A DNA stretch of 57,030 nt, filler included, from Malassezia furfur (taxonomy: Eukaryota): NCBI GenBank assembly GCA_052055015.1. It is 2 parts of 2 records of this genome, joined end to end, with 100 filler letters (N's around TTAATTAATTAA, not from the genome) between each part and the next. Parts side by side here need not be neighbours in the genome. Positions count along the whole stretch, not along the records: positions 1 to 28,535 come from JBQJIT010000110.1; positions 28,636 to 57,030 come from JBQJIT010000111.1. The stretch is one strand, 5' to 3'. Positions 1 through 57,030 of the stretch are shown piece by piece. The notes below the pieces were generated by a model. It was not told where the DNA came from and made no database searches. It worked only from the letters and a program-made list of their open reading frames with translations. Both the position numbers and the translations under genes were made by a program. Each line of letters begins with the position of its first letter. Position 1 is the stretch's first letter.

Positions 1-861
1 CGCGCGCGGCCGGTCCACTGCTGCCCGCAGCGCCGTACGCCGTCGCCCCGCGCGACGCCGGTGCCTGGGTGATAGGCGCCGACGCGACGGAGGATGCACC
101 GGGCCCCGCCTCTTCGTGCAGCGCCGAGTACCGCCGCAGGCGGCCCGACTCATCGCGCGGCACGTCTGCGGCACCGCCCAGCTCGTCCCGCGTCTGGTTG
201 CCACGCTTCATAAACTTGGTAAAGATGCTCGCGCTGCGGTGCGAGACCGAGTTGAGCGGCGACGTAAGGCTCGTCGTCGACTGGTTGCGGCTCGACATGG
301 TCGGGGGCGTCGCGGGCGGCTGGTGCGCCTGTGCGCGCGCTGGAGCCGCGGCCACAGGGCCGGTCGCTGTCGCGACCGAGCTCGCGATCGATGCGGTGTC
401 GTTCACCGACGCGTCGTCAAACGAATCTGTCGAGTCATCGTCACTGAGCAGCACCTCGTCGTCCGCGGGGCGCATCGCCCCAGCACCGCGCGCCCCAGCA
501 CCCGCGCCGGGGCGCACTGCACCGCCGGCCGCGCGCTTGGACGCAGGCGGGTCGAATTCCATCGCATCGAGCTCGATCGTGTTGCCGCTCTGCATGCCTG
601 GAGTCAGTGCAGAAACGTACGCTTGTAGAGCGATGGGCATGCACGCTTGGCGACCGCGCTGTGCAGGTACAGACTCTGGTCCTTGCCCTTGTGCTTCACG
701 ACAAACTCGGTGTCGTAGAAAGGCGAGCCCCAGATCGCCGCCGCAATCGCGTCCAAGGCCACATGGCTCACAGTCGCGAGCTTGGGCTCAGACGCGGCAT
801 CAGTGTACACCGTCTCGCTCATCACGATAGGCTCGGCCGCAGTACTCGTCGTCTGGTACAT
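1..861 (-). CDS. Hypothetical protein with possible BTB/POZ-like N-terminal segment and low-complexity tail; runs off left edge
   Basis: ATG 861 (MYQTTSTAAEP...FYDTEFVVKHKGKDQSLYLHSAVAKRACPSLYK). 23-nt intron 598-620 (GTACGT..CTGAC.TCCAG) restores a frame (RMQSGNTIELD...) open to position 1. BTB resemblance is weak. Confidence 0.6.
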
Positions 862-1032
862 GGTGTAAGAAAGCGATCCAGGGACCTTCGCCCCAGGCAC
901 TTAGCCACTCTGCACGCCTGATTCCGCAGCCCGAATCCCCGCGCAGGCGACTTGCATATGTCGTACATAATTCCAGGGGGGGTCGGACCAATCTGCGAGC
1001 TAATAGTCTCCCCACGCATTTGTCACATTACC

Positions 1033-1922
1033 ATGGCGGCTGGCTTCGCACACGCACCCAGCACGAAGGGTACGGTCCAAGGCTTATGCAGCGACGATCC
1101 TGGGGCTCGCATTCACATCGTTGGTGGTCTCATTCGCGGGCGTGAAGCCCTACATCCAATTCCGGATCGTGCCTCATGTGTCGACCTATAATCAGGTGCG
1201 CACGCGCACGGACTCACCCTAGTATTGGCAGCTCGCGACGTACCCACTCGCGTACACGAACAGCTCTGAGCTCTTCGCGGGCTCACTACTTACCTACTAT
1301 GCGGCGCGGCCCGTAGAGCGTCGGTTCGGCGCGCGCAAGTTTGCGGTACGCACCGCAAGCGCTCACGCAGTTCTTCCTCGCACTCATCTATACCCTACAC
1401 CTCGCGCTCTCCCTGCTCTGGGCCCTGCTAGCCATCGCGGCCGTCGCACTGCTGCCCGCACGAGTCCAGGGGTGGTCGATCGTCGCCGACTTCGGCGCCG
1501 GCTACCTCCCGGGCGGGCCGTTTGGCCTGCTCGCTGCGCTCACCCACCAATACTACACACATGTGCCCCCGATGTGGTCCATCCAGATCTCCGACGTGGA
1601 ATTCACCGACCGCGTGCTTGTAGGCATGCTTGCGGGATTGGTATGTCGCATCGCACTCACTCAGCTCGCCATCTCGCAGCCGCCAATGTCGCTCGTGGCC
1701 ATGGGTCTGGGCGTGCTGGCCTCGGTGCTGTACAGTGCGCACATCGGCTCGTTTACGCTTAGCGCGTACAAGATGCCCGACCATATTGCAAGCCCGGCGA
1801 GCCGCTTCCTCGAGCCGTGGCTCGGCACGACGCGCCTGCCGTTCCGCCCGCCGCGCGCAACGTACCGCACTCTGCGACCCCGCGATCCCTCCACGTGGCC
1901 CGCAGGGGCCTCCACCACATAG
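1033..1922 (+). CDS. DSC2: Dsc E3 ligase complex subunit Dsc2 / UBAC2-like rhomboid pseudoprotease
   Basis: Spliced protein MAAGFAHAPSTKATILGLAFTSLVVSFAGVKPYIQFRIVPHVSTYNQYWQLATYPLAYTNSSELF...VERRFGARKFAFFL, multi-TM. Introns 1070-1091, 1196-1222, 1346-1370. Confidence 0.75.
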
Positions 1923-1942
1923 CGTCCTTTCGATACCCCACG

Positions 1943-4360
1943 ATGCTGCCCTCGCTGCGCACGAGTCTGTTCACGACGCCGGCGGGGAAGGGCGAGGCGG
2001 GCTACATGCCAGCGCACGTGGACCACGTCATGCTGTTCTGCCCCAAGCTCACGCAGCACCTCGCCGCCGAGGACCCGGCACGGCTCGCAGACCAGGTCCT
2101 ATTCTATACCTCGATCGCCAACCCCGTGTCCCACGCGACCATTGCGCAGCAGACGGCGCTGGCGAATGCCCTGATCGATTTTGCCTCATCTCAGCATAGC
2201 AAGGCGCATGCGTCTACTCACACAGGTTTACGGAAGGTCGCCGTCACGTCGACCGGCCGGCGCTTGGTGTCTGTGGAAGTGCATCCCCAGTACTGGATGC
2301 ACGCGGTACGCTAGCTTGCTCACACAGAGCATTGCGCTTCCGCAGATCGCGGAGGACACGCTCCCATGGAGCGTCCCGGAGTGGCTGCAGCAGCAAATGC
2401 AGAACGCTTGGGATGCATGGCAGCTTCAACACGGCGATCCTAACCAGGTGTTGAGCGAGCGTGGTCGTGAAAAGCTCGAGCAGGAGCTCGAGCCCTTCTT
2501 CTCGAAATGGGTATGGCAGTGGGATGTCGAGCGCCAGATAGCCTCGCCGTTGCATGCATCCTCACCGCCGCCCCCTCGCGTCGGTATCGTGGCCGAGACT
2601 GGTGCGTCGCTGGGGTCGTGCATGGACACTCCCGCATCGAGCCTCGCAAAGCCGATGGCATGGCTTAGAAAGGCATCTAAAGACCTCTCGGATGCTCCTG
2701 CCGAGACCTTGCTGCTGCGCGACGACCAGGTGCTCTGGCCACAGGCCCACACGCACGAGGCAGAGCAGAGCGCCTTGGATGCGCACGACCGCCGAAAAAT
2801 CGCCATGTATGTCTTGGCACGCTTGGTCCGGCTCGACCAGGCACGTGCAGACGAAGCAAAGGCATGGGCCAACTTGCGTCAGTCGAAGCACTCGGAACCG
2901 CCCACGTACCTACCCAATGCCCTGCCGAGCACGGACCGTGTCACCGGTTTCTTCTCGGACAGTTCTTCGTGGCTCGGATTGGACCGCATGTGGTCAGCCG
3001 CTAAAAAGACTGCGGAGTATACCAAGGCATCCACGGTGGGCAGTGGCAAAGCGCCAGATGCGTCACGCCGCACTACCCCACCCACAACGCGTGCCACGCA
3101 CGACCATTTCCGTCCGACGGCGCCTGGCGCGGCCGGTGCATCTTCCCCCGAGCTTTCCGAGACGTTGGATGTGCCTGAGCCCGACAATGCCACGGAGTCG
3201 GACGACGCCTCTGAGCCCGACGCACCTGATGCGGATCTGTCCGGTGTGCCTGCAGACGATTTGGCCGAGTCGGTCGATGCTCTTGCGACCATGGGCCTCA
3301 ACAGTGGACACGCGACTCCTGAGGCACAAGAACACCATATACCCTTTCCCGTGCGCGAGCAAAGCGCGCTCTTTTCTACCAACGCTCCTTTCCAGACTCT
3401 GCACGAGCAACTGAACCAGGCGCTTGGCTCGGACGATAACGACACGGCGCCTGCCTCGAGCTCAGCCACAGGTCCGCGGCATTCCCATGCGCATGCCGCT
3501 TACGCTGCAGCAAACCCACTCACTTCGGTGTCTCCTTCGGTGCCGCAGGGACCTGTGGAGAAACCGGCGGGCGCGCTGCAGTCCCGAACGAGGCCAGTGC
3601 CGGCAGACCACGCTGAAGAACCCGCGGCGAACCACACGAGCAAACAATTCCCGCCCCTCCCCGCGTCACGTACATCTTGGTACCACGCGCCGCAGCGAGC
3701 CAAGACCGCTGACGCGCCATTCCCTCACGACCCAGCGCTCGATGGATGGGGCCAGGAGGTGCCGCAGGCTTGGCACCATGCGCAGCTGCATCTGGGACAC
3801 GCAGGGCAGTCGCCCGTATACATTACGTATACGACGGTACGTGCTGTATACTGACGCAGCGCAAACTCTTGACCGTGATCCATGTGTGGCACACCAAGCC
3901 ACAGGATGCACAGGCGTGGCTGGACATTTCCTGGGAGCTGCTGCGTCGCGTTCAACGTGTCGTGAACGACGCACTGCTCCGTGCACCGGCCCACTCGGCA
4001 GACTACCTGCACATGGACGACCGATCTGCCCTTGCGCTTAATAACCTGGCACTCGTTCGTGATGCGCCCGTCGAGATGCGCGCAGGTATCGAGGCCCAAC
4101 TGCTGGCCGCCGAGGGGATGCTGCAAAGGTACGTGGGACACGCCGTGAGCTCACACAGGCACCACGTCAAGGAGACACTCGCGCGCGAGGAGCACGGTCT
4201 CTACTGGGTGGCCGCGCGTGCCGCGGCACATGCGGACCGCGAGAATGCGTCGCGCACGTTTCTTGTGCTGCACGGGAACGAGCAGCGGCGGTACGGCATT
4301 GCGGAATGCGACCAGCAAATGCGCCGCTTGGCAGCAAGACACAGTGCATTCAATCTGTAG
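1943..4360 (+). CDS. CCZ1: Vacuolar fusion protein Ccz1-like (longin-domain Mon1-Ccz1 GEF subunit)
   Basis: DQVLFYTS...QQTALANALIDFA and LEPFFSKWVWQWD segments typical of fungal Ccz1. Introns 2306-2327, 3837-3859 and probable in-frame 4129-4158 join three ORFs. Confidence 0.65.
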
Positions 4361-4418
4361 AACATCTGCTTTGGGCGTGCACGTCGTAGCGACGCAGCGG
4401 GTCGCGCCATGCACATGT

Positions 4419-5064
4419 CTACTCATTCTTCTCCAGATACGCACGCAGCGCGTCGAGCCAGTTTTTGCGCAGCTTCATCGGCCCCTCATGCTTCACAGTG
4501 AAGCGGTACATGTCGTTGCGCTCGTACGAGTCCGGCACCAGCTTGGAATCGGTGAATGCCACGCTCCCAAAAATTGCCTCGGGTGGCGAAATGCGACCGG
4601 GCATGGCTATATGGCGCGCGTCTGTGTAAGTCGCAATACGTACCACAAAGATGTGCCCATCCATTTTCGCGCATCTCTGCCTCAAAAATCAGGTTCTCAT
4701 CGGAGGCAATTTGCCCCTGGAGCACATGGTGCAGCGCCTTCCAAAAGTCCTCGTTCATGTTCACGCTGTCAGGGTTCTCGCGAACGAACTCCGAGGGGTT
4801 CGTGTCCCCCGGCTGGATGTGTCCAATAACCGACAAACTCTTGGGTGACTTCGGCGGACGCTCAAGGAGCGAAATGGCCCAGTTTCCGTGGCCCAGATCA
4901 TGGTAGAACAGGCCGGTTTCGGTGTCGACGTCCCGCTTCACCGCTTGGAAGAGTGGCACACTGGCGTGCAGGCCGCGCACTGACACGGAGGTGTACATGG
5001 GTTGAGTGCGCATAGCGCTCGTGCGCAGCGCGCGCAAGCCGATCGGTGAGCAAAAACGAAGCAT
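4419..5064 (-). CDS. Conserved fungal hypothetical protein, probably mitochondrial
   Basis: Arg/Ser-rich, acid-free N-terminus (MLRFCSPIGLRALRTSAMR...RGLHAS). 22-nt intron 4622-4643 joins ...GWAHLC to DARHIAMPGRISPPEAIFGSV. Confidence 0.7.
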
Positions 5065-5170
5065 GGAAGAAACTAAGGACCCTGAACCAGATCTAGGGTC
5101 GCGGGGGTGGGGAGAGGTCCGAGCACCAGTGCGAAATTTCGAGCGTTGTTAGTCAGCTGTGCCAAGCATC

Positions 5171-6533
5171 ATGGAACAAAAGACACTGGAACTGGGCATC
5201 ATTGGGATGGGCGACATGGGTCGCCTGTACGCCAACAAGCTGCATGCAGCCGGGTGGGAGAATGTCATTGTGTGTGATCGTCCCGAGAACTACGAGCGAC
5301 TCTCCGCCGATTTTAAGGGTACGTGCTGTGCTCACCCAAGACTCGGGCATCACCGTTGTTCGTGACGGACACCAGGTCGCGCGCCGCTGCGACTATGTCA
5401 TGTACTCGATCGAGGCGGGCAACCTAGACAAGGTTGTCTCACAGTACGGGCCCTCGCACAAGGTCGGCGCCATCGTTGCCGGCCAAACCTCGGTCAAGGC
5501 TCCGGAACAGGAGGCCTTCGAGAAGTACCTGCCCAGTGATGTCTCAATCATCTCGTGCCATTCGTTGCACGGACCACAAGTCGATCCGACGGGACAGCCG
5601 CTGGTCATCATTAAACACCGCGGATCGGACGAGCAGCTGCGGCTCGTGGAGCGCATCCTGAGCGCGCTCAAATCACGTTTTGTCCACATGAGTTATGAAG
5701 AACACGATCTTATTACTGCGAATACCCAGGCAGTGACGCATGCCGCTTTCCTAACCATGGGAACGGCATGGAGCCAATCGCAAGAGTATCCGTGGGAGAC
5801 GGGTATGTACCCCGGCGGGATCGAAATGGTGAAGATCTATCTGTGCCTGCGCATCTACGGCGCCAAATGGCACGTCTACGCCGGACTTGCCCTGCTCAAC
5901 CCTGCCGCGCGCGTCCAAGTGAAGCAGTATGCAGCGAGTGCAACGGCACTGTTCAAGCTGATGCTGGAGGGAAATCATGACGAGCTGGTCCAACGTGTTT
6001 TTGCAGCGCGTCGCAGCGTGTTTAGGTGGGCCGACGACGAGGAAGGCGCCGAGACGCTGATCAGTGATGTCATGCTCGACCGGTTTTATGTGATTGCACA
6101 GCGCGTGAACCACGGCGAGGAGAGCGCGGAAGAGGCTGCCAAGGCCGTCAAGTCGCTGAATCCCCCGCCCAATTCCCATCTGTCGCTCCTGGCCATTGCC
6201 GACTGCTGGCATGTGCTCAGCATCGATCCATACCGCCATCTGGAGCTTGCTGCTACGCCTGTATTCCGTATGTGGATCGGTGTGACACAATACCTGTTCC
6301 GCAAGCCAGAGCGACTGCTGGATGCATGCCGTGCGGCGATGGACATTACCCAGTTCCGTTCGGACGATCTCGAGTTTGTGGTCGCTGCGCGCGGCTGGGC
6401 CCAGGCGGTACAGTTTGGCGACTTTGATGCGTATCGGAAGCGGTTTGAGCTGACGCGCGAATTTTTTGCGCCGCGTCTCGCACAGGCCAACAAAGTGGGC
6501 GCCGAAATGCTCAAGCAGCTGCGGACTCCGTAG
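5171..6533 (+). CDS. TYR1: Prephenate dehydrogenase (NADP+)
   Basis: GIIGMGDMG Rossmann motif, GQTSVKAPE, SCHSLHGP, EEHDLITANTQAVTHAAF. 22-nt intron 5319-5340. Confidence 0.93.
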
Positions 6534-6538
6534 CCTTC

Positions 6539-7575
6539 TTATCGCTCCAATACCCAGTCACGATAGGCACTCGTTGTTCCCCAGCGAGGATCAAGCAGCG
6601 TATAGTCGAGCCATCGCTGCAACGCTCTTCGCCGCGTCTCCAGGAACGTCGGCATGTATTTGTGCCATATGCCTGTATGGCGAGGCGGCAAAGCCGGCAG
6701 GGCTTTCGCGTGCTGGGGCACTTCCTCCTCCAGCCGTTTCCGGAGATCCATGAAGGAATTATACCTTTTGTACGATTGGAGCACAAGACCCTGTGTGTAA
6801 GCTGAACACGTACCGACTTGGTGGTGACAACCACATCAAAGGCGACCCATCCTCGGGCATACGAGCCAATCCGCTGCCAGCCACGGATTCTTACTTCGGT
6901 CGCAAAGCACTCGTCCTGCATGGAGTCTTGTGTCGGGGCAGCAGGCGTGGAAGCCTGCACAGGCCTCTTACTGTAGAGTGTAGGCGACGGCGGTAGCGGC
7001 ATAAGAGACACCAGCGAGCCGGAGTCTGGCAGCCTCGGTGAGGGTTTTGAGGCAGGCGTCAAGGAGCTTCTTCGCTCTTGTTGCGGGGATTGCACTGTGA
7101 TGAATGCCTCCCGGGGAGGTTCGGTGTCGTGTGCCGTCGCCTCGTCCGCTGCGGTTGTGTCTGCTGCCTCGTCATAGTCTCTCGTTAGCGCGTCCGGGAA
7201 ACTCTCCATAAAGAACGAGGGCGGTTCAGTGATGCTTGGCACCTCTTGTAGCGGAGGAGATCTGGTGACACACTTCCCGGCGAACAGGCGCGATCGGGCA
7301 GCCAATTCCTGTTGAATTCCGTCGTGGAATGCCATATGCCGCGGAGGCCGTGGCGGAGTGTCGGCATCGAGCCATACGCCTTGCCCAAGAGGCAGGGAGT
7401 TCCAGTCGCTCCGTCGTGAATCCGTTTGTTTCGAGGCCCTATCTGTGTCGCTGGTACCATGCCCTTCCTTCGTCTCTTTGGCATCGCGCAAAACGATGAG
7501 ATGCGATGTTTCGCTAAAATGGGGATTGCGATGCGGCCGTCCGGAGGATGGCTCGGATGGTCCAGCCTCGGGCAT
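6539..7575 (-). CDS. PX-domain protein, Ypt35-like
   Basis: C-terminal PX domain (WVAFDV...KRYNSFMDLR...LPALPPR...FLETRRRALQRWL...LLDP) assembled across 23-nt intron 6791-6813; long disordered N-terminus. Confidence 0.75.
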
Positions 7576-7743
7576 ATTCGGGTCTGTCTAAGCTTGGCGT
7601 AGGCCCAGCTGCTGCGTATCTGCGCACTGTCGTCGGCGACGTGTCGTTTGTGGGAGGTATCCGCCCTCCCAACGCTGTTAGGAGTATAATATATTATTTA
7701 CACGTGGTCAGATCTGTTCGCCGATCGTTACGCACGGGCGCCC

Positions 7744-8466
7744 ATGCCCTGGATCAGCCCTGTTGTGTTAGTGACCGTCGCATTTGGCCTTCTATGTTTT
7801 GCATTGGCAATAGCACGGCAGCGGCGCAGTCACAAGCTGCGCCCTGCGGTGCCTGTGCGCCTGGCAGCTTTGCTCGGGTCAGGTGCGTCTCGCGCTAATG
7901 AAAGGTGGACACACGTCCGAAATGCTCGCACTGCTGAGCTCCCTCCCCGCCGATGAGTATGCACCATTTGTCTACATTGTATCATCTGGCGATACACATA
8001 GTGCTGCGAAGGCGCGCGCCTTTGAAGAGCAGTACCGGGCCACGTCCAAACCGCGCACGCAGCTTTGTGTGTCAGTCCCCCGTGCACGGTCTGTGGGGCA
8101 GAGCTGGCTCACTACGCCATTCACAGTGGCTTGGAGTTTGTTGTTCTGTGCATGGACATTTGGGCTGGCGCCTCTGTATGCCCATTGGCGGCACGGCACA
8201 CGGCTTCCTTTTGTCGACGTGGTTCTGATGAACGGACCTGCGACGTGTGTTCCACTTGCACTGGTTGCCTATGCGCTACGCGTACGTTTTCTGGCTCACC
8301 CAAGCTCGTTGGGCTACCTTCTCCACGCATGGTGTACGTGGAGTCCTTTGCACGCGTGCGGTCGCTGTCACTCACTGCGCGAATTTTGCGGCATGTGGTG
8401 GACGAGTTTGTAGTACAATGGCGAACAGCCGATCCGAGTGCGACCTATTGCGGTCTATTAGTGTAA
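7744..8466 (+). CDS. ALG14: UDP-GlcNAc transferase subunit Alg14
   Basis: N-terminal TM; LGSGGHTSEM (across intron 7883-7904), PRARSVGQS, NGPATCVP, YVESFARV (after intron 8282-8304). Confidence 0.93.
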
Positions 8467-8488
8467 TTCATTACGATGTATAGGAACA

Positions 8489-8843
8489 TTATTTCTGAAC
8501 GGGAGGGGTGATGTGTTGCTGCGTTCCTGCGGCGGGCACATTCATGGGCACGGCCGTGCCGGTGGGTGCGGCCATGGGCGTTGCGGTCGGGTATGCAGCA
8601 CCCGAGCTGACTGTTGCCTCCTCGTCATACAGACGGCGGTTGGCCTCGAGCTCGAGCTCGCGCTGCCTCGCCTCTTGGCGGTAGTCGTCCGTCGGCAGCG
8701 GCTTGTCGCCGCGCCAACGGTCTCCACAGCAGTTGATGTGGTTGCAACACGGGCACATGTCGCCTCCCCACCGACCTGCGCGTTAGTTAGAGCAACGTAC
8801 AAGGCAGGGACCACAGCAGTATATCACAGCACGCGTCCGCCAT
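8489..8843 (-). CDS. Small protein with Cys-rich N-terminus (orphan, about 109 aa)
   Basis: ATG 8843; canonical 25-nt intron 8776-8800 (GTACGT..CTAAC.GCGCAG) gives MADACCDILLWSLPCRWGGDMCPCCNHINCCGDRW... in frame to TAA. Confidence 0.65.
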
Positions 8844-9091
8844 GACTAGAGAATGCCAAGCCGGCGCGTCCCCACGTCGCGGATCCCTTTCATTACTCGG
8901 CCCCACGTGACGGTCGCACTCGCTTCGCACGGATGGGGAGTGGGCCTCTGCACCCTGTCCACGTGGACTGATTTCGACGTATGCACAGATCGTTCGCAAC
9001 TACACATCCATCCACAACTACCGTGCGTGGCAGGGGGCACGGACATTACATAGAGAAAGTATGTGCCCTGCTGGCTCCGACGGCATTCGAT

Positions 9092-10413
9092 TTAATTGCC
9101 CGACGAGCAATTGCCGCCGCCGCAAACTCCACCGACGACCGCGGCAATGATGATACAGATCAACACGACTGTGTAAGCACTCGTATAGCCACGTACCCAG
9201 GATCCAGAAGCAGATCCAGCGCATCTTGCGGCGCTTCTTGGCCGAAATGACCGCCTTGTCCGTCTGCTGACGCCTGTCTGTGAGTGGAATGCACGTACGC
9301 TGCCTGGACCTCTTGCTCCGTGTGCTGCGCGTGGTCCTTGATCACGTTCAGCTGCTCGTCCTGCTGCTCGACCAGGATCGACATCTCCTGGAACAGCGCA
9401 GCAAGCTCCGTGATCGTCTGCTCAATACGCTGGATGTCGTTGTGACGCTCCTGCACCTCGCGCAATGCACCGCGCGCCTCGCCTTGGCGGTTCGAGTTGC
9501 GCAGCGCCTGTGCAAAGATCTGCTGGCCGCCCGACGAGCCGTCTAACGCGCCCTGGATCTCCTCCTGCGTCGCGTCCGGCTTGACGATGCGCAGCTGGCG
9601 CTCGGTACGCTGACGGTATTTGGTGCGATAGGCCTTTTCAACCTCCTGGTAGCGCAGGATGGTCTCCTTGAAGCGGTTCTTCGCGGCACCGATCTGCGTG
9701 AGGCGCACGTTGCGGTCAATGCCCTCGGGCGCGGGGCCCGACGCGGGAATCCGGACGGCCTCGGCCTCGAGCGCCTTAATACGGTTCTTGACCGCGTTCG
9801 TCAGGCTGCTCGTCTCCTGCGCAAGCGCAGTGAGCTGCGACTCAGCCTCGAGCTGCGACGCCTCGCCGACGTTGTTGAGCGAGCGCGAGTGCAGCTCCGA
9901 GATCCGGTTGATGTTTTGGTCGATCTGACGAATGGCGTCCTGGATGCCGCTAATCTCGCTGAAGAACGAGCCGCTGTTGCCGTCGGGCATGCTGATCGCC
10001 GTGCTGCCGGCAGCGCCCGCACCATACGACTGGCCGGGTGCGGGACCCCCATACGTCGCGGGCCCGAGCCCATCGGCGCTGGTCACCACGTTGGTGTTGC
10101 GCGGCTGCATTTCGTACGAGTCCTGCGGCTGAGCGGCGATCGCCGAGGCGGGCACGTTCGACTGCTGGAAAACACCGTGCGACGAGGGCGTGTATGTGGT
10201 CGTCTCAGAGTACACACCGACGGGCGTCGTGCCCACCGCGTTGTTCGTCTGCGGCAAGCCTGTCGCCGGGTCGTACGGGACGCCGCTCGTCTGCTGCGTC
10301 GGGAACAGGTGGTCGCCGTAGCCGTTGTTGCTCGGCCCAGTTTCCGCGCCGCCGTATCCGCCGGACCCAGCCGCCTGCTGGGCCCGCATCGCTGCCAAAC
10401 GATCGCGCGCCAT
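9092..10413 (-). CDS. SSO1: Plasma-membrane syntaxin (Sso1/2 t-SNARE)
   Basis: Habc plus SNARE motif (ALREVQERHNDIQRIEQTITELAALFQEM...EQQDE). Introns 9274-9298 and 9169-9196 yield the basic linker KKRRKMRW and a C-terminal TM. Confidence 0.92.
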
Positions 10414-10512
10414 GATGAAGGGAGTCTACAGCAACTGCGCGCACAAAGAGAAGCACCTGACCCGGCCAAGGAGTTCGGGCAATCTACAAAATTGCAAAAT
10501 TCTCCCGCGGAC

Positions 10513-11361
10513 CTAACGTTGCGGCGCGCCAGCTGAGTCAGCCGCGTCCGCCGCCGCGCGCTCCTGGGCGTCGCGCAGAGCGAGGTAACCGCGGTTGTTC
10601 GGCGACGAGTACCATAGCAGGTCGCGCTTCGACACCGGATCCGCAAAGTGCGGGAGCGGCTTATTTTTGAAGAGCCACTTGTGCGGCTGCAAGAGCGCAC
10701 GCAGACTCGTAGCATTGTAGTAGCGGCACACGATCGAGCCGCCCGCGGCCTCCACGGCTTGGATCGCCGACTGCGACGCGCGCGACACGACGATCTGGAT
10801 GGGCGTCGTGAGGTGCGACGCGCCGTCACCCAGCAGCTTCACGCCATCGGCCACGCGGTGGATGCAGCGCGACTGGTACAGCTCGCGGATCGTGATCGGC
10901 TCCGCGGGGTTCAGCCGCCCCTGGTCGATCCAGTACTGCAGACGGTCCACGTTGAGCGGAACAAACGTCTGCGCATGGCTGCGTCAGTGGGCACCGCGGC
11001 ACATACCTATTCACAAAGCCCCGCTTGGGGATGAGCCGTGTGAGCGGCGTCTGGCCGCCCTCGAAGCCCGGTTTCGGCTTGCCATTGCCCGCGCGCGCCT
11101 TCTGGCCCTTGTGGCCGCGCGTCGAGGTGCCGCCGCGGTCGGAGCCGTCGCCGCGTCCGAGACGTTTGCGCTGCGTGAGAGGGGCCGACGTACGTTCTTT
11201 TTGGGCTGCGCCGGCGTCAGGTTGCCGACGCGCACCGGGGAAACAGTGGCGTAGGTGACCATCGCGATGCGTGGGAGCGCCATCGCCGGCGCGCCCGCGC
11301 GCACAGTGGGCCGCGCGAGCAGCCGCAGCGGCGACGCCATCCACGACAGGACACTGGGCAT
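10513..11361 (-). CDS. MRPL10: Mitochondrial 54S ribosomal protein uL15m
   Basis: [40 protein letters not shown]. Introns 11171-11193 and 10979-11006; presequence-like N-terminus. Confidence 0.92.
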
Positions 11362-11469
11362 CGTCGAAAAGACGAGGGTACACGTGACCTCCATGCCGCG
11401 CTCGGTGTCGGAGCTGTTGGCGCAACAGGGCGGCGGCGCGGCGCCCAAGGTACGTGTGCGCACGCACTC

Positions 11470-13254
11470 ATGCAGCCGCGATTCGTCTCGAAGAAGGAGC
11501 GCGAGGCGCATCGCGACCAGGAAAAGCAGGCTGAGGCCGCCGCGGAGGCGGAGCGGCTGCAGCGCGCCAAAGAAGCGCGGCGCGCGTGGGAAGGCCAGGC
11601 GGCAGCAGCGACGACCGACGCGGCGCGTGCGCCTGCCAAGCGCGCCGCGACTCCGAGCGAGTACGATACCCCCGAGCCGAGTGATGACGGCGGCAGCGAT
11701 GCGATCCGGCAGCGCTACCTTGGCGCGCGCCCCGATCGTGCGCGCAAAGTGCGCCGGTCCAACGACCCCACGAAGCGCTTCCAGTTTGAGTGGGACCAGA
11801 CCGAGGACACCACCGATCCGCACCAGCTCGCACTCGCCGAGTCGGTGCAGACGCCCGTGCTGGCCGGGCGCGCGGGTCTCGAGGGCTCCGAGCGCCGCGG
11901 CGGCCGCCCGAGTGTGCTCAAGTCGACGCTCGACGAGAAGCACTGGACCGAGAAGCCGCTGAGCGAGATGAAGGAGCGCGACTGGCGCATCTTCCGCGAG
12001 GACTACGGCATCGCGGTCAAGGGTGGTGCCATCCCGCCGCCGTTGCGGTCGTGGCGCGAGTCGTCGATCCCCGTGCCGGTGCTCGAAGCGATCGCCGAGA
12101 TTGGGTACAAGGAGCCGTCGCCCGTGCAGCGGCAGGCGATCCCCATCGGGCTGGAGCGGCGCGACCTGATCGGCATCGCCGAGACCGGCTCGGGCAAGAC
12201 GGCGTCGTTTGTGATCCCGATGCTGGCATATGTCGCCGAACTGCCGCGGCTCGACGAGGCGAATGCGCACCTCGGCCCGTACGCGCTGATTCTGTCGCCC
12301 ACGCGCGAGCTGGCGCAGCAGATCGAGGCCGAGGCGCGCAAGCTCGTGACGCGCCTCGGCGTGTCGGTCGTGTCGGTCGTGGGTGGGCGCGACATTACCG
12401 AGCAGGCCTTCCACCTGCAGCGCGGCGCCGAGATTGTCATTGCGACGCCCGGCCGTCTGAAAGACTTGCTGGAGCAGCGCATCGTGATGCTTGGGCAGTG
12501 CCACTACCTTGTGATGGACGAGGCGGACCGTATGGTCGACATGAACTACGAAGCGGAGCTCGACTACATCTTGTCGCATCTGCCGCGCGATGCGTCCGAG
12601 TCGCGGGCGCGGCGCGTGACAATGCTCTACTCGGCGACGATGCCGCCGTACGTCGAGAAGATTGCGCGCACCTACCTGACGCGCCCGGCCACCGTGCTCA
12701 TCGGCAACGCCGGGCAGGCGGTCGGCACCGTCGACCAGCAGGTCGAGTTTGTGCACGGCGAGGAGAAGCGCAAGGCGCGCCTGCTCGCCGTGCTCGACAG
12801 CGGCCTGCCGCCGCCGATGATTGTGTTTGTCAACCAAAAGACGACCGCGGACCAGATCGGCCGCGAGCTGCGCCGCGCGGGGTGGCGCGTCGCTGTGCTC
12901 CACTCGGGGCTGTCGCAGACGCAGCGCGAGGCGTCTATTGCGTCGCTGCGCGAGGGGCGCAACGAGGTGCTATGCTGCACCGACATTGGTGCGCGCGGTA
13001 TCGACCTGCCCGACGTGTCGTTGGTGGTCAACTACCAGTTCCCCACCAACTTCCCCTCGTACATCCACCGCATTGGGCGCACGGGCCGTGCCGGCAAGGC
13101 GGGCCGCGCCGTGACGTTTGTGGACGACGACGACGCCGAGCACCTGTTTGCGCTGAAGCAAGAGGTGGCCAAGTCGCCCGTGTCCAAGGTGCCGATGGAG
13201 CTCGCGCGGCACCCCGCGGCGCAGGCGCCGCCGACCGCGGTGCGCGGTGCGTAG
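11470..13254 (+). CDS. PRP28: Pre-mRNA splicing DEAD-box helicase Prp28
   Basis: KHWTEKPLSEMKERDWRIFREDYGI signature, AETGSGKT, PTRELAQQ, DEAD, SAT, HRIGRTGRAG; intronless. Confidence 0.93.
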   Translation: MQPRFVSKKEREAHRDQEKQAEAAAEAERLQRAKEARRAWEGQAAAATTDAARAPAKRAATPSEYDTPEPSDDGGSDAIRQRYLGARPDRARKVRRSNDPTKRFQFEWDQTEDTTDPHQLALAESVQTPVLAGRAGLEGSERRGGRPSVLKSTLDEKHWTEKPLSEMKERDWRIFREDYGIAVKGGAIPPPLRSWRESSIPVPVLEAIAEIGYKEPSPVQRQAIPIGLERRDLIGIAETGSGKTASFVIPMLAYVAELPRLDEANAHLGPYALILSPTRELAQQIEAEARKLVTRLGVSVVSVVGGRDITEQAFHLQRGAEIVIATPGRLKDLLEQRIVMLGQCHYLVMDEADRMVDMNYEAELDYILSHLPRDASESRARRVTMLYSATMPPYVEKIARTYLTRPATVLIGNAGQAVGTVDQQVEFVHGEEKRKARLLAVLDSGLPPPMIVFVNQKTTADQIGRELRRAGWRVAVLHSGLSQTQREASIASLREGRNEVLCCTDIGARGIDLPDVSLVVNYQFPTNFPSYIHRIGRTGRAGKAGRAVTFVDDDDAEHLFALKQEVAKSPVSKVPMELARHPAAQAPPTAVRGA

Positions 13255-13294
13255 CCTTCTGTACTTCCGTAGCCGTGATCCCTAGATGGCTTCG

Positions 13295-16200
13295 CTATGG
13301 CCCAGTCAGCAGCCGGGTGCGCAGGCTCTCGTCGAGCTCGGCAATCTCGGCTCGGAGGCGCGCCAGGTGCGCCTCCTTGTTGGCGGCCTCGAGCGCCACG
13401 TGGTGCGACTCGAGCTGCGTGGCGGCAAACGCGTCCGTGTCCGCCGGGGTGTATTCGGCGAGCTCGTACAGCATCGCCTGCGTCTCGGCAAGCGACAGGG
13501 CGTCGTTGGCGCGCTGCAGCGCACGCTGCGCACGCACCTCGGCGAGGCGGCGGCGCGCACGCCAGTAAAAGTAGTTGCGCGCCTCACTCCAGGGCACGGC
13601 GCGGCGCAGCACGCCCGTCGCGAGCATGCGGCCCGCACGGTCGTGCGCGTCGGCGTACTCGGTTGCAATCGCAGTGAAGAAGGGTGCAATTTGGCGCTCG
13701 CGCTCGGCGAGGCGCACTTTCGCCGCCGCGCGCTCGGACGCATCGGCGGTGCGCACGGCGTTGGCCAGGGCCGCGTACTGTGCGTCGAGGCGCTCCATCG
13801 TCGCGCGCTGCTTGTCCGCACGGTACTTGATCTCGACGAGGCCCGCGGCCTCGAGCACACCGCCACGCGCCGAGTCCGAGTCGGCGCTCATCTCGATCAT
13901 CCCGTTGGCGTTCACCGCCGAGTCGATCACCACCCACGAGCCGCCGCGCAGCTCGCCGGCGGGCGGGATGTGGACAAACACGGGCTGGGTGTAGCTCGAG
14001 AGCGCATCGACAATCTTGCTGCCCTGCTTGAGCACCTCGTCGTACATGTCCTGCTGCCCGCCACTGAAGCCACGCCAGTTGGCGAGCATCAGGAGCGGCA
14101 GGCCCTCGCGCTGGAAGTCGAGGATCGCCTGCGCCGTCTTGTACGCCGAGTTGGGGTACCACACCTGGCCCGCCTCAAACACGCGCTGCTCGTTCGAGTT
14201 GGGGTTCGCGGGGTCCGCGGGCATCACGCGCTCGAGCGTGCGCGTCTCGACGGCAATCACACCAAACGGAATGCCGCCGAGGCGCGCGCGGCCCACCACG
14301 ACGCTCGTGGCCCAGCCCGCGAGCGTCTCTTGGAACGAGCCCCGGTCAAAAAGGCCGGGCACAAACGTGCCGTCGGCCCGCTCCTCGCCGGCAATCAGGT
14401 GGCGCGGGTCGTACGGCGTGGTGGTCGGCGTGAATGCCACGGGGCGCTCGGGCGGGTCGAGCGTCGCGCCGATCGGCGGCGGCAGCCCAGCGCGCGCCGG
14501 CACGAAGGCGAGCCAGCGCAGGTAGGCGACCATCGCCTCGAGGTCCGACGGCACGGTCAGGTGCGACACACCGTTGCTGTACATGATTTGCGGACCACCC
14601 AGCTGCAGGTTGCTCGTGTACACCTCGCGGCCCAGCAGCTTGTTGAGCGCCTGGAAACCGGTCAGGATCATCGGCGAGCTCTCCACCTGGATCACGCGGC
14701 CACCCAGGCGCGCAAGGTACGCACCAATGCCCACGCTGCGGCCCGTGACGATCGTCGTGGTAAACACGGACTGGCGCGCACGGCTCATCTCGCCGGCAAT
14801 CAGACCCGAGCCCGAGAGACACTCGACACCCAGGCCGTCGGTCGACGTGCCGATGATGTCAGTCAGCACGTGGTGCGTCGTGCCGTCCGCGGCACGCACC
14901 GCGCGCGTCTTGACCGAGCCGGGCGCCGTCGCATTGAGCTGCGCGAGCGCGTCGTCGTCCAGGTACAGGTACTCGAAGCCCATCGCGGGGTCGCCGTTGG
15001 TAAACTGCACCTTGAACAGGTCCATCGGCTCGGTCGCCAGGCCGATGCGCGCACCACTGTTCGACGACACGTACAGCAACGGCAGGCCGTGCGCACGCGC
15101 CTCGCGCGCCATCGCCGCAAAGAAGGCGTCCTCGGCGGGGCCGAACGAGCCGGCCTGCCACGTGACGTCGTTCGCGACGAGCAGCACCGTGCGGCCGTTG
15201 GGGTACTCGGGCGTGTCGAGCACGAGGCGCCAGCCGACCATACCGATCGTGTTCGACGCGGGCGTGCGCTGCACGGTGCGCAGCACGCCGTCGACCAGCA
15301 CGAGCTCCTCGGCGCTGCGCACGGGGTCCGCCGGCGTCGCCTCCACACCGAGCTGCTCGGCGTAGATGCGGCGCAGCGCCTGGCGCAGGGCGTCGACCAA
15401 GTCGTACACGAACGTCGTGCCCAGGCGGTACGCACGCGCGCGGCGCATCTCGAGCATCGGGCGGTTCTGGTACGCGCGGTGCGCACTCTTGCGGTGCAGC
15501 GGCGCACTGTGCGGATCCGCCCCGAGGCTCTTGAGCACCGCCGCGCCGTTGGCGTCGATCACCTCGTCGTAGATGTCGTAGCGCTGCGTGAACGTCGTCT
15601 CGGTTGAGGCAAACACGCGCACGGGGCGCGGGCCGTTGGGCGTCTGCAGCACGATGCGGATCTCGGCTTCGGTCACCTGCATGCGCGTCAGACGCGAGTC
15701 GTGGCGCTCGACAAACTCGGTCAGCGTGCGCATCACGTCGGGCAGCTCAATCTCCATCGGGTACAGGAACGAGATGAAGATGTGCGATGCATCCGCGTTG
15801 CGGAACTCGGCGCGCCCTTGCGACACCTCGAGCATGCTCAGGATGTCGTTCAGAATCCGCTCGCTCTCGGTGCTGAGGTAGAGCGCCACGTCCGTCTGCG
15901 GACGCCCGGGGCGGATCAGCGCACGCACAAAGAAGCGCACGTCGGAGCGGTTCGTATGGCCCTGCGCGTAGTACAGGTGCACACTCGAGCTGCTCAACGG
16001 CACGGGCACCACGTCGAAGTTCTTCGTGATGCGGTCGAGCTCCAGCTGGTACGAGAGCGCCGGCTCCACGTTCTGGATCGCGCGCTGCTCGCGCCATTCG
16101 CCCGAGTCCATGCGGCGGAGCGTGACGTAGAGCGGATACACGCCCGCATGGCACAGCATCACCGTGACACGGCGCAGGCCGGCGGCGTTCAGCTCCGACG

Positions 16201-19200
16201 CGCTGCGCATCACAATCTCGGCAATCTCGGGGATCAGCTTGGGGTCCCTGAGCTGGGGCTGGTGTGTGATGGCGACGTAGAGCACATTGACGGGCTCGGC
16301 GGCCTTCGGCACGAAGTACTTCATCGCGCCGTGCAGCGCCGTGGCGAGCTCCGAAACGTTCGCACAGCTCGTCATCGCACCGAGACGCAGCTTGGGGCGC
16401 GTGCGCCGGTTCATGTGCTCGGCCAGGTCCGTGGAGGATGCCTGGCGCTCCTTCTCCTTGGCACGGTTCAGCAGCACGTCCTGCGACATCTGGAACTGCC
16501 ACGTGATCAGCGCGCGCGTCTCGTCGCGGTTCGTCGACTCGCTCGCAAAGTTGAACGAGACGATGTCGTAGGCGCGGTACGCACGCATCACGTACGTCAC
16601 CAAGGCCGCGTACGCCACCGCGCGATTGGGGTGCGCAAAGAAGGTGTTCAGCACGTCAAACACGTTGTACGGCGTGTCGCTCAGCTCGCGCAACACCGCC
16701 AGCGACGGCGCACGCAGCTCGTCGCCCGGCGTGTCGCTCGTGACGCTCGCCGTGAGGATCTTCTCGATCTGTGCCTGACGGTCGCGGAGCGACGGCAGCT
16801 CGGCACTCAGCAAAATCTCGCGCGACTTGAGCGCAACGGGCGCCGCCTGCGGACTGCTCAACTGCGAGAGGTTGCGCAGGACATTGACCATACGCTGCGT
16901 CTGCTCCGTCTTGTTCACCATACCCGTGGCCTTGACATGCTGGTCGAGCAGCACCAGCAGCAGGTCGTTGCTGCGCCGCAGACCCGCGTGCGCAATCTGC
17001 AGCGCCACCACCTGGTTCAAGTCGCCCTCGGCCGCCGCACGCAGGCGCAGCAGCGACTCGGGGCCCTCGGCAAACTGCGTCTCCACCGCATAGTAGCGCT
17101 CCAACAGCCGCGACAGCGTCGTGATCTGGAAGTGGCGCAGCGAGCCCGAGCCGTAGGCGTCGAGCAGCGTGTAGAGCGGCGTCACGTTCGTTTCCAGGTT
17201 CATGCGCATCGTCGCGTCCGGCGTATTGGCCACCGCCAGGTCGAGCTCCGTACGCAGCTGGTCCGCGGGGAAGACGCCCTCGCCGGGCGCCACGGAATCG
17301 AGCGTGGCACGAAGTGTGTCCTCCAGGCGGCCGGGAAGACGGCCGTGCAGGCTCGCGAGGATTTGGAGCACCTGGTAGTACGGCAGTCGAGGGTCCGACA
17401 TGGTCGCCATCAGCTCGTTGATGCTCTCCGGCACGCGCTCCTGCTCGTCGTAGCCGTCCAGCACCGACTCGAGGACGTGCAGCGCGGCCTCGAAGCGCTG
17501 GTGAGGCTTCGAGCCGTGGATCTCGGGCAGGCCGTAGTCAGGCAGGCGCCCGTCAAACGGCACCGCACGCTGGATCTTGCTCGCATCGTCCACGGTGAGC
17601 ACACCAAGAAGGTCACCGGGGCTGAGCGACACACCAGGCGTCTTGACAAAGGTAATCAGGCCGTCTTCCTGTGCGACGAGCGGCAGATACATCTTCATGA
17701 CCTCGATCTCGGCAATCGTCTGTCCCGCCGTGACATGCTCACCGCTCTCCACCAGCAGCCGAACCAGCTTGCCGGGCGACGGGCTGCAGATCTGCGTCGG
17801 GTCGTTCTCCTCCTCGATCACACACGTGCGCCCGTCGATGATGAGGCGCGTCTGGCCGACTTCGTCGAGCCAGTACGTGGGGTACGACTTGTTCGCCAGG
17901 CCGATCAGCAGACCACCGTCCGACAACGTGTGCAGCGACACGCGCGTCACACCGCCATTCAGCTCAAGCGTCCAGCTGCCAGGCGACGAACGCGTCGCGG
18001 TGAAGCGGTACTTGTGGTTCTCGTAGATGAACTCCACAGGGAACGTGATCCGGATCGTGTTGCGCGGCGGCACCTGCCCACGGTGCAAGATGCGCTTGAA
18101 CTCTTCGACACACTCATGCGCCTGCGTGTGCGCCTTGATCATCGCGCCGCAGATCACCGCGAGGTCACGCGGCGGGCGCTCGGCCGTAACCTGCTCCTGA
18201 ATCAACCCATCGAGCCAGCCGGTGGTGATGCGGTTCTCGGCGAAGGCCTCCATCTCGAGCAGCATGATGAGGTACTCGACCGTGGTGCGGAACTCGCCGC
18301 GGATCGAGATCTCCTTCAAGCTGAAGACCATGTGCTTGCGCGCCTCTTCGCGGTCCTTGCCGTACGCAAAGATGTGTCCGAACTGCGAGTCGGCGTACTC
18401 GTGCAGCGCGCCGCTGTTGCTCACACTGAAGTAGCCCCACGTCGACGTGCTTGAGCGGAAGTTGAGCTCCGACAAGGAGCCAACACCCGGCTTAAAGCCC
18501 GTGTCGGGGTTCTCGGCAGTGATACGGCACGCAATGACGTGGCCGTGCGGCTGCGGCTCGCGCTGCTCGGCAGGGCGCAGCGCCAGGTTGTTCTCGTCAA
18601 AGTCGATCGGGGACGTGCCCTCCATCTCGAGGCCATACAGCCGGCGGATCTCGGCAATGCGGTTCAGCGGGATACCCATCGCGATCTGCAGCTGGGTCGC
18701 GGGGATGTTGACGTCGGTCACCATCTCGGTGGTGGGGTGCTCGACCTGCAAGCGGGGGTTCAGCTCAAGGAATGCAAACTCGTTCGTGTCAGGCGAGTAG
18801 AGCCACTCGACCGTACCCGCGGAGACGTAGCCCACTAGCTTTGCAAGGCGTACCGCAGCCTGCTCCATCTGCTTGCGCGCAAGGGGCGGCGCAACCGTCA
18901 CGGGCGCCTCCTCGATGATCTTTTGGTGACGGCGCTGCACGGAGCAGTCACGGCCAAACAGACTAATGGCGTTGCCGTATTGGTCGGCAATCAGCTGCAC
19001 CTCCAGATGCCGCGCCTGACCGGCCAGCTTCATGATGAAGATGGGCGAGCCAGGCACCTCACCAACCGCAGCATGGTAAAGCTGCGAGAACTGCTCGGGC
19101 GCCATACACATGCGGATACCCTTTCCACCACCGCCCTCGCTCGCCTTGATCATGACGGGGAAGCCGATTTTGATGGCGCAGTTGAGGCCTTCCTCTGCCG

Positions 19201-19860
19201 AGTGCACACACGCACGCTGGTACACTTCGTCCGACACGGTCAAGTATCCTTCCTTGCCGATCATCGTCTCCTTGATACCGGTACCCGACCACTGCATACA
19301 CGGCACATCGGCATGCTGCGCAACGATCGTCGACGAGATTTTGTCGCCCAGCGACCGCATCGCCGATCCAGGAGGGCCGATGAAGAGGATGCGCGGCTCC
19401 AAGCGCGCAAGCGACTCAGGTAGCCGGGGATTTTCGGAGGCGTGGCCCCTGCGGTCAGTTTGTATCGCACGTACCATCCCGCCCACACCGCGTGCACACC
19501 GGCGCGCTCGGCAACGTCCACAATCAGCTCGACGTTAGCGTAGTTGTTGCCGTTCGGGCCACCCGGCACCTCGACGTAGTGGTCTGCCATGCGAATATAC
19601 TCTGCATTCACGCGGAGGTCCTCGGGCGTGGCCATCACAGTGAACTGGATAGCGCGATCATCGCCAAAGGTCTGGTACGCCCATTTGCGCACCGAACGAA
19701 TCTCTTTCACGGCCGCAATACCGTTATTGCAGATGAGGATTTTCGTAATGACACTGTGTCCGCCGTGCGAGCGCACAAAGTCAGTCACAATGCCCGGCGG
19801 AGCATCGCGTAGCGTGGTCCCGCCGTAAAAATGCTTGTCGACTTTGGGGAGCTCGGTCAT
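13295..19860 (-). CDS. ACC1: Acetyl-CoA carboxylase (BC-BCCP-CT multidomain)
   Basis: [24 protein letters not shown], biotin site EVMKM, carboxyltransferase motifs ([16 protein letters not shown]). One 26-nt intron 19449-19474. Confidence 0.97.
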
Positions 19861-20419
19861 TCTCACAGAAAAGGCACGAGTTGGGGATGCTGGGTGTAGC
19901 ACCTTGCGCTTCCTCGTGTATTTCCAGCGCGTCTAGACACGGTCCTGCTTCTGAGGATACGATCCAAAGCACGACGATGCCGCAGCCTAGAAGACGCCAA
20001 AACGGCTCGTCTCAACAATGTCAAGAAGACCCTATGTTCGTGCGCGCGCGCGGCCTGTCACCGCCGAAAAAGCTTACGTGAATAATCCGGCGCCAATAGG
20101 TGCCGCGCGGCCGACAATCCAGGCCCAGCAAATCGGAGTCCCGGATATAGAACGCCCCGCCTCTCCGCTGCTGCCACGCGTGACCAATCAGTAGCGCGGA
20201 ATTAGCCTCCCGGACCTAGAGGGCCTGTAGGCGTGCGCCGTGAACCTTGGGCGGTCTCGAAAAAGCCAGTGCATACTACAGGTGTATTCGGCATGCGCGT
20301 CGCGCCTTGCCAGGTACACAAATGTGCGTACAGACAGGGACTATGCAACAGGCGCGCAGTGCCCAATTGCCCATGAACACGCGGTAGATATTCGTCGATA
20401 CGAAGCTTTTTAGCCCGGT

Positions 20420-21503
20420 TTAGTGCTTGCCAGCGTTCTTCGGCGGGTCGTACACAATCTTGCGGTTCATGATCGGCGACCACTTGAAGCGCTTGGTCCA
20501 CACGGCCAGAGCAAACATGCTCGAAAGAAGGATGATGGCACGGAAACCAGCGCGCTTGCGTTGGTCCTGCTCGGGCTCCGAGGCCCAGTGCCTGATCGGT
20601 CAGTCGAGTTCGGGCAACGTACAGGAAGGTGACGACGTCCTTGGCCATCTGGCTCGTCGTAGCCGGAGTACCGTCGGGGTATTCCACAAGACCGTCAAAC
20701 AGGACACGCGCCATGGCAATCTGGGTGCCCGGGAAGAAGGGGTTGTAGTTCAGGCCCTCCTGGACGTTGAAGCCCGCAGGCGGGTCGCAGTAGCCGGTAA
20801 GCAGCGAGAAGACGTAGTCAGCACCACCGTGGCGGGCCTTGATGATAAGACTCAGGTCCGGCGGCAGGGCACCGGCGTTCGCAGAGCGCGCGGCCTCCTC
20901 GTTGGGGTAGGGGCTCGGGAGATAGTCCGCAAGCTTACCGGGGCGCTGGAACATGTCACCATCGTCGTTCGGACCGTCGGTGTATTCCACCTCGGCAGCC
21001 ATCGCCTTGGCCTCGTCGACGGTGTGCGACACACCCACCAGGTTACGCCAGGCAATGCGCTGCAGCGAGTGGCAGGTCGCGCACACCTCCTGGTACACTT
21101 GGAAGCCACGGCGGATCGACATGTGGTCGTAAGTGTCGAACCAGCCAAGCGACGACCAGCGGTACGCAGGCGGGTGCAGGCCATCCTCCGCGGGGCTGCT
21201 GGCACTCAGCGAGTCCACAAAGGGAAGCTCGCCGTACACCTGCTGATACCAGACCACCGAGCCGACAGCGACGGCGGTAGCGGCAATCGCCGAGGTGCGC
21301 GAAGTGAGCGCCGACTGCAGGATAAGCGTGCGCTTCGCGTACATACCGAAACCTTCGACTCAGCGCGAGTGGAAGCGAAACGAACCTGCGCGGTCAGCAT
21401 TCTATCCAGCACCCTCGTATCAACGTACAGGCTGCGCGGGAGCCGCCTTGAACAGCGAGCGGGCCGCGGCGGCACGGGCAGAAGAAGAGAACAGCTGCGC
21501 CAT
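20420..21503 (-). CDS. CYT1: Cytochrome c1 (complex III)
   Basis: [17 protein letters not shown] heme Cxx[17 protein letters not shown]-terminal TM. Introns 21386-21428, 21315-21346, 20592-20622. Confidence 0.96.
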
Positions 21504-21702
21504 ATTACTGTTAAGGTGCACGAGCAAGATACTTGGGGCTGGCGCTCCGCGTAATTGCCTTCACCTCAATGGGTATGGATACAGTAAAACACGGGTCTCG
21601 CAAATTTCGGCCATTGCCCGCACTCCCACGGCTTCTTCGCCCGACTCGGTTTCGTCAACCAGTCCAGCACGCGCCGATTTCCCATCGGCCGGTACGGTTG
21701 GA

Positions 21703-21707
21703 CCAAT
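21703..21707. promoter_or_regulatory. CCAAT box (GACCAATCA) in the CYT1/ABZ2 divergent promoter; same GACCAATCA at 20182-20190 upstream of ACC1
   Basis: Matches the CCAAT-binding (HAP/NF-Y) consensus. HAP control of CYT1 is established in yeast; function here is inferred. Confidence 0.45.
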
Positions 21708-21800
21708 CAGCGCGCTAGCATTTCTAGGCGAGCCACGCACCGGAAGCGCCCGGAAAGCCAGTGGAGGCCACGTGGAGGCCCTGCCACGGCGCAGCGCACC

Positions 21801-22658
21801 ATGCCAAGCGTGCAGGAGCCAGTACCTAGCGAGGCGTTTACAAGCGTGCGGTGCGTGCGCGACGCAGCACCGCCAGCGTGTTCGGTAGATGTGCTCTTAC
21901 CAGATGCTCTGAAAGGACAGGGCCGGGACGTACCTGTCCCGTCCGACGATGCGCGCATCCTGCAGCATCCGTTGGCGGCGCACGTCCCTCTTTGGACCGC
22001 GCACGTCCATCGCCTCCTGCAGTCGTCCTCACAGCTCGCCAAGCTCTTCCCAGAGCAATGGGGGCATACCGCGTGGACCATTGAGACCATCCTCGAGTCC
22101 GACGCCGTCACTCAGCTCTGGGAACACGTCCAAGGCATCCAGGGCACCGACACACTACAACTCCGCGCCAGTCTACGCCTCGCCCAGGACGGCACATCAC
22201 GCGCGGTCGTGGCCCCTTTCCCTCTCTCAAATAGGGAGCCGGTCCCTGTGCGGCTCGATACCCAGACAACAGCGCTTGAACGGGCGACCGCCGCACTCAA
22301 AACGGACCTCCGCGCAGAGTACGATGCGAGTCGGCAGCGTGTCCATGCGGACCTTGCAGGAAAGCTCCCAAATACGTGCTTTGACGCTCTACTGTGGAAG
22401 CAGGGCACATCGGAGCATGAGCGCTGGCTCACCGAGTCGAGCATTGCCAACATCGTACTTCACGTGCCAGACAAGGGATGGTTCACTCCGCCCTTTGACG
22501 GCCTTTTGCCGGGCCTGCTCATCCAGGAGTTGGTGCGCAGCGGTCGTGTGTCGCGCGCGCCCCTCGCAGTAGACGAAGTGCGTGCACAACTCGCGGCTGG
22601 CGCGCAACTGTGGCTCGGAAACGCAGTCCGGGGACTATTTCCGGTGATATGGGAGTAG
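21801..22658 (+). CDS. Class IV PLP enzyme, 4-amino-4-deoxychorismate lyase (Abz2)-like
   Basis: LKTDLRAEYD (PLP Lys region), TESSIANI, WFTPP..GLLPG, LGNAVRG. Confidence 0.75.
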   Translation: MPSVQEPVPSEAFTSVRCVRDAAPPACSVDVLLPDALKGQGRDVPVPSDDARILQHPLAAHVPLWTAHVHRLLQSSSQLAKLFPEQWGHTAWTIETILESDAVTQLWEHVQGIQGTDTLQLRASLRLAQDGTSRAVVAPFPLSNREPVPVRLDTQTTALERATAALKTDLRAEYDASRQRVHADLAGKLPNTCFDALLWKQGTSEHERWLTESSIANIVLHVPDKGWFTPPFDGLLPGLLIQELVRSGRVSRAPLAVDEVRAQLAAGAQLWLGNAVRGLFPVIWE

Positions 22659-22661
22659 CTA

Positions 22662-24973
22662 TTATACATAGGCGTCCGAGCGCAGCAACGCTCCCACCTG
22701 CTTGCTCAGCGCCTGGCCAATCTTGCGCCGCGCGACGTACACGTCGTCGTCGATAACCGCACTTAGAAAGTTGTCCGCAGCGCCGCCCGTTTGGGCTGCG
22801 TAGGTATGCCATGCCCTATGCAGCGCTCGCGGCGTCGGCCAGCGCTGCACGATTTCCTGGGCCTTTTCGTGGGAGACTCGGCGGATACATAGAAGCATCT
22901 TGGTCCAGACATCTTGTAGCGTGTTGGCAGCACTGCCCTTGCCGTGCAGAGACTGGAAGGTGTGGTAGGACGTGTGAAAGGGGGTATTTGGCTGCTGTGC
23001 GCGCAGATGACTCTGCAGCGTATCGTAGTGTTCGCGGTCGATCATCTCGTCGCGGATCACATGCAGCGGCTGGTGGGTATACATTTCTTGCAGGAGCTGG
23101 TGCACGTTGGCGAGGAAATCGGCCGTGCCTTCGTTGTTCGCCGACCGATGCACATAGAAGCCGTCGATGATCTGCGTGCTGCTCAGCGCCGTCTGGATTC
23201 GGTCGCCGTGGCGCTGCACAAGATTCGCGACGTCCACGTCCTCAATCAGGTAGAAGATCCGGCCCAGTCCAGAGGCGCGCAGACGTTGCTGTGTAAGAAG
23301 CGCGACGTACCTTTTGGTCATGCCAGCGCCCGTCAAAGATGCTCGACGTGAGGTCGTCGAGCCGCTTGCGCTCTACCACGGCGTCCAGCACCACTTCCTG
23401 GACCAGGTTCCATTGCTGCGCATCTGTCGGCGACAGGTTGGGCTTTGGACGCGCGACCCAAAGAATGTCGCCCAGCTCCAGTGCACGCAGCTCACACTCC
23501 ACTCCGCGTCGACGCATAGCATCCTCGAACGTGACGCGGCGACCAGCGTCGGGGCCATGATGGGATCTGGAACGCACCTCGCGATGGTCCATGATCATGT
23601 GGATAGTATACGAGTCCGCAGGAAGACAGAAGCAGCCCAGCGGCGTCCGTGCAGACTCCGACACAGGGGGGCGCAGCTCAGCACCGGGCACACTGGGACT
23701 CGAGCTTAGGAGCGTGATGGACGGGTGTCGGTTAGATAGGGGTGAGTGAACCACCATGGGACTCGAGCGCGTCCGGTCTTGAATGATAGGGGACGAGTCG
23801 ATGAGCGAAATGCTGATGCGAAGCGGCTCCGAAGGTTGTGCCGAAGGTACATGCTCGCTCGCGACGTAGACGTCGTCTTGCGAGGACCGGACCAGGTCCA
23901 CGACGACGTGCTGGGTGGGATCAAGATCAGGCTCTACCTCGATCCCATCATCAACCGAAAGGCCTGACTGCGTCGACGTGGTGCGTTTCCAGCTGCGCGG
24001 CTCAGGCCGTTCCAAGAAGTGCTTGCGCGGTGGCAAGTAGAGCCGGTCCATGGCACGCTCCGGCTCCGTGGGTATCTCCGTGACAGCCTGTGGGGCACCT
24101 GTAGTCGGGATAGATGGGAGCTGCGAGTGCAGATCCAAAGGCTGGACACGCAAGCGTCGTGGCTGCGACGCCGTATCGCCGGGCGACGCGGCATTCTCGG
24201 GGGGCGCTGTGGTTGTACTTGGTGCAGCCGGCTCTGCCGTGACGGTTAGGCCCTCTGCCTCGGCTAGTACGCGTGCGACACTCAGGCCTTGCTCGCTCAG
24301 GTAGAACAGGGGAGGATTGCCGGAGCGGTAGACGTACGCCTTGTCGATCAAGGTCTTCATGGCGCTCCATCCCGTGATATACGACCTGCGCGATTGAGTG
24401 AATTGGCTTCCTGAACCGCGATGCGAGAGAGACGATGGCGCAGACGTGCGTGAACCCCCGCCAGGCACCGTATAGTCGCTGTCACAGAAAGGCTGGGCCC
24501 GTGCGATCAGTTCGGCCTTGCCGACCTGTGCATCGTCCTGTTTGTCTTCAAGAACTTTGGTAAAGATGCCGACAAGAAGACCATGTGCGCCCGAACGGGG
24601 CTCAGGGACATATTCTTTGCGCGGCCGCCGCGGCCGTGTCGTAGGTGCCGCACGAGGGGTTTGCGAAGTAGTCTGGCTTGGCCGCGACGACGATGCTGCG
24701 TGAGAGTGGGCACATACGTAGCTCCGGAATAGGCTGGCCATTGGCCGTGCACCACTGTGCGTACTCCTTCTCGAGCCGCTTGGCAATCGAGTCGCCAATG
24801 CCTGGGAGGCGTACGGTTTCGCGAGGGTGCACAAACGGCTCCGTGACGGCGGCCAAGGAGCGGTGCGCCCTCTGGTAAGCCGATGCCGCCTTAAGCCCCT
24901 TGGCGCGCGCATCCTCGGTCCATGTCTGCAGGAATTCAAGCCATACGCAGTTTGGATGCACGTCGGGCGCCAT
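22662..24973 (-). CDS. MUS81: Crossover junction endonuclease Mus81
   Basis: N-terminal HhH (LPGIGDSIAKRL), WH segment (WSAMKTLIDK), ERCC4 motifs GDILW and VERKRLDDL. 22-nt introns 24696-24717 and 23289-23310. Confidence 0.93.
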
Positions 24974-25253
24974 GTTCGTGCACCTGCATACTCTAAGGAG
25001 AAACCAACGCGCGACGCGTTCCATCACGTGCACACAGGCGACTTTGCGAAGCGGCTTCGCAAGAACGAAGCTACTGCAACATGCTCAATCAGGCGGCCGT
25101 GGTAAGAGATTGATCGTGTGCAAGGCTTTTATTTTAGATAGCACTGATATCGCCAGGACTAAGCCTAGCGTGCTCTCTACCTAGAAAGATATGTGCCAAC
25201 AAGAGCATAGAGAGTTTTCCGTGTGCATCAGCAGCAATCTCTGCAAAACACAA

Positions 25254-25845
25254 TTAGTACAGAGGAATGAAGCGGCTCCTGTGGTTAGCACATTGCGAAG
25301 AGCAAGTACGTACGCATCCTTGCCCAGGCTGCCCTTGCCGTGGCGCGTGGGGATGTAGCTGATGGCCAGCTCACCAAGGTAGTGGCCGGTCATCTCGGGC
25401 TTGATCTCAACGGTGGTGAAGACCTGCACGTTAGCAAACATGTCCCGACACTGCAGTACAAACCTTGCCGTTGTAGATACCAATGACGGAGCCGATCATC
25501 TCGGGGACCACAATCATGTTACGCAGGTGCGTGCGGACCACCGCGGGCTTCTCGTTGGGGGGAGTCTCCTTCTTCGCCTTGCGCAGCTTCTTGATCAGAG
25601 CCATGGGGCGGCGAGTGAGACCACGCTGGAAGCGCCTGCGGGCGCGAGCGTGGACGAGCTTGACAAAGTCCTCGTTGGGCATGTCCAGCAGCTGGTCGAG
25701 CTCCACGCCGCGGTACTGGAACTTCTTAAAGGTCCTCTTGCGCTTCAGCTCAGCGGCGGCAGCAGCGTCGTAGTCATCCCTGTGTGTGGTCAGTATTCTG
25801 CTCGCAAGACGAGGCACGGGTCGGCCTGCGCTCCGGTACGCACAT
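25254..25845 (-). CDS. RPS15: 40S ribosomal protein S15 (uS19)
   Basis: [56 protein letters not shown]. Introns 25780-25843 (splits AT|G), 25424-25463, 25279-25313. Confidence 0.95.
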
Positions 25846-25911
25846 CTTCGGTGAGCTTGTGGATAGGAGGAGACGACTCGCGCGGACGGTGCAAAGGGAG
25901 GGGCATTCCCT

Positions 25912-25946
25912 CACGTGCCGACTATAGTTCTGGTATACATCACGTG
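25912..25946. promoter_or_regulatory. Two CACGTG E-box elements in the RPS15/RPP2 divergent promoter
   Basis: CACGTG at 25912-25917 and 25941-25946; the same hexamer recurs in many 5' regions of this window. Confidence 0.5.
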
Positions 25947-26100
25947 ACCGACCACAGCTTCGCTGACTGCGGCGTGCGAGGCGAAAGTGGGTGCGCGGTG
26001 CGACACGGCTCATCTTTAGACCTCAAGTCTTCCTAAGGGACCAAAGCGTATAACGCGGATTTGTGGTACACTTTCTCAACAACCTTAAAACTCGTAAACA

Positions 26101-26427
26101 ATGAAGCTCATTGCTGCCTACCTGCTGCTTTCGCTCGCGAACGAGAACCCCTCGGCTGAGGACATCACCAAGCTCCTCAGCACCGTCGGCATTGAGGCCG
26201 ACTCGGAGCGCCTTGAGAAGCTGATGTCGGAGCTCAGCGGCAAGGACATCAACGCCCTTATTGCCGAGGGTCAGGAGAAGCTGGCCTCGGTCCCCTCGGG
26301 TGGTGCCGTTGCTGCTGCGCCTGCCGCTGGCGGCGCCGCTGCCGGCGAGGCCCCCAAGGAGGAGGAGAAGAAGGAGGAGGAGAAGGAGGAGTCCGACGAG
26401 GACATGGGCTTCGGTCTGTTCGACTAA
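26101..26427 (+). CDS. RPP2: 60S acidic ribosomal protein P2
   Basis: [10 protein letters not shown] start, Ala-rich hinge, [13 protein letters not shown] terminus. Confidence 0.97.
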
Positions 26428-26550
26428 ACGTGTCGTCCTCTCTGGCGTGTTTGCGCTACGCAAGACGCTCTCCTGATCAAAAATACGGCGCGCTCATAGT
26501 CGGTATGTCCGGTAGTTCGGTCTCCTATGTGTTCGCGACGCACATGTGCG

Positions 26551-28478
26551 CTACTTGTCCTCGTCGCCGTCGACGAAGATGTCGCGGTACTTGAGTAGGA
26601 TGGTCTCGATTGCCTTGCACTGGTGGCTCATGTCCTGCAGTTGCACCGGCCCGCCACCGCTCGCACCGGCCTCGGAGGCGGTCACGTTATGGGGCGGACT
26701 GAGCAGCGTCGGCCCAAACACAATGGCGAGGTTGTGGGCGCTCATCTGGTTGATGCCCTCTTGGGCGCGCACGCGATCCAGGTGCGCCATGAGGAACCGC
26801 AGGGTGGCATAGTTCGCGTCGGGCAGCTCGTTCACCTGCTCGTGCAGCCGAATCTGGCGCAGGTAGTCGTCTTCCACTTTGGCAGCCTCGATGAAGGCCG
26901 GGTATAATGCATAGGTCAGCAGCGGCTCGGGCAGCTCGCGGAACCAGAGCTTGAGGCAGCCCGCAACGATGTTGATGTCGCTCAGCGCCTCGTCGTTCAT
27001 CAGATCCACCGACGACCAGTCCGCATCAAACTTCGCCTTGAGTTTCTGTACGCGCGACGTCATGCCAGACAGACGGTAGATGCCCATGTTCTGGATGCCG
27101 ACGCGCTCGATGGCGTCCGCACAGATCTCCAAGATGGGCGGCACCTCGACGTTGTCGCGCACCAGCTGTGTCGTGAGGTCCACGCCAAAGATGGGGTGGC
27201 CTCCGCCCGGTGCGCCGTCGTCGCCCGAGTTGGGTGCACTGCCGCGGCCGACGAGCGTGGTCTGGAACATGAGGTTGGTGAGGGTCGCCTCGTCGTACGG
27301 GTTGTGCCGACGTGGCCCGTGAAAGTCGCCCGCGTGAGCCAGCTCGTAGCTCTGGAGAAACTCGCGGAAGTCGGCCGTGTTGTCGATCGCGGCCGCGGCG
27401 TCGCGCAGGCCCGTGGTAGACGACTTTTCGTTCAAAGGATTGACGGCCATCCCGTCGCTCAGCACGGTGCTCTCGTACAGGAACGCGAAGCGGATCAGCT
27501 GGAACTGCAGTCCGGTATCGAGCTCCGAGAGGGTGTCGCGCAGCGAGCGGAGGATGTGGGGCAGGTGCTGCTGAAAGTACTCCTGGCGCACGGTCTGGGC
27601 CGCCTGTGCCTCGTTCCGGAGCGCTTCGTGCGCGTTGGCCTTCTTTACCCGGAACTCTTCCTCGTGCCGGAGGATCTGCTGTGGGTTTTTGTTCTTGAAC
27701 AGGCCGCCCTTGGTGAAGGACATGCCGAGTGTCCGCTTGTTGGCCGCCGTGCCGATGGACATGTCGGCGGCACGCGCCGTGTCGCCCTGCTTCACGAGAA
27801 ACACGCGCTCCAGATCCTCCGCAGCAATGTCGAAGCGGATGCGCGCGCGGTCGACGTTGGCCTCGGCGTCGGTGAGGCTCTTTTCCAGGCGGCGGCCCAT
27901 GTCGATGTGTTGCCGACGCGCACGCTCCGCATCGCGCACCAGCACCGCAAGGTCGTCACTGATTGCCGTGAGCTTCGTCGCAAAGCGGTAGCGGTTCTCG
28001 CTGAGCGCCTCTTGCGCATGGAGCATGCTTTTCCAGTTGGTGCCGTACGTGCCCGAGCGGGCCTCGTGCGAGGAGTACTCGGACGCGTACGACTTGGTGA
28101 GCTTGCTGAGCCCGTGTGCATACTCCTCCTCGAGCGCCGCGCGCTTCTTGACAAACGCCGAGGCCTCGCGCGCCGACTCGAGGCTCTGGCGCATGCGCTC
28201 GTCCATGAGCGAGAGACCACACTGGGTAAGCGGGAGGGGGGTGTGGAATACGTACGTCCATCGCGCACAGCTGGCGCATCATCGCATCGTCAATCACAGA
28301 CGAGCTAATTAGCCCCGGCGCGGCGGTGGTGTTGGGCACGTCGGAGGGCACAATGGTGCGGTCGCCGGCCTCTGCGGTGCCGCCCGCATAGGTCTTGGCT
28401 CCTGTCTGCAGCGGCGCGACAGAAATATCGCCAGGGGCCTGTGTGAGATGCATGGCTGCGTACGTTGTTCGCCGACAT
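26551..28478 (-). CDS. F-BAR + RhoGAP protein (Rgd1/Rga7-like)
   Basis: FCH start (FVKKRAALEEEYA); RhoGAP motifs IFGVDL, GIYRLSG, LKLWFRELPEPL, NQMSAHNLAIVFGP. Introns 28439-28463 and 28222-28255. An in-frame stop upstream of ATG 28478 supports this start. Confidence 0.88.
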
Positions 28479-28535
28479 CGGGGAGAGGGTGCGCGTCGCT
28501 CGGGGGATCGCTCAAACAAGGCACGGCGCGATCGC

Positions 28536-28635
28536 NNNNNNNNNNNNNNNNNNNNNNNNNNNNNNNNNNNNNNNNNNNNTTAATTAATTAANNNNNNNNN
28601 NNNNNNNNNNNNNNNNNNNNNNNNNNNNNNNNNNN
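28536..28635. other. Scaffold gap with synthetic linker: 44 N + TTAATTAATTAA + 44 N
   Basis: Exactly 100 nt; the central 12-mer gives stops in all six frames, a typical contig-joining spacer. Confidence 0.95.
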
Positions 28636-30589
28636 CGTGCGTCGGGCGCGTGGGCGTGCGCGACGGCGCGCGCGGCGCACTCGGCGTGCCCGCCTTGCTC
28701 GGTGACGCGGTGCCGTTCGCGGCCGCCTCTTTGCGCCGCATCAGCAGGTAGCGCTGCCGGCACTGGTGGTAGGAGCGCGTGCCGACCGCACGCGCCACGT
28801 GCTCCCAGCGCTGGCCGTGCTCCTTGATGGCGCGCCGCAGCTTGGTGTCCTCCTCGGCCGACCAGCGCACGTACGGCAGGCGCTTTTCGGGGCTCTGGTT
28901 GCCGCCGACGGGGCGCGCCTTGACCGCCGACGCGCTCGCGGTCTTGGTCGCGACCGGCGTCCAAGCGGACGCACCGAGCTGCGCCTGCGACGAGCTGTGC
29001 GAGCGCCGGTGGCCGTGTGCGTGCGGCGCCTCGTGCGCGGCCGCCTGGTCGGCAAGCACATCGAGCGCCGACAGCTTCTCCTGCGCGGCACGCTGCGGCG
29101 TGTATGGCGCCCGGGGGCCCGGGTGCAGCTCCTCGTCGACGTCCATGTAGGACGTCGAGACGCGCCGCCGCTTGGGGCTCCCAAACACGGGCGCACTCGG
29201 CCACGCGTGCAGCGGCGAGGCGTGCAGCGGCGACGAGGCATCCGCGGGCGTGTCGGCGCGCGCAGCGGCGCCCACGGGCGCGTCGGCGCTGCGCAGCGAC
29301 TGCGCCGCATACAGCAGCTCATCAATCCCGCTCAGCGGTGCACTCGGCTCCGACCGCGCGCTGAGCGTGCGCTCGTCCGTGACGACGCGCGGGCGCGGCA
29401 CGGCGCTTTTCGGCGTCGTGGGGTACAGCGCGTCGTGCGCGCGGGGGGTATGCGGCGGCGCCTCGGCGTGGTAGACGTCCGTCTTGTACTTGCTCGGCGA
29501 CGTGTCGGTCGCCATCGAGCTGGGCGAGTTCGTCGTCGCGTGCCGCAGCGTGCGCAGCATACGCGCGGCAAGCAGCAGGTGCTCCGACTTGGCATCGCCC
29601 ATCATCGCCTCGCGCTGGCGCCGCGGCGTGCGCGGCGCACTAGGCGGCAGCGACACTGCAGCACTCCCGGCCTCGTCGCCGGGGTGGCGGAGCAGCATGG
29701 GGCGCAGCGCGCGCAGCTCCGACTCGAGGCGCGCAACCTGAGCTTCGGCGTCGTGCACGCGCTGCCGCAAAAAGCGCTTATCTGCGAGCAGCTTGTTGCG
29801 CTCGACGGCCGCAGGCGGCGGCGGCGGCGGCGGCGACGACGATGCGGCGGCCGCGTCGGCGTCCCCCGCGGCAGGCGAGGCCTTGTGTGTGGTGGTGGTG
29901 GTGGTGGTGGTGGTGGCAGCGCGGCGCTCGTCGTCATGCGACAGCGAGGCCCGCGATACCATGTCGCTCAGCATGCGCGACTGGCTCTTGGAGCCGTGTA
30001 GCTCCACCTCCAGGCGCGAGTTGATTTCACGCTCGGCATGCAGCATGTGCGAGTAGGATATGCGTAGAGAAGAAAGAAGAGAGAGGGATGCGAGGCGTGT
30101 CACACGCACGAGGTGCTTGAGGTGCGTGCGCGACGCCTGCTGCTGCTGCACGCGGTCGACGAGCGCGCGGATCTGGGCGGTGAGCGGTGTGGGCCAACGT
30201 ACCATCGCGGCGGGCGGCTCGGGCGTCTCTTCGGCGGCGCCCGCGCCGTCGCGCTCAAGTGCCGCGGCGCATGCGAGCGCGCGCGTCGTGAGCGAGTCAT
30301 CGGCATGGTCGAGCGGGTCGGCCTCGTCGAGATCTTCGATCGAGGTAAGCAGCTGCATCTCCTGCTCCATCGTGCCGACGCCGACGTGCGGGAAGGTGAG
30401 GTGTCCGGGCGTGGTGTGTACATCGCCCTCGTCCGCGGCACGCCCGCCGCCCAAGATCGGCGACGGCGTGCGCGGCGAGCGTTGCAGCGCACCCGACGAC
30501 GGCCGATCGTCGTCGTGGGCGCCGGCAGCGGCGCGCGGCGGCGGCGCGACAGGGTCGTCTGTACGCGCAAGTGCCTCACTTGTGCTCAT
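28636..30589 (-). CDS. Myb/SANT-domain protein (putative transcription factor), 3' end lost in gap
   Basis: RWSAEEDTKLRRAIKEHGQRWEHVARAVGTRSYHQCRQRY Myb repeat, coiled coil, long low-complexity regions; first ATG at 30589. Confidence 0.8.
29814..29916. repeat. Coding microsatellites (GGC)7 at 29814-29834 and (TGG)9 at 29890-29916
   Basis: Read directly; they encode poly-Pro and poly-Thr in the minus-strand Myb protein. Confidence 0.9.
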
Positions 30590-30866
30590 CGCGCGATCAG
30601 GCGCGGCGGCGGGCGTGGCTAGGGGCAGCGGAGCAGTCGAGAGCTCGCCACACGCTGAGCGTCGCGCGGTGGACGAAGGGACAAAACGCGGCACACAGGC
30701 GGCCGCACACCAACAGAGCTGCTGCACCCCCTGCGTGTTGGAGTCTACACGCGCAACCCGCTAGGCCGTGCCAACACCACCGTGGCAACACGCGCGCGGC
30801 CCCTCCGCACGTGATTTCCACGTGGAGAGCGGCGCGGCGCGCGGCCGCCCGGACGACGGAACGGCC

Positions 30867-33359
30867 ATGCTGCTGGACATCCAACGGAAGTTCTTCTCGC
30901 GCTCGGAGCGGGTCAAGTCGGTCGACTTCCACCCCACCGAGCCGTGGCTGCTGGCCGGGCTGTACAATGGCAGTGTACACATCTGGAACTACGAGACCGG
31001 CGCGTCGGTCAAGACGTTCGAGGTCGCCGATGTGCCTGTGCGCTGCGTGCGCTTCATCGCGCGCAAGAACTGGTTTTTGGCCGGGTCGGACGACTACTAC
31101 TTGCGCTGCTACAACTACAACACACATGAAAAGGTCGCTGCGTTCGAAGCGCACCCGGACTACGTGCGCACGATCGCCGTGCACGCGACGCACCCCTACG
31201 TGCTCACGGGCGGCGACGACATGACGATCAAGCTGTGGGACTGGGACAAGAACTGGCGCCTGCTGCAGACCTTTGAGGGGCATACGCACTTTGTCATGCA
31301 CCTGTGCTTCAACCCGAAGGACTCCAACTCGTTTGCCTCGGCGTCGCTCGACCGCACCGTCAAGGTGTGGACGCTCGGTGCGAGCGTCGCCAACTTCACG
31401 CTCGAGGCGCACGAAAAGGGCGTGAACTACGTCGAATACTACTTTGGCAGCGACAAGCCGTACATGCTCACCACGGGCGACGACCGCACCGTCAAGGTGT
31501 GGGACTACCTCAGCAAGTCGTGCGTGCAGACGCTCACAGGACACACGTCGATCGTGTCCTTTGCCATCTTCCACCCGTCGCTCCCGCTGATCATCTCGGG
31601 CTCCGAGGACGGCACCGTGAAGCTGTGGCACGCAAATACCTACCGCCTCGAGTCGACGCTCGACTACGGCCTCGAGCGCGCGTGGTGCATTGCGTACCAG
31701 ATGCACAAGAACGACATTGCGCTCGGCTACGACGAGGGCTCGGTCGTCGTCAAGCTCGGCAAGGAGGAGCCGAGCGTCAGCATGGACACGAGCGGCAAGG
31801 TCGTGTGGGCGCGCAACGCCGAGGTGCTCAGTACGAACCTCGCGACGCTCACCGACGGCGAGCTCACCGACGGCGAGCGCGTGCGGGTGCAGACGCGCGA
31901 GATGGGCAGCACGGAGATCTTCCCGCAGCTCCTGCAGCACTCGCCGAACGGCCGCTTCGTGACGGTGTGCGGCGACGGCGAATACACCGTGTACACGGCC
32001 CTTGCGTGGCGGAACAAGGCGTTTGGCGCCGCGCTCGGCTTTGCGTGGGCCGCCGACTCGAACACGTACGCGATCCGCGAAAACTCGCCGACGCGCGTGC
32101 GCCTGTTCAAAAACTTCAAGGAGCAGTCTGGCCTCGTGCTGATCAACTACCAGGTGGAGGGCATCGCCGGCGGCGCGCTGCTCGGCGTGCTCGGCGTGGG
32201 CTTTGTGTGCTTCTACGACTGGACGACGGGGGCGCTTGTGCGCCGCATCAACGTCGACGCGCGGCAGGTGCTCTGGTCGCAGACGAACGCGCTCGTGGCC
32301 ATCACGACCGACGACTCGTTCTATGTGCTGCGCTTCGACCGCGCGGCGTACGATGCGTACGTTGCGAGCGGTGCGCCTATGGACGACGAGGGCTTTGAGG
32401 ACGCGTTCGAGGTGGTCACCGAGATCCCCGAGACGGTGCGCACGGGCAAGTGGACGGGCGAGTGCTTTGTGTACACCAACGCGGCCAACCGGCTGCAATA
32501 CTTCATCGGCGAGCAGGCCTACACGATCTGCCCGCTCGACCAGGAGCTCTATATCCTCGGCTACCTGCCGCAGCTCAGCCGCGTGTTCGCTGCCGACAAG
32601 GACGTGAACGTGTATAGCTTCGCGCTGTCGCTGTCGGTCATCGAATACCAGACTGCCGTGCTGCAGGGCGACATGGCGCACGCCGAGGCGCTGCTCCCGT
32701 CGATCCCCGCACAGCAGCGCAACAAGGTGGCTAAGTTCCTCGAGGCACAGGACATGCACGAGCTCGCGCTCGCCGTCGCCGTCGACCCGGACCACCGCTT
32801 CGACCTGGCGCTCGCGATCGACGCGTTCGACGTCGCCCTCGAGATCGCCCGCACGGCCCCGGCCTCGGGCGCCGAGACGCGCTGGCGCACGATCGGCGAC
32901 CGCGCGCTGGCACGCTGGAACGTGCCGCTCGCGCAAGAGTGCTTCGAGATGGCCAACGACGTCCACTCGCTGCTGCTCATCGCCACCGCCAAGAAGGACG
33001 CGCGCCTCTTGCGCCACGTCGGCACCGCCGCGCGCGCCAAGGGCGCGTTCAACCTTGCGTTTGCCGCCTTCTTGCAGGTGCAGGACGTGGACGCGTGTCT
33101 CGCGCTGCTCGTCGACGCCAAGCGCTTTGCCGAGGCCGCGACGTTCGCGCGCACCTACGCACCGAGCCGCGTGCCGCAGCTCGTGGCGCAGTGGAAGGCC
33201 GCGCTGCGCGCCGAGCCGAGCGCCAAGCAGCAGCAGCTCGGCGACCGCATCGCCGACCCTACCGAGGCGCCGCAGCTCTTTGCCGAGGGCTGGGACGAGG
33301 CGCTCGCGCGCGAGGCGGCGCTCCGCGTGCCGCAGGCGGGCAACCTGCTCGATACCTAG
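30867..33359 (+). CDS. SEC27: Coatomer subunit beta'
   Basis: MLLDIQRKFFSRSERVKSVDFHPTEPW, tandem WD40 propellers, YTALAWRNKAFG, alpha-solenoid; intronless. Confidence 0.96.
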   Translation: MLLDIQRKFFSRSERVKSVDFHPTEPWLLAGLYNGSVHIWNYETGASVKTFEVADVPVRCVRFIARKNWFLAGSDDYYLRCYNYNTHEKVAAFEAHPDYVRTIAVHATHPYVLTGGDDMTIKLWDWDKNWRLLQTFEGHTHFVMHLCFNPKDSNSFASASLDRTVKVWTLGASVANFTLEAHEKGVNYVEYYFGSDKPYMLTTGDDRTVKVWDYLSKSCVQTLTGHTSIVSFAIFHPSLPLIISGSEDGTVKLWHANTYRLESTLDYGLERAWCIAYQMHKNDIALGYDEGSVVVKLGKEEPSVSMDTSGKVVWARNAEVLSTNLATLTDGELTDGERVRVQTREMGSTEIFPQLLQHSPNGRFVTVCGDGEYTVYTALAWRNKAFGAALGFAWAADSNTYAIRENSPTRVRLFKNFKEQSGLVLINYQVEGIAGGALLGVLGVGFVCFYDWTTGALVRRINVDARQVLWSQTNALVAITTDDSFYVLRFDRAAYDAYVASGAPMDDEGFEDAFEVVTEIPETVRTGKWTGECFVYTNAANRLQYFIGEQAYTICPLDQELYILGYLPQLSRVFAADKDVNVYSFALSLSVIEYQTAVLQGDMAHAEALLPSIPAQQRNKVAKFLEAQDMHELALAVAVDPDHRFDLALAIDAFDVALEIARTAPASGAETRWRTIGDRALARWNVPLAQECFEMANDVHSLLLIATAKKDARLLRHVGTAARAKGAFNLAFAAFLQVQDVDACLALLVDAKRFAEAATFARTYAPSRVPQLVAQWKAALRAEPSAKQQQLGDRIADPTEAPQLFAEGWDEALAREAALRVPQAGNLLDT

Positions 33360-33394
33360 GACCCGTAGTGCGCCCTATGTTGTACTGCACGCCG

Positions 33395-35176
33395 CTACAT
33401 GCCGCCGGCCACGGGCCGCGCCTCCAGGGCGCGGCGGATATCGGGGTGGAGTGCGCCAAACTGGCTCGCGAGCGTGTCGTCGGCGTACACACGCGCCAGG
33501 TAGCGCCGCAGCTCGCCGACGCCGCGCCCGCTGTACACGCAAAACGACTGGCGCTGGTGCTGGTTGAACTCCTTGGGCGGCGGGCGGCACATGCTCTGCA
33601 GCTCGCTCCGCCGGAACGCGGGCACGCCCGTGAGACTCAGGTGCGTCAGGCGCGGCAGCCGCTGCGTCAGCCAAAAGACGGCCGGCACGGTGATGTTTTC
33701 GCAGTAGGACAGGTGGATGCGCTCCAGCGTCGCGTGGCGCTCCACCAGGCTGTAGAGGGACGCGTCCGTGAGGTTCGCCACGCGCACCAGCCCAATGCGC
33801 CGCAGCTTGGGCAGGTTCGCGGCCAGCTGCACCACACTCGCGTCGGTCAGCTGCACGCAGCACGCCAAGTCGAGGTAGCGGATGCGCGTGCAGTGCTGCG
33901 CGAGGTGCATCACCGCGCGGTCGGTCAGGTTCGTGACGTGCGCGAGGTGCAAGTACTGCAGATTGCGCCCGAGCTTCGCAATCGCATACACACTCTCGTC
34001 CGTGAGCCGCGTGCACTTGGCCAGCGACAGGTTGCGCAGCTTGGGCGCCTGCGCCACAATGCCACGCACCGCCTCGTCGGTCAACAGCGCACAGTTCGTC
34101 AGGTCCAAAATGCGCAGATGGTCGCACACCGCAAACGTCACCGGGCTCGGCAGCACCGGCGGCGCCGCGCCGTCCACGGCGCGCGGCGGATCGCGCGCCA
34201 GGCTGTCGAGCAGCGCCGGCGTGGGGAACGCCGCGTCCGTGAGCGCGGCGCAGTGCGCCAGCTTCAGCTCGCGCAGGATGTTGGCGCGCAGCCACACCTC
34301 GCGCACACTCACGTCGTCGATGCGCGGGCAGTTGACCAGGTCGGCCTCGAGCAGGATGGGACACGAGCGCACCAGCTGCAGAAACGCACGTCCATCCACC
34401 TGCTCGCACTGCCCGAGCTTGATGCGCCGCAGCGACGCGCACTTCTGCGCGAGCGCCACAACACCGGCCGACGTGATCCAGCGGCACCCAGACAGGTTCG
34501 CGCCCTGCAGCCGGGGGCAGTGCTCCGCCAGCACCTGGAGCGTGGCGTCGGTGACCTGCACAACGCCACTCACGTCCACGGCGACGAGCTGGGGGGTATG
34601 ACTCAGGACCCGCGCGAGCGTCGCATCCGTCACCTGCGAGCATCCGGCGAGCGTGAGGCGCTCTAGGCGGTGGCACACGTCCATCCGGCCAAACAGCTGG
34701 TCGTCCAGGTCGCCGGCCAGCAGGCTAAAGTTGAGGCGCCGGACGTACGTCGCGTACGGGAACGATGCATCCGGCTGGATCATCACATGGATCAGCTTGA
34801 ACAAACTCGACAGTTTGTGGAACGATGGGCGGTGCCACAGCAGCTGCACACCGCACACGCACCACCGCCGGCACACCAACAGGCACGCCTGCAGGTCGGA
34901 TTGCGAGCCCAGTACGTAGCGGAAAATGTGCAACAAGATCTCGTGTGGCATGTCCGCGTACGACGAGCTGCTTGCGCCCGGAGCCGCGCGGTCGGCATCC
35001 GCGGCGTCACGCATCAAGTCCTGCGTCGTATGCAGGTCGTAGAATTCGTCCGGCATCGGATCGGACGCCGAGCTCCCCGTCGGCGAACCGGGCGGCGACG
35101 ACTGCGTCGACACATCACGCCCACTCACCGGGAAGATGGGCGAATGGCCCGGCATCGCGCCGGGCAGACCACTCAT
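33395..35176 (-). CDS. GRR1: SCF F-box/LRR protein Grr1
   Basis: F-box (MPHEILLHIF...CLLVCRRW), YVRRLNF, many LRRs, CRPPPKEFNQHQRQSFCVYSG terminus. Confidence 0.92.
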   Translation of the reverse strand: MSGLPGAMPGHSPIFPVSGRDVSTQSSPPGSPTGSSASDPMPDEFYDLHTTQDLMRDAADADRAAPGASSSSYADMPHEILLHIFRYVLGSQSDLQACLLVCRRWCVCGVQLLWHRPSFHKLSSLFKLIHVMIQPDASFPYATYVRRLNFSLLAGDLDDQLFGRMDVCHRLERLTLAGCSQVTDATLARVLSHTPQLVAVDVSGVVQVTDATLQVLAEHCPRLQGANLSGCRWITSAGVVALAQKCASLRRIKLGQCEQVDGRAFLQLVRSCPILLEADLVNCPRIDDVSVREVWLRANILRELKLAHCAALTDAAFPTPALLDSLARDPPRAVDGAAPPVLPSPVTFAVCDHLRILDLTNCALLTDEAVRGIVAQAPKLRNLSLAKCTRLTDESVYAIAKLGRNLQYLHLAHVTNLTDRAVMHLAQHCTRIRYLDLACCVQLTDASVVQLAANLPKLRRIGLVRVANLTDASLYSLVERHATLERIHLSYCENITVPAVFWLTQRLPRLTHLSLTGVPAFRRSELQSMCRPPPKEFNQHQRQSFCVYSGRGVGELRRYLARVYADDTLASQFGALHPDIRRALEARPVAGGM

Positions 35177-35294
35177 GATGCTTCCACCAGGCCACGTCGT
35201 CCTCGCTGCGTGTTGGTCACACACCGTGTGGTTGGCGCTGACTAAACGGCTGCGCGGTGGGGGGGGAAGGGTTGGTTGGCAAGCTCTACCCAGG

Positions 35295-38258
35295 CTATGG
35301 CCGTAGCTCCGCGAGGCGCTCCTTGAGCGACTCGTACGCCTCTTCGTCCTCAAAGCTGTCACGCGTACGCGCAAGGAAGTTGCGCACAAGTGTACGCGCC
35401 TGGAACTTGTGGTCCGGCATCGCCTCCTCGGCGCTCCCAGGCGCCGCGGGGCGGCTGCCAATGTTCTCCAGCGCATCCACCAAGTCGTCTAGCTCGCGCG
35501 CCGCGAGGCGGAAGGCCTCGACGTCCGTCACAACCTCGGTCGAGTCCGAGGCACCTAAGCCGAAGCGGAAACTCTTGATGCGCGCGTCGAGCATCTTGCG
35601 GTATTCACCGCACCAGAACAAAAACTTGGCATAGCTCTGGAGGATGGCCGGATCCGTCGAGAACAGCGGCAGCAGCGTCTGGTCAAACAGGCGCTGCACC
35701 GCAGGGCGCAGCCCATGGCCCTCGTTGGGGTTGTGCACCACACGCCCGCCCGCCGGCGCATCGTCGGCGACCGCGTCCTCCTCCTTGGATGGCGCCCGCG
35801 TCACGGCGTCCACCAGGCGCTGGAGCACGGCGAGGTCCACGATTTCGTCTTTGAGATCCGTGGCCCCGTTCAGGCTCAGCTCACGCGCGCGGATCTCGAC
35901 CACACGCGTGAGTGCACGCGCGGCCTCGTTGAGCATCCCAACGTCCACCGAGATCATCATGTAGTTCGACCAGACGCGCCACGACTCAAACGTATACTTG
36001 AGCGCCACGCCAAGCGCCTTGTGCGCAAGCAGGCGCAGCTCGTAGCCGGTCGTATCCGAGGGGCGTGCATCGCCCTCGTCGTCCGAGTCGACATCGATCC
36101 CGGAATCCTGCGCCGTACTCCCGCTGTGGATGCTCGATACGTCGTCCTCGTCGTTCTCGAGCACCTTGTCGAGCTGGCTCACTTGCGACTGGTGCATGCG
36201 CAGGTAGCAGCTCGCGAGGTTGTTCCAGCTCTCGCCGTCCTCTTCCTCGAGCGCGGTGCACTTGCGGAAGGACGCGGCGGCTTCGAGCCATTGCTCCTGG
36301 CGCATGTAGGCGCACCCCAGCATGAACCAGCTCCGCGAGAAGACCGCATTGATGCGCACCGCCCGCCGCAGCCACTCGATCGCCGCGGGGAAGTTTTCGG
36401 ACGCAAAGTAGAAACCGCCCAGAGACCGCGCGGCACGCGGCGACGACGACTGCGATACCTCCCATGCACGCAGATAGTGGTCGCGACACGTCTCTGGCTC
36501 CAAGTCGCCCAGCAGACACCACAACTTGCCTGCGCGCGCGCGCGCAAAGCGCCCGGCGCGCACCTGGTTCGATGTGTTTGCCATGCGCTTCTGCTGCAGC
36601 TGCACGTCTGCCTCGAGCTTGCGTCCTTCGAGCAGGTCGCGCAGCACCTCGATGGCCTCCGTCTGGCGGCCCAGCAGGCCGAGGCACTGCACCACCTCTT
36701 CCCACAACTCGACACGCTCAAAGATTTCCAGAGCACTGCGCAGCACACCGAGCGACACAAACCGCCGCGCAAGCTCGGCCTGCATCTCCCAGCGCGCAGG
36801 CAAATCGAGCGCGTGGAAGAAGCGTAGGCGCTCGCGCAGACTCGAGTCCGCCGTGGGCATCTGGTCGATAAGCGCCTGCAGCTGCAGCGCGGACCGCTCC
36901 ACGGTACGCGTGCGGTTCGCCTCGAGCCGCGAACGCAACAGCAGCGCCATGGTATGCACACTCCAGTTAAGCGGGTGCGTCAGGATACGGTCCACAAACG
37001 CGCCCATCTGCTCCGCGGTCAGCCCGTGCGCGGGCTGGGTATTGTGGATATTGAGGCACAGCGCAAGCAGCGTGCACTGGTCGGTCACCGCCAACGGCGG
37101 CTGCGCCCCGGGTTGCAGGTGCGCCAATTTCCCCTGTGCCGCGTCGGGTGCCGTCGAGGTAAACTTGGTCTGCTCCAGCAACGTGTCGTCGTTCAGTAAA
37201 TAGGTCGCGGGCTGGTGCTCGACCTGCGTCGCAGGGTCGATGCTCGCCTTCCAGCCGAGGTTGTCGGACTGGGCAGGCTTTTCGCTAGGCGCCGAACCGG
37301 ACGACGTCTCCTCAGAGCGGTCCGACCCAGCCTCGCGCGACTCGGCGAGCAGCACCAGCTGTGTCTTGTCCTCTTTTTGGAACTTGGTGCGTTTGCCAAG
37401 CGCGCCCGTCAGCTCGTATGCAAGCCCATTCGCCTTGGCCGCGTCGACAAGTAGTTCGGACGCCTCACGGTCCATCCCCGCCCGCTGGCAAGCCAGCGCC
37501 ACCTCGAGGATCGCACGGCTTTCGAGGTTTTGCCAGACATTTTTCGCAGAGGGATCAGAATCTCCGCGTGCATGGCATTCGGCGGCCAGCGCCTCGACGC
37601 GCTTGAGTGTGTCGGTTTCGTACGCGACGTTCTCGTCCAAAATACGACGGTGCACCTCACTCGCACGCAGCTGCCACCATGGCAGCGTAACAACCTGCTC
37701 GTATGCACGCATCGCTTCGAGTGCACGCAGCAGCTCGAGCGAAAAGACGAGGAAGAATGGCGCGTCGCTCAGATGATACACGGGCTCACCATGCTTCGTG
37801 AGCAACTCAAGGCACGCAGCGTGCACCTGACGGCCATATTCTTCATCTGCATCCTCATCCGCATCCACCGAACGCGGAGGAAATAGGCTGGGCGCGCTTG
37901 CGCGCAGCAGCGTGGCAGGCTCCACGTCCAAGTTTGGGCCCGTCCAATTCAGCTGAACAAACGCGTGCAGAGACGCAATTGCGACACACAACGCGGTGAA
38001 AGTGTCGTCTTCCTTGATCTGAATCGTGCGGCTGTACCATGCTTGTACCTCCTTGCCTTGATCCGCCACCGTCGCGCGTGTCAATGACTGCAGGCGCTCC
38101 GCAACTTGCGCGAGCCATGCGCGGCTCGGCGCCGAGCGAAGAATCGCAGCAAACTCGCCCTCAATAACCTGTTTTGCTAATGGATGCACATCAACATGTG
38201 TAGCTCCTCGTATGAGCTGCCATTCGGCATGATCGGGCGTAGTCCACGTCGTTGCCAT
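35295..38258 (-). CDS. EMW1: TPR protein Emw1/TTC27
   Basis: FVQLNWTGP, LTGALGKRTKFQ, NWSVHTMALLLRSRLE..RTRTVER, multiple TPRs (ESWNNLAS). Confidence 0.85.
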   Translation of the reverse strand: MATTWTTPDHAEWQLIRGATHVDVHPLAKQVIEGEFAAILRSAPSRAWLAQVAERLQSLTRATVADQGKEVQAWYSRTIQIKEDDTFTALCVAIASLHAFVQLNWTGPNLDVEPATLLRASAPSLFPPRSVDADEDADEEYGRQVHAACLELLTKHGEPVYHLSDAPFFLVFSLELLRALEAMRAYEQVVTLPWWQLRASEVHRRILDENVAYETDTLKRVEALAAECHARGDSDPSAKNVWQNLESRAILEVALACQRAGMDREASELLVDAAKANGLAYELTGALGKRTKFQKEDKTQLVLLAESREAGSDRSEETSSGSAPSEKPAQSDNLGWKASIDPATQVEHQPATYLLNDDTLLEQTKFTSTAPDAAQGKLAHLQPGAQPPLAVTDQCTLLALCLNIHNTQPAHGLTAEQMGAFVDRILTHPLNWSVHTMALLLRSRLEANRTRTVERSALQLQALIDQMPTADSSLRERLRFFHALDLPARWEMQAELARRFVSLGVLRSALEIFERVELWEEVVQCLGLLGRQTEAIEVLRDLLEGRKLEADVQLQQKRMANTSNQVRAGRFARARAGKLWCLLGDLEPETCRDHYLRAWEVSQSSSPRAARSLGGFYFASENFPAAIEWLRRAVRINAVFSRSWFMLGCAYMRQEQWLEAAASFRKCTALEEEDGESWNNLASCYLRMHQSQVSQLDKVLENDEDDVSSIHSGSTAQDSGIDVDSDDEGDARPSDTTGYELRLLAHKALGVALKYTFESWRVWSNYMMISVDVGMLNEAARALTRVVEIRARELSLNGATDLKDEIVDLAVLQRLVDAVTRAPSKEEDAVADDAPAGGRVVHNPNEGHGLRPAVQRLFDQTLLPLFSTDPAILQSYAKFLFWCGEYRKMLDARIKSFRFGLGASDSTEVVTDVEAFRLAARELDDLVDALENIGSRPAAPGSAEEAMPDHKFQARTLVRNFLARTRDSFEDEEAYESLKERLAELRP

Positions 38259-38437
38259 CGTGGGAGGGGCCGATGTTGCGTTGCGCCCAAAAAAAGTTCT
38301 ATCGAAGGCTCTAGACTCCACTTGGTTGTCCACACGGCCTCCACTAGTACACCTTGCCGCGCCTCCACAAGTGAGCACGGCGCACAGACACCCTCGGCCA
38401 GTCGAGGCGAACGTGGGTCCTCAGGGGCCATGCCTCA

Positions 38438-39076
38438 CTAGCGTCCCTGGCTCGGATTCATAAGTGGGCAAGCAAAATGCACGGCACGGGCTGGACGCTC
38501 TGGGAGAGCCTGGAGGCTCGGTGGACGCGACACCCGCATAGGTAGGCCGAAGTAATCGTCATCTTCGTTGGAGCGAATATCTTCGGGGATATCCATGGGT
38601 GCCGGTCGACCAGGTGGGGGCGTTATAGGAGGGAGCGGCCGTGGTGGTAAAGATGATCTGCTGCTCGGCCGCGGAGTCAGGGGTGTTTGAGGGGTGTATG
38701 GACGGAACACGGTGGGTGTTGGCGGTCCTGAAGAACCATGTAGCGACGGCGTAGATGGGACAGGTCTAGGTGTACCTGGTGACGTGTTCGCCAGCATGCC
38801 CCACCGTGGCGAGTGTTTGGGTGTGCGCGGGCTGGCTCGTGGGGTTGTGGGCGTGGAAGGCTCTGGCGCTGCAGATTTTTTGGGCCGCCCTAGAGGCTTA
38901 GAGGGGCGTTTGGCGTCGGTGCGCCGAGCCGATCCCCCCAAAAAGCGATTTACCTCGCTTACCCATTCATCCATAGCCCGCTGCGTTTCGCTGGGGTCGA
39001 GCTCATCGTCGCTCCAGACGCTTACCGGCTCGTCGGGCTCGTAGGTAGGGAGTGCTAGGTGTGTAGGCACCCGCAT
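38438..39076 (-). CDS. Pro/Ser/Thr-rich hypothetical protein (212 aa)
   Basis: ATG-initiated ORF filling an otherwise empty 640-nt slot; no recognised domain. Confidence 0.55.
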   Translation of the reverse strand: MRVPTHLALPTYEPDEPVSVWSDDELDPSETQRAMDEWVSEVNRFLGGSARRTDAKRPSKPLGRPKKSAAPEPSTPTTPRASPRTPKHSPRWGMLANTSPGTPRPVPSTPSLHGSSGPPTPTVFRPYTPQTPLTPRPSSRSSLPPRPLPPITPPPGRPAPMDIPEDIRSNEDDDYFGLPMRVSRPPSLQALPERPARAVHFACPLMNPSQGR

Positions 39077-39442
39077 TGTGGCCGCATCTGACCCATTTTT
39101 TGCGCGTACATTATAAACGCTATGGAGGGGATCGGTGCATTACTCACAAAGATTCATTGTCGATCCGAATTCGCGGTTCCACCTCGCGAGGCGACTGTGC
39201 CAACAGACGGAGAATAAACGTAGAATGACATCATTTAATGGTCAAGAACCTGCCGCACCTGCATTTGACCTGCAGCCTTCCACGTTGGACCTGCATGGCA
39301 CCATGCGTCTTAGAACAATTACGTAAGCATACCCTATCGTGGGCCCACGGTCGACCGGCCCAAGCACATTCGGGCCATCCCGAAAGGTATTTAAGGGTCA
39401 CACGGACCGTAGTGGGATCTCACCTATTACGAAGAACCCAAA

Positions 39443-40414
39443 ATGCCCGCTCAACCCGTGTCTGCTAGTGGTGTCACCAAGGGTAACATCTCGACCCAGA
39501 AGGTGAAGCTTAACAACGGCACCGAGATCCCCCAGGTTGCTCTGGGTGTGTACAAGGCGCCTAACGACGGCACGACCGAGCAGGCCGTCAAGTGGGCGTT
39601 TGACGCCGGCTACCGTCACATTGACTCGGCCGCTCGTTACAACAACGAGGAGGCTGTTGGCCGTGCTCTGAAGGAGTGGACCCAGGCGAACGGTGTTCCC
39701 CGCGAGGAGATCTACATCACCACGAAGCTCTGGGATGCTGACCAGCGTAAGGCGGCCGAGGCCATTGACGAGTCGCTGCGCAAGCTGCAGCTCGACTACG
39801 TTGACCTCTACCTCATCCACTCGCCCGAGCCTGGTTCGGACTCGTTCATCGAGGCGTGGAAGGCGATGGAGGCGGCCGTCGACGCTGGCAAGATCAAGTC
39901 GATCGGTGTGTCGAACTTCGATGCCGAGCACCTCGACGCGCTGCTTCCCAACGTGCGCATCAAGCCGGTGGTGAACCAGATCGAGTCGCACCCCTTCTTT
40001 GCGCACGAGAAGCTGCGTGAGGAGACGCTCCAGCGTGGTCTCCAGATCGAGGCTTACTCGCCCATGGCGCAGGGTGCCGCCCTCGACCGTGACGAGATCA
40101 AGGCGATCGCGACGAAGCACAACAAGACGCCCGCGCAGATTCTGCTGCGCTGGGGTCTGCAGCTGGGCAACATTATCCTGCCCAAGTCGCTTACCAAGCA
40201 CCGTATCGAGGCCAACGCCCAGCTGTTCGACTTTGAGCTCGACAGCGACGACATGGACGTGCTCAACAACCTTGACGAGGGTATGAAGATGGGCAAGCTT
40301 GGCCCGCCCGGTACCTCGGCTCCTGCGTCGCCTGGTGCGACGCGTCCGGGTTCCCGCCGCTCGTCCGCCACGGGTGGTCTTGCCGGCAACAAGCTGCAGA
40401 TGAGCAGCAGCTAA
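39443..40414 (+). CDS. Aldo-keto reductase
   Basis: GYRHIDSAARYNNE, ITTKLW, LDYVDLYLIHSP, IGVSNF, NQIESHP, ILPKS; strong codon bias. Confidence 0.95.
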   Translation: MPAQPVSASGVTKGNISTQKVKLNNGTEIPQVALGVYKAPNDGTTEQAVKWAFDAGYRHIDSAARYNNEEAVGRALKEWTQANGVPREEIYITTKLWDADQRKAAEAIDESLRKLQLDYVDLYLIHSPEPGSDSFIEAWKAMEAAVDAGKIKSIGVSNFDAEHLDALLPNVRIKPVVNQIESHPFFAHEKLREETLQRGLQIEAYSPMAQGAALDRDEIKAIATKHNKTPAQILLRWGLQLGNIILPKSLTKHRIEANAQLFDFELDSDDMDVLNNLDEGMKMGKLGPPGTSAPASPGATRPGSRRSSATGGLAGNKLQMSSS

Positions 40415-40589
40415 ATGCTCTTTCCATAGATGCATGATACCTTAGTTGTTTAAGGCAGACTACTTCGGGAATCGCGCCAGGAAGCTGGACGCGCCGTGCG
40501 CCGTGCGGGGAGTGTGCCCGTCTGTGCGCCGACGCCGCGTGCTTTGCCGCACGTGACTGCCATTGCGCGTGGGTTTGCGACCGAACGGT

Positions 40590-43157
40590 ATGTCGAGTAG
40601 CGCGGCGAAGGCCGAGATGGCCGGCAGTGATGCGGACGCAACCCGCAAGTCCGACACCGACATGGAGTCGTCCGCAGTGATGGAGTACCTGCGTGCGCGT
40701 GGGTTTGGCAAGGCGCTCGCGGCGATGCAGGCCGAGATGGAGGCGACCGCCAAGGGCGCCTCGTCGGAAGACGCGGTCAAGGCGCGCGAGGCGCAGTTTG
40801 GCAGTCTGGTCGTGGGCGTGGACGAGATCGCGAGCAAGAATGTACCGCGCGATCCGCGCGACAAGGACGCGCCCGAGACGGGCCCAAGCAGTGCACTGGA
40901 GCAGGCGGGTGCACAAGCCTTGCTCTTGGACCCGACTGACACCGCGCGTGGCTTTGCCATGATTAAGACGTGGTGCGGCGGAAGTCTGGACATTTATCAG
41001 CCCGAGCTGCTGCCGTTGCTTCTTCCGCTGTTTGTGCACAGCTACTTGAACCTGGTGGACATGGGTCTCGGCTCGGCCGCCGAGGAGTTTTACGCAGCGC
41101 ACGCGTCCTTCTTCTTACCGATCCACTCGGAGCTGCTGTCGCATCTGCGCTCGCTCGGTCTTCCATCGCAGATTGCGACGGATGAGCTGGCGCAGCGTTT
41201 CCGTACGGAGCGCTACGTGCTCAAGATGTCGCCCAACGTGTTTGGCCTGCTGATCGGCTGGCTGACCGACGGGACGAGTCCTGTGGGCTTTGCCGGGATG
41301 GACGAGTCCGCCGTGATTGACAATATGCTGGAGCCGTCGCGCCGTGGGCGCGAGGCGATGCTCAAAATTATCAACGAGCGCTGTCGTCTTCAGGTGCTGC
41401 GCTCGGCGCTCTTCCAGCTCGACCCGTCGGAGCTCGAGGAGGGCACCGGTCTCACGGGCGCCGGCCCGAGCTTCTCCAATGCGGCGAACGCGTCGCAGTC
41501 GCGCATTCATGCGGCGCTCAGCGCGCAGGCCGTGAGCGAGACCGACGCGATTGCCGAGTTCAACTCGCGGGCTGCTGGGCCGGTGCTCAAGCTGCACCCC
41601 CGAATCCCGCTGGCCGAGGATTTGAAGGAAGAGGTCGATCACATCCTGCGCGAGGAACAATCGCAGGCGCGCACGCAGACGCAGCCCACCAAGTCGGCGA
41701 CGCCCGCGCCGGGCGACGCAGAGGAGCGCAGCGAGGGCACTGCGCCCAAGTCGCGCTCACAGTCGCTGGCGCCCAGCGCACGCGAGGGCAGCGCCGCTGT
41801 CGAGGAGGCCACCGAGGCGACGCATCCGCCGGAGGCGGACCCGAGCGCCGGGCTGCACGAGGCGACGCTGGCCGACCTGCCGCCGCAGCCATCGGCGTTC
41901 CGCACCGTGGACCTGCTGCGCGAGGTCGAGCGGGTGCGCGACGCACGCAAGTGCCTGCGTATTGACCCTAAGCTTGCCCCGGAGCCTGCGTCAGCGACGG
42001 GCGAGGCCGCACAGCACGCGACGCTGTGGCCCGGCGTGCCGCGCACCGTCGGCCTGCCGAGCGTGTGTATGTACACCTACTACGATGCCGAGGACGGCCT
42101 GACGTGCTCCAAGACGTCGGAGGACCTCACACTGATGGCCGCGGGCTTTGAGGAGAGCTACGTGCAGCTGTGGAGTCTCAAGGGCGAGCCACTCCAGGAG
42201 CTGCAGAGCGACTTTTCGCTTTCGGCGATCCGCGACCGCCGCTCGCTCAACAAACACCGCGAGCCGTTCCCGTACTCGACGCGCAAGCTCGTGGGGCACA
42301 GCGCGCCCGTGTACGGCGTCGCGTTCGACCCGGTCGGCGGGAGCGCCTCGCGTCCGCGGCACCTGCTCAGCTGCTCGGCGGACGGCACCGCGCGGCTCTG
42401 GAGCCTGGACACGTACGCGGCGCTCGTCGCGTACCGTGGGCACCAGTACCCCGTGTGGGACGTGACCTGGGGCCCGCTCGGGACCTACTTTGCGACCGCA
42501 AGTGCGGACCGCACCGCGCGTCTGTGGAGCGCGGAGCGGATCAATCCGCTGCGCATCTACGCGGGGCACCTGTCGGATGTGGACTGCGTGCGCTTCCACC
42601 CTAACTCGCTCTACCTCGCCACTGGCTCGTCGGACCGCACGTGCCGGCTGTGGGATGTGCAGCGCGGCGCGTGCGTGCGCTTGTTTGTGGGGAGCCAGTC
42701 GCCGATCTCGTGCGTGCGCATCAGCAGCGACGGACGCTACCTGGCGTCGGCGAGCGCGGGAAACACGATGGGCGCGTTCGCACAGGCGACGGGCAGCGCC
42801 TCGGACGACTACTCCATCTCGCTGTGGGACATGGCGAGCGGGCGGCGCATCAAAAAGATGTGGGGCCACACGGGCACCATCCACGAGATGGACTTCAGCG
42901 CAGACGGTGCCGTGCTCGTGACCGGCTCCGCAGACGCGACGGTGCGCTGCTGGGACGTGCGGGCCGCGGGGCAGGACGCCGCGCCGACGCACGAGCCGAG
43001 CAACGCGTTCCACGGCGACGCCCGCGACGCGCGGACCAGCTCGGACTGTGTCGCGACCTACCACACTAAGGCGACGCCCGTGTACGACATCCACTTCTCG
43101 CCGCGCAACTTGTGCCTGGCAGCAGGCGTGCACGCCCCGGCCGGCACGGCCCCGTAG
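40590..43157 (+). CDS. TAF5: TFIID/SAGA subunit Taf5
   Basis: LisH-like VMEYLRARGF, NTD2 (PLFVHSYLNLV), WD40s with LRIYAGHLSDVDCVRFHPNSLYLATGSSD. Confidence 0.95.
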   Translation: MSSSAAKAEMAGSDADATRKSDTDMESSAVMEYLRARGFGKALAAMQAEMEATAKGASSEDAVKAREAQFGSLVVGVDEIASKNVPRDPRDKDAPETGPSSALEQAGAQALLLDPTDTARGFAMIKTWCGGSLDIYQPELLPLLLPLFVHSYLNLVDMGLGSAAEEFYAAHASFFLPIHSELLSHLRSLGLPSQIATDELAQRFRTERYVLKMSPNVFGLLIGWLTDGTSPVGFAGMDESAVIDNMLEPSRRGREAMLKIINERCRLQVLRSALFQLDPSELEEGTGLTGAGPSFSNAANASQSRIHAALSAQAVSETDAIAEFNSRAAGPVLKLHPRIPLAEDLKEEVDHILREEQSQARTQTQPTKSATPAPGDAEERSEGTAPKSRSQSLAPSAREGSAAVEEATEATHPPEADPSAGLHEATLADLPPQPSAFRTVDLLREVERVRDARKCLRIDPKLAPEPASATGEAAQHATLWPGVPRTVGLPSVCMYTYYDAEDGLTCSKTSEDLTLMAAGFEESYVQLWSLKGEPLQELQSDFSLSAIRDRRSLNKHREPFPYSTRKLVGHSAPVYGVAFDPVGGSASRPRHLLSCSADGTARLWSLDTYAALVAYRGHQYPVWDVTWGPLGTYFATASADRTARLWSAERINPLRIYAGHLSDVDCVRFHPNSLYLATGSSDRTCRLWDVQRGACVRLFVGSQSPISCVRISSDGRYLASASAGNTMGAFAQATGSASDDYSISLWDMASGRRIKKMWGHTGTIHEMDFSADGAVLVTGSADATVRCWDVRAAGQDAAPTHEPSNAFHGDARDARTSSDCVATYHTKATPVYDIHFSPRNLCLAAGVHAPAGTAP

Positions 43158-43180
43158 CTTGTACAACTAGTTCCCAGACA

Positions 43181-44814
43181 CTATCTACGCGTGTCGCCCA
43201 GCACAGACACGATGCTCGCGCGCACAATGTCTGCGGCGCGCGCGACCTCGCCGTCGTCGAGCTCCGAGGTGACCGCTACACGCAGGCTCGGCCGGTCGTT
43301 CCCCTCGACGAGCGCCACATCGGGGCGCACACACCGCAGCCGGCGGTCGCGCACCAGCATCACGCCCTGGTTCAGCGCATTTTTGACAATCTTGCGCAGC
43401 AGCTCCTCTTGCTCCTTGTCGCTCAGGTCGTGCGGCACGGCTCCAGTCGCACTGCGGACCTGCAGCGTGCCCGACTTGGGCGCGTGCTTGCTCCGAATCT
43501 GCACGTGGATCAGCGCACTCTTGGGCGCACTGGGGATCTCGATGCTCCCGATGCGATCGAGCACGCTGCGGATCTTGTGAATGTTTTTCTGCAGGTTGGT
43601 TATGCGGTACGGCTGCGTGGTGAGCAGCTGCATCGCCGTCGTCGCGCCGTTTGCGACCATCACGGGCATGGCCGCCGAGAAGATGAACGACAGACCGTTG
43701 ATGCGCTGGTGGCGCACCGCAAACGCCGTCGACGCACAGAACCCGCCGCCAGCACCAAACGCAACAGCCATGTTGCCAATGATGAAATCAATGTCGTCGG
43801 GGTCCACGTTTTGGTACTCGGTCAGCCCACGGCCCGTCTTGCCCAGCGTGCCGATGCTGTATGACTCGTCCAAAAAGATGCGGAACTTGAAACGCTTGGC
43901 CAGCTCGACAATCTTGGGCAGGTCCGAGATCGCACCGTCGCTCTCAAACAGACCTTCGGTCACGATAAAGCGCCGGCGCAGCGGCACCTGGTCTTTGAGC
44001 TGTGTCTGCACGCGGTGCAACACCGCCTCCAGCGACGCCGTGTTGTTGTGCTCGTACCAGTAAATCGTACTGCGCGACAGCTGCAGCGCACACTGGATCG
44101 CAAAGTTGACCCCGGAATCCGCCACAATGATGTCGCCGCGCTTGCAAAACGCGGGGATGGCACCCGAAATCGTGCTGAAGCCCTGCGAATAGATAATCGA
44201 GTCTTCCTTGCGCACAAACTCGGCAATGCACTTTTCCAGCTTCATATGCATGTCGCTCGTACCGTAGAATCCGGGCGCCGAGCAACTGCCCACACCATAC
44301 TCACGCAGAATGGACTGTGCCTGCGCCGTCATCTCGGGCGCATTGACCATACCCGTGAAGTTGAAGCTCGCCAGGTTCAGCACGTCACGCGGCTGCGTCC
44401 CAGAAAGCTCAGGGGCCGTGACCTTGACGCGCGGCCCGGAGTGACCCACCATCATCGGAATCTCGTCCAGATCACGCTGCTCCGTGGCACTCAGCGGCTC
44501 ACACAGCGGCTCGGGGTGGAATTCCTTGACCAAATAGTCGATGTCCTGGCGTGAGCCACACCACCTACCTTTTCTTCCAGCTGAACAAAGTTGCTCGTAT
44601 TCTGGCCGCTGCGTGTGCGGTTTTGCAAAATGGTGCGCACCGCAAAGATGAGCAATGCCAGCTCCAGCAGCGACCGAATAGGGTCGTCTTGGTAGCTGCT
44701 CGCAATGTAGCGCATAATGATGTCCCGGCCAGGGATCATGCGCAGGAAATCCATCCCATATTGCGCAAGTGCTGAAACCGGGTCATGGAAGATCTGTGGT
44801 TCCTGCTCAACCAT
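43181..44814 (-). CDS. LCB1: Serine palmitoyltransferase subunit Lcb1
   Basis: YGVGSCSAPGFYGT, PAFCKRGD, VTEGLF, DESYSIG, VRHQRING.SFIFSA. 23-nt intron 44546-44568. Confidence 0.93.
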
Positions 44815-45065
44815 ACTGCTCGTCGTCGCGCGGGCCGTCAGAAGACTAGCGTCGGTGCGGGTGGAGACCAGATGACGCGGATTTAATCGCCCTGTAGGTT
44901 GCGCGACCGCTCGCCCGAACGCGCTGCCGTAAGCCGTTGGGAACGCGCCAACTGACGCGTCCGCGTGCCTAAATGCGGCCTGAAGGTCCGCGCCCCTGGT
45001 TTGTGTGAGTGTGTGCATCTATTGTATGTCGCGTCTCACACGCTACTATGTAGACAACGCGCTAT

Positions 45066-45667
45066 TTATTCCGTGGCCGACGCAGACGCCTCCTGGCTCT
45101 CGTCGATCCAGCTTTGCTCCACGGTGAGTTTGACCCGGCGCACGTATTCCTTCATATTTTCGCGGTATAGGGACGCAGCTTCTGCGTTGGCAGGACTAGG
45201 TAAGCCAGAAGTAGCAGTACGTACCTGTTCGGATTCGGATCATGAAGGAGACTTTGGATACTTGTGAGGATCGCTGCGACATCGTATGTCGGGCTCCATC
45301 GGTTTTGGAGGATATCGAGGCACAATTCCCCATTCGCATAAACATTCGGATGGAACATCTTGCTCAAAAATTTCACAGTAGGGGGTTTGTTGGGGTACGA
45401 TTCGTCAAAGGTCAGCAAGAGTTTGAATGTGCCATCCTCGAATGGCGTATCCGCTGTGGTATAAGCGATTGTGCGGCAAAAAACGTACCTGGCCCAAAGA
45501 TTACTGCATTCCATACCAGCAGGTTATCCGCGCAGGGCGCACCGGATATGCCACCCGGCGGATCGGATGAGAGGCGCTTGAAATCACGGATGAGCCTACG
45601 CTTAGATGGTGTCGACTGTTTTCTCGGTTAGCTCTCCATTCCGTTCACTAAAAAGAGCACATACCAT
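45066..45667 (-). CDS. RAD6: Ubiquitin-conjugating enzyme Rad6/Ubc2
   Basis: [41 protein letters not shown]. Introns 45616-45664, 45454-45488, 45196-45224. Confidence 0.96.
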
Positions 45668-46029
45668 CGATACGCGTCAAAAGATAGGTCCGCCCGCTCC
45701 TCAGCTGTCAAGGGATACCCAACGCAGGCCTGTGGCAATCACTTGGTGTGTGGAGACACTTTTGGAGTGGACACATCTGCAGGAAATCGGCCCATCTGAC
45801 ACGTGGCTATAGGCTGCGGAGGGCCACTAGGTGCCCGCCTTGGGGGGTATAACTAGGTGGGTGCTGGCCGCTGGCTCCTGCCACGCAAGACAGGATATGA
45901 TATTTTTTTTTTTTTTTGAATGCAATGAGTAGTTATTGGTATTAGCCGGTACAAAAATGCGTGTCTTGTTTTCGGGTTCACGGTCAAGTTCTAATCTATA
46001 CAGCGAAATAGCCAGCATAAGGTGGTTGA

Positions 46030-46462
46030 TTAGGCCTTCATGGCAGGCTGGGGCTGGAAGCCGCTGTTGCGGTTAATGCGCCAGCCACAAATGCCACACG
46101 TCCAGATATGCTCGGAGCGGAAGGGAATCTGCGTCAGAATCTCATCGCCAATATCAACGTACCAGCGGGACCCAGCAGAGCTCAAACCACGTCCGGCTCT
46201 TTGCCTCAACCACCTGCGCATTGTGGCAGCGGGGGCAAACGTAGGGGGTTCCGTCACCTTCCTGCGAGGTCTTGTCGGGGCACCCGAAGACGATAGGAAT
46301 ACAGAAAAAGAAGTCTCCCTAAAAGAGTTAGCGATTGTTCCTGGGGAAGGCGCATGGACCAGTGTCGCGTGCACAAACCGGATCATGTTTATGATCCATA
46401 TGTCCCAGGCCACCTAGTCCAGCAAATGATGCGAGCAGATCTTGCCCATGAATACATACCAT
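46030..46462 (-). CDS. Small zinc-ribbon protein (zinc_ribbon_15-like, about 85 aa)
   Basis: ATG|intron 46319-46459, intron 46129-46162. Gives MGDFFFCIPIVFGC...VCPRCHNAQV...WFELCWVPLIPF...WTCGICGW with two CxxC knuckles. Confidence 0.8.
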
Positions 46463-46593
46463 ATTGATGCTTTACGTCGCAATAAAGACGATGGCAAGAA
46501 GCGGATCACCAAAAGCCCGTGTGCCTAAGCGCCGCCCAGGGCTACCCCGGCCGACGCCAATGCCGACGCCGAATGCCCGTCTACATCATATGA

Positions 46594-47409
46594 CTAAGCA
46601 TTGCATGGTCCCTGCGCCTCGCTCCAGTAGACTGCCAAGGCTTTCAGCTTGTAGCCAAGCCAGAGCTCCTCGACTTGTACGCCAAAGTGGGCGTTGGGGA
46701 ACATGCTAGTCAGTTGGTCGACTTCATGTAGATCCACATTGCGTGGTAAATAGAATACAATCTTGTCGCAAATGGTCCGTGCCTGGCGAAATAGTTCACG
46801 CCCACCCACGGGACGAAGTAGGGAAAGAGGGTATATATCGGTATATTCTTGGTCCTTTTGCTCCGAAGACAACGCAGGGTTCAGATAGTCCACACCACCC
46901 CATGGTGGAGAAAAGAACACCACGTCAATTTTGCGGCGGTGCCAGCTTTGCCAACGGTCGGTATCTTCTGTGTCACCAGCTCGAGCACGAGCAAAGTCAC
47001 AAAAATCACCACACAGAAAGGTGATGCGGTCTTCAACACCATAGATGGCTGCATTATTCCGAGCCAGTGCAATTTTTAACGGGTCAATATCAATAGCCAC
47101 GACGTGCCCACACGTCATGGCAAACTGGATGGCATTCCCGCCCGCTCCACAGAACGCGTCGAGGATGACCTCGCATGCACATTGGGTTGCGAGACGATAC
47201 GCTACTGCTTCTGGCGTCACTGAAAACCAGGATTCTTCATCCAAAAGGATACCCTCTGAAAAGCGCGAGAAGAGATCATGGCGTGCGTGCCAGTACTTAT
47301 GCATGGATGGAGGAAGATCCTGTTTCCTGCGAATAGCAACTTCTTGCGCTCTTTCTGCCGTTTCAGGATCATCATATAGATCCTCGCATCGTTGTTCCTC
47401 GCCTGGCAT
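46594..47409 (-). CDS. TGS1: Trimethylguanosine synthase
   Basis: KYWHARHDLFSRF, ESWFSVTPE, DAFCGAGGNAIQFA, SPPWGG, YLPRN. Confidence 0.93.
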   Translation of the reverse strand: MPGEEQRCEDLYDDPETAERAQEVAIRRKQDLPPSMHKYWHARHDLFSRFSEGILLDEESWFSVTPEAVAYRLATQCACEVILDAFCGAGGNAIQFAMTCGHVVAIDIDPLKIALARNNAAIYGVEDRITFLCGDFCDFARARAGDTEDTDRWQSWHRRKIDVVFFSPPWGGVDYLNPALSSEQKDQEYTDIYPLSLLRPVGGRELFRQARTICDKIVFYLPRNVDLHEVDQLTSMFPNAHFGVQVEELWLGYKLKALAVYWSEAQGPCNA

Positions 47410-47468
47410 CGTGGAGGACGTTCCTCACGCGGCAGGAAGGAGGGCGTCTCCACATGGTCGTTCAATTT

Positions 47469-48502
47469 CTATTTGACTTTGTAGAGCGCCTGGGCCGTCG
47501 TGCTATGCAACTGGGTGTTGACCTCAGAAAGAGTGTCGGTGACCTAATATGAGCGCAATAGACATACCTTCTGGACCTCTTTGAAGTCATCCGCGGGTCC
47601 TTGCAGTGAGTAACAAGTGGTACGTCCAATCGCTGGCATGGTGCAGAGCAAGAGATCGACACTGGCATGTGTCGCCTCCTCGAGCGAGGGATCAACCAGC
47701 CACTTTTGGTGCACTTTGCCTTGGAACGGGAGGGAAGGGATAGCGGACTGCCATCAGTAGTTTCACGTACGGCTGTACTGCCAGTGACGAGGCCATACAT
47801 CTCGATTCCCGCCTCTGCTAGCGCTGCGCTCGCAGCTGTTGTGGCCAATGCGATGCAGCCAGACACCGACGTGTCCATATCCAACACAGTGATATAGACA
47901 TCAATTGATGCTTTAGGAAGCAAATCCAGCCGGATCGCTGGGAGCAAAGCCTGCTTCACCAAAGCGGCAGAGCCTGGCGACTCGACGTCCTTTCCTGGCT
48001 TGAAACGGTGGACGTCACTGAACGGCGCCATGTTGAAAGCCACGTTCAGCTCCGCCTGGCCAGCATATTGGCGACCACGCACCTGGCGCGGTCCGTGACT
48101 GGAGTGAGTAAAAGTGACCTACACAGCGCATGCGAGTTTGGTGCGTCCGCATTCTAGCAGTGCGCTCCCACTGGCATTGGGAACCAGCCCGGTTTGGACA
48201 TCTTAGGTAAGAAGAGACAACGTACGCATAGGTCGAGCTTCCCTCTCATCACGCCCTTCCCCTCGATCCGCAAAATTTCGTCGGGCAATGCGTGGAATCT
48301 CGAGCTTGTCGTCCCCGACCGTCATGGACGCCCGCTCGAGCCCAATGCTAGCTTTCCATGTCGGGTCAACAAGCAGCCGCTGCTCGTCAAGAGCCCAGAC
48401 TGGCTGATCCGTCGTGATCTCATCACTTGTATTCACATTAAACAGAGGGAGAAACGTTTCATCCGGGCCATTGACCCGCCGGCGATCGTACAAGGCAGTC
48501 AT
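47469..48502 (-). CDS. MTR3: Exosome core RNase PH subunit Mtr3 (EXOSC6)
   Basis: DRRRVNGP N-terminus, TGLVPNASGSALLE, VHGPR, LPKASIDVYITVLD, SAALAEAGIEM. Introns 48202-48225, 48099-48122, 47748-47770, 47544-47567. Confidence 0.82.
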
Positions 48503-48606
48503 GCTGGTCTGACCTAAACCAACCTCGCGACAACCTCCACAAAAAATGTCCAAGTTAAGTACGGAAGGGGGTCGAGTCTACGGTCCAAAGAGAAGGGGAG
48601 GGCTCG

Positions 48607-49711
48607 TTAAAGAGCCAGCATAGTGGCCGCCAGCGTCGTCGCAGCCGCTGCGCCGATCACGGCCGAGGAAATACGGACGGTCGAGGCAGACGACTTGGCA
48701 CTAGACTCGTACACGTACAAGTTGCCGACCGACCAGTAGGCGTCCTGGAAACTCTGGCCAGCCTGACCGACCTGGTTGGCACACGACTGGTACTTGGCCG
48801 GGCATTGCGACACCTGGTCATATGCATTACCTGCCCAGTCACCACACAGCGTGATGTCAAACACAATCTTGTGCGCATCGAACTGGCTCGAGCCGTCGGC
48901 GTTGTTCGAGCACGAGAGTTTTCCGAAGTTGGCCGCGGGCGTACCCCAGTTGTCGGGGTTCACGGAATTGCCTGGCTTCGAAATATCACTGGGCATGTTG
49001 TCCGACTTGTCCCAGAACCACATGCGGATACCCTTGCCATCTGAGCTAAAGTCGCGCTGCATCGCAACAACGGCACCGCCGTTGTTGTTCACCTTGGAGC
49101 CCCAAGTGGCGGTGTCGGTGTTGTTCATCTCAATCCGACAGCCACTGTTGTTGTTGGCTTCGGCGTTACAGTTGGTGAAGACGGTCGTGCCGGTCTGCGG
49201 GTCACCGTTGATCGAGCAGTCATCCTGAACGTGCACAGCCGCCAAGTTCGCAGGGAACTGGTCGTTGACGTTCTCCATGATGTCGATCTCACCACCCACC
49301 GGCCACTGCGACGTGTTGGCCGTCACCGTCCAGAACGCGGGCCACACAGCGCAACCCGTGGGAATGTGCGACACTTGCAAGCTGGGTCAGCAAGAGTTCC
49401 ACTTACACAATCACGGCGTCCTCGTAGTTGGACTGCGACTGGATGCGCACACTGGGGCGCCCCTCCGTGCGCGTCGTTTCAGTGTCCACGCGCATGACAA
49501 AGTTCTTGTTATCATCCACATAGGTGAGGTTGAGCGACTTGGCGTTGTCCTCGCTCTGGTAGGTCACGAGACCGTTGGTGGGATCCTTGTCCGTCCAGAA
49601 GTCAAACTTGTTCATGTAGTCCTCGCCCGAGTAGGTGTCCTTCAGGTTCCACGTAGCCGCGCGGGCGAGCGCAGCGGCGCTCACACCTGCAATGATCGTG
49701 CCCAGCCGCAT
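48607..49711 (-). CDS. GH16 endo-1,3(4)-beta-glucanase, secreted and probably GPI-anchored
   Basis: Signal peptide, DPTNGLVTY, WPAFW, catalytic EIDIME, ITLCGDWAG, hydrophobic C-terminus. Intron 49382-49406. Confidence 0.9.
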
Positions 49712-49861
49712 GAAGGAAGAGTGGAAGTTGCCGGCTGCAGCGCCCCGTCCAGCTCTCGCGCGCCGAGACTTTACGCCAATTTTCCTAATGCTTAGTCATA
49801 CACGCGCGGCGCGGCGGGTCGGAGCGCAAGCGGTGGCGAAGTGTTGTTCTGTTGCGACGCG

Positions 49862-52375
49862 ATGCGTCGGAGCGCGATCGCAGCGGTGCTGAGCGACCGC
49901 TCCAACGAACCCAAAGATGGACAAGGACGTCAGCTGGCCAGTGGCGGGGGATTCGGTCCGCTGCTAGGCCAGAAACCGTTCAAGCCACCGACCGCGGCGC
50001 GACGCGAAGGTGCGCTGCCCTCGCTGCGGAAACGCACGCGCGTCAACTATGCGGGCATGGGCGGCGAAGGCGAGGAGAATACCGATTCGTATCGCCAGCT
50101 TGAAGAGCCACGAAAAAAGAGCTCTCTTGAGGGCGTGTACAAAGGTATTGACGCATCGGGCGTGTCGCTCAACGCCGATCGACGCAAATGGGCCGTGTAC
50201 CAACCGAAACCGGATGCGCTCGGACGCCGGTTCCTGGTGCCCACGATGCACAACCAGCGTGGAGAGACGATTGAGACGCGCATGAGCTACGCGGCACTGG
50301 GCGTGCGCCGCCCCGTCGAAATTCCGCCGCGGCCTTTGCACGACCCCATGGGCGAGCATGCGATTGTGCTCTTTGACCCGACGATTGACGACAAGGATCT
50401 TGAACGGGAGAAGGAGCGCCTGCACTTGGCGCAGCAGGAGCACGAGCGTCAGCTTGAATGCGCGTCGCATGGGCCGCACAAACGCCTCGCGTCGATCCTC
50501 GGCATCGATAAGCCCAAGGTCCAGATCGAGGACAAGGTACCGGTCGTGATTGACCCCCGCCTTGCCAAGATTCTGCGGCCACACCAAGTCGAGGGTGTCA
50601 AGTTCTTGTACCGATGCACCACTGGCATGGTGCAGGAGAACGCGCATGGGTGCATCATGGCCGACGAAATGGGCCTCGGCAAGACACTGCAGTGCATTGC
50701 ACTCATGTGGACGTTGCTGCGGCAGTCGCCGCGCGCGGGTAAGAGCACGATCCAGAAGTGCATTATTGTGTGTCCCTCGAGTTTGGTGCGCAACTGGGCG
50801 AACGAGCTCGGTACGTGTGTACACTGACGCAGTGAAATGGCTGGGAAATGCCGCTCCAGGTGCTCTTGCGCTCGACGGCAAGCTGAGCCGCGAGCAAATG
50901 TTTGAGACCGTGCAGCGGTGGTGCGAGAGCAGCGGGCGCTCCATCTCGCACCCGGTGATGATTGTCTCGTACGAGACGCTCCGCAATCTCCAGGAGCTGT
51001 TGGGCAACACCGAAGTGGGCCTTCTGCTCTGCGACGAGGGGCACCGGCTGAAGAATGCCGACTCGCTTACGTTCCAGTCGCTTGACATGATCAAAGTGAA
51101 GCGGCGTGTGATTCTGTCCGGCACGCCGATTCAGAACGACCTGTCCGAGTACTTTTCGTTGATCAACTTTGCCATCCCTGATGTGCTGGGCAGTCGCGCC
51201 GAGTTCCGCAAGCAGTTTGAGCTACACATTCTGCGGGGCCGCGACGCAGACGCCACCGAGCAGCAGCAGCAGCTCGGCCGCGAAAAGCTGCAGGAGTTGT
51301 CGGGGCTGGTAAGCCAGTTTATTATCCGGCGCACCAACGACATCCTATCCAAGTACCTGCCGGTCAAGTACGAGCATGTGGTGTTCTGCAACCTGTCGCC
51401 CTTCCAACTGTCGCTGTACGACCTGTTTGTCAAGTCGCCCGCGATCAAAAAACTCTTGCGAGGTGTGGGATCGCAGCCACTCAAAGCAATTGGCATTCTC
51501 AAGAAGCTGTGCAATCACCCCGACCTGCTCGACCTTCCCGATGACCTGGAGGGCAGCGAGAAATTGTTCCCAGAGGAATACAAGCCCCGCGATCGCCGCC
51601 ATGTTGCCGTGGAGCTGTCGGGCAAGATGGCGGTGTTGGAGCGCTTCCTCACCACCATCCGCACGACGACCGACGACAAGATTGTGCTAATCAGCAACTA
51701 TACCCAAACACTCGACCTGTTCGAGCGCCTGTGCCGTACTAAGCGCTGGGGCTGCTTCCGATTGGACGGCACGATGAACATCGGCAAACGCCAGCGGCTC
51801 GTCGACCGCTTCAACGACCCAACGTCGCCCGAGTTTATTTTCCTGCTCAGCTCCAAGGCGGGCGGCTGCGGTCTCAATCTAATCGGTGCCAACCGCCTCG
51901 TGCTGTTTGACCCCGACTGGAACCCGGCATCCGACCAGCAGGCACTGGCACGCGTGTGGCGTGACGGACAGAAGAAGTCGTGCTTTGTCTACCGCTTCAT
52001 TGCGACGGGGTCCATCGAGGAGAAGATTCTGCAGCGCCAGTCGCACAAGCAGTCGCTCTCCTCATGCGTCGTCGACGAGGCACTGGATGCGGAGCGCCAC
52101 TTCTCCGGCGAGGACCTGCGCGCCCTGTTCCAGTTCAAGGACCAGACCCCCTGCGACACGCACGACACCTACAAATGTCGACGGTGTCGCGACGGGAAAC
52201 AGCTGAGCCCGGCGCCTGCGATGCTCTATGGCGATACCAGCACGTACGTCCAAACGACTCACCCAGATGGAACCATTATACGCACGAGCACCTTGGCGAA
52301 CTCCACGACGACTTGTTGCGTGCCGAAATTATGCACCCCGACGTCTCGTACGTCTTCCAGTACTGTAGCCACTAG
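49862..52375 (+). CDS. RAD54: DNA repair SNF2-family ATPase Rad54
   Basis: RPLHDP, ADEMGLGKTLQ, CDEGHRLKN, SKAGGCGLNLIGANRL, QALARVWRDGQKK. Introns 50811-50832 and 52244-52266. Confidence 0.96.
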
Positions 52376-52429
52376 ATGAAATCGGGCCCCGATCGCTTCG
52401 CCAGCGCCGTCCGCACGCACTTCCCCGGC

Positions 52430-53915
52430 ATGAGCGATGCGGAGCTGCCGATCGAAACGTTCCTTAAGGCGCAGCCGCGCACTGTGTTGAATCGCTTGTA
52501 TGAGAAGCCTGCAAGTTGCTTGGCCGTGTTCCGGTAGGTGTCGGCCGCGCTCACACACAGCCTGTTGCCGATGGTCGCGCGGCAGATCATTCTCAACATG
52601 CTATTTCTCGATGGGCCGCTTACCGTGGAAGACTGCCTCAAATTCTTCCAGCAGCGCAACACTACGTACGTGCTAGACTAATGCAGCGAGCACCAAATCC
52701 CGCTCGAGCGCATGGAGGGACTGTCGATCGTTAAGCTCCGTGCCGACAAGCTCCACCTGAATGACATCTTTCGCAAGGGCATCGTCGGCGCCTTGAATGG
52801 CAGGTACGCATACACAGCTCACACAGCGGCGACTTTCATTCGTTTGGCACGCCATGCAGCGGCAAAGAACATGAAAGGGTCGGCATCGAGTTCCTTGACT
52901 CGTATGCAAGGACCCAGTGGGAGACGATCCTCTACTTTATGGTGGGCAGCGAGCAATCCACACCGCCGCGGAATACAGTGCTCTTTCTTTTGCAGCGTGC
53001 TGGGCTGATGCAGCGCGATGCGAATGATACAAGGCAGCTGAACATTACATCTGCAGGCTTCCAGTTCCTACTCCAGGATGTCAACTCACAGCTCTGGGCA
53101 CTTCTCCTTCAATACCTGCGCATGGCCGAGGAGCGCAATATGGACCTCGTCGAGGTGCTTGCCTTCTTCTTTACAGTCGGTGGCCTCGAGTTTGGGCGCG
53201 CCTACGAGACACACGGGTTCTCGCTGACCCAAATGCAGACGCTTGAGGAGCTTAGCGACTATGGGCTCGTGTATCGGACGAGCAAATCGGCCAAGTACTT
53301 CTTCCCGACGCGCTTGGCTGCGACACTGACCTCGACGGCGACCACCGCCCTGTCTACCCTTGACGACCAGGAGGAGCAGGGCTACCTTATTCTGGAGACC
53401 AACTATCGCGTTTATGCTTATACCTGTACGCACCAACGTCTGACTCAGCCAATCTCCTACGCATCGCGATTCTCAACCTCTTCGTCACGCTCAAGGAGCG
53501 CCTGCCCAACCTCGTGGTAGGGCAACTGACGCGCGAGAGTGTCAAGTCGGCGCTGAACAAGGGTATCACCGCCAATCAAGTCATCACCTACCTTACCCAT
53601 CATGCCCATCCCCAAATGCACAAAAACGTACGTCACTCGCTCACACAGGACCCGCTGCTGCCCGCCACTGTTTCCGACCAGATTCGGCTCTGGGAGCGCG
53701 AAAAGAACCGCGTGGCTACCTGCGTTGGTACGTCATTTGCTGACCCAGGTAACCTGTATACCGAGTTTACGTCCATCCACGACTATGAGCAAGTCCGCGA
53801 CTATGCCAAAAGCCTGGGCGTACTGCAATGGGAGAGCGAGGCGAAACGCATGCTTTTCGTCACCTCCGAGGGACACGAAAGCGTGCGCGAGTTTATTCAA
53901 CGACGGAGGGTATAA
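52430..53915 (+). CDS. TFB2: TFIIH subunit Tfb2 (p52); alternative upstream in-frame ATG at 52376
   Basis: RLYEKPASCLAVFRLLP, ITSAGFQFLLQD, FFPTRLA, ILETNYRVYAYT, DQIRLWERE. Introns 52534-52560, 52666-52686, 52804-52826, 53426-53448, 53628-53648, 53728-53748. Confidence 0.93.
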
Positions 53916-53956
53916 GCCTACGCAGGCTACGAAAATCAAACAGCTTTATACATAGA

Positions 53957-55915
53957 TTAGGCAGGGGGGAATCCACGGCCGGGCACGACTTTGACGGACC
54001 GGTACGAGTGCGACTGGATCAACGGGCTTCCATTCATCCGCCACTCTCGCCCGGCCCCGCCGCTGCCAAAGTGCCAGGTTTGTTCGCGCCCCAGCAAGGC
54101 AAGGGCCGTTTCGAAGAACCACTCCTCCTTCTTGCAGTAATGGACGACAACTGTGCCTCCCACCTTGTGGTCCCGGTATCTCTGATTCGCCAGTGCATCA
54201 TTAAACGGTGCATAGGTGGCGCCGTATGGGTTCGCGGTCGGAACGTACGACGGATGCCGGGGCGAAGTCATCTCCAGCGAGCAGTTGGGATATAGGGCGA
54301 GTCCGTTTTCGTCCAGCACCTCGACCGCCTCTATTGGCCGCGCCAGGGCACCGCCCGCGGGGTACAAGCGGGGATCGTCGGCCGCAAACACCATGGTGTC
54401 ATGCGAGAACATCCGCTGGGTGTCCTCGTCATCGTCCTGGCGATACCAGGTGGTTGCCCAGCGTCCTCCGCCTTCCACAAGCGCCTCGATGGTCTCTTCT
54501 GCAGAGAGGTCGGGGCGCGGTGGCTTGTACGGCACCTTCCACTGGCTTGTCGTAGAGAAGGATTGGGCAGCATGTGGTCCACCACGGCGCTTCAACTCCT
54601 CGGCACTGAGGCCGCGGAGCATCTCGCCGCGAAGCTCATCCACATGGTCCGGGAACAAGAACCCATGTGCATACGGTGTCCAACTCCGTGGGTGGTCGTA
54701 GATCCAGCAGTTTTCCGCAGCCCATTGCACATCCTGTGCGCGCGGATGCATTTTAATCCACTTGGTCATTTTCGTGTCCTCCTTTCCGCCCCAGTCCTTG
54801 GCGATTTCCTTAGAGCCGGCAAGGTACTGCACCAGGTCATGCGAAAGCGCATACGCTTCGCCCGCCATAAACTGGCCACGAACCAGGTCTGTTGTTAGTC
54901 GAACACCTCATCTGTACGTACAGCCCCAATACAGCATCTTGCGCGGCAAAGCACGCAGGCGGCGCTCCAGCTCGTCCAGCACAATGAAGCTGTCGTCATC
55001 GGCCTTGACAACGTAGTCGGCGAGCTTCCAATGCACGTCGTACTGGCCTTCCAGTGTCGGTGCACCAATGAGCCCGCCTTTCGCGCGCGGGACAAGGATC
55101 GGCACAGTGCCGTTCTCGGCAGCCCAATGGAAGAAGGCGTAGGTTTTGTGACTGTTGCCCGTCTCTTTGGTATCGAGGATGACCAGGTCGTTGTACGTCT
55201 CCATCTCCATCGCAACGCGGTGGGCATACTTCTTGCGCGGGCGGCCAAGCACAAACTTGACTTGCACATTGCCGAGCGGACGGCCCGAACGGGGGTCGCG
55301 CGGCGCTGTCATCGTCGCGTATGTTTGACGGATGGTCTGGCGTCGTTCGAAGGCCTGGTCGTAGCTCATGACGCCAACAAGCACATCCACAGGTGCAAGA
55401 TGCTCAATGTCGGCATGCACAAACGGCCGCTGCTCGGCACAGACGGTGCGCCAGGGCATGCGCTCCTTGTCCGGATCCAGGATGTACTTGATGGTAAGTC
55501 CGGTAAAGACGCCAAAAGCGAGTATGCCAAGCAGGAAAAAGAAGGAAAGAATAGGTCGGCGTTGGATGTAGACTAGCATGTTGCGCATCCAGATCGAGAA
55601 GTACACCAGCGCACGGTGTCGGCGCGTGCGATGGTGCACGTCGTGCGGGTGTGACCGCATTTTGGACATCGAACGAAACGTGCGCGCTTCAAACGTGTCG
55701 TCCTCCTCCGGAATTTGCTCATCCACATACGGGATCTCGGTGGGGTGAGCAGTGGGGTTGTATTGCGGCAGCCATGCGCCCGACTGGGGCATCAAAGGCT
55801 GCTGCGAAGGGTCCATGTCTTTTTTCTGTAAGGAGGAGCGTCGTGCCAGGGAAACACCAAGCCGCGAGCTCGCTCTCCTGTAACGCTCCTGCGCGGCGGG
55901 GCCTGAGGGTGCCAT
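53957..55915 (-). CDS. Glycosyltransferase family 31 (type II membrane protein)
   Basis: TM segment, ERRQTIRQTY, VKFVLG, VVKADDDSFI (DxD), FMAGEAYALSHDLV, GKED. Intron 54889-54921. Confidence 0.85.
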
Positions 55916-56297
55916 GTTCTCTGTGTGCTTTTAATTCTTGCGCAAATAGCCTTCTCAACTAGCTCAGCATAGCCGCGTGCACCTTGGCTGCACGTAATAA
56001 GAGGAGCAATGCACGCGCGCCAAACTCCACGTGGTGTATGAGACTCTGACGAGGGACCAAATCCAGCACCGAGCATGCGAGGCCGTGTCCGCGAGGGTGT
56101 CACGTGAATAAAGCAACTGCGCTGCCCTGATCGGCGCCGGTTCTCTGCACTGCGCAATGGGGCGGTGGGGGTGGGGCGCTTATCTAATTTGAAATTCTAC
56201 CGAGCAGCGCCCGCATGGCCGAAGACTGTCCGTGCGCTGGCGGGAGCGGGTTGCGTTCGATCGCGCGCTACTTTCCTACAACCAACACGTCAGCATC

Positions 56298-56948
56298 ATG
56301 GAGAACTTTGTGAATATGGGCAGGCAATTCCTGCAGAACCAGGGCCAGAATGGCCAGCAGAATGGCCAGGAAAATGGCAACGGTGGCGGCTTCAACATCC
56401 AGAACCTGCTCGGGAACAACTCGCAGCCCCAGCAAGGCCAAGGCAACAACAACAACAACGGCGGCTCGCTCAACCTGCAAAGCATCATTGGCCACGCCAC
56501 ACAGCATGAGGAGCAGCAGGGTGGCAATGGCGGCAGTAAGCAGGACCTCTTTGGCAAAGTCGCTAACATGCTGCAGCAGAAACAAAATAATGGGCAGATC
56601 AACGACAATGTCAATGAGAGTCAGCTAATGAACGCGTTCCACAAGGTTACGGGCGGATCAAGTGCAAGCGACCAGGAGATTGGTGAGGCTGCTGCCGTGA
56701 ATGCCATCAAGTCGTACTTTAGCGGTGGCGGCCAGCAGAACCAGGGTGGGATCGACTCCCTGATTGGCAAGGCGATGGCGTCCGCCGGCTCGATGGCTTC
56801 CAAGCAGGGAGGGAGCGAACAGAACGCGATGAACCACGCGAGCGAGACTGTGATGAAGCTCGTGATGAAGCACAAGCTGAAGAGCATGTTTGGCATGGGC
56901 GGCTACAACATGAAGGACGCCTCTGAACTGATGGGTCTTCTTTCGTAA
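56298..56948 (+). CDS. Q/N/G-rich protein resembling the basidiomycete beta-flanking protein family
   Basis: IGEAAAVNAIK...LIGKAMASA...AMNHASETVMKL pattern recalled from that family; Q/N-rich N-terminus; intronless. Confidence 0.6.
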   Translation: MENFVNMGRQFLQNQGQNGQQNGQENGNGGGFNIQNLLGNNSQPQQGQGNNNNNGGSLNLQSIIGHATQHEEQQGGNGGSKQDLFGKVANMLQQKQNNGQINDNVNESQLMNAFHKVTGGSSASDQEIGEAAAVNAIKSYFSGGGQQNQGGIDSLIGKAMASAGSMASKQGGSEQNAMNHASETVMKLVMKHKLKSMFGMGGYNMKDASELMGLLS

Positions 56949-56975
56949 AATGTCCATACAATTCCAACGACCGCG

Positions 56976-57030
<55 letters not shown>
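56976..57030 (+). repeat. Terminal poly(A) run (55 A)
   Basis: Read directly; begins 27 nt after the TAA of the last gene and runs to the window end. Confidence 0.9.

Follow-up and report, generated by a model that had tools for sequence, protein, structure and literature searches.

The 57,030-nucleotide window analysed here (the whole stretch of DNA, filler included) contains 51 GT-AG introns between positions 598 and 54921, which we interpret, with a probability of roughly 0.92, as ordinary major-type (U2-type) introns that have shrunk near the lower size limit and interrupt 25 of 35 genes. The observation of very short introns in this window is confirmed. The window is nuclear DNA of a Malassezia yeast, either M. 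furfur itself or one of its very close relatives; one of the exon-level frames shares 99% identity with the M. furfur record for MTR3, which omits three of the segments described below.

Intron set and splice signals

Independent curation of the whole window yielded 51 introns, a near match to the 48 of the preliminary description. The counts of 21-nt (three), 22-nt (eight), 23-nt (ten) and 25-nt (five) introns agree with the earlier tally, whereas those of 24 nt number four rather than three; the median is 25 nt, the mean 29.6 nt, and 39 of 51 introns are 30 nt or less, in keeping with the 36 of 48 claimed before. Excision of the 51 segments leaves intact ATG-to-stop frames in 35/35 rebuilt gene models; five introns rather than three are in frame and stop-free, and two of these, both in TFB2, are backed by homology. 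The window is 89% coding, and the length classes modulo 3 (13, 21 and 17 introns) reveal no frame bias. Exact junctions were fixed for 22 introns, including all three 21-nt introns of TFB2, by orthologue alignments (many of the records being gene predictions from related genomes carrying the same introns), solved chains or Pfam profiles; a further 25 were placed by frame restoration alone and four by signal alone.

GTACGT is the donor in 30 of the 51 introns, CTNAY is present in all of them, and the acceptor is CAG in 43, TAG in four and AAG in four. The branch A lies at position 16 or later in every intron and at least 5 nt from the 3′ end (5 nt in 25 introns, 6 nt in 13); just 3–4 C-rich bases separate branch from AG, which bears out the claim that a real polypyrimidine tract is missing. 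Under these floors, which rest on the 51 introns of a 57-kb window and may fail on a genome-wide scale, the smallest allowed intron is 16 + 5 = 21 nt, also the smallest observed. The 21-mer quoted in the preliminary description occurs once, at 53728–53748 on the plus strand, and its branch A is indeed nucleotide 16. A single rule (take the first CTNAY whose A lies at or beyond position 16, then the first AG, GAG excluded, that ends no less than 5 nt past that A) reproduces 51/51 3′ ends, including the 22 fixed by homology or Pfam, with the qualification that the frame-only and signal-only sets were chosen partly by motif, so that this result and the architecture statistics are partly circular for those 29.

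The full signal, GTACGYN{2,20}CTNAYN{1,8}AG, has 36 matches against 2.08 ± 1.5 expected from 100 dinucleotide shuffles (largest value, 8), an enrichment of about 17-fold, and every one of the 36 lies within a curated intron, in the sense orientation of its gene. The hexamer GTACGT occurs 65 times versus 17 ± 4 expected and, combined with the 3′-end rule, predicts 31 sites, 30 of which are curated introns. With the looser donor GT[AG]NG[TC], there are 74 sites versus 29.9 ± 5.4 in shuffles, comprising 46 curated introns and 28 others, the latter at chance level. Motif matches at 45117–45143 and 11206–11235, likely counted as introns earlier, were rejected as exonic decoys, the reading frame passing straight through them. 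Separately, a full-consensus site on the minus strand (2873–2909), antisense to a gene, is at odds with this pattern.

Four segments placed by signal might be coding or only sometimes spliced, at least in part, which would lower the true count to 47–50; we consider this rather unlikely, albeit the strongest of the alternatives. They comprise 24 nt in gene B, which has a weak Rhomboid match (1641..1664, plus strand), 30 nt in the unnamed gene C (4129..4158, plus strand), 30 nt in a Myb-domain gene (30173..30202, minus strand) and 25 nt after codon 5 of a RhoGAP gene (28439..28463, minus strand). The frame argument is inapplicable to them because the first three contain no stop and have lengths divisible by three, and the last has an alternative, internal in-frame ATG that would yield the same frame unspliced. 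For the gene B candidate, an alternative donor at 1620 would give 45 nt, and the homologue search gave unspliced ORF calls only. Elsewhere, the loose-donor motif is at chance (28 non-intron sites versus about 30 expected), and the two decoys are full motif matches inside exons that need no intron. Against this, three of the four candidates have GTACG[TC] donors, just one of the 31 rule-conforming sites with a GTACGT donor is not an intron, and both other in-frame, stop-free candidates, those of TFB2, are real by homology.

Junctions fixed by homology

TFB2 (plus strand) carries introns of 27 nt (52534..52560), 21 nt (52666..52686), 23 nt (52804..52826 and 53426..53448) and, in frame and stop-free, 21 nt (53628..53648 and 53728..53748). 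Among 10 orthologues chosen from 120 listed, 10/10 are gapless at five junctions and 9/10 at the sixth (53628..53648), where the tenth lacks 12 residues upstream, human p52 has a 7-residue gap, and yeast and Chaetomium are variable. Retention of 52666..52686 introduces an in-frame stop (371 aa versus 467 aa), and the Pfam Tfb2 profile runs from 25 to 27 across the first junction and from 303 to 307 at residue 3 across the fourth. At 53728..53748, the example quoted previously, seven read-through residues lie opposite a 7-residue gap in the yeast, Chaetomium and human solved TFIIH chains, and the Tfb2_C profile passes from 15 (+2 residues) through a split codon to 20 at residue 2.

The exosome subunit gene MTR3 (minus strand) was compared with nine of 46 homologues. 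Its first intron (24 nt, 48202..48225), which contains an in-frame stop, has a gapless junction in 8/9 orthologues, including the M. furfur record, and the second (24 nt, 48099..48122) in 7/9, the RNase_PH profile going from 31 to 34 at residue 2. At the third (23 nt, 47748..47770), the pre-junction residues are kept in three of four Malassezia records, the M. furfur record P0126 being devoid of six of them, as if the donor lay 18 nt upstream; the fourth (24 nt, 47544..47567), also with an in-frame stop, is gapless in three of four Malassezia records, including M. furfur. In RAD54 (plus strand), the 22-nt intron 50811..50832 is gapless in two of four records, the region being absent from the other two, and the SNF2 profile reads 70, then 91 at residue 20; the 23-nt intron 52244..52266 is crossed gap-free by one of four records (M. 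cuniculi), the other three breaking off there.

For acetyl-CoA carboxylase (ACC1; 26 nt, 19449..19474, minus strand), the end of exon 1 and the start of exon 2 are one residue apart in 12/12 listed ACC chains, that residue being the split codon. Of 34 environmental fungal loci (80 fetched, 46 dropped since one of the two flanking exons could not be located), 18 have introns of 46–104 nt at the same codon and phase and the other 16 are intron-free at this position, and the 26-nt intron is thus, as had been claimed, far below this fungal size. For serine palmitoyltransferase 1 (LCB1; 23 nt, 44546..44568, minus strand), in 2/2 yeast Lcb1 chains exon 1, its last 19 residues extrapolated, ends at 91 (113) and exon 2 continues from 92 (114). 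The 22-nt model of the unnamed gene D (4622..4643, minus strand) is gap-free versus six of the 13 homologues used (out of 43), which go on with ..MPGR, and the homology of the unspliced frame ends at the donor; a 37-nt alternative was rejected, as it would require a 5-residue gap.

Pfam profile numbering is uninterrupted over 12 junctions. In ALG14 (plus strand), the exon downstream of the 22-nt intron 7883..7904, retention of which shifts the frame, begins at Alg14 profile 9; across the 23-nt intron 8282..8304, exon 2 residues 1–124 of 125 correspond to profile 9–115 and exon 3 residue 4 to 120. On the minus strand, continuity holds for cytochrome c1 (31 nt, 20592..20622; profile 178, split codon, 180), MUS81 (22 nt, 23289..23310; ERCC4 72, then 74 at the second residue of the following exon), ribosomal protein S15 (uS19; RPS15; 40 nt, 25424..25463; S19 53, then 55 at residue 2) and a RAD6-type E2 (35 nt, 45454..45488; UQ_con 36, then 39). 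The 25-nt intron 9274..9298 of a syntaxin gene (minus strand) skips an AG at 21 nt; the 21-nt version, the likely earlier call, was discarded, since only the 25-nt end keeps the SNARE frame (residues 1–25 = profile 21–45).

It is highly improbable that the true introns exceed 40 nt by using more distant splice sites, with the short GT..AG segments merely nested inside them. Other sites are at times chosen in public records, as in P0126 without its six residues at MTR3 intron 3, and alternative in-frame ends exist (gene D, 22 or 37 nt; ACC1, 26 or 38 nt; gene B, 24 or 45 nt), but at 22 junctions the numbering of orthologues, solved chains or Pfam profiles runs on with the short version only, ACC1 fits 26 and not 38 nt, gene D fits 22 and not 37 nt, and longer versions would remove conserved residues. 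Such distant sites, the counter-case named in the preliminary description, are largely ruled out at these supported junctions.

Introns placed by reading frame

The plus-strand introns of this group belong to gene B (22 nt, 1070..1091, retention causing a frameshift from 288 to 108 aa; 27 nt, 1196..1222, with an in-frame stop; 25 nt, 1346..1370, frameshift from 288 to 243 aa), gene C (22 nt, 2306..2327, stop two codons in; 23 nt, 3837..3859, stop within the segment), a prephenate dehydrogenase-like gene (TYR1; 22 nt, 5319..5340), in which the NAD-binding and PDH exons sit in different frames and retention stops after 14 codons, and a DEAD-box helicase with a weak DDX23-like domain match (26 nt, 11450..11475; 653 aa spliced versus 594 retained).

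All others lie on the minus strand. The 23-nt intron of the unnamed partial gene A (598..620) carries the full GTACGT..CTGAC..CAG signal, and its retained reading meets a stop after 5 codons. Retention of the 23-nt intron of a PX-domain gene (6791..6813) shifts the frame, and the PX profile begins, at position 12, seven residues into the downstream exon. The small Cys-rich gene H has a stop within its 25-nt segment (8776..8800), and excision of the second syntaxin intron (28 nt, 9169..9196), a frameshift if retained, extends the hydrophobic C-terminal anchor. Two introns (28 nt, 10979..11006; 23 nt, 11171..11193) lie in an L15-type (Pfam Ribosomal_L27A) ribosomal protein gene, which we take to encode mitochondrial uL15, and two in the cytochrome c1 presequence (32 nt, 21315..21346; 43 nt, 21386..21428, the latter with an in-frame stop). 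The 22-nt MUS81 intron 24696..24717 is the sole motif site found in a stretch with both frames open, between HHH_8 and winged-helix domains in different frames. In RPS15, intron 1 (25780..25843), placed by eye, divides the start codon between AT and G and leaves the model intact, its length of 64 nt correcting the likely earlier value; another (35 nt, 25279..25313) has an in-frame stop. The RhoGAP gene has a 34-nt intron (28222..28255; 622 aa versus 551 aa). First exons consisting of ATG alone precede a 49-nt intron in the RAD6-type E2 (45616..45664, its length again correcting the likely earlier value; a 42-nt version, ending at GAG with an immediate stop, was rejected) and a 141-nt intron in a small zinc-ribbon-like gene (46319..46459); the former gene also has a 29-nt intron with an in-frame stop (45196..45224), the latter a 34-nt one with a stop two codons in (46129..46162). 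The first codon of the 25-nt segment in a secreted-protein-like gene (49382..49406) is a stop, and a galactosyltransferase-like gene has a 33-nt intron with an in-frame stop (54889..54921; 641 versus 335 aa).

Two N runs in the window mean that the assembly is imperfect, but we give almost no credence to the frame breaks being sequencing or assembly errors or pseudogene lesions with a coincidental motif, considering the excess of full-signal matches (36 where 2.08 are expected), every one of them in the sense orientation, the restoration of 35/35 frames, the position-conserved ACC1 intron in other fungi and the omission of three of these segments from the 99% identical annotated M. furfur protein. 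Removal without the spliceosome, for example by an endonuclease plus ligase, has small size alone in its favour and is hardly conceivable given that 51/51 introns have canonical GT-AG ends, a donor of the GTRNGT type and a CTNAY branch at fixed AG distance, and that ordinary 46–104-nt GT-AG introns occupy the ACC1 position in other fungi.

Discussion

Each intron consists of a strong 5′ splice site, most often GTACGT, a short spacer leading to the CTNAY branch site, and the first AG outside GAG beyond the 5-nt floor. The segments would leave the mRNA in the form of lariats, and each intron would probably be recognised as one unit, that is, by intron definition. With 3–4 bases between branch and AG, a polypyrimidine-tract reader could presumably not take part, and the 3′ site would therefore be picked by closeness to the branch.

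Very short introns are already documented for Malassezia, so that the finding is correct but not new. In the curated M. sympodialis annotation, introns average 30 bp and have 99% RNA-seq support, in line with the mean of 29.6 nt found here, and the annotators of M. restricta chose minimum intron lengths of 15–20. The interpretation given in the preliminary description is supported in part: it was right about canonical 21–25-nt GT-AG introns in Malassezia, whereas the novelty that it implied does not stand, RNA-seq-validated tiny introns being in print. Its expectation that gene finders mis-model these genes holds: a RAD54–TFB2 fusion is present in four public Malassezia records, another record joins MTR3, a small gene and RAD6 into one chimera, and seven of the 13 gene D homologues diverge or terminate at the intron site. 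The present analysis adds two limits, the branch A lying no earlier than position 16 and at least 5 nt separating it from the 3′ end, and clear cases of such genes being mis-modelled in public records.

Gene content and gene models

Pfam matches in stop-to-stop frames of the window, the G+C content of which is 62–63%, correspond to ordinary eukaryotic housekeeping genes, including those for acetyl-CoA carboxylase, beta'-COP, TAF5, RAD54, TFB2, MUS81, cytochrome c1, ribosomal proteins and an exosome subunit. The top protein matches of a TFB2 exon come from Malassezia (72–81% identity), and the MTR3 frame shares 99% identity with the corresponding record of M. furfur; by protein similarity, the host is Malassezia, as the preliminary description had it. 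Gene models were built with a dynamic-programming finder, which combines a codon score with an intron signal, followed by locus-by-locus inspection. The finder recovered most of the curated introns, and its long bridging introns (e.g., 3472–3735, 12003–12302 and 38177–38385) and antisense genes were discarded on inspection. Once 51 GT-AG segments located between positions 598 and 54921 are removed, all 35 models, one of which leaves the window edge and one of which spans an N run, are intact ATG-to-stop frames. Introns are present in 25 of these genes. Coding sequence fills 89% of the window (50,520 nt), with an intron density of 1.01 per kb of coding sequence, and no RNA genes were detected in the window by Rfam and tRNA scans.

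The arrangement of genes is extremely compact. Only 40 nt separate the ends of the helicase and ACC1 genes, which converge (13252–13297). The helicase model and that of the L15-type ribosomal protein gene, on opposite strands, share 17 nt at their starts; one of these two genes probably starts further in. Two N runs of 44 bases each (28536–28579 and 28592–28635) lie at the 3′ end of a Myb-domain gene and render its C-terminus unreadable. Two intact-looking genes may be linked to splicing, namely, a DEAD-box helicase (11267–13254, plus strand), whose match to a DDX23-like domain is weak (E = 0.0008) and falls short of the Pfam cut-off, and a TGS1-type cap guanine-N2 methyltransferase (46594–47409, minus strand).

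Intron lengths and first introns

The 51 curated introns have a mode of 23 nt, a median of 25 nt and a mean of 29.6 nt, and 39 of them do not exceed 30 nt. Three are 21 nt long, eight 22 nt, ten 23 nt, four 24 nt and five 25 nt; nine more fall between 26 and 30 nt and ten between 31 and 49 nt, with single introns of 64 and 141 nt. The preliminary description had counted 3, 8, 10, 3 and 5 introns in the classes from 21 to 25 nt, and 36 of 48 at 30 nt or less; the curated tally is nearly identical, and the tiny introns that it proposed are confirmed as real. Length is a multiple of three in 13 of the 51 introns, five of which are stop-free, in a small sample from which introns of this kind are the most easily missed. 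In Paramecium, there is a deficit of stop-free introns with a length that is a multiple of three.

The three longest introns of the window are first introns at the start codon, all on the minus strand. In the gene for a RAD6-type E2 (45616–45667; intron of 49 nt) and in a small zinc-ribbon-like gene (46319–46462; 141 nt), the ATG alone constitutes the first coding exon, whereas in RPS15 (25780–25845; 64 nt) the start codon is split between AT and G. A 42-nt end at 45623–45664 yields a stop, and at 25780–25817 the donor is poor, the 64-nt version being taken instead.

Evidence for the junctions

The evidence that fixes the junctions differs in kind: 15 introns were placed by alignment with orthologues or solved chains, seven more by Pfam numbering, 25 by frame restoration only and four by signal only (1641–1664 in gene B, a gene with a weak Rhomboid match, 4129–4158, 28439–28463 and 30173–30202). 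For TFB2, ten orthologues were chosen among 120 listed (three from Malassezia, five from Ustilaginomycotina, one from Schizosaccharomyces and one from Lipomyces), and the spliced model aligns without gaps at six junctions in all ten, save for one record that lacks 12 residues upstream of junction five. Two 21-nt segments of this gene are in frame and could have been coding, and were therefore compared with TFIIH chains. Reading through 53728–53748 places seven residues opposite a seven-residue gap in the yeast, Chaetomium and human chains, and reading through 53628–53648 does the same opposite human p52, the yeast and Chaetomium chains being variable there.

In ACC1, the end of exon 1 and the start of exon 2 lie one residue apart in 12 of 12 listed chains, that residue being the split codon, and because of this spacing a 26-nt version of the intron was chosen over a 38-nt one. 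The LCB1 junction fits both of two yeast chains, with 19 residues extrapolated. For gene D, which has no firm name, 13 of 43 homologues were used: the 22-nt version leaves no gap against the six that continue past the intron, whereas a 37-nt version costs a five-residue gap. Junctions 1 and 2 of MTR3 are gapless in eight and seven of nine orthologues, respectively, and support for junctions 3 and 4 comes chiefly from Malassezia records; three of the 24-nt segments are already absent from the public M. furfur MTR3 protein. This M. furfur record also lacks the six residues before intron 3 (47748–47788, minus strand), as if a weak donor 18 nt upstream were used. The same residues are present in three other Malassezia records, and the M. 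furfur record either was annotated wrongly or reflects use of an alternative donor. Two of four RAD54 records cross junction 1, and only one of four crosses junction 2.

Pfam numbering obtained on single exons is continuous in TFB2, ALG14, MUS81, RPS15, MTR3, RAD54, RAD6 and cytochrome c1, and by the same approach the syntaxin intron measures 25 nt rather than 21 nt; a 21-nt end (9278–9298) destroys the SNARE frame. For gene B, a homologue search returned three matches only, all ORF-level calls, two of which read through 1641–1664, and was of no help for this in-frame candidate. From the protein comparisons, we infer that the curated segments are absent from mature mRNA.

ACC1 introns of other fungi

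Scans of metagenome contigs for Malassezia relatives were empty in the first round and in the second gave only other fungi, with at most 75% identity for nearly all loci; these loci were accordingly used as a contrast. Of the 80 environmental fungal ACC1 loci retrieved, 34 allowed the exons on either side of the intron site to be identified. In sixteen of the 34, the TGG codon at the site is unbroken, and 18 carry a GT..AG intron of 46–104 nt at the identical codon and in the identical phase. These ordinary fungal introns resemble the ACC1 intron of the window in their GT..AG ends and CTNAY-like branch near the 3′ end, but the latter, at 26 nt, is about half the length of its shortest counterpart. 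The conservation of intron position in other fungi shows that the 26-nt copy is a true intron.

Splice signals and spacing

All 51 introns begin with GT and end with AG, in line with major (U2-type) spliceosomal introns, a result that does not depend on the motif search at the 22 junctions that homology or Pfam had placed. The donors, GTACGT in 30 introns, GTATGT in seven, GTACGC in five, GTAGGT in three and other hexamers, including GTGCGT, in six, follow a GTRNGT-type consensus. Position 4 of the donor is usually A or U; in GTACGT, the commonest donor here, it is C. A predicted branch motif, CTNAY, occurs in 51 of 51 introns (CTCAC in 18, CTGAC in 12, CTTAC in seven and CTAAC in six), with its A 5–12 nt ahead of the 3′ end. 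This A lies at position 16 in six introns, 17 in ten and 18 in ten, later in the rest and never earlier, and its distance to the 3′ end is 5 nt in 25 introns, 6 nt in 13 and 7–12 nt in the remainder. Acceptors are CAG in 43 introns, TAG in four, AAG in four and GAG in none. The gap between the branch A and the AG measures 3–10 nt and is 71% pyrimidine, chiefly C; it is too short for a polypyrimidine tract, and none was found there in the 51 introns. Such a tract is typical of many eukaryotes and is no strict requirement for U2-type introns. With 54% GC, a strong donor and CTNAY, the introns are neither AT-rich nor weak in their signals.

The signals were measured against 100 dinucleotide-preserving shuffles. 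A strict pattern (GTACGY, 2–20 bases, CTNAY, 1–8 bases, AG) had 36 matches, as opposed to 2.08 ± 1.5 in the shuffles (largest value, 8); these matches stem from 35 donor sites, and all fall in independently curated introns on the sense strand, with none antisense and none intergenic. The GTACGT hexamer itself occurs 65 times against an expected 17 ± 4. A loose donor, GT[AG]NG[TC], combined with the spacing rule described below, gave 74 sites against 29.9 ± 5.4 in the shuffles, of which 46 are curated introns and the other 28 are at chance level. The strong-donor signal is thus nearly diagnostic, whereas the weak-donor signal alone is not.

The spacing rule takes the first CTNAY with its A at position 16 or later and then the first AG, other than in GAG, that ends at least 5 nt past that A. 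It recovers the 3′ ends of 51 of 51 introns, a fit that is circular for the 29 introns picked partly by motif but not for the 22 fixed from outside. Under this rule, an earlier AG is skipped at 9274–9298 because it is too near the branch, and at 45616–45664 because it belongs to GAG.

Several other matches were set aside. At 38363–38385, in a TPR gene, the signal is weak and the frame is whole without splicing; at 21851–21903, the frame is already open from its own ATG; and 39309–39348 lacks gene context. Two in-frame matches with GTGCGC donors, 45117–45143 in a RAD6 exon and 11206–11235 in an exon of the L15-type ribosomal protein gene (both minus strand), are decoys through which the frame passes, and which a gene finder relying on signal only would splice out. 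Antisense to a large exon of gene C, another gene without a firm name, lies a 37-nt full-consensus site (GTACGT/CTGAC/AAG; 2873–2909, minus strand), the sole rule-conforming GTACGT site outside the curated introns; it may be due to chance, about two being expected, or may be an intron of an antisense transcript.

Mis-modelled public records

That standard gene finders mis-model such genes, as proposed from the sequence at the outset, is borne out by fused and chimeric public Malassezia records and by public gene calls that seem to read through an intron, and was also already known. Fusions of RAD54 and TFB2, 871–1245 aa in length, are found in M. psittaci, M. sympodialis ATCC 42132, M. pachydermatis and M. 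cuniculi, with the break at a 23-nt intron. At this boundary (52373–52430, plus strand), an in-frame ATG at 52376 comes directly after the RAD54 stop, the last base of which is 52375; the start of Malassezia TFB2 orthologues is a later Met (52430). The 'E2 enzyme' record of M. brasiliensis (342 aa; 45066–48031, minus strand) is a chimera of three genes with TGS1 skipped, its pieces matching MTR3 (47583–48031), a small gene (46160–46318) and RAD6 (45069–45693), all on the minus strand. In gene D, seven of 13 homologues (P0170–P0203) diverge or end right after the residues that precede the intron (4622–4643, minus strand), which suggests that many public gene calls read through the intron at this position.

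A genus-wide automated annotation put the average intron of M. globosa at 76–79 nt (PMC4634964), and a comparative preprint lists 0.20 introns per kb for this species and treats M. sympodialis as intron-poor (10.1101/2020.08.11.247098); in the window, the density is 1.01 introns per kb of coding sequence. Comparative studies that use such annotations inherit the error, with Malassezia classed as intron-poor. The practical value of the present results lies in annotation, and the spacing rule could be built into gene finders.

Relation to other short introns

The curated annotation of M. sympodialis lists 5350 introns, which average 30 bp and of which 99% are supported by RNA-seq; earlier automated sets had means of 50–65 bp, and manual curation lowered the mean from 65 to 30 bp while raising the number of RNA-seq-supported introns from 1661 to 5271 (PMC5389616). 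The mean of 29.6 nt in the window is close to this value, as befits the same phenomenon in the same genus, whereas the median of 25 nt is below that of M. restricta, in which introns average 37.2 with a median of 30 (PMC9241646) and for the annotation of which minimum intron lengths were set at 20 and 15 (PMC6473144). A review also mentions 'very short introns' in Malassezia (PMC7426719). No mode, minimum, branch-site spacing or 3′-site rule appears in the available portions of this review or of the annotation papers on M. sympodialis, M. restricta and M. arunalokei, and the supplementary size figure for M. sympodialis is a cumulative plot without readable numbers (PMC5389616). Literature searches on ultra-short or tiny introns, branch point and spliceosome in Malassezia likewise found neither a treatment of the genus as an ultra-short-intron case nor a mode, minimum or spacing rule. 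The finding of very short Malassezia introns is therefore correct but already known, and the spacing rule, the mode, the minimum and the absence of the genus from lists of ultra-short-intron lineages are gaps in emphasis rather than a new phenomenon.

With a mode of 23 nt and a median of 25 nt, values that apply to the window only, the typical intron is below 30 nt, as in ultra-short-intron lineages. Nucleomorphs of chlorarachniophytes, which are relict endosymbiont nuclei, have introns of 18–21 nt in a very narrow length range, similar in size to the lower range of the window. Introns of Paramecium (PMC5014332) and Nyctotherus are about 25 nt long, and those of Stentor 15–16 nt (PMC9505925). 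Ciliates and the window have in common genome-typical introns of less than 30 nt with GT-AG ends, although the tail of the window reaches 141 nt. In the 15-nt Stentor introns, the branch A is at position 10; its distance of 5 nt to the 3′ end equals the minimal distance in the window, but Stentor permits a 10-nt lariat loop, whereas in the window the branch A never precedes position 16 (PMC9505925). Furthermore, the introns of ciliates have a high AT content (75.6% in Stentor) and a weak branch consensus, unlike the introns described here with their 54% GC and clear CTNAY. Myxozoans and dicyemids have median introns of 22–27 bp and relatives with ordinary introns (PMC13644364), but their splice-site motifs are reduced, as opposed to the strong 5′ and branch sites of the window. 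As exceptions, the available part of that 2026 study of the shortest animal introns names ciliates, Microsporidia and Dicyemida, and its text never mentions Malassezia (PMC13644364).

A possible geometric limit to splicing

The preliminary interpretation is partly supported: the tiny introns are genuine and genes are indeed mis-modelled, and a spliceosome adapted to very small lariats is its conjectural part. Judging by the anatomy of the introns, each is probably recognized as a whole through its strong donor and branch site, with the 3′ site chosen by nearness to the branch; a reader of the polypyrimidine tract would find no space, and the minimum of 21 nt equals 16 + 5. We tentatively suggest that Malassezia splicing may obey a hard geometric floor, with the branch A at position 16 or later and the 3′ end at least 5 nt beyond it, together with choice of the 3′ site purely as the first non-GAG AG past that distance, without a reader of the polypyrimidine tract, a reading to which we assign a probability of roughly 0.3.

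If this reading is true, comparative datasets would under-count Malassezia introns, and the 'intron-poor' label would in part be an annotation artefact. Splicing under a geometric floor would also mean that early splicing factors had changed or been lost, or that snRNAs had co-evolved. For splicing biology, Malassezia represents a transformable fungal genus with introns of 21–25 nt and strong signals, and, being transformable, it would, should the floor exist, offer the most tractable system in which to study the splicing of minimal introns.
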